The position numbers and the translations under genes were made by a program. The notes under the pieces were generated by a model. The model ran no database searches, had not been told where the DNA came from, and was given only the letters and a program-made list of their open reading frames with translations. From Nitrospirota bacterium (GTDB lineage Bacteria; Nitrospirota; Nitrospiria; JACQCE01): a DNA stretch of 53,616 nucleotides. Of this stretch, positions 1 through 53,616 are shown one piece after another. The first letter of the stretch is position 1; each line of letters opens with the position of its first letter. The stretch spans positions 1 through 53,616 of the forward strand of contig JACQCE010000048.1 in assembly GCA_016201765.1 (NCBI GenBank), in the 5' to 3' direction.

Positions 1-666
1 GGGCGGTTTGGGTTTCATGTGGCCGAGACGCTGACCAAGCTCGGGCATGAGGTGCTCGCGATCGATAGTGATGAGGAACAGGTGGCCCGCGCCGGCGAGT
101 TTGCGACCTACGCCGTCCAGTGCGATGCGACCGATGAGAAGGCGCTGCGGGCCGTGAGCGCCCAGAACGTCGACATGGCGGTGGTCAGCATTGGCGAGAA
201 CATCGAAGCCAGTCTGCTCGTGGTCATGACGCTCAAGGAGCTGGGGGTCAAACGGGTGCTGGCCAAGGCGGTGACCGCGTTGCACGGCAAGATTCTGGAA
301 AACATGGGCGTGTCGGAGGTGATCTATCCGGAACGCGATGCGGGCATCCGGCTGGCCCATCGGCTGACCGCGCCCAACGTCCTGGAGTATCTGCAGCTCT
401 CACCCGGGTACAGCATCGAGGAGGTGGAGGTGCCCGATCCGCTGATCGGCAAGCCGATCGGCGACAGCCAGATCCGGACCGGCTTCCGCGTCAACATCAT
501 CGCGGTCAAAAAGAAGGTCCAGACGATGATCAAGGGCGCCATGCAGAAGCGGGAGTTTGTCAGCTTCACCCCCGAGCCCACCGATGTCATGGAGCGGGGC
601 GATGTTCTGGTCGTGATCGGCCGGGAAGAGGATCTGGAAAAGTTCTGCCGGTTGGGCGAGAAATAA
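1..666 (+). CDS. TrkA/KtrA-family potassium uptake regulatory subunit (RCK_N + RCK_C), 5'-truncated by window edge
   Basis: Frame 1 is open from base 1: GRFGFHVAETL..GHEVLAID (end of GxGxxG Rossmann motif); DATDE, VIYPERDAG and C-terminal GDVLVVIG typical of KtrA/TrkA. Confidence 0.9.
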   Translation, partial: GRFGFHVAETLTKLGHEVLAIDSDEEQVARAGEFATYAVQCDATDEKALRAVSAQNVDMAVVSIGENIEASLLVVMTLKELGVKRVLAKAVTALHGKILENMGVSEVIYPERDAGIRLAHRLTAPNVLEYLQLSPGYSIEEVEVPDPLIGKPIGDSQIRTGFRVNIIAVKKKVQTMIKGAMQKREFVSFTPEPTDVMERGDVLVVIGREEDLEKFCRLGEK

Positions 667-685
667 CCCTGCCGATTCCGCCGGC

Positions 686-2011
686 TCAGTCAACGCGTGC
701 TGCGCGGCGGAACGCGCCCGCCGCCGCTGTAATCGTCCGATCAATATCCGCAACCGTGTGGGCGCCGGAGACAAAGAGCGCTTCGAACTGTGACGGCGCC
801 ACATAGACGCCCGCCTCCAGCATCGCCCAGAAGTACGCGGCAAATTTCCTGGTGTCGGCCGATTTGGCCGACGCATAATCGGTCACCGGACGATCGGTGA
901 AGAACAAGCCGAGCACCGAGCCGACCCTCGCCGGTTGGATGGGGACGCCGGCCTCCCGAGCAGCCTCGATCAGGCCGTTGTACAGGCGTGCGGCGCGCCG
1001 CTCAAGGGCGGTGTAGAAGCCGGCCGAGCGCAATCGGCGGAGCGTGGCCAAACCGGCGTGCATGGCGAGCGGATTGCCGGAGAGCGTGCCCGCCTGATAG
1101 ACCGGGCCGGCCGGCGCAATCAATTCCATGATCTCCTTCCGGCCGCCGTAGGCGCCGACCGGCAGTCCCCCGCCGATGATTTTACCCAGGCAGGTCAGAT
1201 CGGGACGGACGCCGTACAACTCCTGCGCGCCGCCGAAGCCGACGCGGAACCCCGTGATCACCTCGTCGAAAATCAACAGGGCGCCGTGTCGTTGAGTCAG
1301 CGCGCGAAGGCCGGAGAGAAATCCCTCGGCCGGCAACACGACGCCCATATTGGCGGCGACCGGCTCGACGATCACGGCGGCAATCTTCGGGCCGTGCTGG
1401 GCGAACAGCGCGTCGACATGGGCGAGGTTGTTGTAGGGCGCTTGCAGGGTGAGGTGTGCGGTGGCCGCGGGTACACCCGGACTGTCCGGGACGCCCAGCG
1501 TCGTGGCGCCGGAACCGGCTTTGACGAGCAGGCCGTCGGCGTGGCCGTGGTAACAGCCGTCGAACTTGAGGATCAGGTCCCGTTTGGTGTAGGCGCGGGC
1601 CAAACGGAGCGCGCTCATCGTCGCCTCCGTGCCGGAATTGACGAACCGCAGCCGTTCCATCGACGGCATGGCGCGCTGGACGAACGCGGCCAGTTCCAGC
1701 TCCACCTCGGTCGGCGCGCCGTAACTGGTGCCCTTGCGGGCCGCCGCCGCGACGGCCCTGACGACGTCGGGATGCGCGTGGCCCAGAATCAGCGGTCCCC
1801 AGGAGAGCACATAGTCGAGATAGCGGTTGCCGTCGGCGTCCCAGATGCGGCTGCCCTTGCCGCGCGTGATGAACAGCGGATGGCCGCTGCCGGGTTCGAG
1901 GGAATCGGGCGACCCGACTGAACGAAACGCGCGGACAGGGCTGCTCACCCCGCCGGGTAAACGCCGGCAGGCTTGATCAAACAGCCGGCGGGATCGTGGA
2001 TAACGACGCAT
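686..2011 (-). CDS. hemL: Glutamate-1-semialdehyde 2,1-aminomutase
   Basis: [38 protein letters not shown] lysine in [26 protein letters not shown]. Confidence 0.97.
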
Positions 2012-2037
2012 CAGTGTGTTCCAGGCAATGGCGCGTT

Positions 2038-2066
2038 ATTCTAATGATAGGGGTGAACCAAGTCAA
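2038..2066 (-). promoter_or_regulatory. Sigma70-type promoter for hemL
   Basis: Minus strand TTGACT-N17-TAGAAT ending ~26 nt before the hemL ATG. Confidence 0.7.
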
Positions 2067-2078
2067 GGTAATGGGACG

Positions 2079-2191
2079 AAGGTGGCTTGGTGGTTAGGTA
2101 CCTTGGTGGCTAGGAAAAGCAAAACAGAATGAGAAAAGATTTTCAGCGTCTATCGCTGCGTCAAAGGGTTTCCTAGCTACCCAGCCACCTT
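2079..2191. repeat. Degenerate octamer tandem repeats in inverted arrangement
   Basis: GGTGGCTT/GGTGGTTA/GGTACCTT/GGTGGCTA at 2081-2112; complementary copies TTTCCTAGCTACCCAGCCACCTT at 2169-2191. Confidence 0.7.
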
Positions 2192-2206
2192 TCTTCTCGA
2201 TGTCGG

Positions 2207-2235
2207 TTGCAAAGGCGTCGGGCATGCCCTATAGT
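2207..2235 (+). promoter_or_regulatory. Sigma70-type promoter for HAD gene (near-leaderless)
   Basis: TTGCAA-N17-TATAGT; the ATG follows 8 nt after the -10 box. Confidence 0.55.
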
Positions 2236-2243
2236 GTTCACCG

Positions 2244-2912
2244 ATGAACGACAAGGATTGCACATGGGCGGAGCTGTATCTCTTCGATCTGGACGGCACG
2301 CTGGCCGATACCAAAAGCGATCTGGCGACGGCGGTCAACCTGACCTTTGACGACCTGGGGTTGCCCCCGCTGCCTGAATCGGTGATCGCCGGCTATGTCG
2401 GCGACGGGGTCAGAAAGTTGATCGCCCAGACGCTGGGGGAGAGCGGGGCGCCGCGTTATCCCGAAGCGCTCCAGCTCTTCCGGGGCCATTATTTGGCCCA
2501 TCTTCTGGACTCCACCCGGTTGTATCCTGGGATGACCGCCTTGCTGGATCGCTTATCCGGGAAAAAACGCGCGGTGGTGACCAACAAGCCGATGGAATAT
2601 ACCGCAAAAATTCTGGACGGGTTGGGGGCGAAGGGGTATTTCGATCTGGTGATCGGGAGCGATCCCTCGACGCCGCTGAAGCCCGACCCCTCCATGGTTC
2701 GCCGTGCGCTGGAACACTGTGGGATTCCGGCGGGGCGCGCGGTGATGGTGGGCGACGGCGTCAATGACATTCTTGCGGCCCGGGCCGTGACCGTCCGTTC
2801 CTGCGCGGTCGGCTACGGATTGGCGTCTCCCGCGGTGCTGCAATCGGCCGGTCCCGACTATTTCTGCGCGACGGTTGACGAGCTGACGGCCTGTTTGTGC
2901 GGGGAGAGGTGA
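2244..2912 (+). CDS. HAD-superfamily phosphatase (phosphoglycolate phosphatase-like)
   Basis: Motif I FDLDGTLAD, motif II VVTNK, KPDP and MVGDGVND motifs III/IV. Confidence 0.9.
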   Translation: MNDKDCTWAELYLFDLDGTLADTKSDLATAVNLTFDDLGLPPLPESVIAGYVGDGVRKLIAQTLGESGAPRYPEALQLFRGHYLAHLLDSTRLYPGMTALLDRLSGKKRAVVTNKPMEYTAKILDGLGAKGYFDLVIGSDPSTPLKPDPSMVRRALEHCGIPAGRAVMVGDGVNDILAARAVTVRSCAVGYGLASPAVLQSAGPDYFCATVDELTACLCGER

Positions 2913-2965
2913 GAAGCCAGAAGCAAGAAGCAAGAAGCAAGAAGCAAGAAGCAAGAAGCAAGAAG
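2912..2965 (+). repeat. Heptamer tandem repeat (AGAAGCA)n
   Basis: One degenerate AGAAGCC, six perfect AGAAGCA units (2919-2960) and a partial unit, between convergent stop codons. Confidence 0.95.
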
Positions 2966-2981
2966 GGAATGTCTGTCCGGT

Positions 2982-4373
2982 TCAATCGACGAGCGGCAGT
3001 TGCTCTTCGGTCGGCTTGCCGTGAATGCCCAGCTCCTTGATTTTTCGATGCAGGTGGCTCCGTTCGACTCCCAGGGCTTCGGCCGTTCGGCTGATGTTCC
3101 ACCGATGCGTCTCCAGGGCGCGGAGGATATGGTCATGCTCGAACTGGGCTCGAGCCTGCTTGAGCGGCCGGACGGGGCCGTCAAGACTGGTTGAGGCTGG
3201 ACCGATGGCGGCGGGGCTGCCGAGCGGCAGCATGCTCGATGAAGTGATCACATCGCCCGGCACCATGATCACAAGCCGTTCGATATAATTTTTCAATTCC
3301 CGCACATTCCCGGGCCATCCGTAGGAGATCATCGCGGCCGCGGCGTCCTCAGCCAGTCGCTTGGTCGCGGTGCCCTGTTCGCGACCGAACCGCTCGAGAA
3401 AATGGCGGGCCAGCACCGGGATATCCTCCTTCCGTTCCCGCAGCGACGGCACGGTCAGGGGGATCACGTTGAGGCGATAGAAGAGATCTTCGCGAAACCG
3501 TCCCCGTTGGATTTCGTCCGACAGTGATTTATTGGACGCGGCGATGATCCTGGCATCCATCCGGTGCGTTTTGGGGCCGCCGACCCGCTGGAATTCCCGC
3601 TCTTCCAGGACCCGCAGCATTTTGGCCTGCGTCGGCAGGCTCATGTCGCCGATCTCGTCCAGAAAGAGCGTCCCCCCGTTTGCCAGTTCCAGCCGGCCTT
3701 TTTTCTGCTCGACCGCTCCGGTAAAGGCGCCTTTTTCATACCCGAACAATTCGCTTTCGATCAGGCTTTCCGGAATCGCCGCGCAATTGATTTCAATGAA
3801 CGGCCGGTTGCGGCGGGGACTCTGCTGGTGGATGGCGCGGGCCGCCAGTTCCTTGCCCGTGCCGTTTTCCCCCGAAATCAACACCCGGCTCAGCGATGGT
3901 CCGGCGACCGCAATCTGATCGCGCAGCCGCTGGATGGCGGGACTGGTTCCGAGAATTTCGAACCGCTCGTCGATGGCCGCCCGGAGGTGGCGGTTTTCGT
4001 CGGCCAGCTGCTGCTCGGTGATGGCGTGGGCGAGCACCAGCAGCACCTTGTCGGAGGAGAGCGGTTTTTCGATGTAGTCGTACGCTCCGAGCTTGGTGGC
4101 GCGCACCGCCGTTTCGATCGATCCGTGGCCGGACATCACGACCACCGTTTGCTGCGGGCGAATTCGTTTGATGCGTTGCAGGGTCTCCAGGCCGTCCAGA
4201 TCGGGCATCCAGATGTCGAGGAGCACGACGGCCGGCGACTCGCGCTGCAGGAGGTCGAGCGCCGCGCCGCCGCCGCCGGCGGTGAGCACCTGGTACCCTT
4301 CATCGCTCAGCACGCCGGAGAGCGTGTTGAGGATCGCCGGCTCGTCATCCACGATCAGGATCGTTTCGGTCAT
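2982..4373 (-). CDS. ntrX: NtrX/NtrC-family sigma54-interaction response regulator (REC-AAA+-Fis HTH)
   Basis: ILIVDDE/LLDIWMP receiver with MSGHG, GENGTGKE Walker A, ESELFGYEKGAFTGA, WPGNVREL, C-terminal HTH; coupled to NtrY-like kinase. Confidence 0.85.
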   Translation of the reverse strand: MTETILIVDDEPAILNTLSGVLSDEGYQVLTAGGGGAALDLLQRESPAVVLLDIWMPDLDGLETLQRIKRIRPQQTVVVMSGHGSIETAVRATKLGAYDYIEKPLSSDKVLLVLAHAITEQQLADENRHLRAAIDERFEILGTSPAIQRLRDQIAVAGPSLSRVLISGENGTGKELAARAIHQQSPRRNRPFIEINCAAIPESLIESELFGYEKGAFTGAVEQKKGRLELANGGTLFLDEIGDMSLPTQAKMLRVLEEREFQRVGGPKTHRMDARIIAASNKSLSDEIQRGRFREDLFYRLNVIPLTVPSLRERKEDIPVLARHFLERFGREQGTATKRLAEDAAAAMISYGWPGNVRELKNYIERLVIMVPGDVITSSSMLPLGSPAAIGPASTSLDGPVRPLKQARAQFEHDHILRALETHRWNISRTAEALGVERSHLHRKIKELGIHGKPTEEQLPLVD

Positions 4374-6640
4374 GGCGCGCTCGGGACCGGCAGCGTGATG
4401 GTCAGGGTGGTGCCGTGCGGACGGTTGGGCCGGGCGCTGATCTGGCCGTTGTGGTCCGTGATGATCTGATGCACGATGGCCAGCCCCAGCCCTGTGCCGC
4501 CACGCCGCTTGGAAAAGTAGGGCAGGAACAGCTTGTCGAGATCCTCCGGCGGGATGCCGACGCCTTCGTCATCCACGCGAACCTGCACAATGGGTTGTCC
4601 CGGCACGTAGCGGGTGGACACCCGTAATCCGCCGTGGCCGTTCATGGCGGCCACCGCGTTTTCAAACAAATTTATGAAGACCCGTTTGATCTGCGAGGGG
4701 TCGAGCAACAGCGGAGGCAGGCCGTCGGCGAATTGCGTCGTGATGTCGACATCCTTGTGCGCGCTGCGGTAGAGCGCGACCACCTCCTGCAGCAGCGCGT
4801 GCAGGTCGCACGGATGCGGGGAGGGCGCCGGCATGCGGGCGAAGTTGGAGAATTCATCCACCATGGTTTTCAGCGTGTTCACCTCGCTGATGATGGTGCG
4901 CGTGGATTCGTCGAACACGGTGGGAAAATCATCGGCGGGCTGCACGAATCGTTTCCGCAGGCGCTCTGTGGCCAGCAGGATCGGCGTCAGGGGGTTTTTG
5001 ATTTCATGCGCGATGCGGCGGGCGACCTCCTGCCACGCCGCAAGTTTCTGAGCTTTCAACAATTCGGACAGATCGTCAAAGACCAGAACCGCCCCCATGA
5101 ATTGCCGCTCGTGGCCCCGCAACAGGGCGATGCTGAAGCGGAGCGTGAGCATGAGACCGCGGACCTCGGCCGCGAGCTCCCGTTCGATGGTGTCGCCGTT
5201 CTGGGCGATGAGTCGCCGGAGATCCTCGGCGAGGGACTCGATGCCGAACGATTTGAACACGTCTTCATAGTGACGCCCTTTGACGGCTTCAGCGCTTGAT
5301 TGCAGGATCATTTCGGCCGACCGGTTGAAGGTCGTCACCCGGCCGTCGGGACCGGTCGCCATGACACCGGTCGCAATCGTTTCCAGCACGGTTTCAATGT
5401 AGGCCCGCCGCTGTTCCAACTCGACATTGGAGTGGCGGAGGGATTGGTTGACCGCCTCCAACGACGCCTTGCTGAGCCGCAGGTCGTTTGTCATGGTATT
5501 GAAGGAGTTGACCAGTTCTTTGAGTTCGTCGGTGGACTCGGCCTCCACGTGGACGGCCAGGTTCCCGGCGGCGACGGCCCGGGTGCCGTCCAGCAGTTTC
5601 TGCATGGGCCCCGTGATGCTGCGGGCGATGTAAAAACCGAACCACGTGGCGGAAAAAACGACCAGGAGCGTGACGGCAAGGAACAGGACGACGTAGGTGC
5701 CTTTGATCGGCGTCTTAAAGGCCTTGAGCTGGCTGTAATCCTCCATGGCCCGGCTGATGTCGTCCAGTTTGCCCGCGACCTGACGGGGCAGCAGTGAATC
5801 GACGATGACAACCACGGGCGCGGCCGCATGTGCCGGAGCCGCATTGCGGATGGGGATGGCCACGCGCAGCAGATCGCCGCTCTCATCGGAGAAGGTGGCG
5901 TCCGCTTCCTTGCCGCCGGCGGCTTCGGCCAGCAGCTGGCCGAGGAGCGCGGCATCCGGACGGTGCGGCGCCCCCCCTCCTCCAGAAGAATGATCGCCGT
6001 TGCGTGTGCCCAATGTCCAGCGGGCCACCGGAGCGCCCCCCCGGGCATACAGGGAAATGCCGGACACGCCCAGGCGGGCGGTCGGCTTGCCCATCACCCG
6101 CTCCAGCATCTGTTGCTGGGCGATGGGATCAGGGGCCTCCCTTGCGCTTTCCAAGGCGATGGCCCGCCCCAGTTCGGCCGCGCGTGTCCTGGTGGCTTCA
6201 TAGTAACCCCGGGCGATCTCCAGCGAATTTTTCAGCGACTGCTCAACCTGGATGCCGAACCAATTTTCAATGCTGCTGCTGATCAGGCCGCTGGCCACGA
6301 TGAACAGCAGGAAGGTGGGGATCAGCGTCAGGCCGACAAAGGCGGCGACCAGTTTGGCGCGGAAGCCGGCGCCGAGCAGTTTGTGGCGTCGTTCAAAATA
6401 GAGCTTGACCAGGTTTCTGGACAACAGCAGCAGCAGAACGACGACCAGGATGACATTGACGTTCACCAGCGTGAGCAGCCAGATATTGCTCGGCAGCAGC
6501 GACGATTCCACGGGCCGGTAGAAAATGATCGACGTGACGGTCAGGGAGACCGCAAGGCACACCGCCGTGATCCACACGGGGCGCATGGGGTGCCTGGTCT
6601 GTTTTGCGGGCGGCTGACCGGATGTGGGGGAGGCGGTCAT
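4370..6640 (-). CDS. ntrY: NtrY-like sensor histidine kinase (TM-HAMP-PAS-HisKA-HATPase)
   Basis: Multiple TM helices, AWQEVARRIAHEIKNPLTPI H-box, NLFENA, DEGVGI, GTGLGLAI; 4-nt overlap with the regulator. Confidence 0.85.
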   Translation of the reverse strand: MTASPTSGQPPAKQTRHPMRPVWITAVCLAVSLTVTSIIFYRPVESSLLPSNIWLLTLVNVNVILVVVLLLLLSRNLVKLYFERRHKLLGAGFRAKLVAAFVGLTLIPTFLLFIVASGLISSSIENWFGIQVEQSLKNSLEIARGYYEATRTRAAELGRAIALESAREAPDPIAQQQMLERVMGKPTARLGVSGISLYARGGAPVARWTLGTRNGDHSSGGGGAPHRPDAALLGQLLAEAAGGKEADATFSDESGDLLRVAIPIRNAAPAHAAAPVVVIVDSLLPRQVAGKLDDISRAMEDYSQLKAFKTPIKGTYVVLFLAVTLLVVFSATWFGFYIARSITGPMQKLLDGTRAVAAGNLAVHVEAESTDELKELVNSFNTMTNDLRLSKASLEAVNQSLRHSNVELEQRRAYIETVLETIATGVMATGPDGRVTTFNRSAEMILQSSAEAVKGRHYEDVFKSFGIESLAEDLRRLIAQNGDTIERELAAEVRGLMLTLRFSIALLRGHERQFMGAVLVFDDLSELLKAQKLAAWQEVARRIAHEIKNPLTPILLATERLRKRFVQPADDFPTVFDESTRTIISEVNTLKTMVDEFSNFARMPAPSPHPCDLHALLQEVVALYRSAHKDVDITTQFADGLPPLLLDPSQIKRVFINLFENAVAAMNGHGGLRVSTRYVPGQPIVQVRVDDEGVGIPPEDLDKLFLPYFSKRRGGTGLGLAIVHQIITDHNGQISARPNRPHGTTLTITLPVPSAP

Positions 6641-7314
6641 GGTTGTGCGGGCTGGACGGTCCCGGCGGAGAATGGGGCGGAATCAGTCCATGGGGTGGAG
6701 AGCTGCGCAACGGGCAGAAAGAAGAACACGTATTCGATATAGACGGGGAGTTTGGCGGATCGCATTTCCGCTCTGACGCTTACATAATACCGGGTGTCGC
6801 CGCGCTGGGAAGGAGGCGCGAGGGGTATTGTAACATCGCGAATATGCGAGATCAAACGATTGACGTCGTCAAGCCGGTCAACCGTCTGGCGGGTCTCGGT
6901 TTCACCCTGCCGTTTGGCGACGACAAATTGCCGTTTGACCAGGTCGTACCAGATGCGGAAGCGGACCGTCGAGGAGTCAAGCTCCTCATCCATCCAGAAC
7001 GGCACGTGGCGTTTCAGGACGACGTAATAGTAGAGGATTTTGCTGATGCCGTGCTGCAGTTCATCGCCGACATCCGGGGACAGTCCTTGCGCCAGGGAGG
7101 CGGAGACGGTGACCTGCTCGCGGGCCGGTTTGACGGTCAAATCGGTGATCCGGCCGGTGTCCGCCGCCGAGGAGAGGGCCGGGAGGGCCACCGCGACGGC
7201 GAAACAGATGAGGTTTGCCTTGATCCGACGCCGGCGGCGCACCGGGAAGGCGGCGGGCGCCGGTTCGGTCGGGAACGGGGCGGATCGTTCCGGTTGCTGG
7301 CCCGCGACCCTCAT
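6637..7314 (-). CDS. DUF4390-like periplasmic protein (start may be downstream)
   Basis: Signal-peptide-like ANLICFAVAVALPALSSAA, YDLVKRQF and YYVSVRAEM segments; usual position upstream of ntrY. Confidence 0.65.
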   Translation of the reverse strand: MRVAGQQPERSAPFPTEPAPAAFPVRRRRRIKANLICFAVAVALPALSSAADTGRITDLTVKPAREQVTVSASLAQGLSPDVGDELQHGISKILYYYVVLKRHVPFWMDEELDSSTVRFRIWYDLVKRQFVVAKRQGETETRQTVDRLDDVNRLISHIRDVTIPLAPPSQRGDTRYYVSVRAEMRSAKLPVYIEYVFFFLPVAQLSTPWTDSAPFSAGTVQPAQP

Positions 7315-7316
7315 GA

Positions 7317-8855
7317 TCAGGATGCGAGCGTGTTCTGCCAGAGGCGTTGGAACTCCGGATAGGGCAGAAAGAAAACGGTTTCAAACGCCCGATCAAACGG
7401 ACGGGAGGCCGACAGCTGTTGCAGCAACTCCTTGACGCGGGGGAGACCGTACCGATTGATCAGGTACTGTGTGGCGGAGAAGCTTTCCGCATAGGCGGTG
7501 GCGGCCTGCTCGGACGAAAACTCGAGGAACGACCCGTGCAACGCCGTCAGTGGAATCAAGGCGGCGGGCGGCACCCGGGCCAGCGAACGTGACGCGGCGT
7601 CCTGGGAGGCCGGGAGATTGCCCGATGAGAGTCCCTCAAAATAGACGGCCAGCCCCTCGTTCAGCCAGGTCGGCGCGCGGTTTTCCGACAGCTCATGCAC
7701 GATGACGTGGGTGTATTCGTGATAGAGCACTCTCGCCAGCAGGCTGCGATCCGGAACGGTGCCGCCCGAGGGGAGCCGGATTTTTCCATCATAGACGCCA
7801 TTGGTCCACGCCGGTGTCTGCGTGACATCGCGGAACTGCTCGTTGTTGTACAGAATCACGGTGATTTCCTCATCCGGAAAGATGCCGAAGGCCTGGCCGA
7901 CGTCGCGATAGGCCAGCTCCAGCAGATCCAGGATTTGGTAGGCCATCTCCCGGTTTTCACCGCCGTCGAATTGAAGCAGAAAGTGGCGCGTGCCGGTTTG
8001 CAAAAAGCGGTTCTGCAGCGATTGTTCGCGGGTCATCTTCGCCAGCAGCGCCGACAGGCGGTCGGGTTCGCGCACCCGCTGGATGCCCGATGTCAACAGC
8101 GCGATCGCGTCGTCCATCTGGTTGCGCTGATAGAGCAGGTCGGCCAGTTGCTCGTAGAGCTCCACTCTGGTCGGATCAAGCGCCACGGCCGCGCGGTACG
8201 CCTCGATGGCTTTTGAGGACTCCCGGCGGAGTTGATAGGCGGCGCCCAGCCCGGCGTACAGGCTGGCTTCCGTCCGTTCGTACTCGATGGCCGTGCGAAA
8301 CTGCCGGATCGCCTCATCGGGATCGCGGTTGCTGATGGCGCTCCAGCCGAGCGCGGCCGTCGCCGCGGCCATGTTGTGACGGAGCACGGCATTGTCCGGC
8401 CGGCGGACCAGCGCCCGTTCGAACGCCCGCACGGCGTCCCGGTACCGTCCCGCCTCATAGGCCGCGGCGCCCTCGGCGTTGTCGGTGTCTGGGTGCGGCG
8501 CGTTCGGCCCCTCGGATTGCAGCGACGGAGCCGCGGACGGGACGGCGGGTGCGGGCGAGCCGAGCGCCTGGGCGCGGGATTCCAACGGCAACAACGGCTG
8601 GATGGCCGTCTGATGCGTGCCGGCCGGAACGGCGTCGCTGAGGGGGGCCTCGACTGGTGCCGGCGGACTGGACGGTGAAGGTGGCGCGGCCGCCGGGGTT
8701 GCGGGCTCGGGTGGTGCGGGCGGGCGGGTCAGAAGCTCGAGGGTTAAAAAACTTAAAAACAGCGTCGCCGCCGTCAACAGCAGCAGGAGGCCAGCCGGCA
8801 CCCGGCCGGCGATCGCCGTGCGCGCGGCCGCCGGATCGCGGCCCTTAGAATGCAT
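7317..8855 (-). CDS. Membrane-anchored TPR protein with C-terminal peptidase MA-like domain
   Basis: N-terminal TM, Pro-rich linker, TPR repeats, HEYTH zinc motif and PTWLNEGLA; ATG at 8855 overlaps the end of the upstream Omp85 gene. Confidence 0.8.
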   Translation of the reverse strand: MHSKGRDPAAARTAIAGRVPAGLLLLLTAATLFLSFLTLELLTRPPAPPEPATPAAAPPSPSSPPAPVEAPLSDAVPAGTHQTAIQPLLPLESRAQALGSPAPAVPSAAPSLQSEGPNAPHPDTDNAEGAAAYEAGRYRDAVRAFERALVRRPDNAVLRHNMAAATAALGWSAISNRDPDEAIRQFRTAIEYERTEASLYAGLGAAYQLRRESSKAIEAYRAAVALDPTRVELYEQLADLLYQRNQMDDAIALLTSGIQRVREPDRLSALLAKMTREQSLQNRFLQTGTRHFLLQFDGGENREMAYQILDLLELAYRDVGQAFGIFPDEEITVILYNNEQFRDVTQTPAWTNGVYDGKIRLPSGGTVPDRSLLARVLYHEYTHVIVHELSENRAPTWLNEGLAVYFEGLSSGNLPASQDAASRSLARVPPAALIPLTALHGSFLEFSSEQAATAYAESFSATQYLINRYGLPRVKELLQQLSASRPFDRAFETVFFLPYPEFQRLWQNTLAS

Positions 8856-11715
8856 TGCCGAGCGTGAAATGGATCTCATAGCGACTCTGATCAATCCTGA
8901 TGGGCTCAAGGGCACCGGGATAATACACATTGATGGGCCGCAGCTTATAGCCCCAATCGAGACGGAGCGGTCCCACCGGGGTATTATACCTGATCCCCGC
9001 GCCGACTGAAAATTTCACCTCCTGGAGATCGACGGTCTTCGGTCTGGTCCAGACGTCCCCGCCGTCAAGAAACAGCACCAGCCCCAGATGTTTGGGCAGG
9101 GCAATGCGCGCCTCGAGGTTGCTCATCAGCATGACGTTGCCGCCGATCGGGTCGCCGCTGGCCGAGAGCGTCGAATCCGGTGAGACCATGAAAGTGCCGC
9201 CGCCGGCCGGCACCACCCTGAGCGCGCCGAGCGTATCCAGCCGGTAACCCCTGACCGTGCTGAGACCGCCCAGGTAGAAACGCTCGCCGAGCGGGACCAG
9301 CGTGGTCTCCCCAAATTCCTTGGCGATGCCTGCACGGGCGGAGAAGGCGAGGACGATCAGGCGGTGGGGACTGAAAAACCAACTGGTCGACGCCGTCGCC
9401 TTGACGAGCTGGACCTGGGAGCCGAGGCTCTGCGCGGCATCTTCAAACGTCAGGCTGTGGATCGAGCCGCGCGTGGGATTGAACGGATCATCGCGCAGAT
9501 CGAGGATCAACCCCGGGGTGAGACTGCCGATGTTCACGCGTTTCCGCTCAGTGGTTGACAGCTTGGCGCCCGGGTCGATCTTGTACCGGTTTCTGGTGTA
9601 ACGATAGAGCAGTGAAAACTTCAACCGTTCCGTGATGTTTTTGTCAAAACCAGCCGTGCCGCCATAGCTTTGCCGGTCAAACGTGACCTCTTTCCTGTGC
9701 TCATAAAGCGTGGTGAGCCGAAGGTCGAGGGGCAGGCCGGCCGCCCAGGGTTCGACGTAGTTGAGCAGGTAGCGCTGTTCGAGAAAGTCGGCCTCCACCC
9801 GCACGCTGGCCCGCCGGCCGGTGCCGGCCAGATTCTTGTGCGAAATCTGGGCGAAGCCTCGGAACTTTTCCTCCCGTCCGTATCCTGCGCCGAATTCGAC
9901 CGTGCCGGCCGGCCGCTCCACGACCGACAGCTTGAGATCCTTCAGCCGCTCGGTCTGTTGGGCCTCGATGGGTTCGAGTTTGATGTCCCGGAAAATCCCC
10001 AGTTGGGAGAGGTTGTGACGGCTGCGCAGGATGGCGGCGTAATCATAGGGGTCGCCCGGGTGGATGGCCAGTTCCCGCTGGAGGACGGCCGCATCGGTGT
10101 TCAACGGCCCGGTGATGATGATGCTTCCCACGAAGGTGGGCGGGCCTTCGGTGATGATAAAGGGCAGCGTCGCTTCCGTGCGCGATTCGTTGAACCGGGG
10201 CTCGAGGGTCACCGTGGTTGCAAGATAGCCTTTGCCGGCATAGAGGGCGAGCAGTGCCATCCGGTCGGCCCTGGCTTGGGCCGGATTGTACGGCTGGCCG
10301 GCGCGGGAGAGGATGAAGGCCTGGAGCAGATCATCGGGGAGATGGGTGTCGCCCGAGAAGTCGATCCGCCCGATGCGGGTCTGCGTGCCTTCCTGCACAG
10401 TGATCGTCAGGTCGACCGTTCCCTTTGCGGTCTGCAGCGTCTGGCCGCCTTCGATGACGGCGGAGAGGTAGCCGTGCTCGCTGTACCATTGGCGCACACG
10501 GGACAGATCCGACTCCCGCGCGACGGGGTCAAACCGGGGATGGGACAGACCCAGCAGGGCGGGGCGCATGACGAGCGGTTTCCGCCACGACGATGCATGG
10601 TCCTCCTGGGCGCCAGTGACGGTCAACCGCCCCACCGTGAAGCGCGGTCCCGCATCGAGGTGAAACGTGATGGAGGCCTGTTGGCGGTCGGGGGACTCGC
10701 TCCGTTCGGCATGGACGGCGGCCGTCAGATAGCCGTCTTCGCGCAGGAGGTTCTGCATGCGTTCCGCGCTGGCATCCAGCACATCCTGCTCGATGCTCTG
10801 TTCGGCCTGGATCAGCAGCCGCTCGCGCAATCGTGATTCCGAGTACCAGAAGGGCTTGCCGGGAAAGGCGATGGTCACTTGGGGGCCGGCGTGCACCGTG
10901 ATCGTCAGTGCCACGGCATTGGCGGAGGGGTCGTACCGCACAATCGGCGATTCAACGACCGCCACCAGAAACTCGTGTTCGGCGTAGAGGAGCTTCAACT
11001 GCTCGATGCGTTCGTCGATTTCGAGGGCGGTGTACCGTCCGCCGGGATGCAGATCAATTCGCCTGCGAACGTCGGCTTCGGGCAGCCCCAGCCGGCCCGC
11101 GAGCGTCAGGGCGCCGATCAGCGCCGGAGGCCCCTCGTCAATCGTGATCACGAGCCGGATGTCCGCCTGATTCGGTTGCGTGGCGACGGTCGGCGTCGCC
11201 CGGGTCTGCATGTAGCCCTGCCGGGTGTAGAACTGCTGCAGACGAACCAGCGCCGTCTGCAGCCGTTCCCGGTCGAATTCATCGCCGACGTCCAATTGCA
11301 GCGTGTTACGGAGCTCACGGAGGGGGAACGAGAGAACACGGCCGGTGATTGTCAACTCGCGGAGACGCTGTTTGGCCCACAGGTGATAGATCAGCGAGAT
11401 TCCGGCGGGTGTCTCTTCCGCTTCGATGGTGATCAGGGCGAACTGGCCGGTGGCGTAGAGGCGGTCAATGCTGGCGCGGATCGCCCCGGCGTCAAACCGG
11501 CGGCCGACGCCGACGCCGGTCAGTTTCAGCAGATCGCCGGCCGTGTAGCGCGTCCGGGTGTCGACGATGAGGGCGGTGATCGATTGCCCGTCGAACTCGC
11601 GGCCGTCTGGGGAAAGCCCGGCGGCCGTGGGAGCGGTCTGCGGCGCGGCCTCGTGCGCCGTGAGGAGCACCGCCAGGGCGGCGACAACAATCCACCCCGG
11701 CGCCGTCTGCTTCAT
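8845..11715 (-). CDS. Omp85-family outer membrane protein (TamA/BamA-like, multiple POTRA)
   Basis: Signal peptide from MKQT, repeated POTRA patterns, ERFYLGGLSTVRGY, TPVGPLRLDWG, terminal HFTLGNAF. Confidence 0.9.
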   Translation of the reverse strand: MKQTAPGWIVVAALAVLLTAHEAAPQTAPTAAGLSPDGREFDGQSITALIVDTRTRYTAGDLLKLTGVGVGRRFDAGAIRASIDRLYATGQFALITIEAEETPAGISLIYHLWAKQRLRELTITGRVLSFPLRELRNTLQLDVGDEFDRERLQTALVRLQQFYTRQGYMQTRATPTVATQPNQADIRLVITIDEGPPALIGALTLAGRLGLPEADVRRRIDLHPGGRYTALEIDERIEQLKLLYAEHEFLVAVVESPIVRYDPSANAVALTITVHAGPQVTIAFPGKPFWYSESRLRERLLIQAEQSIEQDVLDASAERMQNLLREDGYLTAAVHAERSESPDRQQASITFHLDAGPRFTVGRLTVTGAQEDHASSWRKPLVMRPALLGLSHPRFDPVARESDLSRVRQWYSEHGYLSAVIEGGQTLQTAKGTVDLTITVQEGTQTRIGRIDFSGDTHLPDDLLQAFILSRAGQPYNPAQARADRMALLALYAGKGYLATTVTLEPRFNESRTEATLPFIITEGPPTFVGSIIITGPLNTDAAVLQRELAIHPGDPYDYAAILRSRHNLSQLGIFRDIKLEPIEAQQTERLKDLKLSVVERPAGTVEFGAGYGREEKFRGFAQISHKNLAGTGRRASVRVEADFLEQRYLLNYVEPWAAGLPLDLRLTTLYEHRKEVTFDRQSYGGTAGFDKNITERLKFSLLYRYTRNRYKIDPGAKLSTTERKRVNIGSLTPGLILDLRDDPFNPTRGSIHSLTFEDAAQSLGSQVQLVKATASTSWFFSPHRLIVLAFSARAGIAKEFGETTLVPLGERFYLGGLSTVRGYRLDTLGALRVVPAGGGTFMVSPDSTLSASGDPIGGNVMLMSNLEARIALPKHLGLVLFLDGGDVWTRPKTVDLQEVKFSVGAGIRYNTPVGPLRLDWGYKLRPINVYYPGALEPIRIDQSRYEIHFTLGNAF

Positions 11716-11743
11716 GGCGCGCCGACGATTGTGAGCCCTGCCG

Positions 11744-14700
11744 CTACCGGAATTCAAATCGGAATTTGACGTCGCCGCCAAAACGGCCGGTGTCGTCCCC
11801 TTCGCCGACCAGTGACATGTGCCGGTTGATCTCATACTCCAGCTTGTACACCGGCACCGTGGTCGGGTCCAGGGGTTGTGAGTAGAGAAAGAGCAGCCGG
11901 TTGTCGAGGAATTGTTTGCCGATGGTCAATTGCGGACCGACCGTGAGGCCGGACTGATCGACCACCGAATCGATCTGAAACCGGTCGATGCCGATCTGCT
12001 GGGCGGGCTCCTCGAGCAATTCGCTGACCAGCAAGGCGGCGGCTTCATTGGTGGCCACGGCGCCGGCGCCCACCGTGCCGACCTCCTCGGAGGTGCGACC
12101 GACGGTCATGACCGAGAGGATGTCGGCCTGGCTGAGGGCCGGATCGGACGACAATTCCAACCCGATGCGCTCGGGCGTGCCGGTCAGGGCCAGATCAATG
12201 ACATAGTCCCTCACCTTGGCGCTGGCTTTCAGATCGAGGGCGGGGCGCGTCTGTTTGGGATCGAGAAAGTCGATCGACCCTTGGGAGACTTGAAACGGTG
12301 TGTGCAAAAAGGTGAAGGTCCCCCCGGTGGTGAAGATGCGCCCGATGATGACGGGATGTTCCACCGTGCCCCGCGCCTCCAGATCAATATCCAGCGGGAG
12401 TGTGGCGATGTTGTTGCGGATCCAGATGGCTTCGCGCCCCGACAGATGGACTTGCAGCGCCACGGTGTTCAGAAACGACGGCAGCGAGAGCGTCACCGCA
12501 TTGAATCCGGGCTGTTCCTTCAGGATCGTTTTCAAATCGATGCGTTTGACATAGGTGGCCCGGACCAATTGGAGATCGCCTTTGAGCAGATGATGGCCGA
12601 TGCCGGCGACATCCGGCGCCGGCCATTCGCCCTGCAACCAGAGGGAGCCGTCGACCAGGCCGGACAACCCCTCGATTGGAGCGATCTGGAGTCTGCTGAC
12701 CTCCATCAGCACGCGGTACTCCGCGGGATGCAGGCCGTGCAACCCGATGCGTCCGGACGCCTGCACGGTGCCCTTGCCGACGCCGCCGTGCAGATCGTCG
12801 AGCACCAGTTGCTGGCTGTCGAACACCAGTCCGGCATAGGAGATGGTCAACGGCTGGTCGACCGTCTCCAGACGGATCTGGCCGTTTTGAATGCTGATGC
12901 CGCCGGCCATTCCGGGGTCGAGCCAGCGATCCGTGATCTGCAACGCGAGGTAGGCCTTCCCCTTTCCGTAGGAGACGCCGGGCACGAACAGCCGAAGAAT
13001 GGCCAGGTCGGCTTCGCCGTGCACAAACAGATCATACCGTTCGAAGAGCGTCAGCCCCCCCTCAGCCGCCAGTATCGTGCCCTCGCCGGTCAACCGAACC
13101 CGTTGGGCCGTGACCCGGCCGTTCTGAAGCACGAACTCGATCGGCCCGTCGTTGGTGATGGGGTAATCCACCAGCCGGACGGTCAACTCGGAGAAACTGA
13201 GCCGGCCGCTCAGGTTTGCGGGATGGACGAGACTGCCGGTCAATTCCCCCTCACCCGAGGCGGTCAGGGTGATCTGCTCCGGCCAGGCGGGAACGAACGG
13301 CCGCAGCAGCAAGGCGAACGGAAACCGGGTGACGCGCAGTCGAAATTCGGCGGGGAGATCATTGCGCACCTGGACGACGCCCTCCACGGAGAGGCGCGGA
13401 TCATCCAGCTCGGCGGCGACATCCAGCCGGTCGCCGGCCAGCCGCAACGTGACCGTCCCCCGGCCAAGCGCCGTGGGGCCGACGGCCAGTGCGCTCAGTC
13501 CGATCCTGGCTTCCGCATGCGGCTCCTTCCATGTGCCGGAACCGGAGAGGGCGCCGGAGAGTATCCCGCTGACTTGAGGGGCGGCCGTGTGAAGCCGTTC
13601 GATCCGTTCCAACGAGACGGTCTCCACGGCAAGGTCCGCCTGATAGGAGCCGTCGAACCCGATTCGGGCCGAACCGTTCAGTGTTCCATCGCCCTCCGTG
13701 AGGCGCACCCGGGACAATGTGATGCCGTGCAGCGTTACATCCAGGATGGCGTTGCTGCCGGCGATGGGCTGACCGAACAGCCGCCCCTCGGCCACGCGCA
13801 CCGGCCCCCGCAGGTGGAAGTCCGCCGGGGTGCCCGTCAGTGTGAGCGTGCCGGCGGCCCGGCCGTCGACGGGCAGGGCGATCCCAAAGAGGTGGAGAAT
13901 GCGTCCCAACTCCCCGTCGGTCACAGTCATCGACAGTCGAAACCGCGGATGCGTGCTCTGGTCTGGAGGAGAGGAGGTGGAAGGCGGCGCGGCCAGCGTG
14001 ATGGCGCCGCCGACCACCGCGTGGCCGGCCCGTTGTCGAACGCGACCGTCGCGCAGCGTGAACGTGCCGGCTTCGTACGAAAAGGCGGCGTGGATTTCGT
14101 CGATGATCTCGGCGTGGCGTTGCAAGGTTTGGGTGGCCGCCGAGCCGGCCAGGCGGGGATGATCCCAACTGCCGGTGAGGGTGGTCTGCCCTGTCACCGA
14201 GCCCGTCCAGCCGTCCAAGCCATGGATGCCGGAGGCCATGGCCCAGTCGCCTATTTCACCCAGGTCGGTCAGTTGCCAGGCGCCCGACAACTCCAGCGGG
14301 CCATGGTAATCCGCCGAGCCTTCCACGGTGAGGCGGTTGTCTTTCCGGCTGACAATCTCGGCATGATGAAGAGTGATCTGCGTCGCGTGCCATTGCCCCT
14401 CCACAATCAGCCGGGAGAGATGAGGCCATGCCTCTCGCAACGGAACCGGCTGTGCCGGGGGGGGCGGTGCCGCAGGGTGGTCCGGTTCCATCGCGACAAA
14501 GGCCAGTCGCCCGTTGCCCCCCCAGTCGTCCACCGTCCAGCCGGCGCCGTGCACGGCGAGATGGCCGGTGACCCGACCATCGGGAAATCCGGCCACGGGG
14601 AACCATCGCCGCACCAACGGGCCTGCCTGCAGTTCGGACAGATCGATCGAGGCCTCAATGGCGGGTGGAATGGGGGGGAGGGACAGGGAGGCGCGGCCGG

Positions 14701-15772
14701 TGAGGGAGCCCTTCAGCGCCGAGCCGGTCAGGCGGGTCAGGAGCAGGCGCCCCTGGTTCAACTGCCACTGGGTTGAGGCGGCGCCGATCGGCACTGCGTC
14801 AATCATCACGTTGGTGACGTCAAGACGGCCGTTGAGGGAGAGGGGCGCCACGGTGTGCCACAGATCCTTCCCGATCGTCCATGGGCCCTTGATGGCCGCC
14901 TCCAGGTCGAGGAGGCCGTCCCATGAGTGGTCGGCCGGCAGCCAGAGAGCGAGACGGCCGAGCGGCATCGACGCCTTCACCGTCAACTGTAGAATAGGTG
15001 GCGCCTCCAGCGCCACGGCGCCGTCCAATGCGAAGCGGCCCTCCGGGCCGTCGACCTTCACCTCGCGGATGGTCACTCGCTTCGGCGTCCATGTCGCCTG
15101 TCCGACGATCGAGGTGAAGGTCTGGCGCCAGGCGCCCTGCTCAAGGAGGAGCCGTCCGTCGGTCAGGTGTAGTGTTGTCTGCTCGGTCAGGAGGCCGAAG
15201 TCGAGATTCCCATCGACGCGATCGATCACCGCGAGCCTGTTCCTCTCCGGATCGGTGTAGCGAAGGGCGCCGTCATGGAGTGTGACCTGGCGTATGATGA
15301 CAGGGCCGGTTTTGTCGGCCGATCGGGCGTGCCGGCTGAGGCGGTCGATCCGGCTGGGAGTCAGCTCAAGCCGCGGCGACTCGAGATCGATGCGGTGGAT
15401 GATGAAGCGGTCGGCCAGCAGCGACAACAGGCTGAACCGGACCTCAACCGAGGTGGTGCTCAACAGCGGCGCCGGTTCCTGATCGGGACTGCCGATCCGC
15501 AGCTCCGCCAGGGTGACGGACGCGGGGAACCAGTGGAGGCTCAATTGTGTGATGCTGACGGGCAGCCCCAGTTGCGCACTCAACGCCGTCTGGATGGACC
15601 GGCTTGCGATCTGGGTCAGTTTGGCCTGCGCGATGAAGAGTCCGAGCAGCAGGAGCGTTGCGAATAACGCGCTGATCACCACCCATCGAAGCGCGCGCCG
15701 GCGCGGGGCCGGCGCGGGGGGATCGGGAAGGGACGCCGTCTCTGGCGGGTGAGACGGCTCGTCCGGCGTCAC
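11744..15772 (-). CDS. tamB: TamB/AsmA-family translocation and assembly module protein
   Basis: N-terminal TM anchor, long beta-taco repeats, C-terminal LSSDPALSQADILS..FRFEFR; adjacent to Omp85 gene. Confidence 0.8.
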   Translation of the reverse strand: MTPDEPSHPPETASLPDPPAPAPRRRALRWVVISALFATLLLLGLFIAQAKLTQIASRSIQTALSAQLGLPVSITQLSLHWFPASVTLAELRIGSPDQEPAPLLSTTSVEVRFSLLSLLADRFIIHRIDLESPRLELTPSRIDRLSRHARSADKTGPVIIRQVTLHDGALRYTDPERNRLAVIDRVDGNLDFGLLTEQTTLHLTDGRLLLEQGAWRQTFTSIVGQATWTPKRVTIREVKVDGPEGRFALDGAVALEAPPILQLTVKASMPLGRLALWLPADHSWDGLLDLEAAIKGPWTIGKDLWHTVAPLSLNGRLDVTNVMIDAVPIGAASTQWQLNQGRLLLTRLTGSALKGSLTGRASLSLPPIPPAIEASIDLSELQAGPLVRRWFPVAGFPDGRVTGHLAVHGAGWTVDDWGGNGRLAFVAMEPDHPAAPPPPAQPVPLREAWPHLSRLIVEGQWHATQITLHHAEIVSRKDNRLTVEGSADYHGPLELSGAWQLTDLGEIGDWAMASGIHGLDGWTGSVTGQTTLTGSWDHPRLAGSAATQTLQRHAEIIDEIHAAFSYEAGTFTLRDGRVRQRAGHAVVGGAITLAAPPSTSSPPDQSTHPRFRLSMTVTDGELGRILHLFGIALPVDGRAAGTLTLTGTPADFHLRGPVRVAEGRLFGQPIAGSNAILDVTLHGITLSRVRLTEGDGTLNGSARIGFDGSYQADLAVETVSLERIERLHTAAPQVSGILSGALSGSGTWKEPHAEARIGLSALAVGPTALGRGTVTLRLAGDRLDVAAELDDPRLSVEGVVQVRNDLPAEFRLRVTRFPFALLLRPFVPAWPEQITLTASGEGELTGSLVHPANLSGRLSFSELTVRLVDYPITNDGPIEFVLQNGRVTAQRVRLTGEGTILAAEGGLTLFERYDLFVHGEADLAILRLFVPGVSYGKGKAYLALQITDRWLDPGMAGGISIQNGQIRLETVDQPLTISYAGLVFDSQQLVLDDLHGGVGKGTVQASGRIGLHGLHPAEYRVLMEVSRLQIAPIEGLSGLVDGSLWLQGEWPAPDVAGIGHHLLKGDLQLVRATYVKRIDLKTILKEQPGFNAVTLSLPSFLNTVALQVHLSGREAIWIRNNIATLPLDIDLEARGTVEHPVIIGRIFTTGGTFTFLHTPFQVSQGSIDFLDPKQTRPALDLKASAKVRDYVIDLALTGTPERIGLELSSDPALSQADILSVMTVGRTSEEVGTVGAGAVATNEAAALLVSELLEEPAQQIGIDRFQIDSVVDQSGLTVGPQLTIGKQFLDNRLLFLYSQPLDPTTVPVYKLEYEINRHMSLVGEGDDTGRFGGDVKFRFEFR

Positions 15773-16221
15773 CGTGCGCCTCCGGGCGGCGCAACGGGTC
15801 CGGAGCGGCTGCGCTCCACAAAGGTCAGTCGCAGGGTATAGAGCAGCTGTTGCAGGAGGTGTTGCTCGTCAGGGGTCAGGTTGCCGGCCGTCTTTCGCTC
15901 GACAATCTCCAGCAGGTCAATGAGGTGACGCGCAGACTGAAGATCGATCGGCCCTTCCCCGATGACTGACGGATTCCCGCCGGCGTCTTCTCCCGGGGAC
16001 TGCACGCCCAGCGCGGCAAACGCGGAGGTTCCGAGACTGAAGAGCAATTCGGAAAAACTGGCCCGCGGCGGGACAGCGTGTGGCGCCGCCTCCCCATGAC
16101 CCGCTGGATCGGGGGAGGCGAACGGTGCGGTCACCGGCGGCGGATCGGATGAAGCCGGGAGCGGGGACTCTTCTTGACTGCGGCGACGGTCGCGAATTGT
16201 GAACGGGGATTCATCAGTCAT
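15769..16221 (-). CDS. DUF1844-like protein
   Basis: FTIRDRRR N-terminus, FSELLFSL..A..ALG, ARHLIDLLEIVERKTAGNLTPDEQHLL. Confidence 0.8.
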   Translation of the reverse strand: MTDESPFTIRDRRRSQEESPLPASSDPPPVTAPFASPDPAGHGEAAPHAVPPRASFSELLFSLGTSAFAALGVQSPGEDAGGNPSVIGEGPIDLQSARHLIDLLEIVERKTAGNLTPDEQHLLQQLLYTLRLTFVERSRSGPVAPPGGAR

Positions 16222-16320
16222 GATCGCGTGCGCACAACGCTGTGCCCGGCTACTCCACGTCGAGAAACGGCAAAAACAGCCTATCACACCCCATGAACCT
16301 TTGCAAGCAATTCCAAGACG

Positions 16321-16348
16321 TTGCGACTGTCAGGAAACACGGTATAAT
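16321..16348 (+). promoter_or_regulatory. Sigma70-type promoter for mazG
   Basis: TTGCGA-N16-TATAAT ~90 nt upstream of ATG. Confidence 0.5.
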
Positions 16349-16436
16349 GGGGCGAAAGAGAAAGAGGGATTAGGGATTAATGGGGAAACTGCGGGGTAGG
16401 GGATAACGGCGGAAGCCGATAGAAAGGATTGCAGTC

Positions 16437-17357
16437 ATGTCCACGGCGTTTGAGCGATTGGTCGAGGTGATGCAACGGTTGCGCGGGGAAGGAGGGTGTC
16501 CGTGGGATCGTCAGCAGACGCGCGAAAGCCTGACGCCGTTTCTCCTTGAAGAAACGCATGAGGTGTTGGAGGCGATCGAGGCCGGCCGGCCCGACGCGTT
16601 GCGGGAAGAACTCGGCGATCTGCTGTTTCAGGTGCTCTTTCACGCCCAGATTGCATCGGAAGCGTCGGAATTCGACATTGACGATGTTGTGGAGGGAACC
16701 GTCCGGAAAATGACCCGTCGCCATCCCCATGTGTTTGGAACACAAAAGTCGGCGATGGCCGGGGGCGTGGGGGCATCGGAGGACGCCCGCTCGATTCCGC
16801 ACGGGCCCCCACAGATGAATCAACCGGGGGGAGAGGAGCCTCTCCCCCCGACTGCCATGACCGCCGACCAGGTCCTGGCCCGTTGGGAAATGATGAAGCG
16901 GCAGGAAGCGGGTCATCGCGCGCGCGCCTCCGTGGTGGACGGCGTTCCGCGATCGCTGCCTGCGCTGTTGCGTGCGCACCAGGTGCAGGCCAAGGCGGCC
17001 CGTGTCGGATTCGATTGGCCCGAGCGGGGACCGGTGCAGGCCAAGGTCGAGGAAGAGTGGGGCGAACTGACCGAAGCCGTCGGGACGCAGTCGCAGCGGC
17101 GGCAGGAGGAGGAATTGGGGGATCTGCTCTTTGCCGTGGTCAATCTGGCCCGTCATCTTCGGTGCGATCCCGAGGCGGCGCTGCAGCGGGCGACCCAACG
17201 GTTCATCGACCGGTTTCACCGGATGGAACAGTTGGCTGCGGGAGCGGGGCGGCCGCTTGTGCCCGCGGGGGCGAATGCCGGCTGGACATTGACCGAACTG
17301 GAGGGGTTGTGGGAACAGGCAAAGAGTGAAGAGGGCAAGGAGACAAAGGCGGATTAG
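16437..17357 (+). CDS. mazG: Nucleoside triphosphate pyrophosphohydrolase MazG (two-domain)
   Basis: LRGEGGCPWDRQQT, EELGDLLFQV, RRHPHVF, KAARVGFDW, second EELGDLLF; ~35-aa linker insertion. Confidence 0.95.
   Translation: MSTAFERLVEVMQRLRGEGGCPWDRQQTRESLTPFLLEETHEVLEAIEAGRPDALREELGDLLFQVLFHAQIASEASEFDIDDVVEGTVRKMTRRHPHVFGTQKSAMAGGVGASEDARSIPHGPPQMNQPGGEEPLPPTAMTADQVLARWEMMKRQEAGHRARASVVDGVPRSLPALLRAHQVQAKAARVGFDWPERGPVQAKVEEEWGELTEAVGTQSQRRQEEELGDLLFAVVNLARHLRCDPEAALQRATQRFIDRFHRMEQLAAGAGRPLVPAGANAGWTLTELEGLWEQAKSEEGKETKAD
16760..16850. repeat. Palindromic element inside mazG coding sequence
   Basis: GTGGGGGC(16767-74)/GCCCCCAC(16805-12) and perfect 12-bp inverted repeat CGGGGGGAGAGG-ag-CCTCTCCCCCCG (16825-16850). 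Confidence 0.75.
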
Positions 17358-17429
17358 GGATTAGAGGGACGAAGCGGATTAAGGGGTAGAGTGTAATCGA
17401 AACTCGGCGAACTGCGGTATGACGATGGC

Positions 17430-17566
17430 CAGGGGCCGAGCGCTGGTTTGACGCGCGAGTCGTGAGTGGAGCACGTATGGCGATGGGGGTTGTTAGGGGG
17501 AGCTGAGCACGCTCCCCCTGACTTGAGCGAGTGCGAAGCACGAGCGGATCCACTCGCTTTGCTTGC
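17430..17566. repeat. Intergenic REP-like structured element
   Basis: AGGGGGAGC-tgagcac-GCTCCCCCT hairpin and AGCGAGTG...CACTCGCT hairpin after a GGGGGTTGTTAGGGGG tract. Confidence 0.55.
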
Positions 17567-17591
17567 GTGATTCTCGTCCATCCCGTATACT
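17563..17591 (+). promoter_or_regulatory. Sigma70-type promoter for first T2SS/T4P operon
   Basis: TTGCGT-N17-TATACT then GGAG SD before GTG/ATG. Confidence 0.6.
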
Positions 17592-17612
17592 GATCGACGA
17601 GAAGCGGAGAAC

Positions 17613-18821
17613 GTGATGCCGGTCTATTCATGTCGGGTGGGGCGCGCGGACGGAACCGTCAGCGTCGAGCGGATCGAGGCGGAGGATGCCGATCGCGCCG
17701 CCGCCCGTCTGCGTGAGCTCGGGTATCTCATTTTTTCCGTCCGGCCCCGGCTGTCCGAGTGGGCATGGCTGGCCGGCCGCCGGTCCCGTTTCGGAGTGCA
17801 GGATTTTCTGGTGTTCAATCAGGAACTCTCCGCGTTGGTCAAGGCGGGCATCCCGATCTTGCGGACGCTGGATTTGTTGATCGACCGGGCCGCGCATCCG
17901 GGATTCCGTGACGCGCTCACCCAGGTGCGGGATCTGGTCAAGGGAGGGGCGTCATTATCCGAGGCGATGGGCCGGTTTCCAAGTTATTTTTCGGATCTCT
18001 ATGTTGCGTCGCTCCGGTCCGGCGAGCAGACCGGTCACGTGGTGGAGGTGGTGGCCCGCCACATTCTCTATTTACGCCGGATGCATGCGATGACGGCCAA
18101 AGTGCGCTCTGCGATGGCCTATCCCATGTTTCTGGTCACGGTCGGGTTGGTTGTGATCACCTTCCTGATGCTGTACGTCATGCCGAACTTTGCCAAGGTC
18201 TACGAGGACGCGCATGTCGAATTGCCCCTGTTGACGCGGGGTTTTCTCCTTGTGGTGGATCTCCTGCACCATCAGATTGTCTGGCTGGCGGCCGCCGTGG
18301 CAGGCGCCGCCGTGGCGATTCGGTTTCTGGCGACGATGGCGCGAACGCGCAGTTGGTGGCACCGGTGGCTGCTGCGGCTGCCCGTGATCGGCCGGACCGT
18401 GCGGTTGCATTATGTCATTGGCATGACGCGCACACTGGCGATGACGTTGCAGAGCGGCATCCCCCTGGTGGCGGCGCTGCGCATGGTGCAGGCTTCCTCC
18501 ACCAACAAGGTGTTCACCGCCGGCGTGGCGCAGGCGACCGAGGCGGTGGTGGGTGGCAGCGGGCTTGCCCAGGCGATGGGACGGGCCAAACTGCTGCCGC
18601 GCATGTCGGTTGAGATGATTGAAATCGGGGAGACCGCCGGGGCGTTGCCCGAGATGCTGAATGAGATTTCGGAATTTCATGAAGGAGAATTGGACCGTCT
18701 GTTGAACCGCTTGATGACCTGGATCGAACCGTCGATCCTGCTCATCATGGGGGGCTTGGTGGCGATTATCGTCGTCGCCATGTATCTGCCGATCTTTTAT
18801 CTCGCGGGAACGATTCAATGA
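17613..18821 (+). CDS. Type II secretion/type IV pilus inner-membrane platform protein (GspF/PilC family), copy 1
   Basis: FNQELSALVKAGIPI, GASLSEAM, GEQTG, AMAYP, GETAGAL, IEP..MYLPIF. Confidence 0.92.
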   Translation: MMPVYSCRVGRADGTVSVERIEAEDADRAAARLRELGYLIFSVRPRLSEWAWLAGRRSRFGVQDFLVFNQELSALVKAGIPILRTLDLLIDRAAHPGFRDALTQVRDLVKGGASLSEAMGRFPSYFSDLYVASLRSGEQTGHVVEVVARHILYLRRMHAMTAKVRSAMAYPMFLVTVGLVVITFLMLYVMPNFAKVYEDAHVELPLLTRGFLLVVDLLHHQIVWLAAAVAGAAVAIRFLATMARTRSWWHRWLLRLPVIGRTVRLHYVIGMTRTLAMTLQSGIPLVAALRMVQASSTNKVFTAGVAQATEAVVGGSGLAQAMGRAKLLPRMSVEMIEIGETAGALPEMLNEISEFHEGELDRLLNRLMTWIEPSILLIMGGLVAIIVVAMYLPIFYLAGTIQ

Positions 18822-18872
18822 CGAGGCGGGACGAGACCGGGCAGCAACGATCCACGGAACGGTCGCACATCC

Positions 18873-20687
18873 ATGGATGAGCCAAAGAGCGCAGGGCGCG
18901 TGATTGGAGCCGGCCCGGAGCGGCCGGCCGGCCGGCGACGCCGGCTGGGCGAGTGGCTCGTCTCGTTGCGGTTCGTGAGTCAGGAACAGCTGGAGGCGGC
19001 GGTCCATTCCCGGAAGGGTGAGTCGGGCGCGGGAACGTCAACCGCGGGCGCCCCGCATGCCGATGACATGCGGTTGGGCGAGCGCCTGGTCAAGCAGGGG
19101 GTCTTGACCGAGGAGCAGCTCGCCCAGGCGCTGGCGCAGCAGGCGCGCCTGGCCTACCAGCCGCTCGATCAACACCGGTTCAATCCGGCCGACTATCAAT
19201 GGATCCCCGTGGAATTGATGTACCGCTATCCGTTCGTGCCGTACGAGGCCTCGGAGGGGAGCGTGACGATCGTGGTGAGCGATCCCACCAATGTGCAGGC
19301 GCTCGATGAGCTGGAATTGCTGTTGAAGCGGCAGGTGCGGCTCATGGTGTCGACCCGCACCGCCATTCTGGACGTGCTCAAACGCAGCGAAAGCACGACC
19401 CAGGTCCTCAAGAAAGTCGGCGCCGACATGGGCACGGTGCTGATCAAGGAGGATGAAGCCGGCGACGAGATCCTCTCCGTCGAAAAGATCACCAAGGACA
19501 CCAGCCCGGTGATCCGGCTGGTCGATTCCATGCTGCTCAATGCGTTGCAGCGGCGGGCCAGCGACATTCACGTCGAGGCGACGGACCGGTCGGTGATGGT
19601 CAAGTACCGGATCGACGGCGTGCTCTATCCGGCGATGGCCCCCCTGGACGTGCAGCTGCTGCCCGCGCTCATCTCCCGCATCAAGGTCATGTCCGATCTG
19701 GACATTGCGGAGAAACGGGTTCCGCAGGACGGCCGGTTCAAACTGCGGCTCGATGGCCGCAAGATCGATTTTCGCGTCTCCATCCTGCCCAGCATCTTCG
19801 GCGAGGACGTGGTCATCCGCATCCTGGACAAGGAGTACATTACGGCGGGCGTCAATGAGCTGCGGCTGGACCGGCTGGGGTTCAATCCGGAGGATCTTCG
19901 CCGCTTTCGCCGGGCGATTGTGGAGCCGTACGGGATGGTGCTGGTCACGGGGCCGACCGGCAGCGGGAAGACGACCACGCTCTACGCCGCGATCAGCGAG
20001 ATCAACAACAAGGAGGACAAGCTCATCACGATCGAGGATCCGGTCGAGTATCAGCTGGACGGCGTGGTGCAGATTCCGGTCAACGAGAAAAAGGGGCTGA
20101 CGTTTGCGCGGGGGCTGCGGTCGATTCTCCGCCACGATCCCGACAAAATCATGGTGGGTGAAATTCGCGATGCGGAAACGGCGCAAATCGCCATTCAGTC
20201 CGCCTTGACGGGCCACCTGGTCTTCACGACGGTGCACGCCAACAACGCGTTTGACGTCATCGGGCGTTTCGTCAACATGGGGATTGAGCCCTACAACTTC
20301 GTCTCCTCGCTCAATTGCATTCTCGCCCAACGGCTGGTGCGGGCCATCTGTCTGAGTTGCCGGGAGCCGGCGACCATCGACCCGGTGCACTGTGATGAAG
20401 CGGGGCTGACCCCTGTGATGCTCAAGACGGCGACACTGTTCCAGGGCCGCGGTTGCCACGCGTGCAACGGCACCGGCTTCCAGGGACGGCGGGCCATTAC
20501 GGAGTTTCTTCATTTAAGCGATACGGTTCGCGAACTGATTCTGGCCCGGCGCCCCTCGTCCGAGTTGCGCAAGCAGGCGATTGCTGAAGGGATGACGACG
20601 TTGCGTCAGGCGGGGGTCGAAAAGGTGTTGCGCGGGGAGACCACTCTGCGGGAAATCAATCGCGTGACCTTCATCGAGCCGCTGTGA
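18873..20687 (+). CDS. GspE/PilB-family assembly ATPase, copy 1
   Basis: ASDIHVE, EKRVPQDGRF, GPTGSGKTT, TIEDPVEY, LRHDPDKIMVGEIRD, CxxC..CxxC; N-terminal MshEN-like motifs. Confidence 0.95.
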   Translation: MDEPKSAGRVIGAGPERPAGRRRRLGEWLVSLRFVSQEQLEAAVHSRKGESGAGTSTAGAPHADDMRLGERLVKQGVLTEEQLAQALAQQARLAYQPLDQHRFNPADYQWIPVELMYRYPFVPYEASEGSVTIVVSDPTNVQALDELELLLKRQVRLMVSTRTAILDVLKRSESTTQVLKKVGADMGTVLIKEDEAGDEILSVEKITKDTSPVIRLVDSMLLNALQRRASDIHVEATDRSVMVKYRIDGVLYPAMAPLDVQLLPALISRIKVMSDLDIAEKRVPQDGRFKLRLDGRKIDFRVSILPSIFGEDVVIRILDKEYITAGVNELRLDRLGFNPEDLRRFRRAIVEPYGMVLVTGPTGSGKTTTLYAAISEINNKEDKLITIEDPVEYQLDGVVQIPVNEKKGLTFARGLRSILRHDPDKIMVGEIRDAETAQIAIQSALTGHLVFTTVHANNAFDVIGRFVNMGIEPYNFVSSLNCILAQRLVRAICLSCREPATIDPVHCDEAGLTPVMLKTATLFQGRGCHACNGTGFQGRRAITEFLHLSDTVRELILARRPSSELRKQAIAEGMTTLRQAGVEKVLRGETTLREINRVTFIEPL

Positions 20688-20701
20688 TGGCCTTCCTTTA
20701 C

Positions 20702-20791
20702 TTCGAGCAACTGCGAGATGTGATGTCCGATTCCAGTTCCATGAATTTCGAACAAACGTGAGAAGTAATGTCCGATTCTAGTTTCATCAAC
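20702..20791 (+). repeat. Imperfect 45-bp tandem duplication spanning the start of the PilM-like gene
   Basis: TTCGAGCAACTGCGAGATGTGATGTCCGATTCCAGTTCCATGAAT vs TTCGAACAAACGTGAGAAGTAATGTCCGATTCTAGTTTCATCAAC. Confidence 0.8.
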
Positions 20792-21871
20792 GTGTCGGCG
20801 CGCGCCTCGAGCTGGACGGACCGGTGGTGGTCCGTCGCGCCGGACGTCGGCATCTACATCGGGGCCGGGTGCGTCTCGACCGCCGCCGTCACGCCGTCGG
20901 CCCAGCGGCCCCGTCTCCTGGCCTCGCATGTGGACGTGTTGCCCGAAGGGGTCGTGGCGCCGTCGCCCGTTGAATCGAATATCCGTCGGCCCGACGTGAT
21001 CATCGAACACCTGAAACCCGCCGTCCGCCGGCTGAAGGGGCGTGAAACCGCCATCAGCCTTCCGGACGCCTCGGTGCGGGTGACCATTTTGGAACTGGCC
21101 CATGTGCCGGTCAAACGGGAGGAACGGGAGGCGTTGTTCCAACACCACCTGGAACAGTTGTTCCTCACCCCCCTGGGGTCCTGCCGGTTTGCCTCGCAGC
21201 GGTTGACCGCGGGAGACGGGGGCAAACACCGGGTGCTGGTTGCCGCCATTCGCAAGGAGATTCTGGCGGAGTACGAGGCCGTGGTCCGCGCGGTGGGGCT
21301 CCGGCCCTCGATGGTGGATCTGTCGGCGTTTCGTCTGTTCAATCTTTATGAGTCAGGGATTCGCGCGTTATTTCAGCCGGGCCGGCCTGGATCTGCGGAG
21401 CCGCGCCTGCTGTTCTTGAATCTGTTCGACCGGAATTTTACGATGATCATGGCGGACCGGAGCGGCCCGCGGCTCATCCGCATCAAGGCGTTCCCCGCCG
21501 CGATGGATCAGGCCGACTGGCTGGCGCGCGTGCTGGTGGAAATCGACGCCTCATTGCGAGCCTCCGATGCGACCTCGGCCCTGGAGGAACGATCGATTGA
21601 GCGGTTGCTTGTGTTCAGCGACCGGCCGTTGGACGAGTTTGAGCGACGGGTGCGCGAGGACTTCCATGTCGGAATCGATCGACTGCAGGCCGACGCCTCA
21701 GGGCTCCGTGCCGGCGGCCTGGCGCCGGAAACGGACGGGCCGGCGGCGAACGGCGAGGCCGGCCCACCCGTCCACGGACACGATCATGCGGTGACCATGG
21801 CGCTGGCCGCCGTCGGCTGGAGGGTTCAAGCCGGGATCGGTTCCAAGGCGTCCCCCGGGGTCATGACATGA
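20768..21871 (+). CDS. PilM-like alignment protein, copy 1 (divergent)
   Basis: VGIYIG, LPEGVVAPSPVESNI, ISLPD, VLVAAIRKEILAEYE..GLRPSMVD; position after the ATPase. Confidence 0.7.
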   Translation: MSDSSFINVSARASSWTDRWWSVAPDVGIYIGAGCVSTAAVTPSAQRPRLLASHVDVLPEGVVAPSPVESNIRRPDVIIEHLKPAVRRLKGRETAISLPDASVRVTILELAHVPVKREEREALFQHHLEQLFLTPLGSCRFASQRLTAGDGGKHRVLVAAIRKEILAEYEAVVRAVGLRPSMVDLSAFRLFNLYESGIRALFQPGRPGSAEPRLLFLNLFDRNFTMIMADRSGPRLIRIKAFPAAMDQADWLARVLVEIDASLRASDATSALEERSIERLLVFSDRPLDEFERRVREDFHVGIDRLQADASGLRAGGLAPETDGPAANGEAGPPVHGHDHAVTMALAAVGWRVQAGIGSKASPGVMT

Positions 21872-22404
21872 TGTTCACGGTGAATCTCGCCTCCGAACCG
21901 GTCGCCCTGCTCAAGCGGATACGGCTCGGACTGATTGGTCTGGCGATTCTCTTGTTGTTGGGCATGGTTGCGATGACGGCGATCGGTCTGGCCGAGCGGC
22001 GCGCATTGGAGATGGAGACGAGCCGGGTCGCCCAGTTGTCCGCCCAGCGCTCGGAGGTGGAGGCGAAGTTGCGCAAGGAGGGATTGGTGCTGACCGACGC
22101 CAGTCGAACGGCCATCAGCGCGCAAGTGACGGTGGCCAACCAGATGATCGCTCAACGGCTGTTTTCCTGGTCGACGCTTCTGCTCCAGCTTGAACGGGCG
22201 ACGCCCGGCGGCGTGTCGCTGACCAGTGTACAGCCCCAGCCGGCGGCCGGTTTGACGTTGAAAGGGGAGGCGCTGGCGTTGGAGCGGTTGACCGCGTTTG
22301 TCGGGAAGCTCCAGGAGACCCGCCCCTTTCACGATGTGTTCCTGACCGATCAACGGGGACAGCAGGATGGCACGGTGGGGTTTACGCTCAATGTCCGCTA
22401 CTGA
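21868..22404 (+). CDS. PilN-like protein, copy 1
   Basis: VNLASEP, TM, coiled coil, WSTLLLQLERATPGGVSLTSV, F.DV.L. Confidence 0.8.
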   Translation: MMFTVNLASEPVALLKRIRLGLIGLAILLLLGMVAMTAIGLAERRALEMETSRVAQLSAQRSEVEAKLRKEGLVLTDASRTAISAQVTVANQMIAQRLFSWSTLLLQLERATPGGVSLTSVQPQPAAGLTLKGEALALERLTAFVGKLQETRPFHDVFLTDQRGQQDGTVGFTLNVRY

Positions 22405-22963
22405 CGCGCTCAAGCCGGCGACGCCGGCGGTGCTGGCCGCCCCGGGGTTGTGGGGGGGGCGGCTCGCCGGATTTAAAGGCCCGTTACTCGTAATCATGCT
22501 GTTGCTCGGACTGCAGGCGGCGCTCTATCTCTGGTGGATGGCTCCCACGTCGGCGGCGCTTGCGGCGCAGGAAATCCGGAGCCGAGAGATCCGCACACAG
22601 ATCCAGGCGCTCTTCCTCTATCAGGATCAGCACCGCCGCCTGGACGCGTTGACCAAACGATTCCCCTCGAAAAAACTCCTGCCCAAGACCATCGGCCGCC
22701 TGTCGTCGATCGGACAGCGGGTGGGCGTCGCCATCCCGGAGATGAATTTCGTGCCGGCCAAAATCGCCAGCCCGAACTGGGCCAAGGTCATCCTCCAATT
22801 CAACGCCCGGGGATCCTACGCGAGCGTGCGCCGGCTATTGGCGGCGCTGGAAGGCGGGGCCGAGCCGTTTGTGATCGAATCGATCGACCTGCAAAAGGAT
22901 CGATTGAGCGGGCAGGTGATCGCCAAACTGTCCGTCGGCGTCTATGCGAGGGACGACGAGTAA
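22391..22963 (+). CDS. PilO/GspM-like protein, copy 1
   Basis: TM, coiled coil, GSYASVRRLLAALE ferredoxin-like core; ATG overlaps pilN end. Confidence 0.75.
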   Translation: MSATDALKPATPAVLAAPGLWGGRLAGFKGPLLVIMLLLGLQAALYLWWMAPTSAALAAQEIRSREIRTQIQALFLYQDQHRRLDALTKRFPSKKLLPKTIGRLSSIGQRVGVAIPEMNFVPAKIASPNWAKVILQFNARGSYASVRRLLAALEGGAEPFVIESIDLQKDRLSGQVIAKLSVGVYARDDE

Positions 22964-23532
22964 TGGATCGGAAGGTCTGGCTCCTGGCGGGGTTGTTGCT
23001 GGCCTGGATCGGCGCGGTCGGTTATGCCTGGTCCATCTGGCCGGAGGACCGTCGGGTGCCGTTGAAATACGCCAAAGGGCAGCCCCCGGCGGCCTCGGTC
23101 GTGCGGCAAGGCGAAGGGAAAATGCTGGCGACCGGGTCGGATGCGATTGTCCACACGGAACGACTTGCGGATCGCCCTCCTCCCCCGACCGAAATCGCGA
23201 GGGATCTGTTCATGCCGGTCGAAAGTTTTCGTCCCAAGCCGCCCCCGCCCCCGCCGCCCCCGCCGCCCCCCCCGCCGCCTCCGCCGCCGTCGGCTGAAGA
23301 ACTGGCCGCCATGAAAGCCAGGCAGGAATTGGGGCAGTTTCGCTATGTGGGCTATCTGGACAAGGGCGGGGGAAGGGGACAGGCCTTTTTGTCCCGCAGC
23401 GGCGAGTCGATGACGGTGCGCGCGGGGGAAACGGTCCAGGGCCACTTCTATGTCAAAGCCATCTCGCCGACCCAGGTGGTGATCGTGGAAATGGGCACCA
23501 AGCTCGAGGTCACGCTGGCCCTCTCGCAATAA
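22963..23532 (+). CDS. PilP/GspC-like protein with 17-Pro tract
   Basis: TAATG coupling; TM, RDLF, poly-Pro, FRYVGY..AFL..VRAGETV beta domain. Confidence 0.65.
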   Translation: MDRKVWLLAGLLLAWIGAVGYAWSIWPEDRRVPLKYAKGQPPAASVVRQGEGKMLATGSDAIVHTERLADRPPPPTEIARDLFMPVESFRPKPPPPPPPPPPPPPPPPPSAEELAAMKARQELGQFRYVGYLDKGGGRGQAFLSRSGESMTVRAGETVQGHFYVKAISPTQVVIVEMGTKLEVTLALSQ

Positions 23533-23571
23533 GCATTTCCCTCCCGGCCGCCAGGCCGCGATCATCTGCTT

Positions 23572-23610
23572 TTGACAGAAACCCCTTCCACGGCTATCTT
23601 TACCAATAGG
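23572..23610 (+). promoter_or_regulatory. Sigma70-type promoter for second ATPase operon
   Basis: TTGACA-N17-TATCTT followed by TACCAATAGG. Confidence 0.7.
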
Positions 23611-23662
23611 TGCGAGATACCGGCGGACAGAGCGTCCGGCCGGCGCCTTCATTGCCACCATC

Positions 23663-25474
23663 ATGACGACCCCTTCACTGAAACGGCGCAAGCTCGGCGA
23701 ACTGCTGATCGCCGACGGACAGTTGACCGAGGAACAACTCAATCAGGCCCTGGCCTATCAGCACCGGCACGGCGGGCGTCTGGGCGCCATTTTGCTGAAA
23801 ATGGGCTTCGTCACCGAAGAGGCCATGATCAAGATGCTGGGCTCCCAGATGGGCATTGCGCACATCGAGCCGTCCGATATCGTCATCGAGCAATCCGTCA
23901 TCAAGCTGGTTCCGGAGCAGATGGCCCGCCGCTATCAGGTGTTGCCGGTGGCCAGGAAGGAGCGCGTGATCACGCTGGCCATGGCCGATCCGCTCAATGT
24001 GTTTGCCATTGATGCGGTCCGCCAGGCCACCGGTCTCGATGTGCAGCCGGTGGTCAGCCGGGAGCAGGAGGTGCTGAAAGCGATCAACCGCTACTACAGC
24101 ATCACCTCCTCCATGGAGCGCGTGGTCAAAACCCTCGACGATCAGCGCACGGGCCAGGACCGGAGGAGCCAGAGCGATCGACGGTCAGAGACGAGTTTGG
24201 ACGAATCATACCAGGTGGACGAACTGGGCGACATGACCCTCATCCGGGAACTGCGCTCGGTGGTCGGCGAACTCAAAGCCGAGGATGCCCCGGTCATCAA
24301 ATTCGTCAATATGATGATCGCCCAAGCCGTCCGGGAAGGGACGAGCGACATCCACCTGGAACCGGATTCGGATGTGCTCCGGATCCGCTATCGCGTGGAC
24401 GGTCTGCTCCGTGAAGTGTTGACCTCGCCGCGCCACCTGCAGGCCGGCGTCACCTCCCGCATCAAGATCATGGCGAACATCGACATTGCGGAGAAGCGCA
24501 TTCCGCAGGACGGCGCCATCCAGATCAAGGTCGGCAAAAAGGACCTGGATATTCGCGTGTCGACCCTGCCGACGGTCTTCGGCGAAAAGGTCGTCATGCG
24601 GTTGCTGGACAAGAGCAACGTCCTGCTCGGCCTGGAGGAGTCCGGGATGGCGGAACGGCACGTCGTCCCCTTTCGCAAGCTGATCCGGCGGCCGTATGGA
24701 TTGATCCTGGTCACGGGCCCGACCGGCAGCGGGAAGTCGACCACGCTCTACGGATCGCTGCAGGAGATCAACTCCATCGACAAGAACATCGTCACCGTCG
24801 AGGACCCGGTGGAATATCAGCTCAAGATCATCAACCAGGTGCAGGTCAATTCGAAAGCGGGTGTGACGTTCGCCAGCGGCCTCCGGTCGATCCTCCGGCA
24901 GGATCCCGACGTCATCATGATCGGCGAAATCCGCGACAAGGAAACGGCGACCATCGCCATCCAGGCCGCGCTGACCGGCCATCTGGTTTTTTCGACGCTG
25001 CATACGAACGATGCGCCCACCGCCGCCACCCGGCTGATTGACATGGGCGTGGAACCCTTTTTGATCGCCTCGACGCTGTCCGGCGTGGTCGCCCAGCGGC
25101 TGGTCCGTCGGGTCTGTCAGCGGTGCAAGTCGCCCTACGAGCCGCAGGCCGATCTGCTGAAAAACTTGAATCTCAACGGGGCCCAGCCGTCGAGTCTCAA
25201 CGGCGCGCAAGCGGGGGAGACGTTTATGCACGGCAAGGGGTGTCAGGAGTGCCGTCAGACCGGCTACGCGGGCCGGATGGGGATTTACGAGCTGTTGATC
25301 CTGGATGACGCCCTCCGCACCCAGATCATTGCCCGGGCCACGGCCAGGGAGATTCAGATCCAGGCGAAGAAGTCGGGTTTTATGACCCTTCGAGAGGATG
25401 GGCTGCTCAAAGCGGCTCATGGCCGGACCACGCTTGAAGAAGTCCTGCGGGTCACGCAGGAAATAGAGGAATAG
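23663..25474 (+). CDS. PilB/MshE-family assembly ATPase with tandem MshEN motifs, copy 2
   Basis: KLGELLIADGQLTEEQLNQALAYQ-5aa-RLGAILLKMGFVTEEAMIKMLGSQ; GPTGSGKST, LRQDPDVIMIGEIRD, TGHLVFSTLHTN, Zn Cys motifs. Confidence 0.95.
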   Translation: MTTPSLKRRKLGELLIADGQLTEEQLNQALAYQHRHGGRLGAILLKMGFVTEEAMIKMLGSQMGIAHIEPSDIVIEQSVIKLVPEQMARRYQVLPVARKERVITLAMADPLNVFAIDAVRQATGLDVQPVVSREQEVLKAINRYYSITSSMERVVKTLDDQRTGQDRRSQSDRRSETSLDESYQVDELGDMTLIRELRSVVGELKAEDAPVIKFVNMMIAQAVREGTSDIHLEPDSDVLRIRYRVDGLLREVLTSPRHLQAGVTSRIKIMANIDIAEKRIPQDGAIQIKVGKKDLDIRVSTLPTVFGEKVVMRLLDKSNVLLGLEESGMAERHVVPFRKLIRRPYGLILVTGPTGSGKSTTLYGSLQEINSIDKNIVTVEDPVEYQLKIINQVQVNSKAGVTFASGLRSILRQDPDVIMIGEIRDKETATIAIQAALTGHLVFSTLHTNDAPTAATRLIDMGVEPFLIASTLSGVVAQRLVRRVCQRCKSPYEPQADLLKNLNLNGAQPSSLNGAQAGETFMHGKGCQECRQTGYAGRMGIYELLILDDALRTQIIARATAREIQIQAKKSGFMTLREDGLLKAAHGRTTLEEVLRVTQEIEE

Positions 25475-25565
25475 GGTCAAGAGGCATGGGGCAAGGGGCA
25501 AGAGAAAAGAGAACAGGGAAGTGTCCCGGACCCTTGACCCCCTGACCCCTGACCCTGGACCCTCT
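25473..25565. repeat. Heptamer-type repeats in inverted arrangement
   Basis: AGGGTCAA/GGGGCAA/GGGGCAA followed by complementary-type CCTTGAC/CCCTGAC/CCCTGAC/CCTGGAC units. Confidence 0.7.
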
Positions 25566-25575
25566 TGGTGTGCAT

Positions 25576-26805
25576 ATGCCGGTGTTTGAATACAAAGCCC
25601 GGGATCGCGGGGGACGGTTGCTGAGCGGATCGTTTGAAAGCGGCAGCCGCGACGCGGTGGCCGAGCAATTGGAGGCCCAGGGCTGCTGGCCTGTCTCGAT
25701 CGCGGAGAAGAAGGATGACCTGCTGACGTCCGATCTCTCCGGGTTTCTCGCGCGGTTCCAGACAGTGACCGAGAATGACCGCCTCTTTTTCACGCGTCAA
25801 CTCCACAGCCTGCTCTCCGCCGGCGTGCCTTTTTCCGGCAGCTTCAGCGCGCTGATCACCCAGACGGAGAATCCCAAGTTGAAAGTGCTGCTGGGCCAGG
25901 TCCAGCGCGATGTGGAAGGGGGCCTGTCGTTTTCCCAGGCGCTGGAAAGGCACTCGGATGTGTTTGACGGGCTCTACATCAGCATGATCGGCGCGGGCGA
26001 GCAGGCCGGCGTCCTGGACACCATCCTCGAGCGGCTGGTGCAGATCGGCGAGCACGAGCAGGAGACGCGGCAACGGATCAAGGCGGCCACCCGTTATCCA
26101 AAGATCGTCATCAGCGGCATGGTGCTGGCGTTTGTGATTTTGATGATCTTTGTCGTCCCGACCTTCGCCAAAATGTACGGCGGCGCCAAGGTGTCGTTGC
26201 CTCTCCCCACGCGGATCATGATCGGCACCAACAATCTGTTCATGGGCTACTGGTGGCTGATGCTGGCGGCGGCGGGGGGCGGCTGGTATACGCTGAAACG
26301 GGTGCTTGCCACGCCGATCGGCCGGGAGCGATGGGACGGCTGGAAATTGCGGATTCCGCTCTTCGGGCCCATCTTTCTCAAATCGGCGCTCTCCCGTTTT
26401 GCGCTGATCTTCGCCATTCTGAGCCGCAGCGGTCTGCCGGTGCTGCAGATCCTCGACGTCGTCTCGAAAACCGTCGGCAACACCGTCCTGTCCAAACTCA
26501 TCGTGGGCATTTCGGACGCGGTGAAGGAAGGGGCCAACCTGTCCAACCCCATGAAAGAGGCCAAATTGTTCCCTCCGGTGGTGCTGCAGATGGTGGCGGT
26601 GGGCGAGGAAACCGGCCAGTTGGACAAGATGTTGATGAACGTCTCCCACTATTATGACCGGGAGGTCGATTACTCGCTCAAAACGTTGTCCTCCGCGCTG
26701 GAGCCGATTCTGCTGCTGGTGATCGGCACCATGGTCCTGCTGCTGGCGCTGGCGATCTTCATGCCGTGGTGGGACATGATGAAGGTCTTCAAGGGTGGAA
26801 GCTGA
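25576..26805 (+). CDS. GspF/PilC/MshG-family platform protein, copy 2
   Basis: MPVFEYKARD, FTRQLHSLLSAGVP, GEQAGVL, ATRYP, GEETGQLD, LEP..AIFMPWW (MshG-like ending). Confidence 0.93.
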   Translation: MPVFEYKARDRGGRLLSGSFESGSRDAVAEQLEAQGCWPVSIAEKKDDLLTSDLSGFLARFQTVTENDRLFFTRQLHSLLSAGVPFSGSFSALITQTENPKLKVLLGQVQRDVEGGLSFSQALERHSDVFDGLYISMIGAGEQAGVLDTILERLVQIGEHEQETRQRIKAATRYPKIVISGMVLAFVILMIFVVPTFAKMYGGAKVSLPLPTRIMIGTNNLFMGYWWLMLAAAGGGWYTLKRVLATPIGRERWDGWKLRIPLFGPIFLKSALSRFALIFAILSRSGLPVLQILDVVSKTVGNTVLSKLIVGISDAVKEGANLSNPMKEAKLFPPVVLQMVAVGEETGQLDKMLMNVSHYYDREVDYSLKTLSSALEPILLLVIGTMVLLLALAIFMPWWDMMKVFKGGS

Positions 26806-26923
26806 ACCGTGAAGCGCGGCGCGCCGCATGTGCCCCACGGATGCCCGGGGGAGGAGCGGGCGTCGCCCCCAACTATAAAAGGGGGTGGTGGGTCAGTTTT
26901 CTGCTGCCCGCATGTGTGGCGTC

Positions 26924-27010
26924 AAAAATAGGGACACGTCCCAATTGTTCCAGAGTGAGTCACACACAGGCGGCAGGAACTCACCACAATTGGGACGTGT
27001 CCCTATTTTT
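26924..27010. repeat. Perfect 25-bp inverted repeat (REP/REPIN- or MITE-like)
   Basis: AAAAATAGGGACACGTCCCAATTGT (26924-48) and exact reverse complement (26986-27010); each arm holds palindrome GGGAC-AC-GTCCC. Confidence 0.9.
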
Positions 27011-27047
27011 CGGGTGAAACTGACCCAGTGCCAAAAAAGGGGGGGAT

Positions 27048-27082
27048 TTGACGGATTGGCCGACCTCGGCTATCTTTACCAT
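27048..27082 (+). promoter_or_regulatory. Sigma70-type promoter for major pilin
   Basis: TTGACG-N17-TATCTT followed by TACCA; strong SD AGGGAGGA before ATG 27179. Confidence 0.7.
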
Positions 27083-27178
27083 TTGGCGGCTGCGAATGCG
27101 GCCACGGCACGGCGCAACACAACCAACGATCTCGCGTCGCGGACGATCCTCGCGGGGCGGAAAGGGAGGAGCAGAATC

Positions 27179-27700
27179 ATGAAGCGGATGTCCAATTCTC
27201 AAGGGTTCACCCTGATCGAACTGATCATGGTGGTGGTGATCCTCGGTATTCTGGCTGCGGTGGCCATTCCGCGGTTCATTAATTTGCAGACGGATGCGCA
27301 GCGGGCGGCCGAAAAGGGCATGGCCGGCGGCGTGCGGGCGGGCATTTCGATCGTCCGGGCGGCGTTTCTTGTCGGCGGCACAACGGCAGGCACCGCGTCG
27401 CCGGCATCAAATCAGCTTGGTTGGCCGGCCAGACTGGATAATGCGGCGGCGACCACGTTTGCCGCCAATGGCAATCAGGGACAGGTCGGGCTGTTCTCCT
27501 ATGTGGTGGAGACGGGAACGACCTCATCCGACAACTGGGTGCAAACCACAGCTCCAGCCGGTGGGCCCTATACCTATGTCGGACCATTCGGCAATGTCGC
27601 GGGAGCCGCAGCTGCCACATGGACCTATACACCGGCGGCGGTGGTTGCTGGTGTCAACGTTGCGGCCACGTTCAATTGCACCGGGACGAACTGTCCGTAG
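27179..27700 (+). CDS. Major type IV pilin, MshA-like
   Basis: Short leader MKRMSNSQG/FTLIEL with E5, AIPRFINLQTDAQ resembling MshA, C-terminal Cys pair; own promoter and SD. Confidence 0.85.
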   Translation: MKRMSNSQGFTLIELIMVVVILGILAAVAIPRFINLQTDAQRAAEKGMAGGVRAGISIVRAAFLVGGTTAGTASPASNQLGWPARLDNAAATTFAANGNQGQVGLFSYVVETGTTSSDNWVQTTAPAGGPYTYVGPFGNVAGAAAATWTYTPAAVVAGVNVAATFNCTGTNCP

Positions 27701-27770
27701 CTTGTTGAAGGAGAAATGGCCGGAGAGTGAGATGGCCGGCTGTGTTTGACAGCAGTGGCGATTGACCGTG

Positions 27771-29588
27771 ATGCGGCAACGGGCCGGAGATTGGCTCATA
27801 TATGTGATCGTGGCTGTCCCGTTCCTTGCCGCGGCGTTTGACACGGGCGTTCAGAGCCTGCTCTTTACCACGCTGACCGCGTGGGGGACGCTGGCGCTTC
27901 TCCTGATCGTTGGTGTGCGCCCCGCAACGGGGGATCCCCCCGTTGCGGGGCGCCTGTTTGATCTGCCGTTGTTCGGTCTGCTCCTGGTCGGCGGCGTGTC
28001 CGCCGTCTGGTGGACGGTTGATCGGGGCAGTAGTGATCTGGGGCTGATCAAACTGGCCAATTTCGTCCTTCTCGCACTCCTGCTGCCCCGGTTGCTGCCC
28101 TCGGTATCCGCCTATCGGCCGTTGTTGTTCTGGGTGGCCCTGCTGGCCGGCGGGCTGGCGCTCTATGGTTTTCTTCAGTGGCCGTTGGGATTGAATCAGA
28201 TGGGAGGCCGTCTGCACTCGTTCTTTCTGATTCCCAACAGCCTGGCCGGCTTTCTGGCGGCGGCCCTGCCGGTGACGGCGGCATTGCTGCTTACGGCGAA
28301 ATCCCGCCCGGCCCATGCGTGGTGGCTGGTGCTGGCGATTCTGCAGGCGGCGGCATTGGCGGCCACCGGTTCGCGGGGCGGCTGGCTGGCTGGCGCCGCG
28401 GGGATGCTGTGCGCGCTGGCGCTCGTGGGATGGAGGCGGGTGATGGGACGAACGCTCCTGATCGGCGCGGTGGTGTTGGCCCTGTCCGTCACGGTAATTG
28501 ACCGGTTGCATCCGGAGTTGATCAGGCCGCGCGCGGCCACGTTGACCCATCTACTCAATGCCGAGCCGCACCGCTATCTCATCTGGCAGAGCGCCGTTGA
28601 GATGATCCGGGAACGACCGCTGACGGGGTGGGGCATCGGCACGTTTGGTCTGGCCTACGTGCGGTTTAAATCGCCGGCGTTTGACGGTGTGACGCAGTAC
28701 TATGCCCACAATGATTACCTTCAACTCGCCGCGGAAATGGGGCTGCCCGGGCTGGCCTGTTTCCTCTGGCTGGCCGGTGCGGCCGGCTGGATGGTCTGGC
28801 GTGTGCGGCGCGTCCGTCAAGGAAAGGCGGACGATGTGGCGGAGGCGAAGCAGGCCTCCGGTGACGCCGCAATTCTCCTGGCCGGCGTGGCGGGCGGCGG
28901 AGCCGCGATTCTGCTGCATAGCGCGGTTGACTTCGATCTCTATGTCCCGGCCATTTTGTTCGTGCTGGCGATCTATCTCGGCTATCTGCGCTCGTCCTGG
29001 CGCGAGGTGTGCGGCCGACATTCCACCGATTCGCCATCCCCATGGGCGGCTTCAGCCTCGGCGGCGGCCCTGTGGACGAAGACGCGCCCGTTGGCCGCGG
29101 TGATCGTGTCCGTGCTGCTGGCGCTGTTGGTCGGCCGGCTCTATCTGGCGGACAGGGCCGGTTTGGCCGGGCAGGAGTCAATGGCCCGGAACCGTTATGA
29201 AGAGGCGATCGGCCGTTTTGCCGTGGCGACGGTATGGAACCCGCGCCAGGCCTCCTATTACGAGAACCTGGGGCTCGCCTATGAGCATTGGGCCAATCAG
29301 AGTCGTCGCCAGGATCTGCTGCAAACGGCGGAAATGGCCTTCCGGATGGCGACCCAATTGAGCCCTGCCGATTATCGATACTACTGGAATTTGGGGCGGT
29401 TTTATAAAAATTATGCCGCATTTTCATCGAGTTTTGCGGCGTACGACCCCTGGAGCGCCTACAGACAGGCGGCTGAGCTCTATCCGACAAAAACCGCCAT
29501 TCTCAAGGAGCTGGATTCGCTCGGCCCCCCCTCCCACTCCCCCCCAATCCCGTTAATCCGGGAGAAAACCACCCTCCGTTCCGCTTGA
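27771..29588 (+). CDS. O-antigen ligase/Wzy_C-family protein with C-terminal TPR, probable pilin O-oligosaccharyltransferase
   Basis: ~12 TM helices, PNSLAG, TGSRGG, PLTGWGIGTF, AHNDYLQLAAEMGLPG, HSAVDFD; immediately after the pilin. Confidence 0.85.
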   Translation: MRQRAGDWLIYVIVAVPFLAAAFDTGVQSLLFTTLTAWGTLALLLIVGVRPATGDPPVAGRLFDLPLFGLLLVGGVSAVWWTVDRGSSDLGLIKLANFVLLALLLPRLLPSVSAYRPLLFWVALLAGGLALYGFLQWPLGLNQMGGRLHSFFLIPNSLAGFLAAALPVTAALLLTAKSRPAHAWWLVLAILQAAALAATGSRGGWLAGAAGMLCALALVGWRRVMGRTLLIGAVVLALSVTVIDRLHPELIRPRAATLTHLLNAEPHRYLIWQSAVEMIRERPLTGWGIGTFGLAYVRFKSPAFDGVTQYYAHNDYLQLAAEMGLPGLACFLWLAGAAGWMVWRVRRVRQGKADDVAEAKQASGDAAILLAGVAGGGAAILLHSAVDFDLYVPAILFVLAIYLGYLRSSWREVCGRHSTDSPSPWAASASAAALWTKTRPLAAVIVSVLLALLVGRLYLADRAGLAGQESMARNRYEEAIGRFAVATVWNPRQASYYENLGLAYEHWANQSRRQDLLQTAEMAFRMATQLSPADYRYYWNLGRFYKNYAAFSSSFAAYDPWSAYRQAAELYPTKTAILKELDSLGPPSHSPPIPLIREKTTLRSA

Positions 29589-29622
29589 CGGCCGGGGAAA
29601 ATCTGCTACCGTTAACAATAGG
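29585..29622 (+). promoter_or_regulatory. Sigma70-type promoter for riboswitch/minor pilin operon
   Basis: TTGACG-N16-TACCGT with extended TG, followed by TAACAATAGG; ends ~10 nt before the aptamer. Confidence 0.55.
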
Positions 29623-29632
29623 TTTTCACGTC

Positions 29633-29728
29633 TGCCACCGATAAGAGCGATCCCCTTGAAAAGGGGGAATTCGCAAAGCGACACGCCTACGGCCCTCACG
29701 GCACGGCGATGTGGTTGCCGAAGTGGCA
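29633..29728 (+). ncRNA. GEMM-I (cyclic-di-GMP-I family) riboswitch, A20/C92 variant (cGAMP-type)
   Basis: P1 TGCCAC/GTGGCA; GC-GA-TCCCCTT-GAAA-AGGGGGA-ATT-CGC-AAAGC P2 and junction; GCCTACGGCC..GGCACGGC receptor-like P3; 3' GGTTGCCGAA. Aligns by eye with Vc2 and Geobacter GEMM-I aptamers. Confidence 0.8.
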
Positions 29729-29826
29729 CACCAGGGAGTCCGCAAATGTTGCGGCTCCGCGACCAGTCACCCTGTGATTGGACACGGAAGACGGCCGGAG
29801 ACGGCGTCTTGCGAACGGTGTGCGGC

Positions 29827-30513
29827 ATGGAGCAGCCAGCGCCTCAAAGACACAGAGCACTCGTGCACCCATTCCTGTCCGGCCGCGCCAGTGGTGCGCG
29901 TTCCGGCCAGGCAGGCTTCACGCTGATCGAGCTGGTGATCATCATCGTCATTATCGGCATTCTGGCTATTGTCGCTATTCCTCGCTTCAATTACAGCGGT
30001 CCGCAGGTGTCGGCGACGTCCAGAAAATTGATCGGGGACCTTCGATACGCGCAGGCACGCGCCGTCGCCACGCAGGTCCCGCACGGCGTGACCTTCGCCG
30101 CCTGCGCCGGGGGCGCGGCTGGTTGCACCCAATATCGGCTCTTTTTCAACTGCGCCGGAATTCAGAATAACTCCAATTGCGCCCCGGCCGAACTGGCCGC
30201 GTTCACCGGATTCGCTGTGACGGCGGATCCCCTTGGACAATATTATCTGGAGAAAGATCCATTGAGCGGTCAGGATTTCTCCATGCAGATGATCGGCCCC
30301 CATGACGGGGTGCTGCTCGATACGACGCTGGCGGAGCAGACCATTCAATTCAACGCGACGGGCAGGCCCTGCGGGGGGTGGGGCGCCGGTTGTGTCGCGC
30401 TGGCGCTGCTCCCGTCGCCGACCAATACCATCGATGTCCACAAGGATATGGCGTGCGAGCAGATGTCGGTCACGGTGGCCACGGGGCTGGTGGATTGGCG
30501 GGACCAATGTTGA
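29827..30513 (+). CDS. Minor pilin (MshC/FimT/GspH-like)
   Basis: QAG/FTLIELVIIIVIIGILAIVAIPRF, DLRYAQARAV, IQFNATGRP; Cys-rich. Confidence 0.85.
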   Translation: MEQPAPQRHRALVHPFLSGRASGARSGQAGFTLIELVIIIVIIGILAIVAIPRFNYSGPQVSATSRKLIGDLRYAQARAVATQVPHGVTFAACAGGAAGCTQYRLFFNCAGIQNNSNCAPAELAAFTGFAVTADPLGQYYLEKDPLSGQDFSMQMIGPHDGVLLDTTLAEQTIQFNATGRPCGGWGAGCVALALLPSPTNTIDVHKDMACEQMSVTVATGLVDWRDQC

Positions 30514-31175
30514 TGAGGGCGGTCGCCACGGCGTCCGCGAGCCGCAGGGGGCGGACGGGACCTTTCCTCCGCAATCAACGGGGCGTGACGCTGGTCGAGC
30601 TGGTGATTCTGCTGGTGATCGCCGCCATCGCGCTTCCCACGCTGATGATCTATTTCATCCAAACGATGAATCACACCGCCGAGGCGCAGATGGGCACGGT
30701 GGGCTTGGGGCTGGCGCAGGAATTGATGGAGGAGGTCAGGGCGAAGCGCTGGGACGAGAATGTCCCGATTCCCAACGGCGTTCCAACGGGCGCGAATGCG
30801 CTCGGCCCCGAGGCAGGTGAAAGCCGCTGCGACCCGGCGGCGCCGATGTGCACTTCCTATGACGATATCGACGATTACAATTTCCCTGATGCGGCGCCCA
30901 ACAGCGGGATTACTGATCCGCACGGAAATCCTTTGCCGGCCTACGCGGGGTACCTGTACCGGGTGAAGGTCTGCTACGTCAATGGGCCGCAATCCGTCGG
31001 CGACGGGGGCGACAATGCGAATGGGGGCGCCTGTGTGGCGGGCGCCACCGACTACAAAAAAATCACGGTCACGGTGATGTGGGGCGAGTGCGCGGACAGC
31101 GCGTCTCCCCGATGCGGGCGGATGCAACTGGACACGGTCATGGCCAACTACCATCTCGATCAATCGTCATCATGA
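30513..31175 (+). CDS. Minor pilin (MshD/PilV-like)
   Basis: QRG/VTLVELV, AQELMEEVRAKRWDEN, LGPEAGESR, YDDIDDYN, YKKITVTV; TGATG coupling. Confidence 0.85.
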   Translation: MRAVATASASRRGRTGPFLRNQRGVTLVELVILLVIAAIALPTLMIYFIQTMNHTAEAQMGTVGLGLAQELMEEVRAKRWDENVPIPNGVPTGANALGPEAGESRCDPAAPMCTSYDDIDDYNFPDAAPNSGITDPHGNPLPAYAGYLYRVKVCYVNGPQSVGDGGDNANGGACVAGATDYKKITVTVMWGECADSASPRCGRMQLDTVMANYHLDQSSS

Positions 31176-32131
31176 ACAGGCGAATAATCATCAACCGCCG
31201 CGGCATCACGCTGCTGGAGATCATCCTGGTGATGGTGATCATGGGCATCCTGGCCGGGATTATTGTGGTGCCGGTGATCACGGGGGCGAAAGCCTGGAGC
31301 GACATGACCCGCCAGAATGAGGTTTCGCAACAGGCCCGGATCGGACTGGACCGGTTTGTGCGCGAGGCGCGCGCGATTCGGCGGGTCAACGGGCGGCCGT
31401 CGCTCATGGTGAACTGGACCGAAGGCGTCACGCCGGTGGCGATCGGGCCGAACCGGATCCGGTTTATCACATCGAGCGGCGAGGACCTGGAGTACAGCTG
31501 GGCGGGCGCGGGGCAGCCGTTGATCCGCACCGACTGGACGACCGGCGTCGCCGTGACCGACCCCGCCGCCATAAACGTGCAAAATTTCTCCCTGGCCTAT
31601 TATGAAGATTCCAACGCGTCGATCGTCCAGATGCGCCAGGAGGCCGAGGACGCGCCGGTGGCGTGCACCCCCGATGTCTGCGCCGACACCGTGCAGGGCG
31701 CCGATGTCGTGCTGGCGGTCAACGGCGCGACCCTGGCCTACCAGTTCACCGGCACGCGGATTGCCTGGATCGGCCCGAAGGATGTCGGCCTCGGGACGGC
31801 GGAGGTCTGGATTTCCGATACCGTTCCGGACGTCATCGCCAATCCCGCCACCACGGACCCGGCGACCGCGATCGTCGTTCAAAACTCGAGTGCGGCCACT
31901 CCCGCCACGGCGCTCTTTGTCAGCGGCCCGCTGCCCTACGGTGCGCACTGGATTGCCATCGCCTGTCGAAGCCCGCTGAATGCCGATTGTTCGGTAACGC
32001 CGGTCAAGGCGGATGCGTTGGATTTGCTGGTCAACCGCGTGGTGGTCGACCTGACGGTCGGGGAGGGGGCGTGCAACGCCAACCTGTGCACCACCCTGCG
32101 CGACCAGATCTCATTCCGGTCCGTGCAATGA
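31172..32131 (+). CDS. Minor pilin (MshO/PilW-like) with inserted jelly-roll-like segment
   Basis: RRG/ITLLEIILVMVIMGIL, ARIGLDRFVREAR; ATGA overlap. Confidence 0.82.
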   Translation: MNRRIIINRRGITLLEIILVMVIMGILAGIIVVPVITGAKAWSDMTRQNEVSQQARIGLDRFVREARAIRRVNGRPSLMVNWTEGVTPVAIGPNRIRFITSSGEDLEYSWAGAGQPLIRTDWTTGVAVTDPAAINVQNFSLAYYEDSNASIVQMRQEAEDAPVACTPDVCADTVQGADVVLAVNGATLAYQFTGTRIAWIGPKDVGLGTAEVWISDTVPDVIANPATTDPATAIVVQNSSAATPATALFVSGPLPYGAHWIAIACRSPLNADCSVTPVKADALDLLVNRVVVDLTVGEGACNANLCTTLRDQISFRSVQ

Positions 32132-33537
32132 TCAGGGCAATGATCAAGACGAGGATGACGACGAACCGACTCTCACAGGAGCGTGGCATCTCGGTGATAT
32201 TCGTGGTGATCGCCATGCTGCTCCTTGCGCTGCTCGGCAGCGTCATGGTCTCCGTCATGATCAGCGGGCGCTTCGCGGGGGTCGACCAGATGCAGGCGGC
32301 GTCGGCCCAGTATCTGGCGGAGGCCGGCCTGGACCGGGCGCTGCACTATTTTTTCGACGAGCAGCAGAGCTGCACCACCGATCCGAACGTCTTTCATGTG
32401 GCGCTGGGCAACGGCCATTACACCGTGGCGACGGAGTCGTTCGCCCCCGCGGCGCTCGCGTTGGACGCGGCGATCACCGCGGAGGATGAAAGCTTCACGG
32501 TCAATTTGAACGGGGCGGCCGACCTGAAGGCCGCCGGCTACGCCAACCCCTACGGCATCGTGGTGATCGGGTCGGAGATCATCGAATGCGCGCAGGTGGC
32601 CGGCAACACGTTTTCATTGTGCAAGCGGGGTGTGGGGGGATCGACGGCGACCGCCCACGCCGCCACGACGAGCAAGGTCCTCCAGGATTTTTGCATTGTC
32701 AATGCGATCGGCACCGCCACCGCCGCGCAGGCCGGCAACGCCCAGCGGGTGGTCTCAATCGGTTTTTCCCAATTTGATCGCGGTTGGGCCGTCGGCGATC
32801 AGGGCACGATGCTCCAATGGAGCGGCGTCGCATGGGAGCCGGTGGACTCGATGACCGGCCGGACTCTTCGGGTGGTCAAGCTGACCTCGCTCGGCGGCGG
32901 CTGGGCCATGGGCGATTCGGGCGTGATGGGGCAGTGGGACGGCACCGCGTGGCAGAAACGGCGATCGGCCTACATGTACTTCTCCGCCAACGGCGGCGAA
33001 GCGATTGGGCTGCTCGACACCGATCCGCATGAAGTCGGTCAAACGGCCCGGGTGCTCTCCCTCCCGATTCCAGGAGGCGGAGTCAGGGAGATGGCAACCA
33101 TGCCGAATGGGAAATATCTCTATGTGACGCGGGGCGCCGGCCACAACGATGTGGTGGTGATCGATCCGAGCGCCTGCCGGGCCGGTGATCTGCCGGACCG
33201 GCCCCGGCCCAGGCGCCTGCGGGACGACGGAGACCGCTCCGGCGAACGACTACGTGGAGGCCACGTTCACTCTGACCGATACGGCGAATCCCGCCAATTG
33301 CCCGAATCCCGTGCCGCGGTACATTGGCTTGAACTGGAACGGGAGCAAGGCCTTTGTCACCACCGGATCATCCGGCTGTGTGAAGTCGGTCACCCTGACC
33401 AGCGGATTTTCCCCCCCCAACCCGACCGTCGTCGGCATCAATACGGGCGATGCCGATCTCTGGGGCATCGCCATTCACCCCGGCGGCTCTTACGCCTACG
33501 TCGCCGGCCGGGCGACCAAGAAGGTGTATCTGATTGA
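32128..33537 (+). CDS. PilX/MshP-like pilin-fused adhesin, N-terminal part (reading frame lost near 33175-33190)
   Basis: ERG/ISVIFVVIAM (no E5), AQYLAEAGL, GWAVGDQG propeller repeats; translation turns into Arg/Pro-rich junk after IDPSACR. Confidence 0.75.
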   Translation: MIRAMIKTRMTTNRLSQERGISVIFVVIAMLLLALLGSVMVSVMISGRFAGVDQMQAASAQYLAEAGLDRALHYFFDEQQSCTTDPNVFHVALGNGHYTVATESFAPAALALDAAITAEDESFTVNLNGAADLKAAGYANPYGIVVIGSEIIECAQVAGNTFSLCKRGVGGSTATAHAATTSKVLQDFCIVNAIGTATAAQAGNAQRVVSIGFSQFDRGWAVGDQGTMLQWSGVAWEPVDSMTGRTLRVVKLTSLGGGWAMGDSGVMGQWDGTAWQKRRSAYMYFSANGGEAIGLLDTDPHEVGQTARVLSLPIPGGGVREMATMPNGKYLYVTRGAGHNDVVVIDPSACRAGDLPDRPRPRRLRDDGDRSGERLRGGHVHSDRYGESRQLPESRAAVHWLELEREQGLCHHRIIRLCEVGHPDQRIFPPQPDRRRHQYGRCRSLGHRHSPRRLLRLRRRPGDQEGVSD

Positions 33538-36283
33538 TTTGGGGAGCGATCAAAAGGTTGATGCCGTTCCCATCGTCGGAGGCACGCCGTGGCACGTGGG
33601 GTATACGCGGGACGGCGCGGAAGCCTATGTGAGCAAAAACGGCACGACGAAACTCCTCTCGATCAACACGTCGGGCAATACGGCCGGCCCGGAAGTGGAC
33701 CTGTCCGACGACGGGCCGACGGGCGTGGCGTTGAGCCCCGACGGGAGTGAAATGTACGTCACCAATGTGACGGCCGGACGGGTCAACGTCGTGCGCGTCC
33801 AGGACAAGTCGCTGGGGACGGCGGCGATCATCGCCGATGGCCTGGTCGCCGACAGCGACATCGTGGCGTCGGCGGACCGGAATTTCCGCGCCCTCTCGAT
33901 GCTCGGCCCGAGCGAGGGGTGGGCGGTCGGGGAGGACGGCCGGTTGTTCCATTGGGATGGGACGAACTGGGGGATCGAGCCCCTCGCGACAATGCCCGTG
34001 GTGCCGCCCCCGGGCGTGTCCTGCTCGCCAGGCAATCCGCCGTCCACGTGTGACAACGGCGACGGGACGTGGACGTCCCAGATCGAACCCGTGCAGGACG
34101 TCTATGCGCGGCTCAATGACAGCGTTCAGAATGACGGCACCCTCTGCACGCCGCCGCAGATTCTGGGGTGTACCAACGGCATCAATTACCATTCGGGAAC
34201 GTTCCTCAACCCCAACCTCTACGAGACCGGCAATGAAATCGATCGATTGGGGCTTCGCCGGGTGCGTGAAGCGCCGAATGACGCCGACCCCAGCAACAAT
34301 GCCAGCCCCAATGCCGAGGGCGATCTGACCGAGACGATCATCACGCCCAATCCGAACAAAAAACTCTTCCGGCCGTATCTGCAATTTGATCTAGGTGTGG
34401 TCAAACAATATGCGCTGTCGGTGTCAACTGCGATTCTGCAGCTCCGGGCCTACAAGGCCGAGGTGCGTCCCTCCGACACCCCGGAATTCGGCACAACCGG
34501 ATTGTTCCTGGAATATCAAAATACCAGCGATTGCATTCTGGTCTCAGGCCAATGCGTACCGCCGGCCGTTAACGATTCATCGGGCAACGGCAATTCGGGG
34601 ACGAATTACGGAGGCACCATTGAGACGACCACGGGCGGCATTGATGGACCGGCCCTTTCCTTCGATGGCAATAATGACCGGGTGATCCTGCCTTCCACGA
34701 ATGCGCTGCAGGGCATTGCCAGCGGTGTGACGGTCTCGGTGTGGGTCAATTTTACCTCGGCATCCGAACTGACCGCCGCAAGCCAGGAGCTGATCCGCAA
34801 GGGCATCAACGACGATCGGCTCAGTTTTGTGCTGCGGCTTGTCAATGGCCGGCCGGCTTTCAAGGTGCGGGTCAGTTGCGGGCTGTTGTGCTGGGTGCCG
34901 AAGGAGGCATTATCCGACGGTCCCCCGCTGCAGCTTAATCACTGGTATATGCTCAGCGGCACGTATGACGGGCAACACCTCCGGGTGTATCAAGACGGCG
35001 GCGATCCCCTCAAGGAAGTGGATGCTTCGGGAGCTCTGTTTCCTGGAAGTGCTGCAGTGTCACCAGGTCCGCCCACTCGCAAATGCGGCGGTCATACCGG
35101 CGGCCCCACCGGCATTTCCTCCGATAGCCTCTGTATCGGAGGCACCAACACAACTAGTCCTCTCGGCACGGGGAACAGTTTTGCCGGCCTGATGGATGGA
35201 ATCCGTATTTACGATACGGGTTTGTCACAGACTGACAACAACGCCTTGGCTGGCCTTGGCGACCGCTACGTTGATATCTACCGAGTGACCTCTTCCTGGC
35301 CTGTTGCCACACTGAGCGGCGCGACGCAGCCGCAAAGCTGGGGTGTTGACCAGACGAACAGTTTTGCGAAAACGATCATCAGGCAGAAGGAGATCACCGA
35401 TCCCCTCAATGTGCCGCCGGGACAGAGGTATGAATGGGATGTGACGCGGCTGGCGCAGGGGTGGGTGGATGATACCTATCATAACTATGGTCTGGTCTTG
35501 AGGATGGGACTTGATCCGAGCACGGGGGCGACGGACCCCAGTTCCAGCGGTACAGTCTGGTTCTATTCGGCCCACGCCCCGTCGCCGTACACCGGCTACC
35601 GCCCCAGGTTGACCGTCAAATACCGAGTCAGCCGCCGTCCGAATCTGGCGTCGGTGGCGATGGTCGATACCAACGGCGACAAGGTTGCCGACGATGGCTG
35701 GGCCGTCGGCCAGGGGGGGGTCATTTTTCGCTACAACAGCGGCCCCAAGACCTGGTCGTTGTGGACGCAGCTCGCCAACGGCGCGCCGACCCTCCCGACG
35801 AAGGGGTTGAACTCGGTGTCGATGCGCAGCGCCACGGAGGGGTGGGTGGTCGGCGAGGAGGGGGTGATCTACCATTTCACCGGCACGCTGGCCGGAGGCG
35901 TGGTCACCGGCTCATGGGCGAAGGATCCCTTGTCGGAAGCGGTCACCTCCTCCAATGTAAACGCCGTCTCCATCGCGCCCAACGGCGACGGCATCGCCGT
36001 CGGGGACGACGGCGTCATCCTCATGTATGATCATCTTGCCGGTTCGTGGGCGGTGGATGGCACCTCGCCCGCTCGCCTGTTGGCCGTGAAAGCTTTTTCG
36101 AAGGCCAAGGCGTGGGGCGTCGGCGAGGAGGCCACGATTATCCGGAAACGCGCCGGGAGCTGGCTGGCCACCGATGCGGAGAACGGCACAGAGGCGCCGA
36201 GTGCGACCGGCAACACCCATTTGCGCGGGATTGATATGCTGCCGGAGCAGACCACGGTGAGCGACTGGCGCGAGAACTACTGA
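33185..36283 (+). CDS. Multidomain adhesin, C-terminal part (YVTN-like propeller, DNRLRE-like, LamG, GWAVG propeller); probably one gene with 32128
   Basis: GVALSPDGSEMYVTN repeats, RPYLQFDL..WDVTRLAQGW..NYGLVL..RPRLTVKY, DSSGNGNSGT..LSFDGNND..GLMDGIRIYD, GWAVG repeats, terminal WRE; no signal peptide. Confidence 0.8.
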   Translation: MICRTGPGPGACGTTETAPANDYVEATFTLTDTANPANCPNPVPRYIGLNWNGSKAFVTTGSSGCVKSVTLTSGFSPPNPTVVGINTGDADLWGIAIHPGGSYAYVAGRATKKVYLIDLGSDQKVDAVPIVGGTPWHVGYTRDGAEAYVSKNGTTKLLSINTSGNTAGPEVDLSDDGPTGVALSPDGSEMYVTNVTAGRVNVVRVQDKSLGTAAIIADGLVADSDIVASADRNFRALSMLGPSEGWAVGEDGRLFHWDGTNWGIEPLATMPVVPPPGVSCSPGNPPSTCDNGDGTWTSQIEPVQDVYARLNDSVQNDGTLCTPPQILGCTNGINYHSGTFLNPNLYETGNEIDRLGLRRVREAPNDADPSNNASPNAEGDLTETIITPNPNKKLFRPYLQFDLGVVKQYALSVSTAILQLRAYKAEVRPSDTPEFGTTGLFLEYQNTSDCILVSGQCVPPAVNDSSGNGNSGTNYGGTIETTTGGIDGPALSFDGNNDRVILPSTNALQGIASGVTVSVWVNFTSASELTAASQELIRKGINDDRLSFVLRLVNGRPAFKVRVSCGLLCWVPKEALSDGPPLQLNHWYMLSGTYDGQHLRVYQDGGDPLKEVDASGALFPGSAAVSPGPPTRKCGGHTGGPTGISSDSLCIGGTNTTSPLGTGNSFAGLMDGIRIYDTGLSQTDNNALAGLGDRYVDIYRVTSSWPVATLSGATQPQSWGVDQTNSFAKTIIRQKEITDPLNVPPGQRYEWDVTRLAQGWVDDTYHNYGLVLRMGLDPSTGATDPSSSGTVWFYSAHAPSPYTGYRPRLTVKYRVSRRPNLASVAMVDTNGDKVADDGWAVGQGGVIFRYNSGPKTWSLWTQLANGAPTLPTKGLNSVSMRSATEGWVVGEEGVIYHFTGTLAGGVVTGSWAKDPLSEAVTSSNVNAVSIAPNGDGIAVGDDGVILMYDHLAGSWAVDGTSPARLLAVKAFSKAKAWGVGEEATIIRKRAGSWLATDAENGTEAPSATGNTHLRGIDMLPEQTTVSDWRENY

Positions 36284-36293
36284 ATTTTACCGG

Positions 36294-36340
36294 CGTCAAC
36301 ATGTAGGTGTTGCCGGGTCTGAATGCCCCAACATCTTGTT
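36294..36340. promoter_or_regulatory. Tandem NrdR-box-like operators
   Basis: CAACATGTAG (36297) and CAACATCTTG (36329) fit core C-W-A-N-A-T-N-T-W-G, 32 bp apart, just before TTGACA at 36348. Confidence 0.45.
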
Positions 36341-36347
36341 TTTCTTC

Positions 36348-36380
36348 TTGACATCAGCCATTTTCTGGCGTATCAATAAT
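36348..36380 (+). promoter_or_regulatory. Sigma70-type promoter for pilMNO-secretin operon
   Basis: Perfect TTGACA then AT-rich TATCAATAAT at ~17-21 nt spacing. Confidence 0.55.
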
Positions 36381-36427
36381 CAAATCCGAATGATCAAAAC
36401 CGGAACGCATTTTACAGGTGTGCCGAT

Positions 36428-37522
36428 GTGCGCGACTGCCTGCCGTGCGCAGGGTCGGCCGGAAGGGTTGCAGTGGGCTGGTTGAGCCCGCCCCTGATCG
36501 GTCTCGACGTCGGCCATGGCTCCATCAAAGCTGTCAGCCTGACCGGCCGCCGTCGCGGCTCCCTCCTCTTTGCCGGTCTGGTCGAGTTGCCACCGCCCGG
36601 ATCAACGATGACAGGGCCGCGGATGAGCGCCGGCCTCTCCTCATTGGGCGAGGAGTACCAACTGGCCCGTCAACCGGCGGCGGTCTGCTTCACGGAGCGG
36701 GCGTTGCTGATCACCTATCTGACGATGCCCGCGATTCCGGATCAGGAGTTGGTCGAGGCGTTGCGATGGGAGGCGAAAAAACATTTCTCCTGCGCCATCG
36801 ACGAGCTGGTGATCGACTACCTGGTGGTCGGCAGGGAGGGGGGCGCGGAGGGCAACACGGTGGAGGTGGTCCTCGTGGCGGGGGAACGGGCCGCGCTCAT
36901 GGCCGATCTGGAGCCGCTCAAGCAGGCGGGATTGAAGATCGTGGCGATCGACGCGACGCCGCTGGCGTGGGTGGCGGCGATTCAACGGCGGGCGCCGGAG
37001 TTGCTGGAGGGCAACGTGGCGTTGGTGGACCTGGGAGCCGGGAAAATCGACATCAATGTGGTGCGAAACGGCGCCCTGCGGATGACGCGCCGGGTGGCGG
37101 GCGGCGGACAGGGCATCACCGACGCCATCGCGCGGGAGCTGGGCGTGTCCGCCTCGTCCGCGGAGTTGCTGAAGCGGCAGATCGGTCTGGAAAATCCCCG
37201 GCAGGCGCTGGAGCAGGCGCGCGCCGACAAGTTTGCGGAGGTGATCAAGCAGGAGGTGAACCGGTTGATTCTGGAGGTGCAGCGGTCGATCGAATTTTAC
37301 CGCGTGGAGCATCGACAGAGCGCGCTGCAGCGGCTGCTGCTGGGCGGGGGCACCGCGCTCCTGCGCGGGTTGAGCGGGTACATGTCCGGCTATTTTGAAG
37401 CGCCGATCGAATTGGACGATCCGTTCGCCGAGTTCCATGTTGAGAAGGCGGGGTTCGATGTGGTGCGGGCCCAGGCGCCCCGCTTTACGGCCGCCATGGG
37501 CCTGGCACAGTGGGAGGCGTGA
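36428..37522 (+). CDS. pilM: Type IV pilus assembly protein PilM (start uncertain)
   Basis: IGLDVGHGSIKAV, ALVDLGAG, GGQGITDAI, AELLKR, LGGGTALLRGL, AMGLA actin-like motifs. Confidence 0.9.
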   Translation: MRDCLPCAGSAGRVAVGWLSPPLIGLDVGHGSIKAVSLTGRRRGSLLFAGLVELPPPGSTMTGPRMSAGLSSLGEEYQLARQPAAVCFTERALLITYLTMPAIPDQELVEALRWEAKKHFSCAIDELVIDYLVVGREGGAEGNTVEVVLVAGERAALMADLEPLKQAGLKIVAIDATPLAWVAAIQRRAPELLEGNVALVDLGAGKIDINVVRNGALRMTRRVAGGGQGITDAIARELGVSASSAELLKRQIGLENPRQALEQARADKFAEVIKQEVNRLILEVQRSIEFYRVEHRQSALQRLLLGGGTALLRGLSGYMSGYFEAPIELDDPFAEFHVEKAGFDVVRAQAPRFTAAMGLAQWEA

Positions 37523-38130
37523 TGGCCCGCCGGTCCAAGCAGCGGATCAATCTCTACCGGCCGGTCCTGGGAACCGGCACCATCGCCGCGCCCAAGCGTT
37601 CCCTGGTAATCGGGTCGATGGCGCTCCTGATCGTGTCGATCGCGGTCGTGGCGGCGCTGGACCTGAAGAAACGGTGGGAACTGGGACGGGCCATTGCCGC
37701 CCAACAGGCGGAACGCGATCAGGTCAAAGCGCAGATTGCCACGTTGTCGGATCGGCTGACGCTGCTGACCAGCGGGATGAATGCGCAGGTGACCACCGCG
37801 TCGGCCGAGCTGTTGCCCCTGATCAACCAGCGCACCAAGTGGACTGAGTTGTTTCAGGATATGAGCCTGCGGGTGCCGGAGGGCGTCTGGCTGCTCAAGA
37901 TGGATGTGGAGACGCTGAACATCCCCGTCGGCAGGGGAAAGACCAAGTTGGCCGACAAGAAGAGCATCACGCTCTCCGGGTTTGCCAGATCGTTTCTGGG
38001 GCTGGGGCAGTTGTTGATGGCCCTGGAACAGTCGCCGAAATTTACGTCGGTGACGTTGAAATCCGCCAAGCGCAAAACCGACAAGCTGGGCGAACAGGTC
38101 GATTTTGAAATTGCCGGGGTGTTGCTGTGA
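37522..38130 (+). CDS. pilN: PilN-family protein
   Basis: QRINLY PilM-binding motif, TM, VPEGVWL, LSGFA, LEQSPKF. Confidence 0.88.
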   Translation: MARRSKQRINLYRPVLGTGTIAAPKRSLVIGSMALLIVSIAVVAALDLKKRWELGRAIAAQQAERDQVKAQIATLSDRLTLLTSGMNAQVTTASAELLPLINQRTKWTELFQDMSLRVPEGVWLLKMDVETLNIPVGRGKTKLADKKSITLSGFARSFLGLGQLLMALEQSPKFTSVTLKSAKRKTDKLGEQVDFEIAGVLL

Positions 38131-38200
38131 AGGACTTGACGGATTGTGGTGATCGTCCGATGACGCGTGGCGCAACCGACGGGGAGCGGAAAAGGGTCTG

Positions 38201-38779
38201 ATGGGAAAACTGTTCGCCCTGCTGCAAAAACTGTCGCCGCGCGAACAATTCATCGCGTGGGCGGTCATCGCCGCGCTCGTCGTCTCCGGCGGCGTGATGC
38301 TGCATGATGCGCAGCAGAAGAAGTTGCTTGCGCTGAAGGGCCAGCTGGATGCCGTGAAAAATGAGATCGGCGGCCTGAAGAGCGAGGTGCTGCTCAGGCA
38401 GAAAGAGGTGGATCAGGCTGCGGCACAGCAGGTTGAGGCGAAAACGCGGGCCACGCTGGTCGCGCAAACGCAGCAGCAGTTGTCGCAGGGGGGGCGGGTG
38501 TCGGAGCTGGTTTCCGAGTTGATGCGTACGGCCAAGGAGGGGGGGGTCGACGTGCTATCGATCAAACCCGGCGAGCAGCGGGATCAAGGCAGCTATGTGG
38601 AATTGCCGGTGACCATGGAACTGCGGGCCCGGTTCCGCAGTCTGGGGGAATATCTGCAGCAGGTGCAACACCTCCAGCAGGTGGTGCTGGTGGGCCGGGT
38701 TCGTGTGGAGCCGTCAACGGTGGAAGGCGCGGTGTTGACCGTGGAGGTGGGCACGGTGAGTTTCCTGGGGAAGGTGTGA
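38201..38779 (+). CDS. pilO: PilO/MshJ-family protein
   Basis: LSPRE before TM, coiled coil, YVELPVTMEL, LGEYLQQV. Confidence 0.8.
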   Translation: MGKLFALLQKLSPREQFIAWAVIAALVVSGGVMLHDAQQKKLLALKGQLDAVKNEIGGLKSEVLLRQKEVDQAAAQQVEAKTRATLVAQTQQQLSQGGRVSELVSELMRTAKEGGVDVLSIKPGEQRDQGSYVELPVTMELRARFRSLGEYLQQVQHLQQVVLVGRVRVEPSTVEGAVLTVEVGTVSFLGKV

Positions 38780-39198
38780 TGGAGACGCGGTCGGTCATCG
38801 TGATCGGTGTGATCGTGTGGGCGGTGTGGGTGGCGCCGGCCTCTTCTGCTGATGCAACCGGCGCTTCCGAAACGGCAAGCCGTGCGCGACTGTCGGCGGG
38901 GCTGTCCGAGATCAATCTTCAGGCGTTGGAACAGTTGGAGGCGCCCCGATGGGGGAGGGATCCGTTTGCGCAACCCACCAAGGAGGAGGTCATGGCGGGG
39001 ACGCTGTCGCTGACGGCCATCCTCTATCACCAGTCATCCGCGGTGGCCGTGTTGAACGGTCAAGTGGTGCGGGTCGGCGATGAGGTGGATGGGCGGCAGG
39101 TGGTGGCGATTGACCGCGATCATGTGATGGTGCGCGAAGGCAAAGTCCTCCGGCGGCTGGATGTCCCGCGGTTCACCGTCCAAAAGAGGAAACCGTAG
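38776..39198 (+). CDS. MshK/PilP-like protein
   Basis: Signal/TM, RDPF, LTAIL..AVLNGQVVRVGDEVDG..VVAI. Confidence 0.7.
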   Translation: MMETRSVIVIGVIVWAVWVAPASSADATGASETASRARLSAGLSEINLQALEQLEAPRWGRDPFAQPTKEEVMAGTLSLTAILYHQSSAVAVLNGQVVRVGDEVDGRQVVAIDRDHVMVREGKVLRRLDVPRFTVQKRKP

Positions 39199-40560
39199 AT
39201 GCGCAAGGCGCGAGACTGGCGGGGCCGTGCGATGATCTGCGTGCTGGCGGCGATGGCGGTGTGGGGAGGGCCGTCCGGAATGGGGGCGGCGGTCGCCGCG
39301 CCGCCGGCGCTGCGTTTTTCAATGGAATTCAGGGACGCCGATGTGAAGGATGTGCTCAGAGCCCTTGGACAGGAAAACAAGCTGAATGTGGTATTCGGCG
39401 ATGACGTCCAGGGCAAGGTGACGTTGAGCTTTCGCGATGTCACGCTGCAGGAGGCGCTGGAGGCGATTCTCCAGATCCAGAACCTGAGCAGCATGCAGGA
39501 GGGCAACATCCTCCGGATCGTCCGTTCGCCGTTTGCGGCGGGTGAAGACCAGCTGGTCACCGCCATCGTTCCGGTGCAATTCGCGGACGCGGATGAACTG
39601 TCCCAGTCGGTCAGGCAGTTGTTGAGCTCCAGGGGAAAATTGACCATCGACAAGCGGACCAATGCGTTGCTGATCAGGGATGTGCAGGAAAACATCCGGC
39701 GCATTCGGGGCGTGGTGGGAAAATTGGATGAACGGACGCCCCAGGTCCTGATTGAGGCAAAAATTGTCGAGGCGGACACAAGTTTCTCCCGTCAGATCGG
39801 GATCCAATGGGGGGCCAATGGCATCTCGCGCAACGGAGCGGGGACGTTTGGCCTCGGGGGCACCGCGGCCACGGGAGGGGTGGGCGCGGCGGGCAGCAAT
39901 TTTCTGGTGAATTTGCCGGCCAGCGTCGGTCCGGGTTCCGGCGGCGCGATCGGATTCTCATTTGCCAACATTTCCGACACCTTCGCGCTTGATCTCCAGT
40001 TGACGGCGCTTGAAAATACGGGTCGCGGCAAGATTTTATCGAGCCCAAAAATTCTGACCCAAAACAATAAGGAAGCCAAGATTTCCACCGGCCTGACCAT
40101 TCCGGTGCTGACCTCGACGGTGGTCGCCTCGGGCGTGGCCGGGCCGGGCGGCGCGGAGGGGAGCCAGGCGACGACGGGCGTGCAAAATATCGACGTCAAT
40201 CTGGCCCTGACGGTCACCCCGCATGTGACGCCCGGTGATCAGATTAATCTGAAAATTCATGCGGAGAAAAAGGACGCCGATTTCGCGCAGCAGGTGCAGG
40301 GCATCCCGACATTGACGACGCGCGAGGCGTCGACGGAAATGATCGCCCGCGACGGCGAAACGGTGGTGATCGGCGGAATTTACAAAAAAACGGAAAGCAA
40401 GCAACGCACCGGCCTGCCGTTCCTGTCCAGCATTCCCGTGGTGGGCTGGCTGTTTAAAAACGAAAAAACATCTGATGATTTGTCCGAGCTGCTGATCTTT
40501 GTGACCCCGCATCTCTATCGTAATCGTGATCAGTCGGCCTCGTCCCGTTCCGCCCCTTGA
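39199..40560 (+). CDS. pilQ: Secretin (PilQ-like, short, no AMIN domains)
   Basis: SMEFRDADVKDVL, DKRTNALLI, QVLIEAKIVE, ILSSPKILT, DGETVVIGGI, PFLSSIPVVGWLFK, ELLIFVTP. Confidence 0.9.
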   Translation: MRKARDWRGRAMICVLAAMAVWGGPSGMGAAVAAPPALRFSMEFRDADVKDVLRALGQENKLNVVFGDDVQGKVTLSFRDVTLQEALEAILQIQNLSSMQEGNILRIVRSPFAAGEDQLVTAIVPVQFADADELSQSVRQLLSSRGKLTIDKRTNALLIRDVQENIRRIRGVVGKLDERTPQVLIEAKIVEADTSFSRQIGIQWGANGISRNGAGTFGLGGTAATGGVGAAGSNFLVNLPASVGPGSGGAIGFSFANISDTFALDLQLTALENTGRGKILSSPKILTQNNKEAKISTGLTIPVLTSTVVASGVAGPGGAEGSQATTGVQNIDVNLALTVTPHVTPGDQINLKIHAEKKDADFAQQVQGIPTLTTREASTEMIARDGETVVIGGIYKKTESKQRTGLPFLSSIPVVGWLFKNEKTSDDLSELLIFVTPHLYRNRDQSASSRSAP

Positions 40561-40654
40561 CGGTTACGCTGCATTACGCTGCATTCCGCCTTGACTTTCC
40601 CAATCGTTTCGTGATAGCCCTGACCGCGGTTACTCCGCGTGATCGGAGCGTGCA

Positions 40655-41008
40655 ATGTCGACGGCTGACGGATCGAATGAGACGATTGTCGTGTTGGTGA
40701 CGGCGCCGCCGGGCGAATTGGCGCGGGCGATCGCCCGCCGCCTGGTTGACGCCCGGTTGGCCGCGTGCGTGAACATCGTGACATCGGTCGAATCGATCTA
40801 TCGCTGGGAGGGCCAGCGTTGCGAGGAGGCCGAGTGGCTGCTGGTGATCAAAACGCGGCGACCGTTGTTCGATCGGGTGGCTTCCGAAGTCAAGGCCCTC
40901 CACAATTACGCCATTCCCGAGATCATTGCGCTGCCCATTGTGTCGGGATCCAAAGACTATCTCCGGTGGGTGGTTGAGTCAACCCCGCTGACCAGCCCAA
41001 TTCTGTAA
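40655..41008 (+). CDS. cutA: Divalent-cation tolerance protein CutA
   Basis: ARLAACVNI, SIYRWEG, E.LLVIKT, HNYAIPEIIALPI. Confidence 0.95.
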   Translation: MSTADGSNETIVVLVTAPPGELARAIARRLVDARLAACVNIVTSVESIYRWEGQRCEEAEWLLVIKTRRPLFDRVASEVKALHNYAIPEIIALPIVSGSKDYLRWVVESTPLTSPIL

Positions 41009-41120
41009 CCAGTTACCCATTAATGGACAAAGTTGGCCTGTGTGTTTCAAAGAGGAACGTTTCTGTAATAAAAAGGCTATTTTTATCAAAATGTTAGAAA
41101 CAAGTCCCGATTTGAAACGC

Positions 41121-41135
41121 TGGCATATTGCTTGC
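41121..41135 (+). promoter_or_regulatory. Sigma54 (-24/-12) promoter
   Basis: TGGCATA-TTGC-TTGC with GG-N10-GC spacing, AT-rich upstream tract, ~60 nt before ATG 41194. Confidence 0.6.
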
Positions 41136-41193
41136 GTCTTTACCAGACCGAAGGGATAAGAATGACCGGTTACATTTGCGGGAGGGACTGAGA

Positions 41194-42114
41194 ATGGCCG
41201 ATCCCCAAGATGCCTATACCATCGTCATTTTTCCCAAGCCGACTGCCAAAGGCTATCAATTTCGGATTGCCAAGCAGAGAGCCAAACAGTTGGGGATTGC
41301 GGCGGCCGCTCTGGTGGTGGTGTTCAGCCTCGCGGCATTGCATTATGTTGTGATGCTGGGTCATGCGTGGGAACTGCGGACGTTGCGGTTGAAAAGCACG
41401 ACCCAGGAGCAGGAGCTGGCGCGCTATCAGGAGCTGGCGAATGATTTGAAGGGACAACTGGAGCGGCTCCGGGAATTTGACGTCAAACTCCGCGTCATGA
41501 CCAATTTGAATCCGCCGCCCGATGCCGACGGAAAGGCCGGCATCGGCGGCACCGAGGCGACCCCTGACGGTCCGCCTCTCGACGGAAAGGGCGGAACGGA
41601 GGAGGCGCCCCCCGTGACCGAGCTGGAAGCGTCGTTGGTGAGTTTGCAGTCCGACGCCGCCCGGCAGGAAGCAAGTTTCTCCGAACTGATAAGCTCGCTG
41701 CGCGGGCGGATGACGCAGTGGGCGTCGACGCCGTCGATCTGGCCCGTGCACGGCTGGTACTCATCCGGTTTCGGACGACGCCTCTCGCCGTTTACCGGGA
41801 CGATCATGATGCACAAGGGGATCGATCTGGCCGCCTATGCGGGCACGCCGATCGTGGCGCCTGCGGACGGACGGGTGGAGGCCGTGGACCACGACAGCGG
41901 GCTCGGCAGGGTGGTGGTCATCGATCATGGTTACGGTGTGAAAACACTCTATGCGCATCTCTTGCGGACCTATGTCAGTACCGGCATGCGGATCAAACGG
42001 GGCGAGACCATTGCGGCGGTCGGCAACAGCGGACTGAGCACCGGTCCTCATCTGCACTACGAAATCCACGTCAACGGTCAGGCGGTGGATCCGCTTCAGT
42101 ACATCATCAACTGA
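41194..42114 (+). CDS. M23-family peptidoglycan endopeptidase with TM and coiled coil
   Basis: PSIWPV, HKGIDL (HxxxD), YAHL, STGPHLHYE (HxH). Confidence 0.93.
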   Translation: MADPQDAYTIVIFPKPTAKGYQFRIAKQRAKQLGIAAAALVVVFSLAALHYVVMLGHAWELRTLRLKSTTQEQELARYQELANDLKGQLERLREFDVKLRVMTNLNPPPDADGKAGIGGTEATPDGPPLDGKGGTEEAPPVTELEASLVSLQSDAARQEASFSELISSLRGRMTQWASTPSIWPVHGWYSSGFGRRLSPFTGTIMMHKGIDLAAYAGTPIVAPADGRVEAVDHDSGLGRVVVIDHGYGVKTLYAHLLRTYVSTGMRIKRGETIAAVGNSGLSTGPHLHYEIHVNGQAVDPLQYIIN

Positions 42115-42185
42115 CGCTTCCCCGGTTCTTGCTGATCCTCTAGACGATCCGATCGGCCCGCCGTCTGGTGGCGGGGGACGCCTTG

Positions 42186-42194
42186 TGTTATAAT
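42186..42194 (+). promoter_or_regulatory. Extended -10 promoter upstream of secA
   Basis: TGTTATAAT about 110 nt before the ATG. Confidence 0.5.
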
Positions 42195-42304
42195 TCACAC
42201 ATGCGGCGGCTGGTTGTTGTCGTCAGTAGATGTCTCTTCACACCCCGGCGGTCGTCCCTCCGATTACTGTCTCCCGGTTTTGAAACCCGAGGGTTTCTTT
42301 TTCA

Positions 42305-45046
42305 ATGATCGGCACCCTGATCAAAAAAGTCGTCGGCACGAAAAACGACCGGGAACTGAAGCGGCTCTGGCCGATCGTGGCGAAGGTCAACGCGTTCGAG
42401 CCCGCCGTGGCCGCGCTCGATGACGAGACGCTGACGGTGAGGACTGACGACTTCCGCCGGCGCTTGGCCGGCGGGGAGTCGGTCGACGCCGTGTTGCCCG
42501 AAGCCTTTGCCGTGGTGCGCGAGACGGCCAAGCGGCGGTTGGGGATGCGCCATTTCGATGTCCAGCTGCTGGGCGGCGTGGTGCTGCACGAAGGCAAAAT
42601 CTCCGAGATGAAGACCGGCGAAGGGAAGACGCTGGTCGCCACGCTTCCCCTCTATCTGAATGCGCTCACCGGCCGGGGCTGCCATCTGATCACCGTCAAC
42701 GATTACCTGGCCAAGCGCGACGCCCAGTGGATGGGGCCCGTCTATCACGCGCTGGGGCTGTCCGTCGGTGTAATCCAGCACGACGCCTCGTTCCTGTTTG
42801 ATCCCTCCTATGAGGCCTCGGACCGCCGGATGCAGTCGTTGCGGCCGGTGACCCGGCGGGAGGCCTACGCGGCCGACCTCACCTACGGCACCAACAACGA
42901 GTTCGGATTCGATTATCTGCGGGACAACATGGTGGTGGAACAGGCGCAATGCGTGCAGCGCGATCTGCATTATGCCATTGTGGACGAAGTGGACAGCATC
43001 CTGATTGACGAGGCGCGCACGCCGCTGATCATTTCCGGCCCCGCCGAGGAATCCACGGACCTCTACTATCGCGTGGACAAGATCATCCCGTACCTGAAGG
43101 CCGTGACCGATTACACCATCGAGGAGAAGACCAAAACCGTGGCGCTGACCGAGGAGGGCAACGCGAAGGTGGAGCGCCTGCTCGGGGTCGACAATTTGTA
43201 TGACATGGCCAACATGAGTCTGGTGCATCACGTGGGGCAGGCGTTGAGGGCGCACGCGCTCTACCACCGGGACGTCGAATATGTCGTCAAGGACGGACAG
43301 GTCATCATTGTGGATGAGTTCACCGGCCGGCTGATGCCGGGGCGCCGCTGGAGCGACGGCCTGCACCAGGCGGTCGAAGCCAAGGAAGGCGTCAAGATCG
43401 CCAGCGAGAACCAGACGCTGGCCACGATCACCTTCCAGAATTATTTCAGACTCTATGACAAATTGGCCGGCATGACCGGCACGGCCGACACCGAAGCGGC
43501 GGAGTTCAGCAAGATTTACTCGCTGGATGTCGTGGTGGCGCCGACGCACCGCGTGATGAGCCGGGTGGACTATCCCGACGTGGTCTACCGGACCGAGCGG
43601 GAAAAGTTCGAAGCGATCGTTGAGGAGATCATTGAGCTGCATGCCAAGGGACAACCGGCTCTCGTCGGGACGATCTCCATCGAAAAGTCCGAGCGATTGA
43701 GCGCGATGTTGAAACGGCGCGGCGTCGAACACTCCGTCCTGAACGCCAAGTATCATGAGAAAGAGGCCGAGATCATCGCGCAGGCCGGCCGCAAGAACGC
43801 CGTCACGATTGCGACCAACATGGCGGGCCGCGGCACCGATATCCTGCTGGGAGGCAACCCGGATTTCCTGGTCAAGCGCGAGATGCAGAAACAGGAGGAG
43901 TGGGCGCCGGCCGACCTGCAGCGGCTCACCGAACGGATCAAGGCGGAGACGGAGCGGGAGAAACAGGACGTGGTCGCGGCGGGCGGTCTGCACATCCTGG
44001 GCACGGAACGGCACGAAAGCCGGCGGATCGACAATCAATTGCGCGGTCGTTCCGGCCGGCAGGGCGATCCCGGTTCATCGAGGTTTTATCTCTCCCTGGA
44101 AGACGATCTGATGCGGATTTTCGGCAGTGAGCGTCTTTCCGGGTTGATGCAGCGGCTGGGGATGGAGGAAGGGGTCCCGATCGAACACCGGTGGGTCACC
44201 CGGTCGATCGAAGGCGCCCAGAAAAAAGTGGAAGCCCATAATTTCGAAATCCGGAAACAGTTGCTTGAATATGACGACGTCATGAACAAGCAGCGCGAGG
44301 TCGTCTATGAGCGCCGGAAGGAAATTCTCCGGGGCGAATCGGTCGTGGACACGATTCAGGAGATGATTGAGGAGCGGCTGGACGGGTTGTTGCCGCTCTA
44401 CTGCTCCGAAGAGCAGCACGCGGAGGAGTGGGACCTGAAGGGGCTGGCCGAGGCGCTGCATCAGCAGTTTGCGCTGGAGGCCGATGAGCCGTGGTTGCGG
44501 TCGCTTCAAGGCCCCGACGCCCTGCGGTCGGAGCTGCTGCATCGCATTCGGGAAGGGTATCATCGGCGGGAGGCGGAGTTCGGGGAGTTGATGATCCGGC
44601 AGGTCGAACGGATGGTGATGCTTCGCGTCATGGACGCCCTCTGGAAGGATCATCTGCTGTCGATGGATTATTTGAAGGAGGGGATCGGCTTGCGGGGATA
44701 CGGCCAACGGGATCCGCTGGTTGAATACAAGCGCGAGGGATTTGATCTGTTCGCCGACATGATGGGGCGCGTCCAAAGCGAGGTCATCGCCCATCTGATG
44801 CGGGTGCAGCCGGTGCCGCAGGCGGTTCCGTCCGCCTCGCCGGGCCCGGCGGCCGGCTCACCGGTTTCCCCCTTGGCGTCCACCCCAGGACGCTCGCCCC
44901 GGCTGGTCTTTCATCGGGGCGACGCGGGACAGGAGGCCGCATCGGCGGCGCCCGCGCATCGGGACGCGGACAAGGTCGGACGCAATGACCCCTGTCCCTG
45001 CGGCAGCGGGAAGAAATACAAAAAATGTCATGGGAGCAGCGCCTAG
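42305..45046 (+). CDS. secA: Protein translocase subunit SecA
   Basis: [55 protein letters not shown] motif [19 protein letters not shown]. Confidence 0.99.
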
Positions 45047-45062
45047 GGCGGACCGGCGGATC

Positions 45063-46235
45063 ATGGGGGCGAGACACACGACCAAAAAATCCGGAGGGCA
45101 CACGCCGAATCATCCGAAGGCGGCGCCCGCGTCGGACAGGCTCCAGGCGCTGATCACGGAGAATCGCGAGCTCAAAACGGGGCTCCGTTACCGGACCAAG
45201 GAGCTCAGTTTCTTCCTGAGCCTGGCCAAGGCGCTGACCTCGACCCTGGAACTCAAGAAGGTGCTCAAGGTCATCATGGCCCGCGCGCAGCAGTTGATCA
45301 AGGCCGAGGCCTGGGCGCTGCTGCTGGTGGATGAGCCGGCCAACGAACTCTATTTCGACCTGATCCACTCCAAGCACGAAAAGGCCCTCAAATCGCAGCG
45401 CATCAAACCGGGCCAGGGCCCGGCGGGATGGGTCGTCCGGTACAACAAGCCGCTCCTGGTGCCCGATCTTGCCAAGGACGGCCGGTTTTCCAGCGGCCTC
45501 GACCTGCAACTTGGTTCGCCGTCACGATCGTTGATCGGCGTGCCGATCGTGAACAAGAAACGGACGATCGGCGTCCTGGAGGCCGTCAATAAAACGGGTG
45601 ACGGGCCGTTTGACGAACAGGATCTGGCGCTCCTGGTGAAGCTGGTCGATCAGGCCGAGATCGCCATCGAGCGCGCCTATCTGTATCAGAAGATGGCCGA
45701 CCTCGCGGTCACCGATGATCTGACGAAGCTCTTCAATTTCCGGTATCTCGACCAGACGCTCGACATCGAACTCCGCCGGGGACAGCGCTACGGCGCGAAT
45801 GTGTCGTTGATCTTCCTGGACATGGATTACTTCAAGCAGGTCAACGACCGGTACGGCCATCTGATGGGCAGCCGCGTGCTGATCGAGGTGGCGCAGATCC
45901 TGATCCAGAATCTGCGCGACGTCGACATCATCGCCCGGTACGGCGGGGATGAGTTTGTGGTGGTCCTGCCCGAGACGCCCCTCGATGTCACCTACCGGAT
46001 CGCCCAACGGCTTCGCGTGGCATTGCGCGAGCACATGTTCCTCGAGGCGGAGGGCCATCCGGTCAAACTCACGGCCAGCTACGGGATCGCGAGTTACCCG
46101 ACGCACGCGCGCAATAAGAAGGATCTGATCCGTCTGGCCGATCAGGCGATGTACCGGGCGAAGAACAGCGGCCGTGACCAGATCTGCCTGGCTGAACATC
46201 CGGCGACCAAGCCGTCCCCCTCCGCGGCGGGCTAG
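45063..46235 (+). CDS. GAF-GGDEF dinucleotide cyclase with Hypr (cGAMP synthase) signature
   Basis: GAF domain; DDLTKLFNFRY, DMDYFKQVNDRYGHLMGS (Ser replacing the conserved Asp), RDVD I-site, RYGGDEF, ADQAMYRAK. Confidence 0.9.
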   Translation: MGARHTTKKSGGHTPNHPKAAPASDRLQALITENRELKTGLRYRTKELSFFLSLAKALTSTLELKKVLKVIMARAQQLIKAEAWALLLVDEPANELYFDLIHSKHEKALKSQRIKPGQGPAGWVVRYNKPLLVPDLAKDGRFSSGLDLQLGSPSRSLIGVPIVNKKRTIGVLEAVNKTGDGPFDEQDLALLVKLVDQAEIAIERAYLYQKMADLAVTDDLTKLFNFRYLDQTLDIELRRGQRYGANVSLIFLDMDYFKQVNDRYGHLMGSRVLIEVAQILIQNLRDVDIIARYGGDEFVVVLPETPLDVTYRIAQRLRVALREHMFLEAEGHPVKLTASYGIASYPTHARNKKDLIRLADQAMYRAKNSGRDQICLAEHPATKPSPSAAG

Positions 46236-47437
46236 CCCAGCGCTCGGTTCATTCTCGAAAGTCCTTCCCCCAATTCATCCGGGGACAAGACCAGCGGCGG
46301 CGCCAGCCGCACCACGCGGTCCTCATGCAAGGTCCAGCCGAGCAGCAGGCCGGCGTCGCGGCACCGACGGACGAATCGTTCGCAGTGTGCCGGCGTGTCA
46401 AACTCCATCCCGATCAACAACCCCAGCCCTCGAACCGTCATCAGCCCGCCGCGACCGCACAACCCGGCGATCCCGTCCATCAGTCGTCGCCCCGCTTGGG
46501 CTGCCGCCTGCTCGAGCCGTTGATCGATCATGACCCGCAGCGCCGCCAGGCCGGCGGCGCAGGAGAGCGGATGGCCGCCGAACGTCGTGAGGTGACTCAA
46601 GGGGGGATCATGGGAGAGCGCGGCCATCACGTCGGGCCGGCCGAGAAAGCCGCCGAGCGGCAGCCCGCCGCCCATCGCCTTGGCCAGGATCAGCATGTCG
46701 GGCGTGACGCCCCAATGCTCGACGGCAAACCGCCGGCCGGTCCGGCCGAAGCCGGTGACGACCTCGTCCATCAACAGCAACGCGCCCGCGGCGGTGCAAC
46801 GCGCGCGGACCGCCTTGAGAAATTCATCCGAGGGGAGGCGAACGCCGCCTTCGGCCTGGATCGGTTCCATGATGACGGCGGCAACCTGCTCGTTGATTCC
46901 ATCAGGGCCGCCCAGCGCGTCCGGCTCGTTCCACGGGAGAAAGCGCGCCATCGGCACCAGCGGTTCATACGGCTTGCGCAGCTCCGGCCGTCCCATCACC
47001 GACATCGCGCCGAACGTGTCGCCGTGGTAGCTCCGGTCGAACGCCACGAACACCGACCGGCCGGTGAATTTTCTCGCCGCTTTGAGCGCGCCCTCCACCG
47101 CTTCGGCCCCGCTGTTGGTGAAATAGGTGACCGACAGGGGAGGCGGGGCGATGGACGCGAGCTGCGCGGCCAGCTCGATCTGCGGCGCCTGCAGATATTC
47201 GCCGTAGACCATGACGTGCAGATAGTGGTCGAGCTGCTCCCGGATGGCGGCGAGGACGGCGGGATGGCGGTGGCCGACGTTCGCCACGCCGATCCCGGAA
47301 ATAAAATCGAGATGCCGGCGGCCGGTCGTGTCGGTGATCGTGCACCCCTCGGCCGACGCCACCTCGAGCCCGATCGGTTCGGTCGACGTCTGGCAGAGGT
47401 GCGTTAGAAAGAGGTGGCGGAGTTTGTTTGAGTCCAT
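46232..47437 (-). CDS. Class III PLP aminotransferase (ArgD/OAT family)
   Basis: DFISGIGV..GH, NSGAEAVEGA, YHGDT, EPIQAEGG, DEVVTGFGRTG, AKAMGGG, TTFGGHP. Confidence 0.92.
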   Translation of the reverse strand: MDSNKLRHLFLTHLCQTSTEPIGLEVASAEGCTITDTTGRRHLDFISGIGVANVGHRHPAVLAAIREQLDHYLHVMVYGEYLQAPQIELAAQLASIAPPPLSVTYFTNSGAEAVEGALKAARKFTGRSVFVAFDRSYHGDTFGAMSVMGRPELRKPYEPLVPMARFLPWNEPDALGGPDGINEQVAAVIMEPIQAEGGVRLPSDEFLKAVRARCTAAGALLLMDEVVTGFGRTGRRFAVEHWGVTPDMLILAKAMGGGLPLGGFLGRPDVMAALSHDPPLSHLTTFGGHPLSCAAGLAALRVMIDQRLEQAAAQAGRRLMDGIAGLCGRGGLMTVRGLGLLIGMEFDTPAHCERFVRRCRDAGLLLGWTLHEDRVVRLAPPLVLSPDELGEGLSRMNRALG

Positions 47438-48792
47438 GTGGTGAGTTTGAAGAGCAACCCCTGATCGAGCAGCCGCCAGCGCAGCGGCGGTTCCTGCATC
47501 GTGCCGATTGGTGTGAGGCGGCTGGGGCCGAGGTGACTGATCGATGGGCGCAGCGCAGCCAGCCGTTCATCGGACAGCGCCGCGCCGATTGATTCGATCC
47601 GTCCCCGCCAGGGCGTCAGCGCGTCGAGCGCCGTGTCCATGCTTGCGGCGGGTTTCACCCACAGCGTCCTGTAGCCCGGCGAGGGGCGGGGAGCGGGATC
47701 GGGATCGTAGAGGACCGTGCCGCCGGCCAGTCGGCTGATTGACGGGGATGGCGTGAAGAAGTCCGCTCCGGTTGTCGCTCGAAACTCCACGTCTGCGCGG
47801 AGCTGCAGAATGGCCGAGGCGGCCTCGATGGGAACAGCCGCCGGCGGCCACTGGTGTGCCTGGCGTCCCAGCGCCGCGGCCATCTGTTTTGCGAACAGTC
47901 GAGGAGTGATCGGGCCGCCCTCTTCAACGTACACCAGGTGCGGGGACAGGCAGCCCTGCTGTTCATACCAGCAGACGTCACGTGCCAGCGAGGCGGCCAG
48001 AGCGTCGGCGTCGGTCAGCGCCTCGGCGCCGATCAACGCCACACTCCATCGGTGGCCGTCGCCGATGATCCGGGGCGTATGCCGGGATAGTTCGATGATC
48101 GTGTCATCCTCACCGGAGGCCACCACCACGTCAACGGCGGCCCCGACGGCGGCGGTGATCGCGCCGGCTTCCCGCGGCCACCAGGCGACGGCCAACAGTC
48201 CGCCGATCCGAGGGTCAATCTCGGCCAGCGTGCGCACAAAGAGCGCAGGGGTGATCGGATCGCGGATCGACGGCCTGATGAGACCGGCCGACCTGGCGAG
48301 GAGCAGCCCGGTGATGTCATCGATGGCCAGCCCGGGGATGTGGCCGGCCACAACCACCAGGGCGACCGGCGGCCCCTGCCGGATCCGATCCTGTCGGGCC
48401 AGCCGGTTGTCGGCATCATCGATCAACCGCGCCAGCCGTTCGGGCGTCAGTTGGGCCAGCCGGTGATCGAGTCCCTCTTCGATCATCCGGGGGGCATAGC
48501 CGGTCAACGTCGGAAGAATCGAGAGAGCCTGACGGCGGGCGGGATGATCCGGATGGCGCCAGTGTTTGGCCGCCTCGGCGAGCAGAGTGATCGTCTGCTC
48601 ATCAGTCAGTTGCGGCATCACTGACGTGTGAGCCGACCGCAGCCGCTCCACCACCGCGCGGTAGAATGGCGCACCTTCATCGGGCAGCTCGACCGCAACG
48701 GGTCCGCATGGCACGGTGCGGACGGCGGACGGCGTCATCGTCGCCGGCAGGTGGAACGCCTGCAAGGCCGCGAGTTGACGGACGGCTGTCAT
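47404..48792 (-). CDS. LuxC-like acyl-CoA/acyl-protein reductase
   Basis: ALDH-like fold: VAGHIP, ASGEDDTI, DVCWYEQQGCLSP with the catalytic Cys, IGTMQEP. Confidence 0.8.
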   Translation of the reverse strand: MTAVRQLAALQAFHLPATMTPSAVRTVPCGPVAVELPDEGAPFYRAVVERLRSAHTSVMPQLTDEQTITLLAEAAKHWRHPDHPARRQALSILPTLTGYAPRMIEEGLDHRLAQLTPERLARLIDDADNRLARQDRIRQGPPVALVVVAGHIPGLAIDDITGLLLARSAGLIRPSIRDPITPALFVRTLAEIDPRIGGLLAVAWWPREAGAITAAVGAAVDVVVASGEDDTIIELSRHTPRIIGDGHRWSVALIGAEALTDADALAASLARDVCWYEQQGCLSPHLVYVEEGGPITPRLFAKQMAAALGRQAHQWPPAAVPIEAASAILQLRADVEFRATTGADFFTPSPSISRLAGGTVLYDPDPAPRPSPGYRTLWVKPAASMDTALDALTPWRGRIESIGAALSDERLAALRPSISHLGPSRLTPIGTMQEPPLRWRLLDQGLLFKLTTWTQTNSATSF

Positions 48793-49955
48793 GCCGATGC
48801 GGGGAGCGGCAGCAGGGAGGCGGAAGCGTCAAGTGAGCAACCGCGCAGCTCCGCGCCGGCGACCCGTCCCAGGAGATGAAATCCATCGATGACGCCCGGC
48901 GGTTTCATGCCGAGATCGTCTGTCTGAACGGCCATGACCGAATGAAGGTTGGCCGGATCGTAGTGGCACAGCAACCCGGGTTGGCCGGGCGGCACGTCAT
49001 CGCCCGTGGCGGGATCGATCACGCGCACCCTGACCCAGGGCGGAATGGTGTAGAGGCCGATGGGCTTGGGGTATGGGGGCATCGGAGGACGGGGTAACGC
49101 TTCCGCACGGGCCCCCATATAGAATTGACAACTGAGTTCGGTCATCCCGTATTCATTGATGACGGCATGAGCGGGCAGGCCAAGGAACCGCTCACAGGTG
49201 GCCAGGAAGAGTTCCCGATGATCGATGGCGTCCAGTGAGACGGTCTGCAGTCCGTCGATGCCCTTCCGTCCACCGGTGTCCATTAACCGGCTGCCGAAAG
49301 GCAGCGTGATGCGCCACCCCCGCGCGGCAGACTGTTCAAACCAGCGCACGAACGCGGCTGTCGTGCCGATGAGCGCCACAGGTTGTCCCTCAGCGACGGC
49401 GCGATCGAGCGCCGCTGTGAGCACCGTGCCATCCAGGCCGTCGGATTGGCCCAGATAACGGCTGTCCGGCGCGCCCCAGCGTTGCATGAACAGGTCGATC
49501 ATGTGGATCAACGACGAATTCTGCCGTTGCGAGGGAGGCGGCGTCAGCGACAGGATCAGGAGCCGGCGGCCGCTGGAGAGCGGCAGATCCGGGAAGAGGT
49601 GCGCCTGTGCACTGGCGACGATGGCCGCGTGAGCCGGCGCCAGATCGGCGATCAGGTGTCGGCCGCGCCGCTCCGTTCCTTGCGTGGTGCCGCTGGTCAG
49701 AAACACGGTCGACGGTCGTTCGGGAGAACAGGTCAGGTCGGCGACCTTGAAAGCCGACGTCGGCACGGCCGGAATCCGCCGCCAATCAGTGATCTGGTCC
49801 GGCTTGAGCCCACGCCGGTCGCAGAAGAGCCGATAGGGACGGTTCTTCGCATACTGGTAGGCGAACACCTCCAGCGCAAGCAGGTCGAAACGCGTAGGAT
49901 CGGCGCGTTCAATCATGTCGAGCAGTCTGGATTCGAGCGATGCGACGGATGGCAT
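48789..49955 (-). CDS. LuxE-like acyl-protein synthetase
   Basis: FAYQY..N..YR, IPAVPTSAFK, TSGTT, DTGGRKG, EYGMTELSCQ, TDDLG, GRVAGAELRGCS. Confidence 0.85.
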   Translation of the reverse strand: MPSVASLESRLLDMIERADPTRFDLLALEVFAYQYAKNRPYRLFCDRRGLKPDQITDWRRIPAVPTSAFKVADLTCSPERPSTVFLTSGTTQGTERRGRHLIADLAPAHAAIVASAQAHLFPDLPLSSGRRLLILSLTPPPSQRQNSSLIHMIDLFMQRWGAPDSRYLGQSDGLDGTVLTAALDRAVAEGQPVALIGTTAAFVRWFEQSAARGWRITLPFGSRLMDTGGRKGIDGLQTVSLDAIDHRELFLATCERFLGLPAHAVINEYGMTELSCQFYMGARAEALPRPPMPPYPKPIGLYTIPPWVRVRVIDPATGDDVPPGQPGLLCHYDPANLHSVMAVQTDDLGMKPPGVIDGFHLLGRVAGAELRGCSLDASASLLPLPASA

Positions 49956-49977
49956 GGCGCCTCGTGGGGAGGGCCGG

Positions 49978-51150
49978 TCAGCCCAGCCGAAGCGGTTCCT
50001 GAACCGTCCGGGCCGATTCGGCGTCGGCCCGACGCTGTTCGCCGCGCTCGATGGCCGGGGCCGGCGCGTCATGCGCGGCCCCCTGACCGGCCAATGTCAA
50101 CTTGTCCGTGAAATGATCCAGTTGCCGGCTTGCCTCCTGGTATTTGCTCCCGGCGTTGGTCAGATGCGTGCCCATGGTGTCGAAGAGGCCGCAGAATTTG
50201 TTGAGGTCGCTCTTGAGCGCATCCAACTGGGTCATGATCTCCCGGGCGCTCTTTTCCACCTGGAGTCCTCGTAAACCCCACAAGATCACCTGCAGGTAGG
50301 CGTAGAGGCTGTTCGGCGAGACGGGGATGACCCGTCGGGAGAGCGCATAGGCGGAGAGCTGTTTGTCAGCGGTCGCCGCTTCATCCTTGATGATCATTTC
50401 GTAGTAGACGTTTTCAGCCGGGATGTACATCATGGCGAAATCAAACGTCCCTTCATCCGGGACGATATATTTCTCCGCGATGGCGTCGATGTGTTTTTTG
50501 ACGTCCGAAGCAAACTGCTTGCGGGCTTTCTTCCCCTCCTCATCGGACGGGGCGTCGATGATCCGTTTGAAGTTCTCCAGCGGAAACTTGGCGTCGATCG
50601 GCACCAGCCCCTGGCTGAACCGGATGGCCGCGTCGACCGCTTCGCCGCTTTTGAACCGGTGCTGCAGCGAGACGTAGGAGGGCGGAAGGAGCTGGAGCAG
50701 CAGATCGTTCAGAAAGAGCTCGCCCATCTGGCCCCGCAGCTTCGGCGCCTTGAGAATCTTCTGCAGATCGGCGATCTCCTTGCCGACGTCCTGGACCTGT
50801 TTGGTGGCTTCAGCGAGCGACCCGAGCCGGTCGCGCACGTCGCCGAAGACCTTGGTGCTGTGGTCGAGGCGGTTCCCGATCTGGCCGGTGGCTTCCTGGA
50901 GTTGTTTGCCGACGGTCGTCAACTGCTGGTTGACGTGCGTCGTCAACTGGCCCAGTTGTTGATTGACGAGTTGGGTCTGGTTGGTGAAACTTTCCTGTAA
51001 TTGCGCCCGCAGGGCGTCGACCTGCTGCTGCATGAGGTGCATCCCGGTATCGGGCGGCGCGGCGGCGGGACGTCGGAGAGTCAGCACACCGACGATGATC
51101 AGGCCGACGAGCAGGAGGACGAGGAGCGCAACGATCAGCGATTCCATCAC
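49978..51150 (-). CDS. rmuC: DNA recombination protein RmuC
   Basis: N-terminal TM, coiled coil, RGQMGE, PIDAKFP, IAEKYI, DFAMMYIPAENVY. Confidence 0.92.
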   Translation of the reverse strand: MMESLIVALLVLLLVGLIIVGVLTLRRPAAAPPDTGMHLMQQQVDALRAQLQESFTNQTQLVNQQLGQLTTHVNQQLTTVGKQLQEATGQIGNRLDHSTKVFGDVRDRLGSLAEATKQVQDVGKEIADLQKILKAPKLRGQMGELFLNDLLLQLLPPSYVSLQHRFKSGEAVDAAIRFSQGLVPIDAKFPLENFKRIIDAPSDEEGKKARKQFASDVKKHIDAIAEKYIVPDEGTFDFAMMYIPAENVYYEMIIKDEAATADKQLSAYALSRRVIPVSPNSLYAYLQVILWGLRGLQVEKSAREIMTQLDALKSDLNKFCGLFDTMGTHLTNAGSKYQEASRQLDHFTDKLTLAGQGAAHDAPAPAIERGEQRRADAESARTVQEPLRLG

Positions 51151-51191
51151 CGGCAGATTATACGCTTCCCGCCAGGAAATGTGAACGGGGG

Positions 51192-53615
51192 CTACGTCTT
51201 CTGACGTGTGCGGCGCGCCAGCCAGTCGGTGAGCGGCGCCTGCTGGTGGGTCTTGAAGGCGATGCCGATGTGGATAAATTCGAGCGTCTGCGCCAGGACC
51301 CGTTCGGCCGCGGAGACGCGGTGGGCCGGATTATCGAAGAAGCGGCGGACGTCGTCATGCCAGTCCGCCCGCCAGACGTGGCGCAGTCCGGCCACCATCC
51401 GCATGGCCCCCACGCTGCCGGTTTTCTCCCGGAAGGCGTCCCAATGGCTCTTCATGAACGTCCAGGCTTCCGACTGCACGGCCGGGTGGGCGGCATGGGC
51501 CAGCAGATACCGCAGCGGTTTCCAGGCGTCCTGCGAACGGATCGTGTCGGTCAACGACAGCTCCAGATAACGGCGGGTGAGCGCGGGATCAGGGAAATCG
51601 GCCAAGGCCAGCAGAAACCGGTCGCGCGCTTCCGGCGTCTCCGCCCGTTGAAAAAGATCGACAAACCGCTCGAATTGTCCGGTGTTGTCTCCATCTGAAG
51701 CGGTCGCCGCGCGTAACCGGGCCAACGGCGTGGCCAATGTCGGGTCAGTTGACGCGGGATCGGCAATCATCCGGTCGAACCGCGCGGCCGCTTGCTGGAT
51801 GATCGTCCGATCGCCGGCCAACCGTCCCAACGCCCAGAGGCTGCTGGCGCGGGCCAGTTTTATCTCGTCACTCTCCTGTGTTTTCGATTCCCAGCCGAAT
51901 TCGGCCCAGAGTGGCGCGAACAACTCCCGCGTCAAACCGGCGATCTTCGGTTGGTGATCCGGTTCCGTCAGTTGAAACGTCAACGGCTCCAGATACCCGG
52001 CCAGAGCCTGAACGACCACGCGGGTCCGGTCGCCGTGAAACCCCTCGAGCGTTTCCATGAACGCCGTGATCGGCAGTGTGCCGGCTTGCGCGAGCGCCCA
52101 GAGGTCATCGAGCAGACTGATGCGTTCCTCCGGCGCCAATTGGCGCAGGGCCGCGTTGTGCAACGCTTTCAACTGTGTGGGCGCGTGATGACTGCGGTAG
52201 AACCCGCCGGCCCCGCCGTTCGCATAGAGCCAGTCGATCGGCCCCCGGCCCGGCAGCGTGACGCTCTCCGCCCGTTGCCGAAGCAGCAGCCGGTGCGTGT
52301 GATCGCCGTCCCGGTCATGGAACTTCAAGACAACGGGCACGGCCCAGGCGATCCGGTCCGGGTGAACGGACACCTTGATCCGGAACCGATGCTGCTCGAT
52401 CTGAAGGGTGCGTCCGCCACCGGCGGAGCTATCGGGCATGGGGCCGGCCATGATCAACGGGTAGCCGGGCTGCGCAAACCAATCGCGGGCGATGGCAGCC
52501 ACCGGCTGGCCTGACGCTGTTTCCAGCGCCGACCAGAGGGCCGCGGCCGTGGCGTTGCCGTGCTGGTGCGCGGCGATGTAAAGGCGGATGCCGTCCCGGA
52601 ATGCGGTTTCGCCCAGGAACTGCTCGATCATCCGGAGGACGGCCGCGCCCTTTTCGTACGTGAGTGGGTCGAACAACTCTTCGATCTGCGCGGCGTTCGA
52701 GACGTCAGCAATGATCGGCCGGCTGCTCTCCAACGCGTCGATGCTCAGCGGAATCTGCTTCTCCTGTTGAAACTCCACCCATGAGTTCCACTCCGGTTTA
52801 TACTGATCGACGATCTTGACGGCCAGCCAGGTGGCGAACGCTTCGTTGAGCCACAGATCATCCCACCAGACCATCGTGACAAGATTCCCGAACCACTGGT
52901 GGACGATCTCGTGAACGATGACGTTGGCCACGACCCGTTTGGTCGCCGTGGAGGCGAGCTTCTCGTCCACAAGCAGCCGGGAGTCGCGGAAGAAGATCGC
53001 GCCCCAATTTTCCATCGCGCCCATCGCAAAATCGGGCAGGCCGACCAGATCGAGCTTGGCCAGCGGGTAGCGCAGACCGAAGTAGTCATTGAGCAGCTTC
53101 AAGCCGGCCGCGCCCACCTCCAGGGCAAAATCGGCGTACTTGAGCTGGCCGGGGAGCGTGACGACGGCCAGCGTGACGACGGCCAGACGGCAGCCGTCGA
53201 CCGTCATGTGCTTTTCTTCAAATCGCGCAACGGCCAGGGCAAAGAGATAAGTCGACATGACCGGCGTCTCCTGAAACCGCACCCGGCGCATTTTGCCCTC
53301 AACTGCGTTTGATTCGATGGGCATATTTGAGAGCGCAGTCAGCCGTTCGGGCACGATGGCCGTCAGCCGGAACCGGGCTTTTAATCCCGGTTCGTCGAAA
53401 CAGGGGAAGATCCGGCGCGCGTCAGTCGCCTCGCACTGCGTAAAGGCGTATTTTTCTTCCCGGCCGTCGACCGTCGCGCGGGCCTGATACAGCCCTTTGA
53501 GTTGTCGATTCAGCGTGCCGGAAAAGGCGATCGTGATGACGGCTTTTCCTATCGGGATGGGATCGGAACAGGCCAGCGTAACCGTTTCTGTCTCTTTCTC
53601 TTCTGTGACTCTTGC
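51192..53615 (-). CDS. pepN: M1-family aminopeptidase N, 5'-truncated by window edge
   Basis: Frame open past 53354 (TQCEATDARRIFPCFDEP), GAMENWG, HEIVH-x18-E, YEKG, ERAP1-like C-terminus. Confidence 0.93.
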   Translation of the reverse strand, partial: ARVTEEKETETVTLACSDPIPIGKAVITIAFSGTLNRQLKGLYQARATVDGREEKYAFTQCEATDARRIFPCFDEPGLKARFRLTAIVPERLTALSNMPIESNAVEGKMRRVRFQETPVMSTYLFALAVARFEEKHMTVDGCRLAVVTLAVVTLPGQLKYADFALEVGAAGLKLLNDYFGLRYPLAKLDLVGLPDFAMGAMENWGAIFFRDSRLLVDEKLASTATKRVVANVIVHEIVHQWFGNLVTMVWWDDLWLNEAFATWLAVKIVDQYKPEWNSWVEFQQEKQIPLSIDALESSRPIIADVSNAAQIEELFDPLTYEKGAAVLRMIEQFLGETAFRDGIRLYIAAHQHGNATAAALWSALETASGQPVAAIARDWFAQPGYPLIMAGPMPDSSAGGGRTLQIEQHRFRIKVSVHPDRIAWAVPVVLKFHDRDGDHTHRLLLRQRAESVTLPGRGPIDWLYANGGAGGFYRSHHAPTQLKALHNAALRQLAPEERISLLDDLWALAQAGTLPITAFMETLEGFHGDRTRVVVQALAGYLEPLTFQLTEPDHQPKIAGLTRELFAPLWAEFGWESKTQESDEIKLARASSLWALGRLAGDRTIIQQAAARFDRMIADPASTDPTLATPLARLRAATASDGDNTGQFERFVDLFQRAETPEARDRFLLALADFPDPALTRRYLELSLTDTIRSQDAWKPLRYLLAHAAHPAVQSEAWTFMKSHWDAFREKTGSVGAMRMVAGLRHVWRADWHDDVRRFFDNPAHRVSAAERVLAQTLEFIHIGIAFKTHQQAPLTDWLARRTRQKT
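53155..53186. repeat. Perfect 15-bp tandem duplication in pepN
   Basis: AGCGTGACGACGGCC twice, giving LAVVTLAVVTL. Confidence 0.9.
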
Positions 53616-53616
53616 C

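Follow-up and report, generated by a model that had tools for sequence, protein, structure and literature searches.

Does this locus hold a pilus under the control of its own cyclic dinucleotide circuit? Hypr-cGAMP signalling has so far been worked out in Geobacter, Myxococcus and Bdellovibrio, that is, in deltaproteobacterial-type models. The window analyzed here, a stretch of 53,616 nucleotides, comes from an uncultured Nitrospiria bacterium (Nitrospirota) from groundwater. A preliminary description of its sequence had proposed that positions 23663–46235 encode an MSHA-like pilus with MshEN motors, a cGAMP-type riboswitch ahead of the tip pilins and adhesin, and a Hypr synthase nearby, in a phylum probably different from those of the three model genera. 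The last point holds: the closest orthologues of the cyclase are found in metagenome-assembled genomes of Nitrospiria and other Nitrospirota.

The pilus island and its motor

Pfam and NCBIfam profiles bear out the proposed gene content of the island. The order is T2SSE/MshEN ATPase, PilC, pilin, Wzy_C/TPR protein, three prepilin-type minor pilins, a large LamG/BNR protein, PilMNOPQ, CutA, M23 peptidase, SecA and GAF-GGDEF; all features for which we give coordinates within the island are on the plus strand. The 'three genes' that were said to separate the island from the cyclase are, by their Pfam matches, cutA, the M23 peptidase gene and secA (40655–45046), housekeeping genes whose order is shared by the relatives G001, G003, G004, G007 and G016. 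The platform protein PilC/GspF (25570–26805) matches Pfam T2SSF with 197 bits as well as the NCBIfam GspF and PilC models, and the major pilin candidate (27179–27700) has a prepilin N-terminal methylation motif (N_methyl; IV_pilin_GFxxxE 32 bits, cut-off 16.3). It is followed by a Wzy_C (O-antigen-ligase-like) membrane protein with TPR repeats (27762–29588; Pfam Wzy_C 85.5 bits, TPR_11), which is probably a pilin glycosylase.

Judged by its gene set, the pilus machine is type IVa. The genes pilM, pilN, pilO, a pilP-like gene and the pilQ secretin gene occupy 36428–40560 (Pfam PilM_2, PilN, PilO and Secretin) and are preceded by a conserved promoter-like sequence of their own, TTGACA-N17-TATCAA (36348–36376), which is separate from that of the minor-pilin operon and is also present in G001, a relative without the minor-pilin block. 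With 345.9 bits the secretin clears the PilQ subfamily cut-off of 284, whereas its 135.8 bits against the MshL model stay below the 250 required there. Given this secretin and the presence of PilM, PilN and PilO, we rejected the MSHA-type assignment, and the label 'MSHA-like' does not stand.

The motor at 23663–25474 is a PilB/GspE-type assembly ATPase with an N-terminal MshEN domain (Pfam T2SSE 471 bits, MshEN 79.8 bits). Its top NCBIfam models are PilB (628 bits) and GspE (623 bits), both slightly below their own cut-offs, and the c-di-GMP motif NF053729 scores 62.4 bits (cut-off 38) across residues 10–62. With the 24-residue MshEN motif as the reference (PMC5013675), the translation reads as motif I (K10–Q33), the five-residue spacer HRHGG and motif II (R39–Q62). 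The pilus ATPase MshE of Vibrio cholerae likewise has tandem 24-residue motifs, five residues apart, at its N-terminus. The protein described here differs from the MshEN consensus in having Lys for Arg at the first position, one Gln for a hydrophobic residue and one Met for Leu, and the remaining machine differs from that of V. cholerae in being type IVa (PilMNOPQ with a PilQ-type secretin) and not the MSHA set. Such a domain would make pilus extension dependent on c-di-GMP. Of the 'motors' proposed in the plural, this one is borne out; the second (18873–20687) lies outside positions 23663–46235 and covers only half of the c-di-GMP motif model.

The minor-pilin operon and its aptamer

The operon downstream of the Wzy_C/TPR gene encodes minor pilin 1 (29827–30513; GspH/FimT-like, with N_methyl and weak GspH-type matches and an alternative GTG start at 29863), minor pilin 2 (30507–31175; PilV-like, with N_methyl and a PilV score of 28.8 bits, under the cut-off) and minor pilin 3 (31172–32131; N_methyl and a prepilin domain). 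The first two are 41% and 56% identical to their homologues in G004. The fourth product (32128–36283), about 1430 amino acids long, has a PilX-like N-terminus fused to a large beta-propeller/LamG/DNRLRE/BNR adhesin (Laminin_G_3, PSII_BNR; DNRLRE 53.4 bits). Its split into two overlapping open reading frames (31663–33537 and 33185–36283) is due solely to the assembly, which lacks about 137 nt at 33183/33184; there, contigs of public sequencing runs break and one run (X2) carries an extra 135-nt piece. A real or programmed frameshift was considered and rejected, since the extra sequence in the public-run contigs restores the frame.

By eye, a promoter-like TTGACG-N16-TACCGT is found at 29585–29612, beginning in the 3' end of the Wzy_C/TPR gene, and it lies in the same place in G004. 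A consensus scan of 29300–30100 missed this site and returned no promoter and no plus-strand terminator. Between the conserved promoter and the pilin start, in sense orientation within the 5'UTR of the operon, lies the element that had been called a cGAMP-type riboswitch: a divergent GEMM-I aptamer (29636–29722) with an A at the position of Vc2 G20. The sequence is identical in public sequencing run X3. Two readings of it have to be weighed, a working aptamer or a decaying or inert GEMM-I copy in front of an operon simply driven by the conserved promoter.

The scores speak for both. Searched at the Rfam gathering score, the window contains no match, and the element reaches 29.1 bits against RF01051 (E 0.045), below the Rfam cut-off of 35 and thus short of GEMM-I membership by that threshold, as an inert copy would be. 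We also used a clade covariance model (R1) built from 54 aptamers of relatives, from which this element was left out. Under this model it scores 39.2 bits (rough E 1.5e-10) and the runner-up in the window 10.8 bits, so the match is more than chance; the predicted element is there, if divergent. Thirteen of the 17 pairs of the clade model are standard, and the four that are not, all in P2, are what decay might leave.

None of the model positions that contact the ligand has been lost: A20, the G-C/C-G pairs and the AAA junction are there, as is the 3' GCC. This argues against an inert copy. Strong aptamers of the same genome have exactly the same junction bases, CGCAAAGC, and the same 3' UUGCCGAA, and the GAAA tetraloop is present. 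In alignments to both the Rfam and the clade model the A falls at model position 11, which we equated with Vc2 G20 via the P1a GC pairs and which corresponds to Gs1761 A14 (PMC6140456 and PMC5888326). The element thus shares with the c-di-GMP-I riboswitch Vc2/RF01051 the two-hairpin architecture, the GNRA loop, the CGCAAAG junction and the 3' GCC; it differs in A for G at position 20, in a score under the family cut-off, and in a P1 internal loop that is closed by base pairs and has a 2-nt insertion. This loop reads GAU/AAUU in place of the usual AAA/GA and folds as an almost continuous helix. In the folding model the change, which counts towards decay, may disturb the binding pocket; P1 is nevertheless fully paired, and the aptamer alone folds into the two-hairpin family shape (−33.4 kcal/mol, z −2.67) better than 197 of 200 shuffled sequences, both of which count against decay. 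The base of P2 is likewise atypical. As to the ligand, natural A20 aptamers that bind both cGAMP and c-di-GMP have been reported (PMC6140456); A20 alone does not ensure cGAMP selectivity.

No terminator-like site follows the aptamer on the plus strand, in keeping with an inert copy. Also in favor of that reading, in G004 the same promoter and pilin operon are joined by a short leader without an aptamer; against it, the leader here is about 190 nt longer and can form a helix in competition with P2. A possible expression platform at 29705–29843 is suggested by the minimum free energy helices of ViennaRNA, in which the 3' strand of P2, together with what follows it (29705–29732), can pair with 29817–29843 and so cover the AUG at 29827. 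With the aptamer enforced the leader folds at −119.1 kcal/mol, as against −119.8, a difference at which the alternative helix is not energetically decisive.

The aptamer is also without an orthologue, a further point for the inert copy. When 29589–30000 was compared with 20 relatives by blastn, only the conserved prepilin N-terminus matched. The syntenic loci of G001, G004, G007 and G016 contain no aptamer by Rfam (E up to 1) or by the clade model with filters off, the best match in the four being 16.6 bits inside secA, and G001, which is of the same genus, is without the whole minor-pilin block. Among 134 aptamers from 41 related genomes, this is the only one that precedes a pilin. The proposed link between riboswitch and pilus therefore stands insofar as the aptamer does precede the minor pilins and the adhesin, and falls short in that the junction is unique to this genome: the pilus link of the aptamer is strain-specific. 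In Geobacter, pilus assembly genes with GEMM-Ib elements ahead of them have been described (PMC6456294). Taken together, we consider an inert copy unlikely, although it is the alternative that survives best. If the aptamer is functional, it would tie translation of the minor pilins and the adhesin to cGAMP, or to cGAMP together with c-di-GMP; both the ligand and the sign of regulation are our inference.

The GAF-GGDEF enzyme and the A20 aptamers of the genome

The prediction of a Ser-type GGDEF protein with a GAF sensor is confirmed. The gene lies at 44985–46235 (Pfam GAF and GGDEF) with a likely ATG start at 45063, past the secA stop, and its product bears, as far as can be read from the protein sequence, every mark of a Hypr GGDEF enzyme. 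Hypr enzymes have Ser (or Thr; Ser348 in GacA) where canonical enzymes read the Watson-Crick face of the substrate base with an Asp. When the protein is aligned with 6d9m, 3ign and PleD, Ser296 falls at this site, in GHLMGS (GacA GHLVGS, PleD GHDIGD, canonical GHxxGD). By the 'Goldilocks' rule the Ser requires GGDEF and not GGEEF (PMC6456294), and the motif at 320–324 is kept as RYGGDEFVV. The cross-dimer site, Tyr304 in GacA and canonically Arg, a residue that moves the product towards c-di-GMP (PMC6456294), is Phe252 in LFNFRYLD; an RxxD I-site (RDVD) completes the set. Among solved structures the best match is Geobacter GacA (6d9m) at 166 bits, as compared with 119.5 bits for PleD, a gap of about 47 bits, and the GGDEF domain is about 49% identical to 6d9m by a hand count of the alignment midline. 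The enzyme thus resembles GacA (6d9m/5VS9) in its Ser, GGDEF, I-site and non-Arg aromatic cross-dimer residue; it differs in having a GAF sensor where GacA has a receiver domain and Phe where GacA has Tyr, and in belonging to Nitrospirota with its gene tied to secA.

As described, Myxococcus xanthus GacB (MXAN_2643), a cAMP-activated Hypr enzyme (10.1101/600031), shares the GAF-GGDEF architecture, the Hypr signature and the I-site with this protein. A class III nucleotide cyclase (PF00211, the one cyclase class searched) has no match in this 85.6%-complete genome, and for this reason a cAMP input like that of GacB is unsupported here. The closest solved relative of the GAF domain is 5w10 (E 2e-23), which we take to be the cAMP-binding GAF domain of Lcd1. 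A small ligand, perhaps a cyclic mononucleotide, may switch on synthesis through the GAF domain, and c-di-GMP at the I-site likely restrains the enzyme.

The signature is exclusive within the genome and constant outside it. Only this one of 13 GGDEF domains has Ser, and all 12 paralogues have Asp. The combination of Ser, GGDE[FY] and a cross-dimer residue other than Arg recurs in 29 of 30 loci of the class, the remaining locus ending before the site. In other Nitrospirota classes all 20 sampled orthologues have it, and the RxxD I-site is also recorded among them. Ser is found in all 49 Nitrospirota orthologues checked, none of which has R at the cross-dimer site (F, Y, L, M, T or S instead), as compared with Asp in 51/51 and Arg in 48/51 control GGDEF matches from other phyla (loci L095–L099 were left out of this control, and the same orthologues are covered in the class-locus check). 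From the observed signature and its conservation we infer the product: the secA-linked enzyme most likely yields 3',3'-cGAMP plus some c-di-GMP.

The A20 aptamers point the same way. The 134 aptamers of the 41 genomes comprise 67 with A20, 66 with G20 and one with C. As had been suggested, co-occurrence with the Ser enzyme is positive: A20 aptamers are present in 23 of the 32 genomes with the enzyme, nine being without, and in one of nine genomes lacking it (G031, 82% complete), counts that are not independent events because the compared genomes are related. In this family A20 aptamers precede genes for proteins that are secreted or sit at the cell surface, for a receiver protein and for an HD-GYP phosphodiesterase. 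A search for HD-GYP cGAMP phosphodiesterases, likewise suggested beforehand, yielded one candidate. Rxx(Q/N) as opposed to Rxx(K/R) after the GYP motif has been linked to cGAMP-selective hydrolysis (preprint 10.1101/600031), and one of seven HD-GYP domains, on contig C62 (265–1701, minus strand), has RxxN (RVYN), the other six having Rxx[RK]. It resembles the cGAMP-selective PmxA and Bd2325 at this motif and differs from them in a degenerate HHExxDGxGYP stretch (HHLNYDLSGYP); it is encoded elsewhere in the genome and is a candidate only.

Could all of this run on c-di-GMP, with the Ser-GGDEF enzyme making mainly c-di-GMP, the A20 aptamers serving as bispecific or lower-affinity c-di-GMP sensors, and no cGAMP channel at all? 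Hypr enzymes are promiscuous, and Cabther_A1065 and Ddes1475 give mostly c-di-GMP (PMC6456294); these two, however, have the cross-dimer Arg that is absent from the enzyme here and from its 49 orthologues. The bispecific natural aptamers, the 12 canonical GGDEF domains and the canonical RxxR of the HD-GYP protein encoded behind an A20 aptamer would fit such a scheme; it does not account for A20 aptamers tracking the Ser enzyme or for the RxxN HD-GYP, and the strict phylum-wide conservation of Ser with GGDEF speaks for selection on altered specificity. We regard a purely c-di-GMP-based system as improbable.

Gene order around secA and the predicted place of cGAMP in Nitrospirota

The preferred reading, in which the enzyme makes cGAMP, leaves the question of why its gene lies near the pilus. 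The proximity is real; its reading as part of a local system is weakened by secA, the constant neighbor, with the cyclase gene directly downstream of it in 28 of 30 loci. As the cyclase is tied to secA phylum-wide, its position near the island is a matter of conserved gene order. That it is a dedicated local regulator of the pilus, its adjacency kept for that reason, we think very unlikely: the order pilMNOPQ-cutA-M23-secA-cyclase is kept in family f1 (G001, G003, G004), that from pilM to secA is seen in f2 (G007, G016) with the cyclase farther along the same contigs, and Geobacter pilus mutants alter cGAMP levels (PMC8835794), but against this the neighbor that stays constant is secA, the block behind the aptamer is a cassette that varies and is missing from G001, and elsewhere in the genome the family's other A20 aptamers precede unrelated genes.

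The cyclase and the A20 aptamers are parts of a genome-wide network and do not form a dedicated pilus module. The network resembles the Geobacter GEMM-Ib system in having A20 GEMM-I aptamers in the 5'UTRs of surface and pilus genes, and c-di-GMP and cGAMP, here predicted from sequence, in one cell; it differs in its targets, which are secreted proteins, a receiver protein and an HD-GYP protein, joined in this strain by tip pilins; cytochromes were not seen among them. On balance we favor the view that the locus is a type IVa pilus island with a Hypr cyclase, an A20 aptamer and an MshEN motor, the parts being network-wide and the aptamer placed at the tip operon in one lineage. As to the order of events, an aptamer copy would have come to sit before the tip-pilin operon in this one lineage.

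On these signatures, we would class the system as a new, phylum-wide member of the known Hypr-cGAMP class, and not as a new kind of system. Our literature search on Nitrospirota with cGAMP, Hypr or GEMM found no description, and the supplements of Hallberg 2016, Kellenberger 2015 and the eLife work may already include Nitrospirae. A wider proposal, which we put forward tentatively, is that cGAMP is an ancient phylum-wide messenger in Nitrospirota outside the nitrite-oxidising Nitrospira family, with a secA-coupled GAF-Hypr cyclase, A20 riboswitches making up half of GEMM-I, and a secreted and surface proteome as the output, and that here a duplicated riboswitch recently took over the tip-pilin/adhesin operon.

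The findings suggest that Hypr-cGAMP signalling extends to a fourth phylum, one that is phylogenetically distant and of environmental importance. They offer a natural enzyme set with F/Y/L/M/T/S cross-dimer variants for testing product selectivity, dozens of A20/G20 aptamer pairs for testing ligand selectivity, and one specific example of a riboswitch copy that has newly come to stand before a pilus-tip operon. If the phylum-wide reading is true, the pilus tip would be set by cGAMP and its extension gated by c-di-GMP via MshEN.

The pilus island and its motors

Every gene between 17.6 kb and 46.2 kb is carried on the + strand, and their order was assigned with Pfam and NCBIfam. The island opens with a PilB/GspE-type ATPase bearing MshEN (23663-25474), followed by PilC (25570-26805), a pilin (27179-27700) and an O-antigen-ligase-like Wzy_C/TPR protein (27762-29588), whose place between the major and minor pilin genes suggests pilin glycosylation. 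A 240-nt leader separates the Wzy_C/TPR gene from three prepilin-type minor pilins (29827-32131). Next comes a LamG/DNRLRE/BNR protein with a PilX-like N-terminus (to 36283). PilM, PilN, PilO, a PilP-like protein and a secretin of PilQ type follow (to 40560), then CutA, an M23 peptidase, SecA and finally the GAF-GGDEF cyclase (44985-46235; likely start 45063, immediately past the secA stop). A first set of PilC, MshEN-ATPase and PilM-N-O-like genes (17613-23532, + strand) lies directly upstream, outside the island; its last protein has a long proline run.

The preliminary description had called the pilus MSHA-like, with MshEN motors. In the ATPase at 23663-25474, residues 10-62 form a tandem pair of MshEN motifs, five residues apart (translation read against the motif in PMC5013675), and pass the NCBI curated c-di-GMP-motif model; the MshEN domain of V. 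cholerae binds cGAMP weakly (PMC5013675). The upstream ATPase (18873-20687) passes the same model at 44.1 bits, but keeps only the second half-motif well. MSHA-like describes the N-terminus of the ATPase but not the machine, which is type IVa, since the secretin of the island passes the NCBI PilQ model and fails MshL.

The PilX-like/adhesin gene seems to contain a +1 frameshift (ORFs 31663-33537 and 33185-36283) at 33183-33184, where contigs of public runs break. One public run's contig has about 135 extra bases at this point, a net difference of about 137 (2 mod 3) that restores the frame. The window assembly is probably missing this piece of about 137 nt, the adhesin gene being a single ORF of about 1430 codons.

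A Hypr-type cyclase anchored on secA

The best solved-structure match of the cyclase is 6d9m, the Hypr (GMP-AMP cyclase subclass) GGDEF domain of Geobacter metallireducens GacA, at 166 bits, with PleD next at 119.5 bits. Its GHLMGS aligns with GHLVGS of GacA, GHDIGD of PleD and GHLAGD of 3ign, placing Ser296 of the cyclase at GacA Ser348. According to PMC6456294, the Hypr Ser is functional in combination with GGDEF but not with GGEEF; 94% of diguanylate cyclases have Arg as the cross-dimer residue, for which GacA has Tyr304; and Hypr enzymes carrying the cross-dimer Arg give more c-di-GMP. The cyclase has GGDEF, Phe252 at the cross-dimer site (LFNFRYLD) and an RDVD I-site. Among the 13 GGDEF domains of the source genome it alone has the Ser, the other 12 having Asp, and either Arg or His as the cross-dimer residue. 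The Ser, the GGDEF, the non-Arg cross-dimer residue, the GAF domain and the match to GacA agree with the predicted Hypr synthase with a GAF sensor.

The nearest solved structure of the GAF domain is 5w10 (E 2e-23), which we take to be the cAMP-binding Lcd1 domain, followed by cNMP-binding PDE GAF domains. A class III cyclase was not found in the source genome at its 85.6% completeness. A cAMP-activated GAF-GGDEF Hypr enzyme, M. xanthus GacB, is already known (preprint 10.1101/600031).

Full-length orthologues of the cyclase (46-88% identity) are present in 32 of the 41 class genomes, the source genome counted. Of 30 class loci fetched and read, a set that excludes the orthologues of genomes G013 and G038, 29 cover the site, and all 29 have GS, GGDEF and F/Y/L at the cross-dimer position. 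In a phylum sample of 201 genomes the orthologue occurs in 43 genomes (31 of 82 genera) and was found in no genome of families f3 (0/28 genomes), f12 (0/12), f17 (0/44), f21 (0/28) and f22 (0/13). The 20 orthologues sampled in 12 further families (13 to 15, 18 to 20, 24 to 26, 29, 31 to 34) have GS, GGDE[FY] and RxxD without exception, and their cross-dimer residue is F, M, L, T or S. As a control of column assignment, GGDEF hits of other phyla have Asp in 51/51 and Arg in 48/51.

The source genome, in which the window is contig C42, measures 1.96 Mb at 85.6% completeness, and the DNA runs matching the region are groundwater metagenomes, all from one study. The closest cyclase orthologues (75-86% identity) are in Nitrospiria/Nitrospirota MAGs, which bears out the suggestion of a phylum probably different from those in which Hypr signalling is mainly characterized.

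In 28 of the 30 loci (L007-L036, eight families) the gene immediately before the cyclase, in the same orientation, is secA, the other two loci beginning at a contig end, and the order pilMNOPQ-cutA-M23-secA is conserved in families f1 and f2. The cyclase therefore owes its place near the island to inherited gene order, with secA as the anchor, and this nearness is little guide to any private link with the variable cassette under aptamer control. In these loci the GAF-Ser-GGDEF gene often abuts or overlaps the end of secA. Two f2 loci have cspA thermoregulator matches below threshold (L087 14976-15457 and L088 3740-4219; 53 and 48 bits, cut-off 78), overlapping a cold-shock-like gene placed between cutA and the M23 gene, an insert that the window does not have.

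A divergent GEMM-I aptamer ahead of the minor pilins

The preliminary description placed a cGAMP-type riboswitch ahead of the tip pilins and adhesin. At the gathering score Rfam gives no match in the window; at a relaxed threshold RF01051 (GEMM-I) matches the 87 nt of 29636-29722 (+) with 29.1 bits, short of its cut-off of 35, five other aptamers of the source genome lying above the cut-off (40-64 bits). Strong aptamers of this genome include two with A20 (C94:696-781 and C5:6984-7068) and one with G20 (C89:6674-6759). We built a clade covariance model from 54 aptamers of relatives and the source genome, leaving the window element out; the consensus of their alignment has compensatory changes in 13 of 17 pairs. 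This model scores the window element at 39.2 bits (rough E 1.5e-10) against 10.8 bits for the runner-up in 53.6 kb, from which we conclude that it is a genuine relative of GEMM-I. A third run of the source study carries the aptamer sequence unchanged.

The element keeps the CGCAAAGC junction, the GAAA loop and the 3' UUGCCGAA. At model position 11, an unpaired base immediately 5' of the G-C/C-G pairs and the equivalent of Vc2 G20 and Gs1761 A14 (PMC6140456, PMC5888326), the window element has A. The helices are atypical: the P1 internal loop is GAU/AAUU in place of the usual AAA/GA and folds as a near-continuous helix, and the base of P2 has four non-standard pairs in the model alignment, free folding giving a shifted P2. 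The riboswitch claim thus stands as to a GEMM-I relative with A20 and pilins downstream, but with a score under the Rfam cut-off and unusual P1 and P2. The element most resembles a group specific to the family, GCAAUCCC...GGGUCGCAGAGCGAG, found ahead of large secreted proteins in three relatives (G001, G002 and G006), which suggests that the window aptamer may have arisen by duplication.

A TTGACG-N16-TACCGT site lies in the 3' end of the Wzy gene, and relative G004 has an identical site in the same place; the leader in G004 is a short one lacking an aptamer, that of the window being about 190 nt longer. In G001, of the same genus, Wzy runs straight to pilM, with no minor pilins or adhesin there. 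A conserved TTGACA-N17-TATCAA site precedes pilM in both the window and G001. With this promoter-like site of its own at pilM, any riboswitch effect would be expected to end at the adhesin, consistent with the limit of control proposed initially.

In leader folding, 29705-29732 (the 3' strand of P2 and following bases) can pair with 29817-29843, over the AUG at 29827; such a helix would act as a translational ON switch. Since the enforced aptamer fold is less stable by no more than 0.7 kcal/mol and leaves the AUG covered by a different helix, translational ON control of the minor-pilin operon is offered as a hypothesis.

Aptamers, phosphodiesterases and a possible two-messenger logic

The RF01051 search gave 134 aptamers in 33 of the 41 class genomes, with position 20 read in every one; it is A in 67, G in 66 and C in 1. 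Of the 32 genomes with the Ser enzyme, 23 carry one or more A20 aptamers and 9 carry none, as against one and eight of the nine genomes in which the enzyme was not found. The exception, G031, is 82% complete, and its congener G036 has the Ser enzyme. In G008 and G040, the two f3 genomes with an aptamer and no Ser enzyme, the sole aptamer is of the G20 type. Because the genomes share ancestry and most of the negatives come from two families, this co-occurrence is consistent support, not statistical proof. A prepilin motif within 1.5 kb downstream is found only for the window aptamer (1/134).

In f1, 23 of 32 aptamers are A20; downstream of these A20 aptamers lie a receiver-only protein, large secreted proteins and a Rec-GAF-HD-GYP gene, and the G20 aptamers of this family precede a DedA/VTT membrane protein. 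Small secreted proteins that begin with 'AADTATINV...GTCTI', possibly akin to spore-coat-U/Csu-type fimbrial subunits, lie downstream of aptamers L167 (G004), L185 (G009), L199 (G038) and L210 (G033); position 20 is A in G009 and G in the other three. G009 also has several clustered or tandem GEMM-I aptamers, at most a few hundred bases apart, on C48 (464-1487, mixing G20 and A20), C46 (22996-23524, all A20) and C17 (5579-10048, all G20). The strong aptamer of G039 (C37:64744-64834, L040; 69.7 bits) has C at position 20, where a near-identical relative in G034 (L038) has G.

The suggested search for HD-GYP cGAMP phosphodiesterases yielded one candidate. The source genome has seven HD-GYP domains, six with Rxx[RK] at the selectivity motif (as defined in 10.1101/600031); RVYN (RxxN) occurs in one, a 478-aa HD_5 protein (C62:265-1701, minus strand; L273). 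Its HHE..GYP stretch is degenerate, and the gene adjoins one for a HEAT-repeat protein. On C86 (45853-47591, L003) an A20 aptamer of 45.6 bits precedes a Rec-GAF-HD-GYP gene with canonical RIYR. The pair is conserved in five relatives (G002 to G006) and may form a feedback or cross-talk loop between two dinucleotides.

GEMM-Ib (cGAMP riboswitch) elements upstream of pilus genes are already in print (PMC6456294), as is cross-inhibition by c-di-GMP. A search of main texts, the PNAS papers apart, found no description of a Hypr-cGAMP pathway in Nitrospirota. Each of the parts fits the sequence criteria of its own family, except that the aptamer scores below the Rfam threshold, and together they would work as the Hypr/GEMM-Ib pathway of Geobacter does, with a pilus motor under MshEN control added. 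Drawing on one atypical, lineage-specific aptamer and on predicted chemistry, two-messenger logic, in which cGAMP would set tip and adhesin expression and c-di-GMP would gate the motor, is plausible at this pilus, in this strain.

What the first reader, a model, noticed from the sequence alone, without database searches (positions are those of the whole stretch)
29633..29758. Hidden GEMM-I riboswitch with the cGAMP-type A20 heading the minor-pilin/adhesin operon
Seen: GAAA-capped P2, CGC-AAAGC junction, receptor-like P3 and closing GTTGCCGAA. The base just 5' of the P2-closing GC (Vc2 position 20) is A (29646) and position 92 is C (29718). A GGAG-CCGCAA/TTGCGG-CTCC hairpin without a U-tract follows. 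Known: G20 aptamers bind c-di-GMP, and A20 variants from Geobacter prefer 3',3'-cGAMP. Caveat: the P2 internal loop (GA/ATT instead of AAA/GA) and the P3 bulge (GA not AG) deviate, so this may be a structural variant. The ORF track hides it inside the spurious 5' extension of 29656..30513.
Basis: partly seen in the sequence, partly recalled or inferred. Interest (0 to 1): 0.88.

Follow-up and report, generated by a model that had tools for sequence, protein, structure and literature searches.

The report
cGAMP-type riboswitch before minor-pilin genes
A real GEMM-I riboswitch of the known Geobacter-like, cGAMP-sensing subtype sits in the leader of a type IV pilus minor-pilin operon; the standard database threshold misses it, but it is a new example of a known kind, not a new kind.

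Summary
Window 29634-29728 (+) is a full-length GEMM-I aptamer. Rfam's c-di-GMP-I model aligns end to end but scores only 29.1 bits against a cut-off of 35, so the default scan reports nothing. A model built from 27 aptamers of the same bacterial family, without this one, scores it 53 bits (rough E 8e-13). The base at the Vc2-G20 position is A (29646) and the ligand-pairing C is 29718. Of the 28 aptamers compared in this family, 21 carry A and 7 carry G at that position. One of the genome's 13 GGDEF domains has the Hypr (cGAMP-synthase) signature, and it lies in this same window at 45066-46235. The element follows a conserved promoter and precedes three prepilin-type genes, two large proteins and pilMNO/pilQ. 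Two wetland metagenomes hold the same arrangement. A sister genus keeps only a truncated remnant of the 5' part. No intrinsic terminator follows. Instead, the aptamer's 3' half can pair with the start-codon region, which suggests a translational ON switch; this is inferred, not shown. Ligand preference is untested. cGAMP riboswitches, including one before pilM in Geobacter, have been known since 2015.

The parts
29585..29612 (+). Inferred promoter: TTGACG (29585-29590), a 16-nt spacer, then TGc-TACCGT (-10 at 29607-29612). The stop codon of the upstream Wzy_C/TPR gene (29586-29588) lies inside the -35 box.
   Evidence: Read. The same TTGACG-16-TGcTATCTT is found at the orthologous junction in G004. 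The strict consensus scan does not call it, so this is an inference from conservation.
29633..29728 (+). GEMM-I aptamer. P1 is 29633-29638 paired with 29723-29728. P2 is 29647-29650/29671-29674 plus 29651-29657/29662-29668, with the GAAA loop at 29658-29661. J2/3 is AAA at 29675-29677. P3 is 29677-29716, with receptor-like CCUACG (29685-29690) and CACGG (29702-29706).
   Evidence: Rfam hit at 29.1 bits; family-specific model at 53.0 bits; the aptamer-only minimum-energy fold (-41.0 kcal/mol) reproduces P1, P2 and P3.
29646..29646 (+). A at the position of Vc2 G20 (A14 of Gs1761). This base pairs with the first base of the ligand and is the mark of the cGAMP-binding GEMM-Ib subtype.
   Evidence: Alignment columns (posterior '*'). 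The meaning of the position is taken from PMC6140456 and PMC5888326 (passages).
29718..29718 (+). C at the position of Vc2 C92, which forms a Watson-Crick pair with the G of the ligand.
   Evidence: GCCGAA at 29717-29722 aligns to the model's gCCgaa.
29735..29813 (+). Three spacer hairpins. H1 is 29735-29758, H2 is 29763-29781 and H3 is 29785-29813. None is followed by a U tract.
   Evidence: Folds. The terminator scan finds none on the + strand in 29300-30100.
29705..29732 (+). 5' arm of the alternative helix. It comprises the 3' strand of P3, the C92-equivalent, the 3' strand of P1 and 4 more bases.
   Evidence: The unconstrained fold of 29620-29870 pairs it with 29817-29843 (22 pairs).
29817..29843 (+). 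3' arm of the alternative helix. This is the translation initiation region: a GGUG Shine-Dalgarno-like element at 29817-29820, the AUG at 29827-29829 and the first codons.
   Evidence: duplex -37.8 kcal/mol against shuffles at -25.9, sd 3.6.
29827..30513 (+). First minor pilin (GspH/FimU-like prepilin, G|FTLIE). The likely start is the ATG at 29827; the GTG at 29863 is the alternative.
   Evidence: Pfam N_methyl at residues 25-50; NCBIfam GspH-like N-terminus, below cut-off; ortholog alignment at 54% identity.
30378..36283 (+). Rest of the cluster. It holds two further prepilin-type genes (ORFs 30378-31175, weakly PilV-like, and 31079-32131), a 624-aa ORF without a family (31663-33537), and a 1032-aa protein with LamG-like, DNRLRE and beta-propeller-like parts (33185-36283). 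The ORF starts are over-extended.
36428..40560 (+). pilM (36428-37522), pilN (37510-38130), pilO (38201-38779) and the secretin pilQ (39199-40560), downstream on the same strand.
   Evidence: Pfam. There is no terminator-like site on the + strand between 29800 and 37375.
45066..46235 (+). GAF-GGDEF protein with the Hypr signature (GHLMGS, LFNFRY, GGDEF). It is the candidate cGAMP synthase.
   Evidence: 1 of 13 GGDEF domains in the genome carries Ser at this position. Pfam finds GAF plus GGDEF. The best PDB hit is 6d9m_A at 166 bits, against 120 bits for PleD, with Ser and Tyr/Phe aligned.

Best explanation
Window 29633-29728 is a working GEMM-I aptamer of the A20 (GEMM-Ib) subtype, in the roughly 200-nt leader of a minor-pilin operon. 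The leader is transcribed from a conserved promoter at 29585-29612.

Shown: the fold and all core nucleotides are present; the element matches a model of its family's aptamers; and related populations conserve the leader better than the coding sequence behind it.

Inferred from the known family: it binds 3',3'-cGAMP through A29646 (pairing with the ligand's A) and C29718 (pairing with the ligand's G). The cGAMP would be made by the GAF-type Hypr GGDEF encoded 15 kb downstream.

Inferred from folding only: it acts as an ON switch without a terminator. In the free RNA, the 3' half of the aptamer (29705-29732, including C29718) pairs with the initiation region (29817-29843, which holds the GGUG element and the AUG at 29827). 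That breaks P1 and P3 and occludes the ribosome site. Bound ligand locks P1 and P3 and leaves the initiation region in only a weak local hairpin. cGAMP would then raise synthesis of the minor pilins that prime pilus assembly, and perhaps of the downstream tip proteins and pilMNOPQ by coupling or read-through.

My odds by step: real aptamer about 0.9; binds cGAMP about 0.7; translational ON mechanism about 0.35-0.4. The confidence given is for the core claim, a functional A20 GEMM-I riboswitch that responds to cGAMP and controls the minor-pilin operon.
For: - **Aptamer.** Rfam RF01051 gives a full-length alignment at 29.1 bits, E 8.2e-4 per genome. The family model R1, built without this sequence, gives 53.0 bits, rough E 8.1e-13. 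On the 27 training aptamers the P1/P2/P3 structure has 83.1% of cells paired, against 72.3% in shuffles (0 of 500 reach it) and 33-43% when slid.
- **A20 subtype.** 21 of 28 aptamers in G000-G004 and G006 carry A and 7 carry G. A subgroup with A20, a GAAA loop and GCAAUCC (L077, L084, L086, L089; L090, with GCACACC, is close to it) resembles the window's GCGAUCC.
- **cGAMP supply.** 1 of 13 GGDEF domains has GHxxGS plus GGDEF. Its nearest solved structure is the GacA-type Hypr domain. Its GAF-GGDEF architecture matches M. xanthus GacB (bioRxiv 10.1101/600031, passages).
- **Conservation.** A wetland contig (X5 record 17) spans 29397-30231. X6 records cover 29565-30162. Of the differences shared by X5 and X6, 1 falls in 29667-29885 (219 nt; A29746G in the H1 loop), together with a 5-nt insertion in the apical loop of P3. 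In 29886-30162 (277 nt) there are 17. Fisher p = 4e-4.
- **Platform.** The free fold is -111.0 kcal/mol and the aptamer-forced fold is -102.2. The duplex is -37.8 against shuffles at -25.9, sd 3.6; 2 of 500 shuffles and 2 of 283 genomic windows reach it. The opening energy of 29815-29832 is 16.5 kcal/mol in the free state and 10.1 in the aptamer-forced state. No + strand terminator is found.
- **Precedent.** Geobacter GEMM-Ib switches are ON switches. In the G. metallireducens pilM switch, the competing fold sequesters the ligand-pairing C (PMC9262584, passages). Genes downstream of GEMM-Ib fall when gacA is deleted (PMC6456294, passages).
Against: - The Rfam score is below the curated cut-off. 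By that alignment, P3 has three non-standard pairs and one gapped pair, and P2 has a 2-nt insertion.
A20 does not ensure selectivity: Vc2 G20A binds c-di-GMP at 53 nM and cGAMP at 120 nM, and natural bispecific A20 aptamers exist (PMC6140456).
- The element is missing at the orthologous junction of G004, and the whole minor-pilin block is missing there in G001. It is therefore dispensable in relatives.
- There is no covariation for this locus, because the listed variants leave both arms of the alternative helix unchanged.
- The initiation region is predicted to be largely paired in both states (paired probability 0.73 against 0.69 for -15..-1). Its opening cost stays high at 10 kcal/mol even with the aptamer formed.
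- The Shine-Dalgarno-like element is weak and the start codon is not verified.
- The 8.8 kcal/mol advantage of the OFF fold exceeds what ligand binding gives at micromolar ligand. The switch would therefore need kinetic control, or tertiary energy that the folding program ignores.
- The duplex statistic (about 0.5%) is modest for a hypothesis found after looking.
Confidence: 0.6

Rival explanations
1. The aptamer is functional but not cGAMP-selective. It responds to c-di-GMP as well (bispecific) or mainly to c-di-GMP, so pilus minor-pilin expression follows the general c-di-GMP pool.
For: The Vc2 G20A mutant binds both ligands, and natural A20 aptamers such as Cbe 1-2 are bispecific (PMC6140456, passages read). 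The window's P2 internal loop and P3 bulges differ from the well-studied selective Geobacter aptamers. The genome has 12 ordinary GGDEF domains.
Against: The same genome keeps two G20 aptamers alongside four A20 ones, which argues that the two kinds are used for different signals. A Hypr GGDEF is present. Tested Geobacter A20 aptamers are up to about 1200-1600-fold selective (PMC6456294 and PMC8835794, passages).
Confidence: 0.2
2. Control is transcriptional, not translational. Ligand state decides Rho-dependent or non-canonical termination or pausing within the structured 29735-29813 segment, or the logic is OFF rather than ON.
For: All described Geobacter GEMM-Ib switches act on transcription (PMC9262584, PMC6456294). 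By eye, most of the other 27 family aptamers are followed by a GC-rich hairpin and a T run. The predicted accessibility of the initiation region changes little between states.
Against: No hairpin with a U tract lies on the + strand in 29300-30100. H1 coexists with the intact aptamer in the fold of 29620-29765, so it does not compete with it. The only strong competitor of P1 and P3 is the start-codon region. Rho dependence cannot be assessed with these tools.
Confidence: 0.25
3. The element is a decaying relic of a riboswitch that no longer regulates anything.
For: The Rfam score is sub-threshold and P3 has mismatches. A relative (G004) carries a truncated remnant of the same leader, which shows that the element can be lost. 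There is no canonical expression platform.
Against: All ligand-contacting and junction nucleotides are intact and it scores 53 bits against the family model. The leader is far more conserved than the adjoining coding sequence in two wetland populations. The only length change is in the apical loop of P3.
Confidence: 0.07

Closest known systems
GEMM-Ib (3',3'-cGAMP / c-AMP-GMP) riboswitches of Geobacter, e.g. Gs1761 (pgcA) and Gm0970 (pilM)
   Same: It has the same two-hairpin GEMM-I fold, with A at the G20 position, C at the C92 position and the CGCAAAGC junction. It sits in a 5' leader, and the genome also has a Hypr GGDEF. It is associated with type IV pilus genes. The competing fold sequesters the ligand-pairing C, as described for pilM (PMC9262584).
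   Different: It lies before the minor pilins (FimU/GspH-like, PilV-like), not directly before pilM. No intrinsic terminator follows; the competing strand is the start-codon region about 100 nt away, across three hairpins. P2 has a GA / AAUU-type loop and P3 has shifted bulges. The score is below Rfam's cut-off. The host is an uncultured groundwater lineage with a genome of about 2 Mb, and its candidate synthase is GAF-GGDEF, not Rec-GGDEF.
Canonical c-di-GMP-I riboswitch (Rfam RF01051; Vc2 of Vibrio cholerae)
   Same: The architecture, the GNRA tetraloop with receptor docking, and the conserved junction and P1-proximal nucleotides are the same. The Rfam model aligns over all 87 positions.
   Different: Position 20 is A, not G. 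The receptor has an A-C variant (CCUACG...CACGG). The score of 29.1 is below 35 bits.
Cyclic-dinucleotide riboswitch control of type IV pilin genes in Clostridioides difficile (c-di-GMP-II upstream of pilA1; recalled, not checked in a call)
   Same: A cyclic dinucleotide switches on pilus genes through a leader RNA.
   Different: The aptamer fold (GEMM-II), the ligand and the target (the major pilin) all differ, and the mechanism there is transcriptional.

Membership tests
GEMM-I / c-di-GMP-I (RF01051) | Covariance-model score at or above Rfam's gathering cut-off (35 bits) | tested here: not met
   The score is 29.1 bits, E 9.6e-4 locally and 8.2e-4 per genome, over the full model length. The curated threshold fails, but the E-value is significant.
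GEMM-I / c-di-GMP-I (RF01051) | P1-P2-P3 architecture with the conserved junction (GC...CGCAAAGC...GCCGAA) | tested here: met
   The aptamer-only fold gives P1, P2 and P3. The junction letters are identical to the consensus. The family-specific model gives 53.0 bits.
GEMM-I / c-di-GMP-I (RF01051) | GNRA tetraloop on P2 docking into a receptor in P3 (type 1 members) | tested here: inconclusive
   The GAAA loop is present at 29658-61. The receptor-like CCUACG / CACGG resembles the CCUAC..CAUGG of this genome's other GAAA aptamers, L004 and L005. Docking itself cannot be tested here.
GEMM-I / c-di-GMP-I (RF01051) | Location in a 5' untranslated leader, in sense with the regulated gene | tested here: met
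   It lies between a conserved promoter-like site (29585-29612) and the ATG at 29827, on the + strand like the operon.
GEMM-Ib (cGAMP subtype) | A at the Vc2-G20 position with C retained at the C92 position | tested here: met
   A29646 and C29718 occupy the aligned columns. The meaning of the positions is taken from PMC6140456 and PMC5888326.
GEMM-Ib (cGAMP subtype) | Selective binding of 3',3'-cGAMP over c-di-GMP | not testable with these tools
   This needs in-line probing or ITC. A20 alone can give bispecific binding (PMC6140456).
GEMM-Ib (cGAMP subtype) | Host able to make 3',3'-cGAMP (Hypr GGDEF or DncV-type enzyme) | tested here: met
   Window 45066-46235 carries GHLMGS plus GGDEF plus LFNFRY; this is 1 of 13 GGDEF domains. 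The best PDB hit is the GacA-type domain 6d9m. Enzyme activity is not tested.
Hypr GGDEF (GacA/GacB-type GMP-AMP cyclase), for window 45066-46235 | Ser/Thr in place of the guanine-reading Asp (Ser348), a GGDEF (not GGEEF) motif, and a non-Arg cross-dimer residue (Tyr304) | tested here: met
   Ser, GGDEF and Phe sit at the aligned positions. The criteria are taken from PMC6456294 (passages).

The most novel reading that the evidence does not exclude
This is a cGAMP riboswitch that has lost the usual terminator and works on translation. Its 3' half and the start-codon region, 100 nt apart across three hairpins, form a mutually exclusive long-range helix. It gates the minor-pilin priming complex rather than the pilMNOPQ machinery. 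cGAMP would then decide whether a pilus, or which pilus tip, is built, in an uncultured groundwater lineage outside the cultured Geobacter species. The truncated remnant in a sister genus would record a recent loss of the switch by a single deletion of about 155 nt.
Probability: 0.3. Interest if true: 0.5.

Novelty: new member of a known kind. Interest (0 to 1): 0.3.

Why it matters
The case shows that Rfam's gathering cut-off misses genuine GEMM-I/Ib members in uncultured lineages, and that over-extended ORF calls can hide them. It extends the link between cGAMP signalling and type IV pili from the pilM assembly genes to the minor-pilin and tip-protein genes. It also pairs four A20 riboswitches with a GAF-type Hypr GGDEF in a small groundwater genome. 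If the terminator-less, long-range platform is confirmed, it would add a translational variant to a class so far described as transcriptional. None of this changes the picture of the class.

Tried and rejected
**Searches that found nothing or only chance matches**
- The Rfam scan of the whole window at gathering threshold gave 0 hits.
- BLAST of 29590-29960 against 60 relatives matched only the pilin N-terminal codons (query 296-371). There was also one 22-nt match in G022 that lies in a coding region and is taken as chance.
- An Rfam E-value scan of the 19 loci found that way gave no GEMM-I.
- A search with the first minor pilin in 60 relatives found only G004 with a clear ortholog. Its junction has no aptamer by Rfam.
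- G001, of the same genus, has pilA-Wzy-pilM with no minor pilins and no GEMM-I in the 370-nt spacer.
- A scan of metagenome contigs with the mature pilin alignment matched 285 pattern stretches, none confirmed.
- A scan of genome contigs with a degenerate aptamer pattern gave 1 hit, inside a coding-like region of a Bacteroidetes MAG and with no Rfam match; it is taken as chance.
- A scan of metagenome contigs with a 22-nt exact string gave 0 hits.
- The own genome holds no second copy of the leader. Only the aptamer of L001 is weakly similar.
- No paper holds 'minor pilin', 'riboswitch' and 'cGAMP' together.

**Hypotheses set aside**
- An intrinsic terminator as the platform is rejected. There is none on the + strand, and H1 coexists with the aptamer.
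- A weak second hit of my model at 36173-36252 (12.4 bits, E 0.25, P2 missing) was not accepted as a riboswitch.

**Sources I could not use**
- No RNA holder was listed among the sequencing runs, so expression and the transcript start could not be examined.
- Read laying lists only the best-supported differences (54 were not shown). Private variants of X5 and X6 in the aptamer are therefore unknown, and I could not obtain the contig sequences for a covariation test.
- Kellenberger 2015 (PMC4418906) and Nelson 2015 (PMC4418907) are not held. What I say about them comes from later papers that cite them.
Riboswitch gene lists in the supplements of PMC6456294 and PMC8835794 might already list a Geobacter GEMM-Ib before minor-pilin genes; I could not see them.
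- The taxonomy of the genome was not determined.

Full report
**1. The observation**

They are the GAAA loop at 29658-29661, CGCAAAGC at 29672-29679, GTTGCCGAA at 29714-29722, A at 29646, C at 29718, and a hairpin at 29735-29758 with no T run behind it.

The default Rfam scan of the window at gathering thresholds returns nothing. With E-value reporting on 29400-29950, RF01051 (c-di-GMP-I) aligns over all 87 model positions to 29636-29722 on the + strand. The score is 29.1 bits against a cut-off of 35, E 9.6e-4. In the whole 1.96-Mb assembly the same hit has E 8.2e-4 and is the sixth of six GEMM-I hits. The other five score 40.4-64.1 bits.

The stretch 29620-29765 folds to -59.4 kcal/mol, z = -2.45; 5 of 200 shuffles fold as well. 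This is modest on its own.

**2. An independent test of membership**

I collected the 22 GEMM-I hits at E <= 0.1 in five genomes of the same family (G001-G004 and G006) and the five other hits of the window's own genome. I aligned these 27 sequences without the window's copy (A3).

I then checked that a P1/P2/P3 structure is supported on them. 83.1% of cells are paired, against 72.3% in shuffles; 0 of 500 shuffles reach the observed value. Slid versions give 33-43%, and 13 of 25 pairs change on both sides. After dropping three weak distal pairs I built a covariance model (R1, 94 positions, 22 pairs).

R1 finds the window's element at 29634-29728 with 53.0 bits, rough E 8.1e-13, full length. 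The next hit in the window scores 12.4 bits. The element is therefore a real member of this lineage's GEMM-I population.

**3. Position 20**

Both alignments put A29646 directly 5' of the paired G29647-C29648, which is the column of Vc2 G20, and C29718 in the column of C92. In GEMM-I, G20 reads one guanine of c-di-GMP and C92 pairs with the other. In cGAMP riboswitches the G is replaced by A (A14 of Gs1761) (PMC6140456 and PMC5888326, passages read).

Reading column 14 of A3 plus the window, 21 of 28 aptamers have A and 7 have G. In the window's own genome the split is 4 A and 2 G. A subgroup of four (L077, L084, L086, L089) combines A20, a GAAA loop, a CCUA-type receptor and GCAAUCC at the base of P2; L090 has the first three with GCACACC. 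This subgroup is the closest to the window's GCGAUCC.

**4. Is cGAMP made here?**

The genome has 13 GGDEF domains. In 12 of them the guanine-reading residue in GHxxG[D] is Asp. In one it is Ser (GHLMGS), combined with GGDEF rather than GGEEF. That is the Hypr signature described for GacA, where Ser348 requires GGDEF (PMC6456294, passages).

This domain lies in the window itself (ORF 44985..46235; GAF plus GGDEF by Pfam). Its best solved relative is 6d9m_A, an endolysin fusion of a GacA-type GGDEF domain, at 166 bits; PleD scores 120 bits. Ser aligns to Ser, and LFNFRY aligns to LFNYRY, the cross-dimer Tyr304 position. The GAF-GGDEF architecture is that of M. xanthus GacB (bioRxiv 10.1101/600031, passages). 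Activity is not tested.

**5. Context**

The window carries a complete type IV pilus region:
- pilB at 23663-25474
- pilC at 25570-26805
- a pilA-like gene in ORF 26885-27700
- a Wzy_C/TPR ligase-like gene at 27762-29588
- the riboswitch
- three prepilin-type genes: 29827-30513 (GspH/FimU-like), ORF 30378-31175 (weakly PilV-like) and ORF 31079-32131
- a 624-aa ORF without a family
- a 1032-aa protein with LamG-like, DNRLRE and propeller-like parts
- pilM, pilN, pilO and the secretin

No terminator-like site lies on the + strand between 29800 and 37375. Read-through into pilM is therefore not excluded.

The TTG ORF 29656..30513 begins inside P2. The N-methylation motif and the ortholog alignment place the true start at the ATG at 29827, or less likely the GTG at 29863.

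A promoter-like TTGACG-16-TGcTACCGT (29585-29612) is conserved at the same junction in G004. The strict scan does not call it. It would start the RNA about 13 nt before P1.

**6. Distribution**

G004, from a sister genus, has the orthologous pilin (54% identity overall) directly after the same ligase-like gene. Its leader is only about 80 nt long and has no GEMM-I hit.

That short leader is nevertheless homologous to the window's leader from the transcript start through the 5' strand of P1, J1/2 and the P2 hairpin. The alignment score is 12 against 2.5, sd 1.4, for shuffles; 0 of 1000 shuffles reach it. It then runs straight into the ATG. The simplest reading is that the riboswitch was present in the common ancestor and that G004 lost about 155 nt. 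This is an inference.

G001, of the same genus, has pilA, the ligase-like gene, a 370-nt spacer and pilM, with no minor pilins there.

Outside the reference genomes, contigs from two wetland metagenome studies hold the arrangement. X5 record 17 spans 29397-30231, with 59 substitutions and two indels. X6 records 26-28 cover 29565-30162.

I counted the differences shared by X5 and X6. Only one falls in 29667-29885 (219 nt): A29746G, in the loop of hairpin H1. There is also a 5-nt insertion after 29695, in the apical loop of P3. In 29886-30162 (277 nt) there are 17. Positions 29948 and 29952 were left out because many unrelated pilin contigs pile up there. Fisher p = 4e-4. Using the ATG as the boundary instead, the counts are 1 of 160 against 17 of 336, p = 0.01.

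The leader is thus under stronger constraint than the protein behind it. The tool did not show 54 less-supported differences, so private changes in the aptamer remain unknown. No listed difference touches 29646.

**7. Mechanism**

No intrinsic terminator follows, and H1 coexists with the intact aptamer. When the leader is folded through the start codon (29620-29870), the minimum-energy structure keeps P2 but breaks P1 and P3. Positions 29705-29732 pair with 29817-29843 in 22 pairs. Among them, C29718 pairs with G29832, and GCACACC (29726-29732) pairs with the GGUGUGC that carries the Shine-Dalgarno-like GGUG, 6 nt before the AUG.

This fold is 8.8 kcal/mol better than the best fold with the aptamer enforced (-111.0 against -102.2). 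The duplex (-37.8 kcal/mol) is reached by 2 of 500 dinucleotide shuffles and by 2 of 283 other windows of the region. Opening 29815-29832 costs 16.5 kcal/mol in the free ensemble and 10.1 with the aptamer enforced.

This parallels the G. metallireducens pilM switch. There the aptamer and the competing fold are mutually exclusive, the competitor sequesters the ligand-pairing C, and cGAMP turns expression on (PMC9262584, passages). The difference is that here the competitor is the initiation region and there is no U tract.

I therefore favour a translational ON switch, at about 35-40%. The weak points are these:
- Pairing probabilities of the initiation region differ little between the two states.
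- The Shine-Dalgarno-like element is weak.
- The energy gap implies kinetic control.
- There is no covariation for this helix.
- The helix was found after looking.

**8. Comparison with what is known**

GEMM-Ib riboswitches were described in 2015. [quoted passage not shown] G. sulfurreducens has 17 GEMM-I riboswitches, 13 of them GEMM-Ib (PMC8835794, passages).

The present element belongs to this subtype by every sequence criterion that can be tested. It differs in four respects: the target gene set (minor pilins), the platform, its peripheral loops, and its sub-threshold Rfam score. No paper in the library holds 'minor pilin', 'riboswitch' and 'cGAMP' together. The supplements that list riboswitch-gene pairs could not be opened.

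**9. Verdict**

The element is a new member of a known kind. Interest is modest at 0.3. The one feature that could raise it is the terminator-less long-range platform.

Noticed in passing
L005 = G000:C94:3627-3712 (-): This G20-type GEMM-I aptamer of the same genome has T where the other 27 aligned aptamers have the ligand-pairing C (..GGCCGTCGAAG; column 109 of A3). A G20/U92 combination might change which dinucleotide it accepts.
   Followed up: no
window 45066-46235 (+): A GAF-GGDEF protein with the Hypr signature (Ser in GHLMGS, GGDEF, Phe at the Tyr304 position) lies directly after secA. It is the only one of the genome's 13 GGDEF domains with Ser at that position.
   Followed up: partly
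L028 (G004:C99) 1428-1482: The short leader of the orthologous minor pilin in a sister genus is homologous to the first third of the window's riboswitch (5' strand of P1, J1/2 and the P2 hairpin) and then runs into the ATG. It looks like a deletion remnant of the riboswitch.
   Followed up: partly
window 36173-36252 (+): There is a weak match (12.4 bits, E 0.25) of the family aptamer model at the 3' end of the 1032-aa ORF, about 180 nt before pilM. P2 is missing. It may be chance, or a relic of a pilM-type riboswitch.
   Followed up: no
L001 (G000:C94:696-781, -) and its orthologs L069, L070: The loop and 5' stem of the terminator behind these A20 aptamers contain TCTTATCGGT. That is a perfect complement of the aptamer's own 5' strand ACCGATAAGA, which suggests a three-way competition in their expression platform.
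   Followed up: no
L004, L005, L080, L081, L082 (G20-type aptamers), about 60-75 nt after the aptamer: These five of the seven G20-type aptamers are followed, after their terminator, by the same motif GGAGCCTCCTGA. L079 has GTGCCTCCTGA. The motif is conserved, and I did not work out what it is.
   Followed up: no
window 27762-29588 (+): A Wzy_C (O-antigen-ligase-like) protein with C-terminal TPR repeats sits between the pilA-like gene and the minor pilins. G001 and G004 have it in the same place. It may be a pilin glycosylation enzyme.
   Followed up: no
G001:C40 (L048) 3300-3669: In the same-genus genome, the ligase-like gene is followed directly by pilM after a 370-nt spacer with a good TTGACA-type promoter. 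The whole 6.5-kb minor-pilin block is absent from that locus.
   Followed up: partly

Follow-up and report, generated by a model that had tools for sequence, protein, structure and literature searches.

Within the window, the whole 53,616-nucleotide stretch of Nitrospirota DNA that was analysed, we observed a gene for a 390-residue GAF-GGDEF protein (P0001) directly downstream of secA on the same strand (Table 1). The genome behind the window was assembled from metagenomic data, comprises 121 contigs and is 85.6% complete. The open reading frame gave a stop-free translation, and a longer in-frame alternative beginning at 44985 would run into secA and overlap it; the 390-residue form was 94-100% covered by homologues of 387-394 residues. 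The spacing of 16 nt after secA given in the preliminary description was found to be exact, with secA ending at 45046 and the ATG at 45063. Our scan of the + strand found no promoter-like or terminator-like site at the junction of the two genes, and the promoter and terminator scan around the GAF-GGDEF gene was likewise empty on the + strand. A SecA tail motif was observed upstream and on the same strand in 27 of the 29 orthologue loci, and secA and the GAF-GGDEF gene are probably co-transcribed.

Both domains of P0001 were recovered with strong profile matches. The PF00990 match spanned the full profile (1-161), and TIGR00254 scored 176 bits against a cut-off of 37.4. An AlphaFold model of the protein had a mean pLDDT of 86.5, with values above 90 in the GGDEF domain. 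In this model a basic disordered tail (residues 1-22) precedes a long helix that may have a role in dimerisation. Pfam and the model together place the GAF domain, a helix at residues 185-216 and the GGDEF domain in direct succession, so that the sensor is directly coupled to the catalytic domain. The best full-length fold match of the model in Foldseek was the GAF-GGDEF protein 4zmu. We rejected the model and its Foldseek matches as a means of discriminating Hypr from canonical enzymes, as the matches were to generic GAF-GGDEF and GGDEF proteins and gave no separation.

Table 1. Features of the window that bear on the GAF-GGDEF gene and on the candidate riboswitch element.
Feature	Coordinates	Strand	Evidence
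GEMM-I riboswitch-like element, A at position 20	29636..29722	+	RF01051, 29.1 bits against a gathering score of 35, E 0.00096
Three consecutive pilin-like ORFs, prokaryotic N-terminal methylation motif	29899..32131	+	Pfam PF07963; downstream of the riboswitch-like element
secA, directly upstream of the GAF-GGDEF gene	42305..45046	+	913-aa ORF, ends in a zinc-finger tail
Spacer, secA stop to ATG of the GAF-GGDEF gene	45047..45062	+	16 nt, sequence read
GAF-GGDEF gene (P0001), candidate GMP-AMP cyclase, Hypr GGDEF, GacB-like	45063..46235	+	Homology, motifs, tree, AlphaFold model
N-terminal long helix (residues 23-60)	45129..45242	+	Secondary structure and pLDDT of the model
GAF sensor domain (residues 64-202)	45252..45668	+	Pfam PF01590, E 4.5e-21
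GGDEF catalytic domain (residues 215-373)	45705..46181	+	Pfam PF00990, E 8.2e-49; best PDB match 6d9m, E 1e-47
Phe226 codon, cross-dimer position (Tyr304 in GmGacA; Arg in diguanylate cyclases)	45738..45740	+	Alignment, PMC6456294
Asn261 codon, equivalent of GacA Asn339	45843..45845	+	Aligned to 6d9m; invariant in alignment A1
Ser270 codon AGC, Hypr specificity position (Ser348 in GmGacA)	45870..45872	+	Alignment, conservation
RDVD, RxxD inhibitory (I-) site, residues 285-288	45915..45926	+	Motif, conservation
GGDEF motif, residues 294-298; central Asp296, general base Glu297	45942..45956	+	Motif; roles from PMC6456294

The preliminary description had drawn attention to a Ser in the GGDEF domain where diguanylate cyclases have Asp, and the translation bore this out, with residues 261-270 reading NDRYGHLMGS and Ser270 encoded by AGC at 45870-45872. 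Its other readings of the domain were also correct: residues 225-227 are NFR rather than NRR, and the GGDEF motif, the Mg-binding Asp and the RxxD I-site are all intact. It had proposed an alignment with GacA and PleD, which we ran with the Hypr domain of GmGacA and with PleD. Ser270 fell on the Ser of 6d9m ('ghlvgs') and on the Asp of 1w25 ('ghdigd'), the latter being presumably Asp344 of PleD, and Phe226 fell on the Tyr of GacA ('nyry') and the Arg of PleD ('nrry'). Asn261, Asp253 and Asp255 (of the DMD at residues 253-255) and Glu297 were aligned to 6d9m and were invariant in the 42 rows of alignment A1. As described in PMC6456294, Asn339 of GacA contacts the sugar face of the base, and Hypr enzymes follow a Goldilocks rule in which the motif is GGDE[F/Y] with a central Asp, never GGEEF. 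The central Asp is required alongside the Ser, and Thr can stand in for Ser at the specificity position of this class. All of the Hypr determinants described for GacA were present in P0001 (Ser270, GGDEF, Asn261, Glu297, the non-Arg Phe226 and RxxD).

These residues were strongly retained among relatives. Ser and RxxD were observed in all of the best 120 homologues and GGDEF in 119, with a cross-dimer residue that was F in 95, L in 8, Y in 5, T in 4, S in 3, M in 2 and G, E or I in one each, and Arg in none. Among the top 150 matches in a scan of 1.84 billion proteins, 40 of the 54 representatives shorter than 620 aa were Ser-type. P0001 carries the only Ser-type GGDEF domain of the 13 in its own genome, the remaining 12 being Asp-type. 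Orthologues of P0001 (E 1e-100 or better) were found in 31 of 40 related genomes, and Ser, GGDEF, RxxD and a non-Arg cross-dimer residue occurred together in each of the 29 readable loci (own genome and 28 relatives). One genome (G031) was rejected as an orthologue carrier, having instead a 34%-identical paralogue and a contig-end fragment with 59% identity over the last 83 domain residues, in which the Ser position lies beyond the contig end. In a phylum-wide sample all 32 strong matches, from 14 families, were Ser-type, and the two weak matches sampled from family f17 were Asp/NRR.

The closest solved relative of P0001 was the Hypr GGDEF domain of GmGacA (6d9m; 1e-47, 166.4 bits), compared with 1.6e-33 and 119.7 bits for PleD. 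About 78 of 158 residues (~49%) were identical to 6d9m by a hand count from the alignment midline. Identity to two Ser-type proteins of Corallococcus interemptor was 42% over 352 aa with a single 1-residue gap for the GAF-GGDEF protein P0305, and 44% over 184 aa for the Rec-GGDEY protein P0304. A tree of 82 GGDEF domains grouped all 48 Ser rows, P0001 and the GacA-like and GacB-like proteins of Corallococcus among them, and set them apart from all 23 Asp rows, across a weak dividing branch (support 72) and with Ser rows that had mostly been chosen as top matches to the query. Judged from these sequences, P0001 belongs to the Hypr clade as a conserved member, its substitution did not arise by chance, and the Hypr reading of the protein is supported.

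The preliminary description had set the GAF input of this protein against the receiver of GacA. The input of P0001 was indeed GAF only, but a GAF input is not new, as GacB of Myxococcus xanthus (MXAN_2643) is described as a characterised GAF-GGDEF Hypr GMP-AMP cyclase, inhibited by c-di-GMP via its I-site (Wright et al., bioRxiv 10.1101/600031). GAF-input Hypr enzymes are therefore already known, and P0001 adds a Nitrospirota member. Corallococcus P0305 is likely the GacB orthologue. P0001 resembles MxGacB in its two-domain GAF-GGDEF architecture and similar length (366 aa in P0305), its Ser at the specificity position, its GGDEF motif, its non-Arg cross-dimer residue and its I-site Arg/Asp motif. 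It differs in belonging to Nitrospirota rather than Myxococcota, in having Phe rather than Ala at the cross-dimer position, and in a strict RxxD I-site, compared with RHNLD in P0305. The gene also lies in the probable secA transcription unit, whereas the upstream neighbours of the P0305 gene are divergent ORFs, Maf-like and YggS-like by eye.

With GacA (GSU1658 / Gmet_1914; 6d9m / 5VS9), P0001 shares the same Ser, Asn, GGDEF, Glu and I-site, and both have an aromatic cross-dimer residue (Tyr in GacA, Phe in P0001). GacA is a Rec-GGDEF protein, whereas P0001 has GAF only and no receiver. Many relatives of P0001 were longer (~460-490 aa), with an extra N-terminal region of ~110 aa before GAF-GGDEF that scored as a receiver in some. 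The PDB depositors' name for the Geobacter protein is 'response receiver sensor diguanylate cyclase, GAF domain-containing', and the GacA-like P0304 of Corallococcus gave no Pfam GAF match.

The closest solved GAF domain to that of P0001 was 5w10 (E 2.1e-23), which we take to be the cAMP-bound GAF of Lcd1, followed by the GAFs of PDE5, PDE10, PDE2 and CyaB2; the nearest solved relatives thus come from cyclic-nucleotide phosphodiesterases and from cyclases. The activator of GacB is cAMP, whereas the genome of P0001 (85.6% complete) gave no match to PF00211, PF00027 or PF01928 (adenylate cyclase, cNMP-binding and CYTH). PF00211 was also absent from 18 of 33 genomes (32 orthologue carriers and G031), several of them 95-99% complete, and from all four genomes of the same genus. 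This GAF domain was therefore not assigned a cAMP ligand on the GacB model. Searches of this genome turned up neither a class III cyclase nor a CYTH or cNMP-binding domain, PF00211 is missing from many near-complete orthologue carriers, and cAMP input to P0001 is doubtful because no cyclase was found. The missing detectable adenylate cyclase turns the ligand of this GAF domain into a directly testable question.

A total of 134 GEMM-I riboswitch matches were observed in 41 genomes, with A at position 20 in 67, G in 66 and C in one. Position 20 was read from the cmscan alignments at model position 11, which we take to correspond to G20 in the Vc2 numbering, and the MAFFT column agreed, with no disagreement in the 134 sequences. 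The genome of P0001 contained three A20 and two G20 elements above the cut-off and one A20 element below it. The three A20 elements (C94:696-781, 64.1 bits; C5:6984-7068, 57.6 bits; C86:45853-45937, 45.6 bits) exceeded the gathering score of 35. The element within the window scored lower (Table 1), and elements with near-identical 5' halves scored 49.9 bits in G001, 47.7 in G002 and 36.3 in G006, with a second G006 copy just under the cut-off at 34.9 bits. The PF07963 E-values of the pilin-like ORFs downstream were 9.9e-07 (29656-30513), 3.9e-04 (30378-31175) and 5.4e-05 (31079-32131), for ORF bounds as listed, whose true start codons may differ. We regard the window element as a putative effector of the signal that P0001 would produce.

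Riboswitches for cGAMP are described as carrying a G20 to A change, and bispecific binding can occur among natural members with A20 (PMC6140456). The A20 elements of this genome retained the equivalents of A47 and C92; three of them scored higher on the c-di-GMP-I-GGC model RF03167, yet their position 47 is A and not G. In their GEMM-I fold, A for G20 and A47/C92 equivalents they resemble the Geobacter GEMM-Ib elements (e.g. Gs1761), and they are candidate cGAMP riboswitches. The downstream genes of the Geobacter elements are cytochromes and pili. Those of the A20 elements in this genome differ, encoding a Rec-GAF-HD-GYP protein, a single-domain receiver, a large secreted beta-propeller protein and the pilin-like operon. 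Downstream of the C86 riboswitch the sequence shows a 13-bp hairpin, its loop 9 nt long, and then a T-rich tail, although the terminator and promoter scan after this riboswitch returned nothing. The A20 riboswitch was missing from 9 of the 32 orthologue-carrying genomes.

One of the seven HD-GYP proteins of this genome, encoded at C62:265-1701, reads RVYN where PmGH (4mcw) has RPYK, and the other six are canonical. This HD-GYP-like protein scored 73.2 bits against PF13487 (cut-off 27.2). Rxx(Q/N) is given as the mark of cGAMP-selective HD-GYP enzymes in 10.1101/600031. Outside family f3, the orthologues of all 32 class-level genomes had a non-basic fourth residue (N in 24, S in 7, T in 1), and the orthologue of family f18 reads RVYQ. 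The protein is thus like PmxA (RxxQ) and Bd2325 (RxxN) in its HD-GYP domain and non-basic fourth residue. It is unlike them in its metal site, where HD and GYP are present but the canonical HHExxDGxGYP is replaced by HHLNYDLSGYP, and in an N-terminal region with no Cache, HAMP or transmembrane match in Pfam. The S, T and A variants common at the fourth residue in its relatives also lie outside the Q/N set of PmxA and Bd2325. A motif of the HHLNYDLSGYP type was likewise found in all 38 class-level orthologues read. Because of this replacement catalysis by the protein is uncertain, and we regard it as a candidate only and not as a GAP member.

Family f3 differed from the other families in the cyclase, the riboswitch and the HD-GYP residue. 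No P0001 orthologue was found in any of its 25 genomes, no A20 riboswitch in the six genomes scanned, and Arg occupied the fourth HD-GYP residue in all 14 orthologues read, as in the motif RVYR. All seven GGDEF domains in two near-complete genomes of this family were Asp-type. The genomes of family f3 are large. Since the three-way covariation rests on this single lineage, it counts as one evolutionary contrast. Family f14 was rejected as a second independent HD-GYP contrast. Four genomes there lacked any full-length match to P0001 at an E-value of 1e-60 or lower, but a domain-level search recovered from each a more divergent protein with Ser and GGDEF, in which the cross-dimer site reads NDR, so these genomes offer no contrast. 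The fourth residue of their HD-GYP orthologues was S, S and A in three genomes and unreadable in the fourth (G072).

We consider it probable that P0001 is a homodimeric GAF-GGDEF enzyme of the rare Hypr, or hybrid promiscuous, class, a Nitrospirota counterpart of myxobacterial GacB, that makes cGAMP and has riboswitch and HD-GYP partners. The sequence signatures, conservation, family placement and genomic co-occurrence were computed, and from them we infer the product, the ligand, the riboswitch selectivity and the phosphodiesterase activity. Following the published mechanism of the family, each monomer would bind one purine NTP, and Asp296 of the GGDEF motif would prevent the distance between Mg and base from growing too long for an enzyme with Ser. 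Phe226 would stack on the base in the partner half-site, without the guanine preference of Arg, and Glu297 would deprotonate the 3'-OH across the dimer. Given a Ser-type pocket and these roles of Phe226 and Glu297, we propose that the dimer would condense ATP and GTP to 3',3'-cGAMP, plus some c-di-GMP. The GAF domain and the flanking long helices may set the dimer geometry on binding some ligand, and c-di-GMP may inhibit P0001 at the RxxD site. Downstream, the A20 GEMM-I riboswitches would read cGAMP and the conserved RxxN HD-GYP-like protein may degrade it. On account of the Ser signature, the matching candidate riboswitches and the variant phosphodiesterase, the known cGAMP signalling pathway appears to extend into Nitrospirota.

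A wider proposal, to which we give rather less than even weight, is that an old and complete Hypr-cGAMP pathway exists in Nitrospirota. It would comprise a secA-linked GAF-GGDEF synthase, A20 riboswitches on pilin-like, secreted and signalling genes, and a divergent HD-GYP-like protein with RxxN/S/T/A/Q. These parts would evolve as a unit, with the synthase and A20 missing and the HD-GYP residue Arg in family f3. The GAF ligand would be something other than cAMP, and the linkage to secA would tie cGAMP to protein export or cell-surface remodelling.

The main alternative is that P0001 tolerates Ser270 and works in the cell as a diguanylate cyclase, or that it yields two products as Bdellovibrio Bd0367 does, with c-di-GMP accounting for most of the output or for an equal share. 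The preliminary description had presented the Ser as the switch that permits cGAMP synthesis, a claim that holds as far as the residue being necessary, but not as to its being sufficient. As reported in PMC6456294, a D-to-S mutant of GSU3350 was still a pure diguanylate cyclase, the natural Ser enzymes Cabther_A1065 and Ddes1475 make more c-di-GMP, and the cross-dimer residues giving mainly cGAMP are Tyr, Ser, Ala and Gln, a characterised set outside which Phe226 falls. Bd0367 is described as producing both signals (PMC9140294, PMC9302825), and this genome also has G20 riboswitches and the six canonical HD-GYP proteins. However, it is Arg-bearing Hypr enzymes that yield more c-di-GMP (PMC6456294), and the c-di-GMP-leaning enzymes have Arg at the cross-dimer position, which none of the 120 homologues has. 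The 12 Asp-type GGDEF domains of this genome already serve c-di-GMP, and the phylum-wide retention of Ser, together with A20 riboswitches and non-basic HD-GYP variants, would be hard to explain if c-di-GMP were the sole product. We therefore consider this alternative unlikely.

We regard as highly improbable that P0001 is a non-catalytic or divergent GGDEF protein (a receptor or scaffold), or that it makes mainly c-di-AMP or another purine dinucleotide. Hypr enzymes are described as promiscuous in vitro, taking other purine NTPs (PMC6456294), and GacB with ATP alone gave c-di-AMP in vitro; with ATP and GTP at 1:1, however, c-di-AMP from GacB was undetectable (10.1101/600031). Against a non-catalytic role, the Mg-binding Asp, GGDEF, the general base Glu, Asn261 and the Lys/Arg positions are intact and invariant, and the GGDEF domain was confidently modelled. 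A further reading, in which Ser270 reflects an error of sequencing or assembly or else a neutral change newly arisen in this one genome of 121 contigs, is refuted by the Ser found in all 120 homologues and all 29 orthologue loci, by a codon two bases away from GAC/GAT, and by contigs of four runs from one study, which span the codon and list no other letter there. Two of these four runs may themselves be the source of the window.

In the literature searched we found no link of Hypr or cGAMP signalling to Nitrospirota; the 2015/2016 PNAS censuses and their supplements lay beyond this search and may list members. 'Nitrospir' was absent from the main texts of PMC6456294 and 10.1101/600031. Public records and NCBI family models name P0001 'sensor domain-containing diguanylate cyclase', and the name 'diguanylate cyclase' would place it in c-di-GMP signalling. 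If cGAMP is made, about half of the GEMM-I riboswitches of the related group would be mis-assigned, and family f3 compared with the other families would offer a natural test of specificity rules (Ser or Asp in the cyclase, A or G at position 20 of the riboswitch, N or R in the HD-GYP protein). The cGAMP pathway has so far been tied mainly to Geobacter, myxobacteria and Bdellovibrio, and its product here would mean a second cyclic-dinucleotide pathway across much of Nitrospirota, a phylum widespread in groundwater and other habitats.

The open reading frame at 45063-46235 (+) translates into 390 stop-free residues, and its ATG lies 16 nt past the stop codon of secA (42305-45046), in agreement with the spacing given in the preliminary description. 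An alternative in-frame start at 44985 overlaps secA, and we retained 45063 because the nearest homologues (387-394 aa) cover 94-100% of the 390-aa form. Each of the motifs that the preliminary description had read from the sequence (NDRYGHLMGS, NFR, GGDEF, the metal-binding Asp and RxxD) was found. The proposed alignment to GacA and PleD was carried out with HMMER against solved structures. In the Hypr domain of Geobacter metallireducens GacA (6d9m), Ser270 is matched by a Ser and Phe226 by a Tyr; in PleD (1w25) the corresponding residues are Asp and Arg. The Ser270 codon is two bases away from the Asp codons, and contigs from four runs of a single study covered it with no listed difference; two of those runs are possibly the source of the window. 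The Ser at the GGDEF specificity position is confirmed as a real observation. An AlphaFold model of the protein (mean pLDDT 86.5) had 4zmu, a GAF-GGDEF protein, as its top full-length fold match, and is compatible with a parallel dimer whose helices would pass the state of the GAF domain to the catalytic dimer. Three ORFs of 401, 462 and 427 aa, with short overlaps between them, converge on the gene from the minus strand (46232-50072), the first having a 4-nt overlap with the cyclase stop codon.

Features of the cyclase (residue numbers), GEMM-I riboswitches with their base at position 20 (window or contig of the same assembly), and paired genes in related genomes (genome:contig:positions)
Feature	Location	Detail
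Disordered basic tail	1-22	AlphaFold model
Long helix	23-60	AlphaFold model, before GAF domain
GAF domain	64-202	Pfam, E 4.5e-21
Helix between GAF and GGDEF	185-216	AlphaFold model
GGDEF domain	215-373	Pfam, E 8.2e-49
NFR	225-227	
DMD	253-255	
NDRYGHLMGS	261-270	Ser270 codon AGC at window 45870-45872
RDVD	285-288	
GGDEF motif	294-298	
Riboswitch, A20	C86:45853-45937	Downstream: 517-aa Rec-GAF-HD-GYP protein
Riboswitch, A20	C94:696-781	Downstream: single-domain receiver
Riboswitch, A20	C5:6984-7068	Downstream: 1216-aa protein, weak PQQ/beta-propeller matches
Riboswitch-like element, A20	window 29636-29722	Downstream (29899-36283): three ORFs with pilin-type N-terminal methylation motif (N_methyl), 1032-aa LamG/BNR-like protein
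Riboswitch, G20	C94:3627-3712	Downstream: VTT/DedA, UPF0114, transglycosylase genes
Riboswitch, G20	C89:6674-6759	Downstream: run of small ORFs, no obvious regulated gene
Cyclase and HD-GYP-like gene pair	G182:C59:61174-65054	
Cyclase and HD-GYP-like gene pair	G045:C29:89803-96486	
Cyclase and HD-GYP-like gene pair	G074:C51:4137-10605	
Cyclase and HD-GYP-like gene pair	G068:C7:40026-46756	

The best solved relative of the protein was the GacA Hypr domain 6d9m (E 1e-47, 166.4 bits), ahead of PleD (1.6e-33, 119.7 bits), with all other diguanylate cyclase structures scoring below PleD; by our own count from the printed midline, about 78 of 158 GGDEF positions are identical to 6d9m. The GacA study (PMC6456294) describes Ser348 as pairing with either purine, Asn339 as a further Hypr determinant, Glu375 as the general base across the dimer and Tyr304 as a non-Arg cross-dimer residue that is likewise a determinant, and its Goldilocks model holds that the Ser requires an adjacent GGDEF, not GGEEF. 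Counterparts of all GacA determinants were present in the window protein (S270, N261, D296, E297, F226). The cross-dimer residues reported for mainly-cGAMP enzymes are Tyr, Ser, Ala and Gln, with Phe not among them (PMC6456294); Phe226 may be able to stack on the base as the GacA Tyr does. When 82 GGDEF domains were placed in a quick maximum-likelihood tree, 48 of 48 Ser rows fell on one side and 23 of 23 Asp rows (12 from the same genome, 7 from Corallococcus, 4 representatives) on the other; the dividing branch had only 72% SH-aLRT, and the Ser rows had mostly been selected for being the best matches to the query. NCBIfam holds no model for the Hypr class, and its generic GGDEF domain model alone passed the cut-off for the window protein. 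To the extent that sequence can tell, the Hypr assignment holds, with GacA as the top match and the determinants in place, and cGAMP is probably a major product of the enzyme.

Among the best 120 homologues, the named ones being Nitrospirota or Nitrospiria, Ser and RxxD were retained in all 120 and GGDEF in 119. Their cross-dimer residue was Phe in 95, Leu in 8, Tyr in 5, Thr in 4, Ser in 3, Met in 2 and Gly, Glu or Ile in one each, and none had Arg. Of the top 150 hits in an exhaustive scan against 1.84 billion representatives, 54 were shorter than 620 aa (Ser 40, Asp 4, Arg 2, Gly 2, Asn 1, with 5 outside the search pattern). Many of the Ser-type representatives were about 460-490 aa long with an extra N-terminal region ahead of GAF-GGDEF, in some cases matching a receiver. 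Within the source genome (1.96 Mb, 121 contigs, 85.6% complete) we found 13 GGDEF domains, and the window protein was the only one with Ser, the other 12 having Asp.

Of 40 relatives in the same class, 31 carried a full-length orthologue (E ≤ 1e-100, at least 46% identity), and one further genome (G031, 82% complete) held only a contig-end fragment. The remaining eight genomes in this class-level search, from families f3 (0 of 6) and f11 (0 of 2), had no orthologue. Of thirty loci fetched, one is truncated at a contig end; each of the 29 readable loci had Ser, GGDEF, RxxD and Phe, Tyr or Leu at the cross-dimer site. In 27 of these a SecA zinc-finger tail is encoded ahead of the gene in the same orientation, and the remaining two loci begin too near a contig end. 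A scan of the plus strand found no promoter-like or terminator-like site between secA and the cyclase gene. The distance from SecA tail to cyclase was about 800 nt longer in seven loci (L119, L121-L126; families f2, f4), pointing to an extra ORF in between or to an extended N-terminus. Among 150 further genomes of the phylum (completeness at least 90%), strong matches were observed in many families, and all 32 sampled, from 14 families, combined Ser and GGDEF with a cross-dimer residue other than Arg. Two weak matches, both taken from family f17, were sampled as well and were Asp/NRR. Family f3 had a cyclase match in none of 25 genomes, and two near-complete f3 genomes held only Asp-type GGDEF domains (7 of 7).

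In the source genome, five GEMM-I riboswitches passed the Rfam cut-off (35); a sixth element, in the window, fell below it at 29.1 bits, and its sister copies in three related genomes (G001, G002, G006) were above. From cmscan alignments we read the unpaired base immediately 5' to the paired, conserved GC that leads into the AAA bulge, and we take this base to be G20 of the Vibrio Vc2 riboswitch. This base was A in three of the five riboswitches and in the window element, and G in the other two. According to PMC6140456, cGAMP riboswitches have G20 changed to A, the G20A mutation lets Vc2 bind either ligand, and some natural A20 riboswitches are bispecific. The riboswitch on contig C86 is followed by a 13-bp hairpin and T-rich tail, and the Rec-GAF-HD-GYP gene directly downstream (C86:46038-47591) has a canonical RIYR motif; this arrangement may couple a phosphodiesterase to the riboswitch ligand in a feedback loop. 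On our reading the 1216-aa protein on C5 appears to have a signal-peptide-like N-terminus, and by eye the small ORFs on C89 (C89:6600-9500) look like toxin-antitoxin pairs. Across 41 genomes of the class, 134 GEMM-I matches had A (67), G (66) or C (1) at position 20, pattern-based and MAFFT-column readings agreeing in all 134. A20 elements occurred in 23 of 32 orthologue-bearing genomes, plus G031, and in none of the eight f3 and f11 genomes, whose only two GEMM-I matches both had G.

The preprint of Wright et al. (10.1101/600031) describes two cGAMP-selective HD-GYP enzymes that lack the basic fourth residue of Rxx(K/R), PmxA having Gln there and Bd2325 having Asn. Using PmGH (4mcw, RPYK) to locate this residue, we found Arg or Lys in six of the seven HD-GYP domains of the source genome and RVYN in the seventh, a 478-aa protein at C62:265-1701 (-). 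It remains a candidate only, because it has HHLNYDLSGYP in place of the usual HHExxDGxGYP. Orthologues were observed in 37 of 40 relatives. Outside f3, the 32 class-level genomes (G031 and the 31 that carry a full cyclase orthologue) had Asn in 24 cases, Ser in 7 and Thr in 1 as the fourth residue. In f3 the residue was Arg in all six class-level genomes and in all eight read from further genomes, nine more f3 matches being left out. In other classes it was Asn (families f13, f16, f20), Ser or Ala (f14, f15, f24, f25, f28, f30, f31, f32) or, in f18 (G047, G056; L350, L354), Gln, the resulting RVYQ being the same RxxQ variant as reported for PmxA. The cyclase and HD-GYP-like genes lay less than 5 kb apart (1.5-4.3 kb) in four genomes, three of f16 and one of f31.

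The preliminary description had presented the GAF input as a departure from the receiver of GacA, but this architecture was already known, as Myxococcus xanthus GacB (MXAN_2643) is a GAF-GGDEF Hypr enzyme. According to the same preprint, the GAF domain of GacB mediates activation by cAMP (EC50 about 79 nM) and its I-site mediates inhibition by c-di-GMP, and GacB is conserved in Corallococcus (10.1101/600031). A scan of named genomes found a 366-aa GAF-GGDEF protein in Corallococcus interemptor with Ser, GGDEF and a cross-dimer Ala, which shares 42% identity with the window protein in a 352-residue alignment containing one gap of one residue, and a GacA-like Rec-GGDEY Ser-type protein 44% identical over the GGDEF domain. 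We infer that these are the GacB and GacA orthologues, since GacB is stated to be conserved in Corallococcus (10.1101/600031). The closest solved GAF domains to that of the window protein were of the cyclic-nucleotide type (5w10 at 2.1e-23, then PDE5, PDE10, PDE2 and CyaB2). We did not adopt cAMP as its ligand by analogy with GacB, because no class III cyclase, CYTH or cNMP-binding domain was found in the source genome (85.6% complete), and PF00211 was observed in none of four genomes of its genus and was absent from 18 of the 33 genomes taken to carry the orthologue, several of the 18 being 95-99% complete.

All three pathway parts were jointly absent or reversed in family f3. Four f14 genomes (G072, G066, G043, G052) were considered as a second cyclase-lacking contrast and rejected, as each carries a more divergent Ser/GGDEF protein (L418-L421; open frames of 393-402 aa, cross-dimer Asp, NDR), and the three-part pattern is therefore a single lineage contrast. 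Genomes combining a non-basic HD-GYP residue with the cyclase lie to either side of f3 in the phylum, a pattern suggestive of pathway loss in f3 and reversion of the residue to Arg.

The literature searched did not link Hypr or cGAMP signalling to Nitrospirota, and the PNAS 2015 and 2016 papers and supplements may list members; "Nitrospir" occurs nowhere in the main text of PMC6456294 or of 10.1101/600031. What the analysis adds, judged from sequence, is the phylum-wide Ser-type clade, the two candidate parts that accompany it and the f3 contrast. The window protein is a conserved, secA-linked representative of this clade, and the genomes around it hold candidates for the remaining two components that a Hypr-cGAMP pathway would be expected to have.
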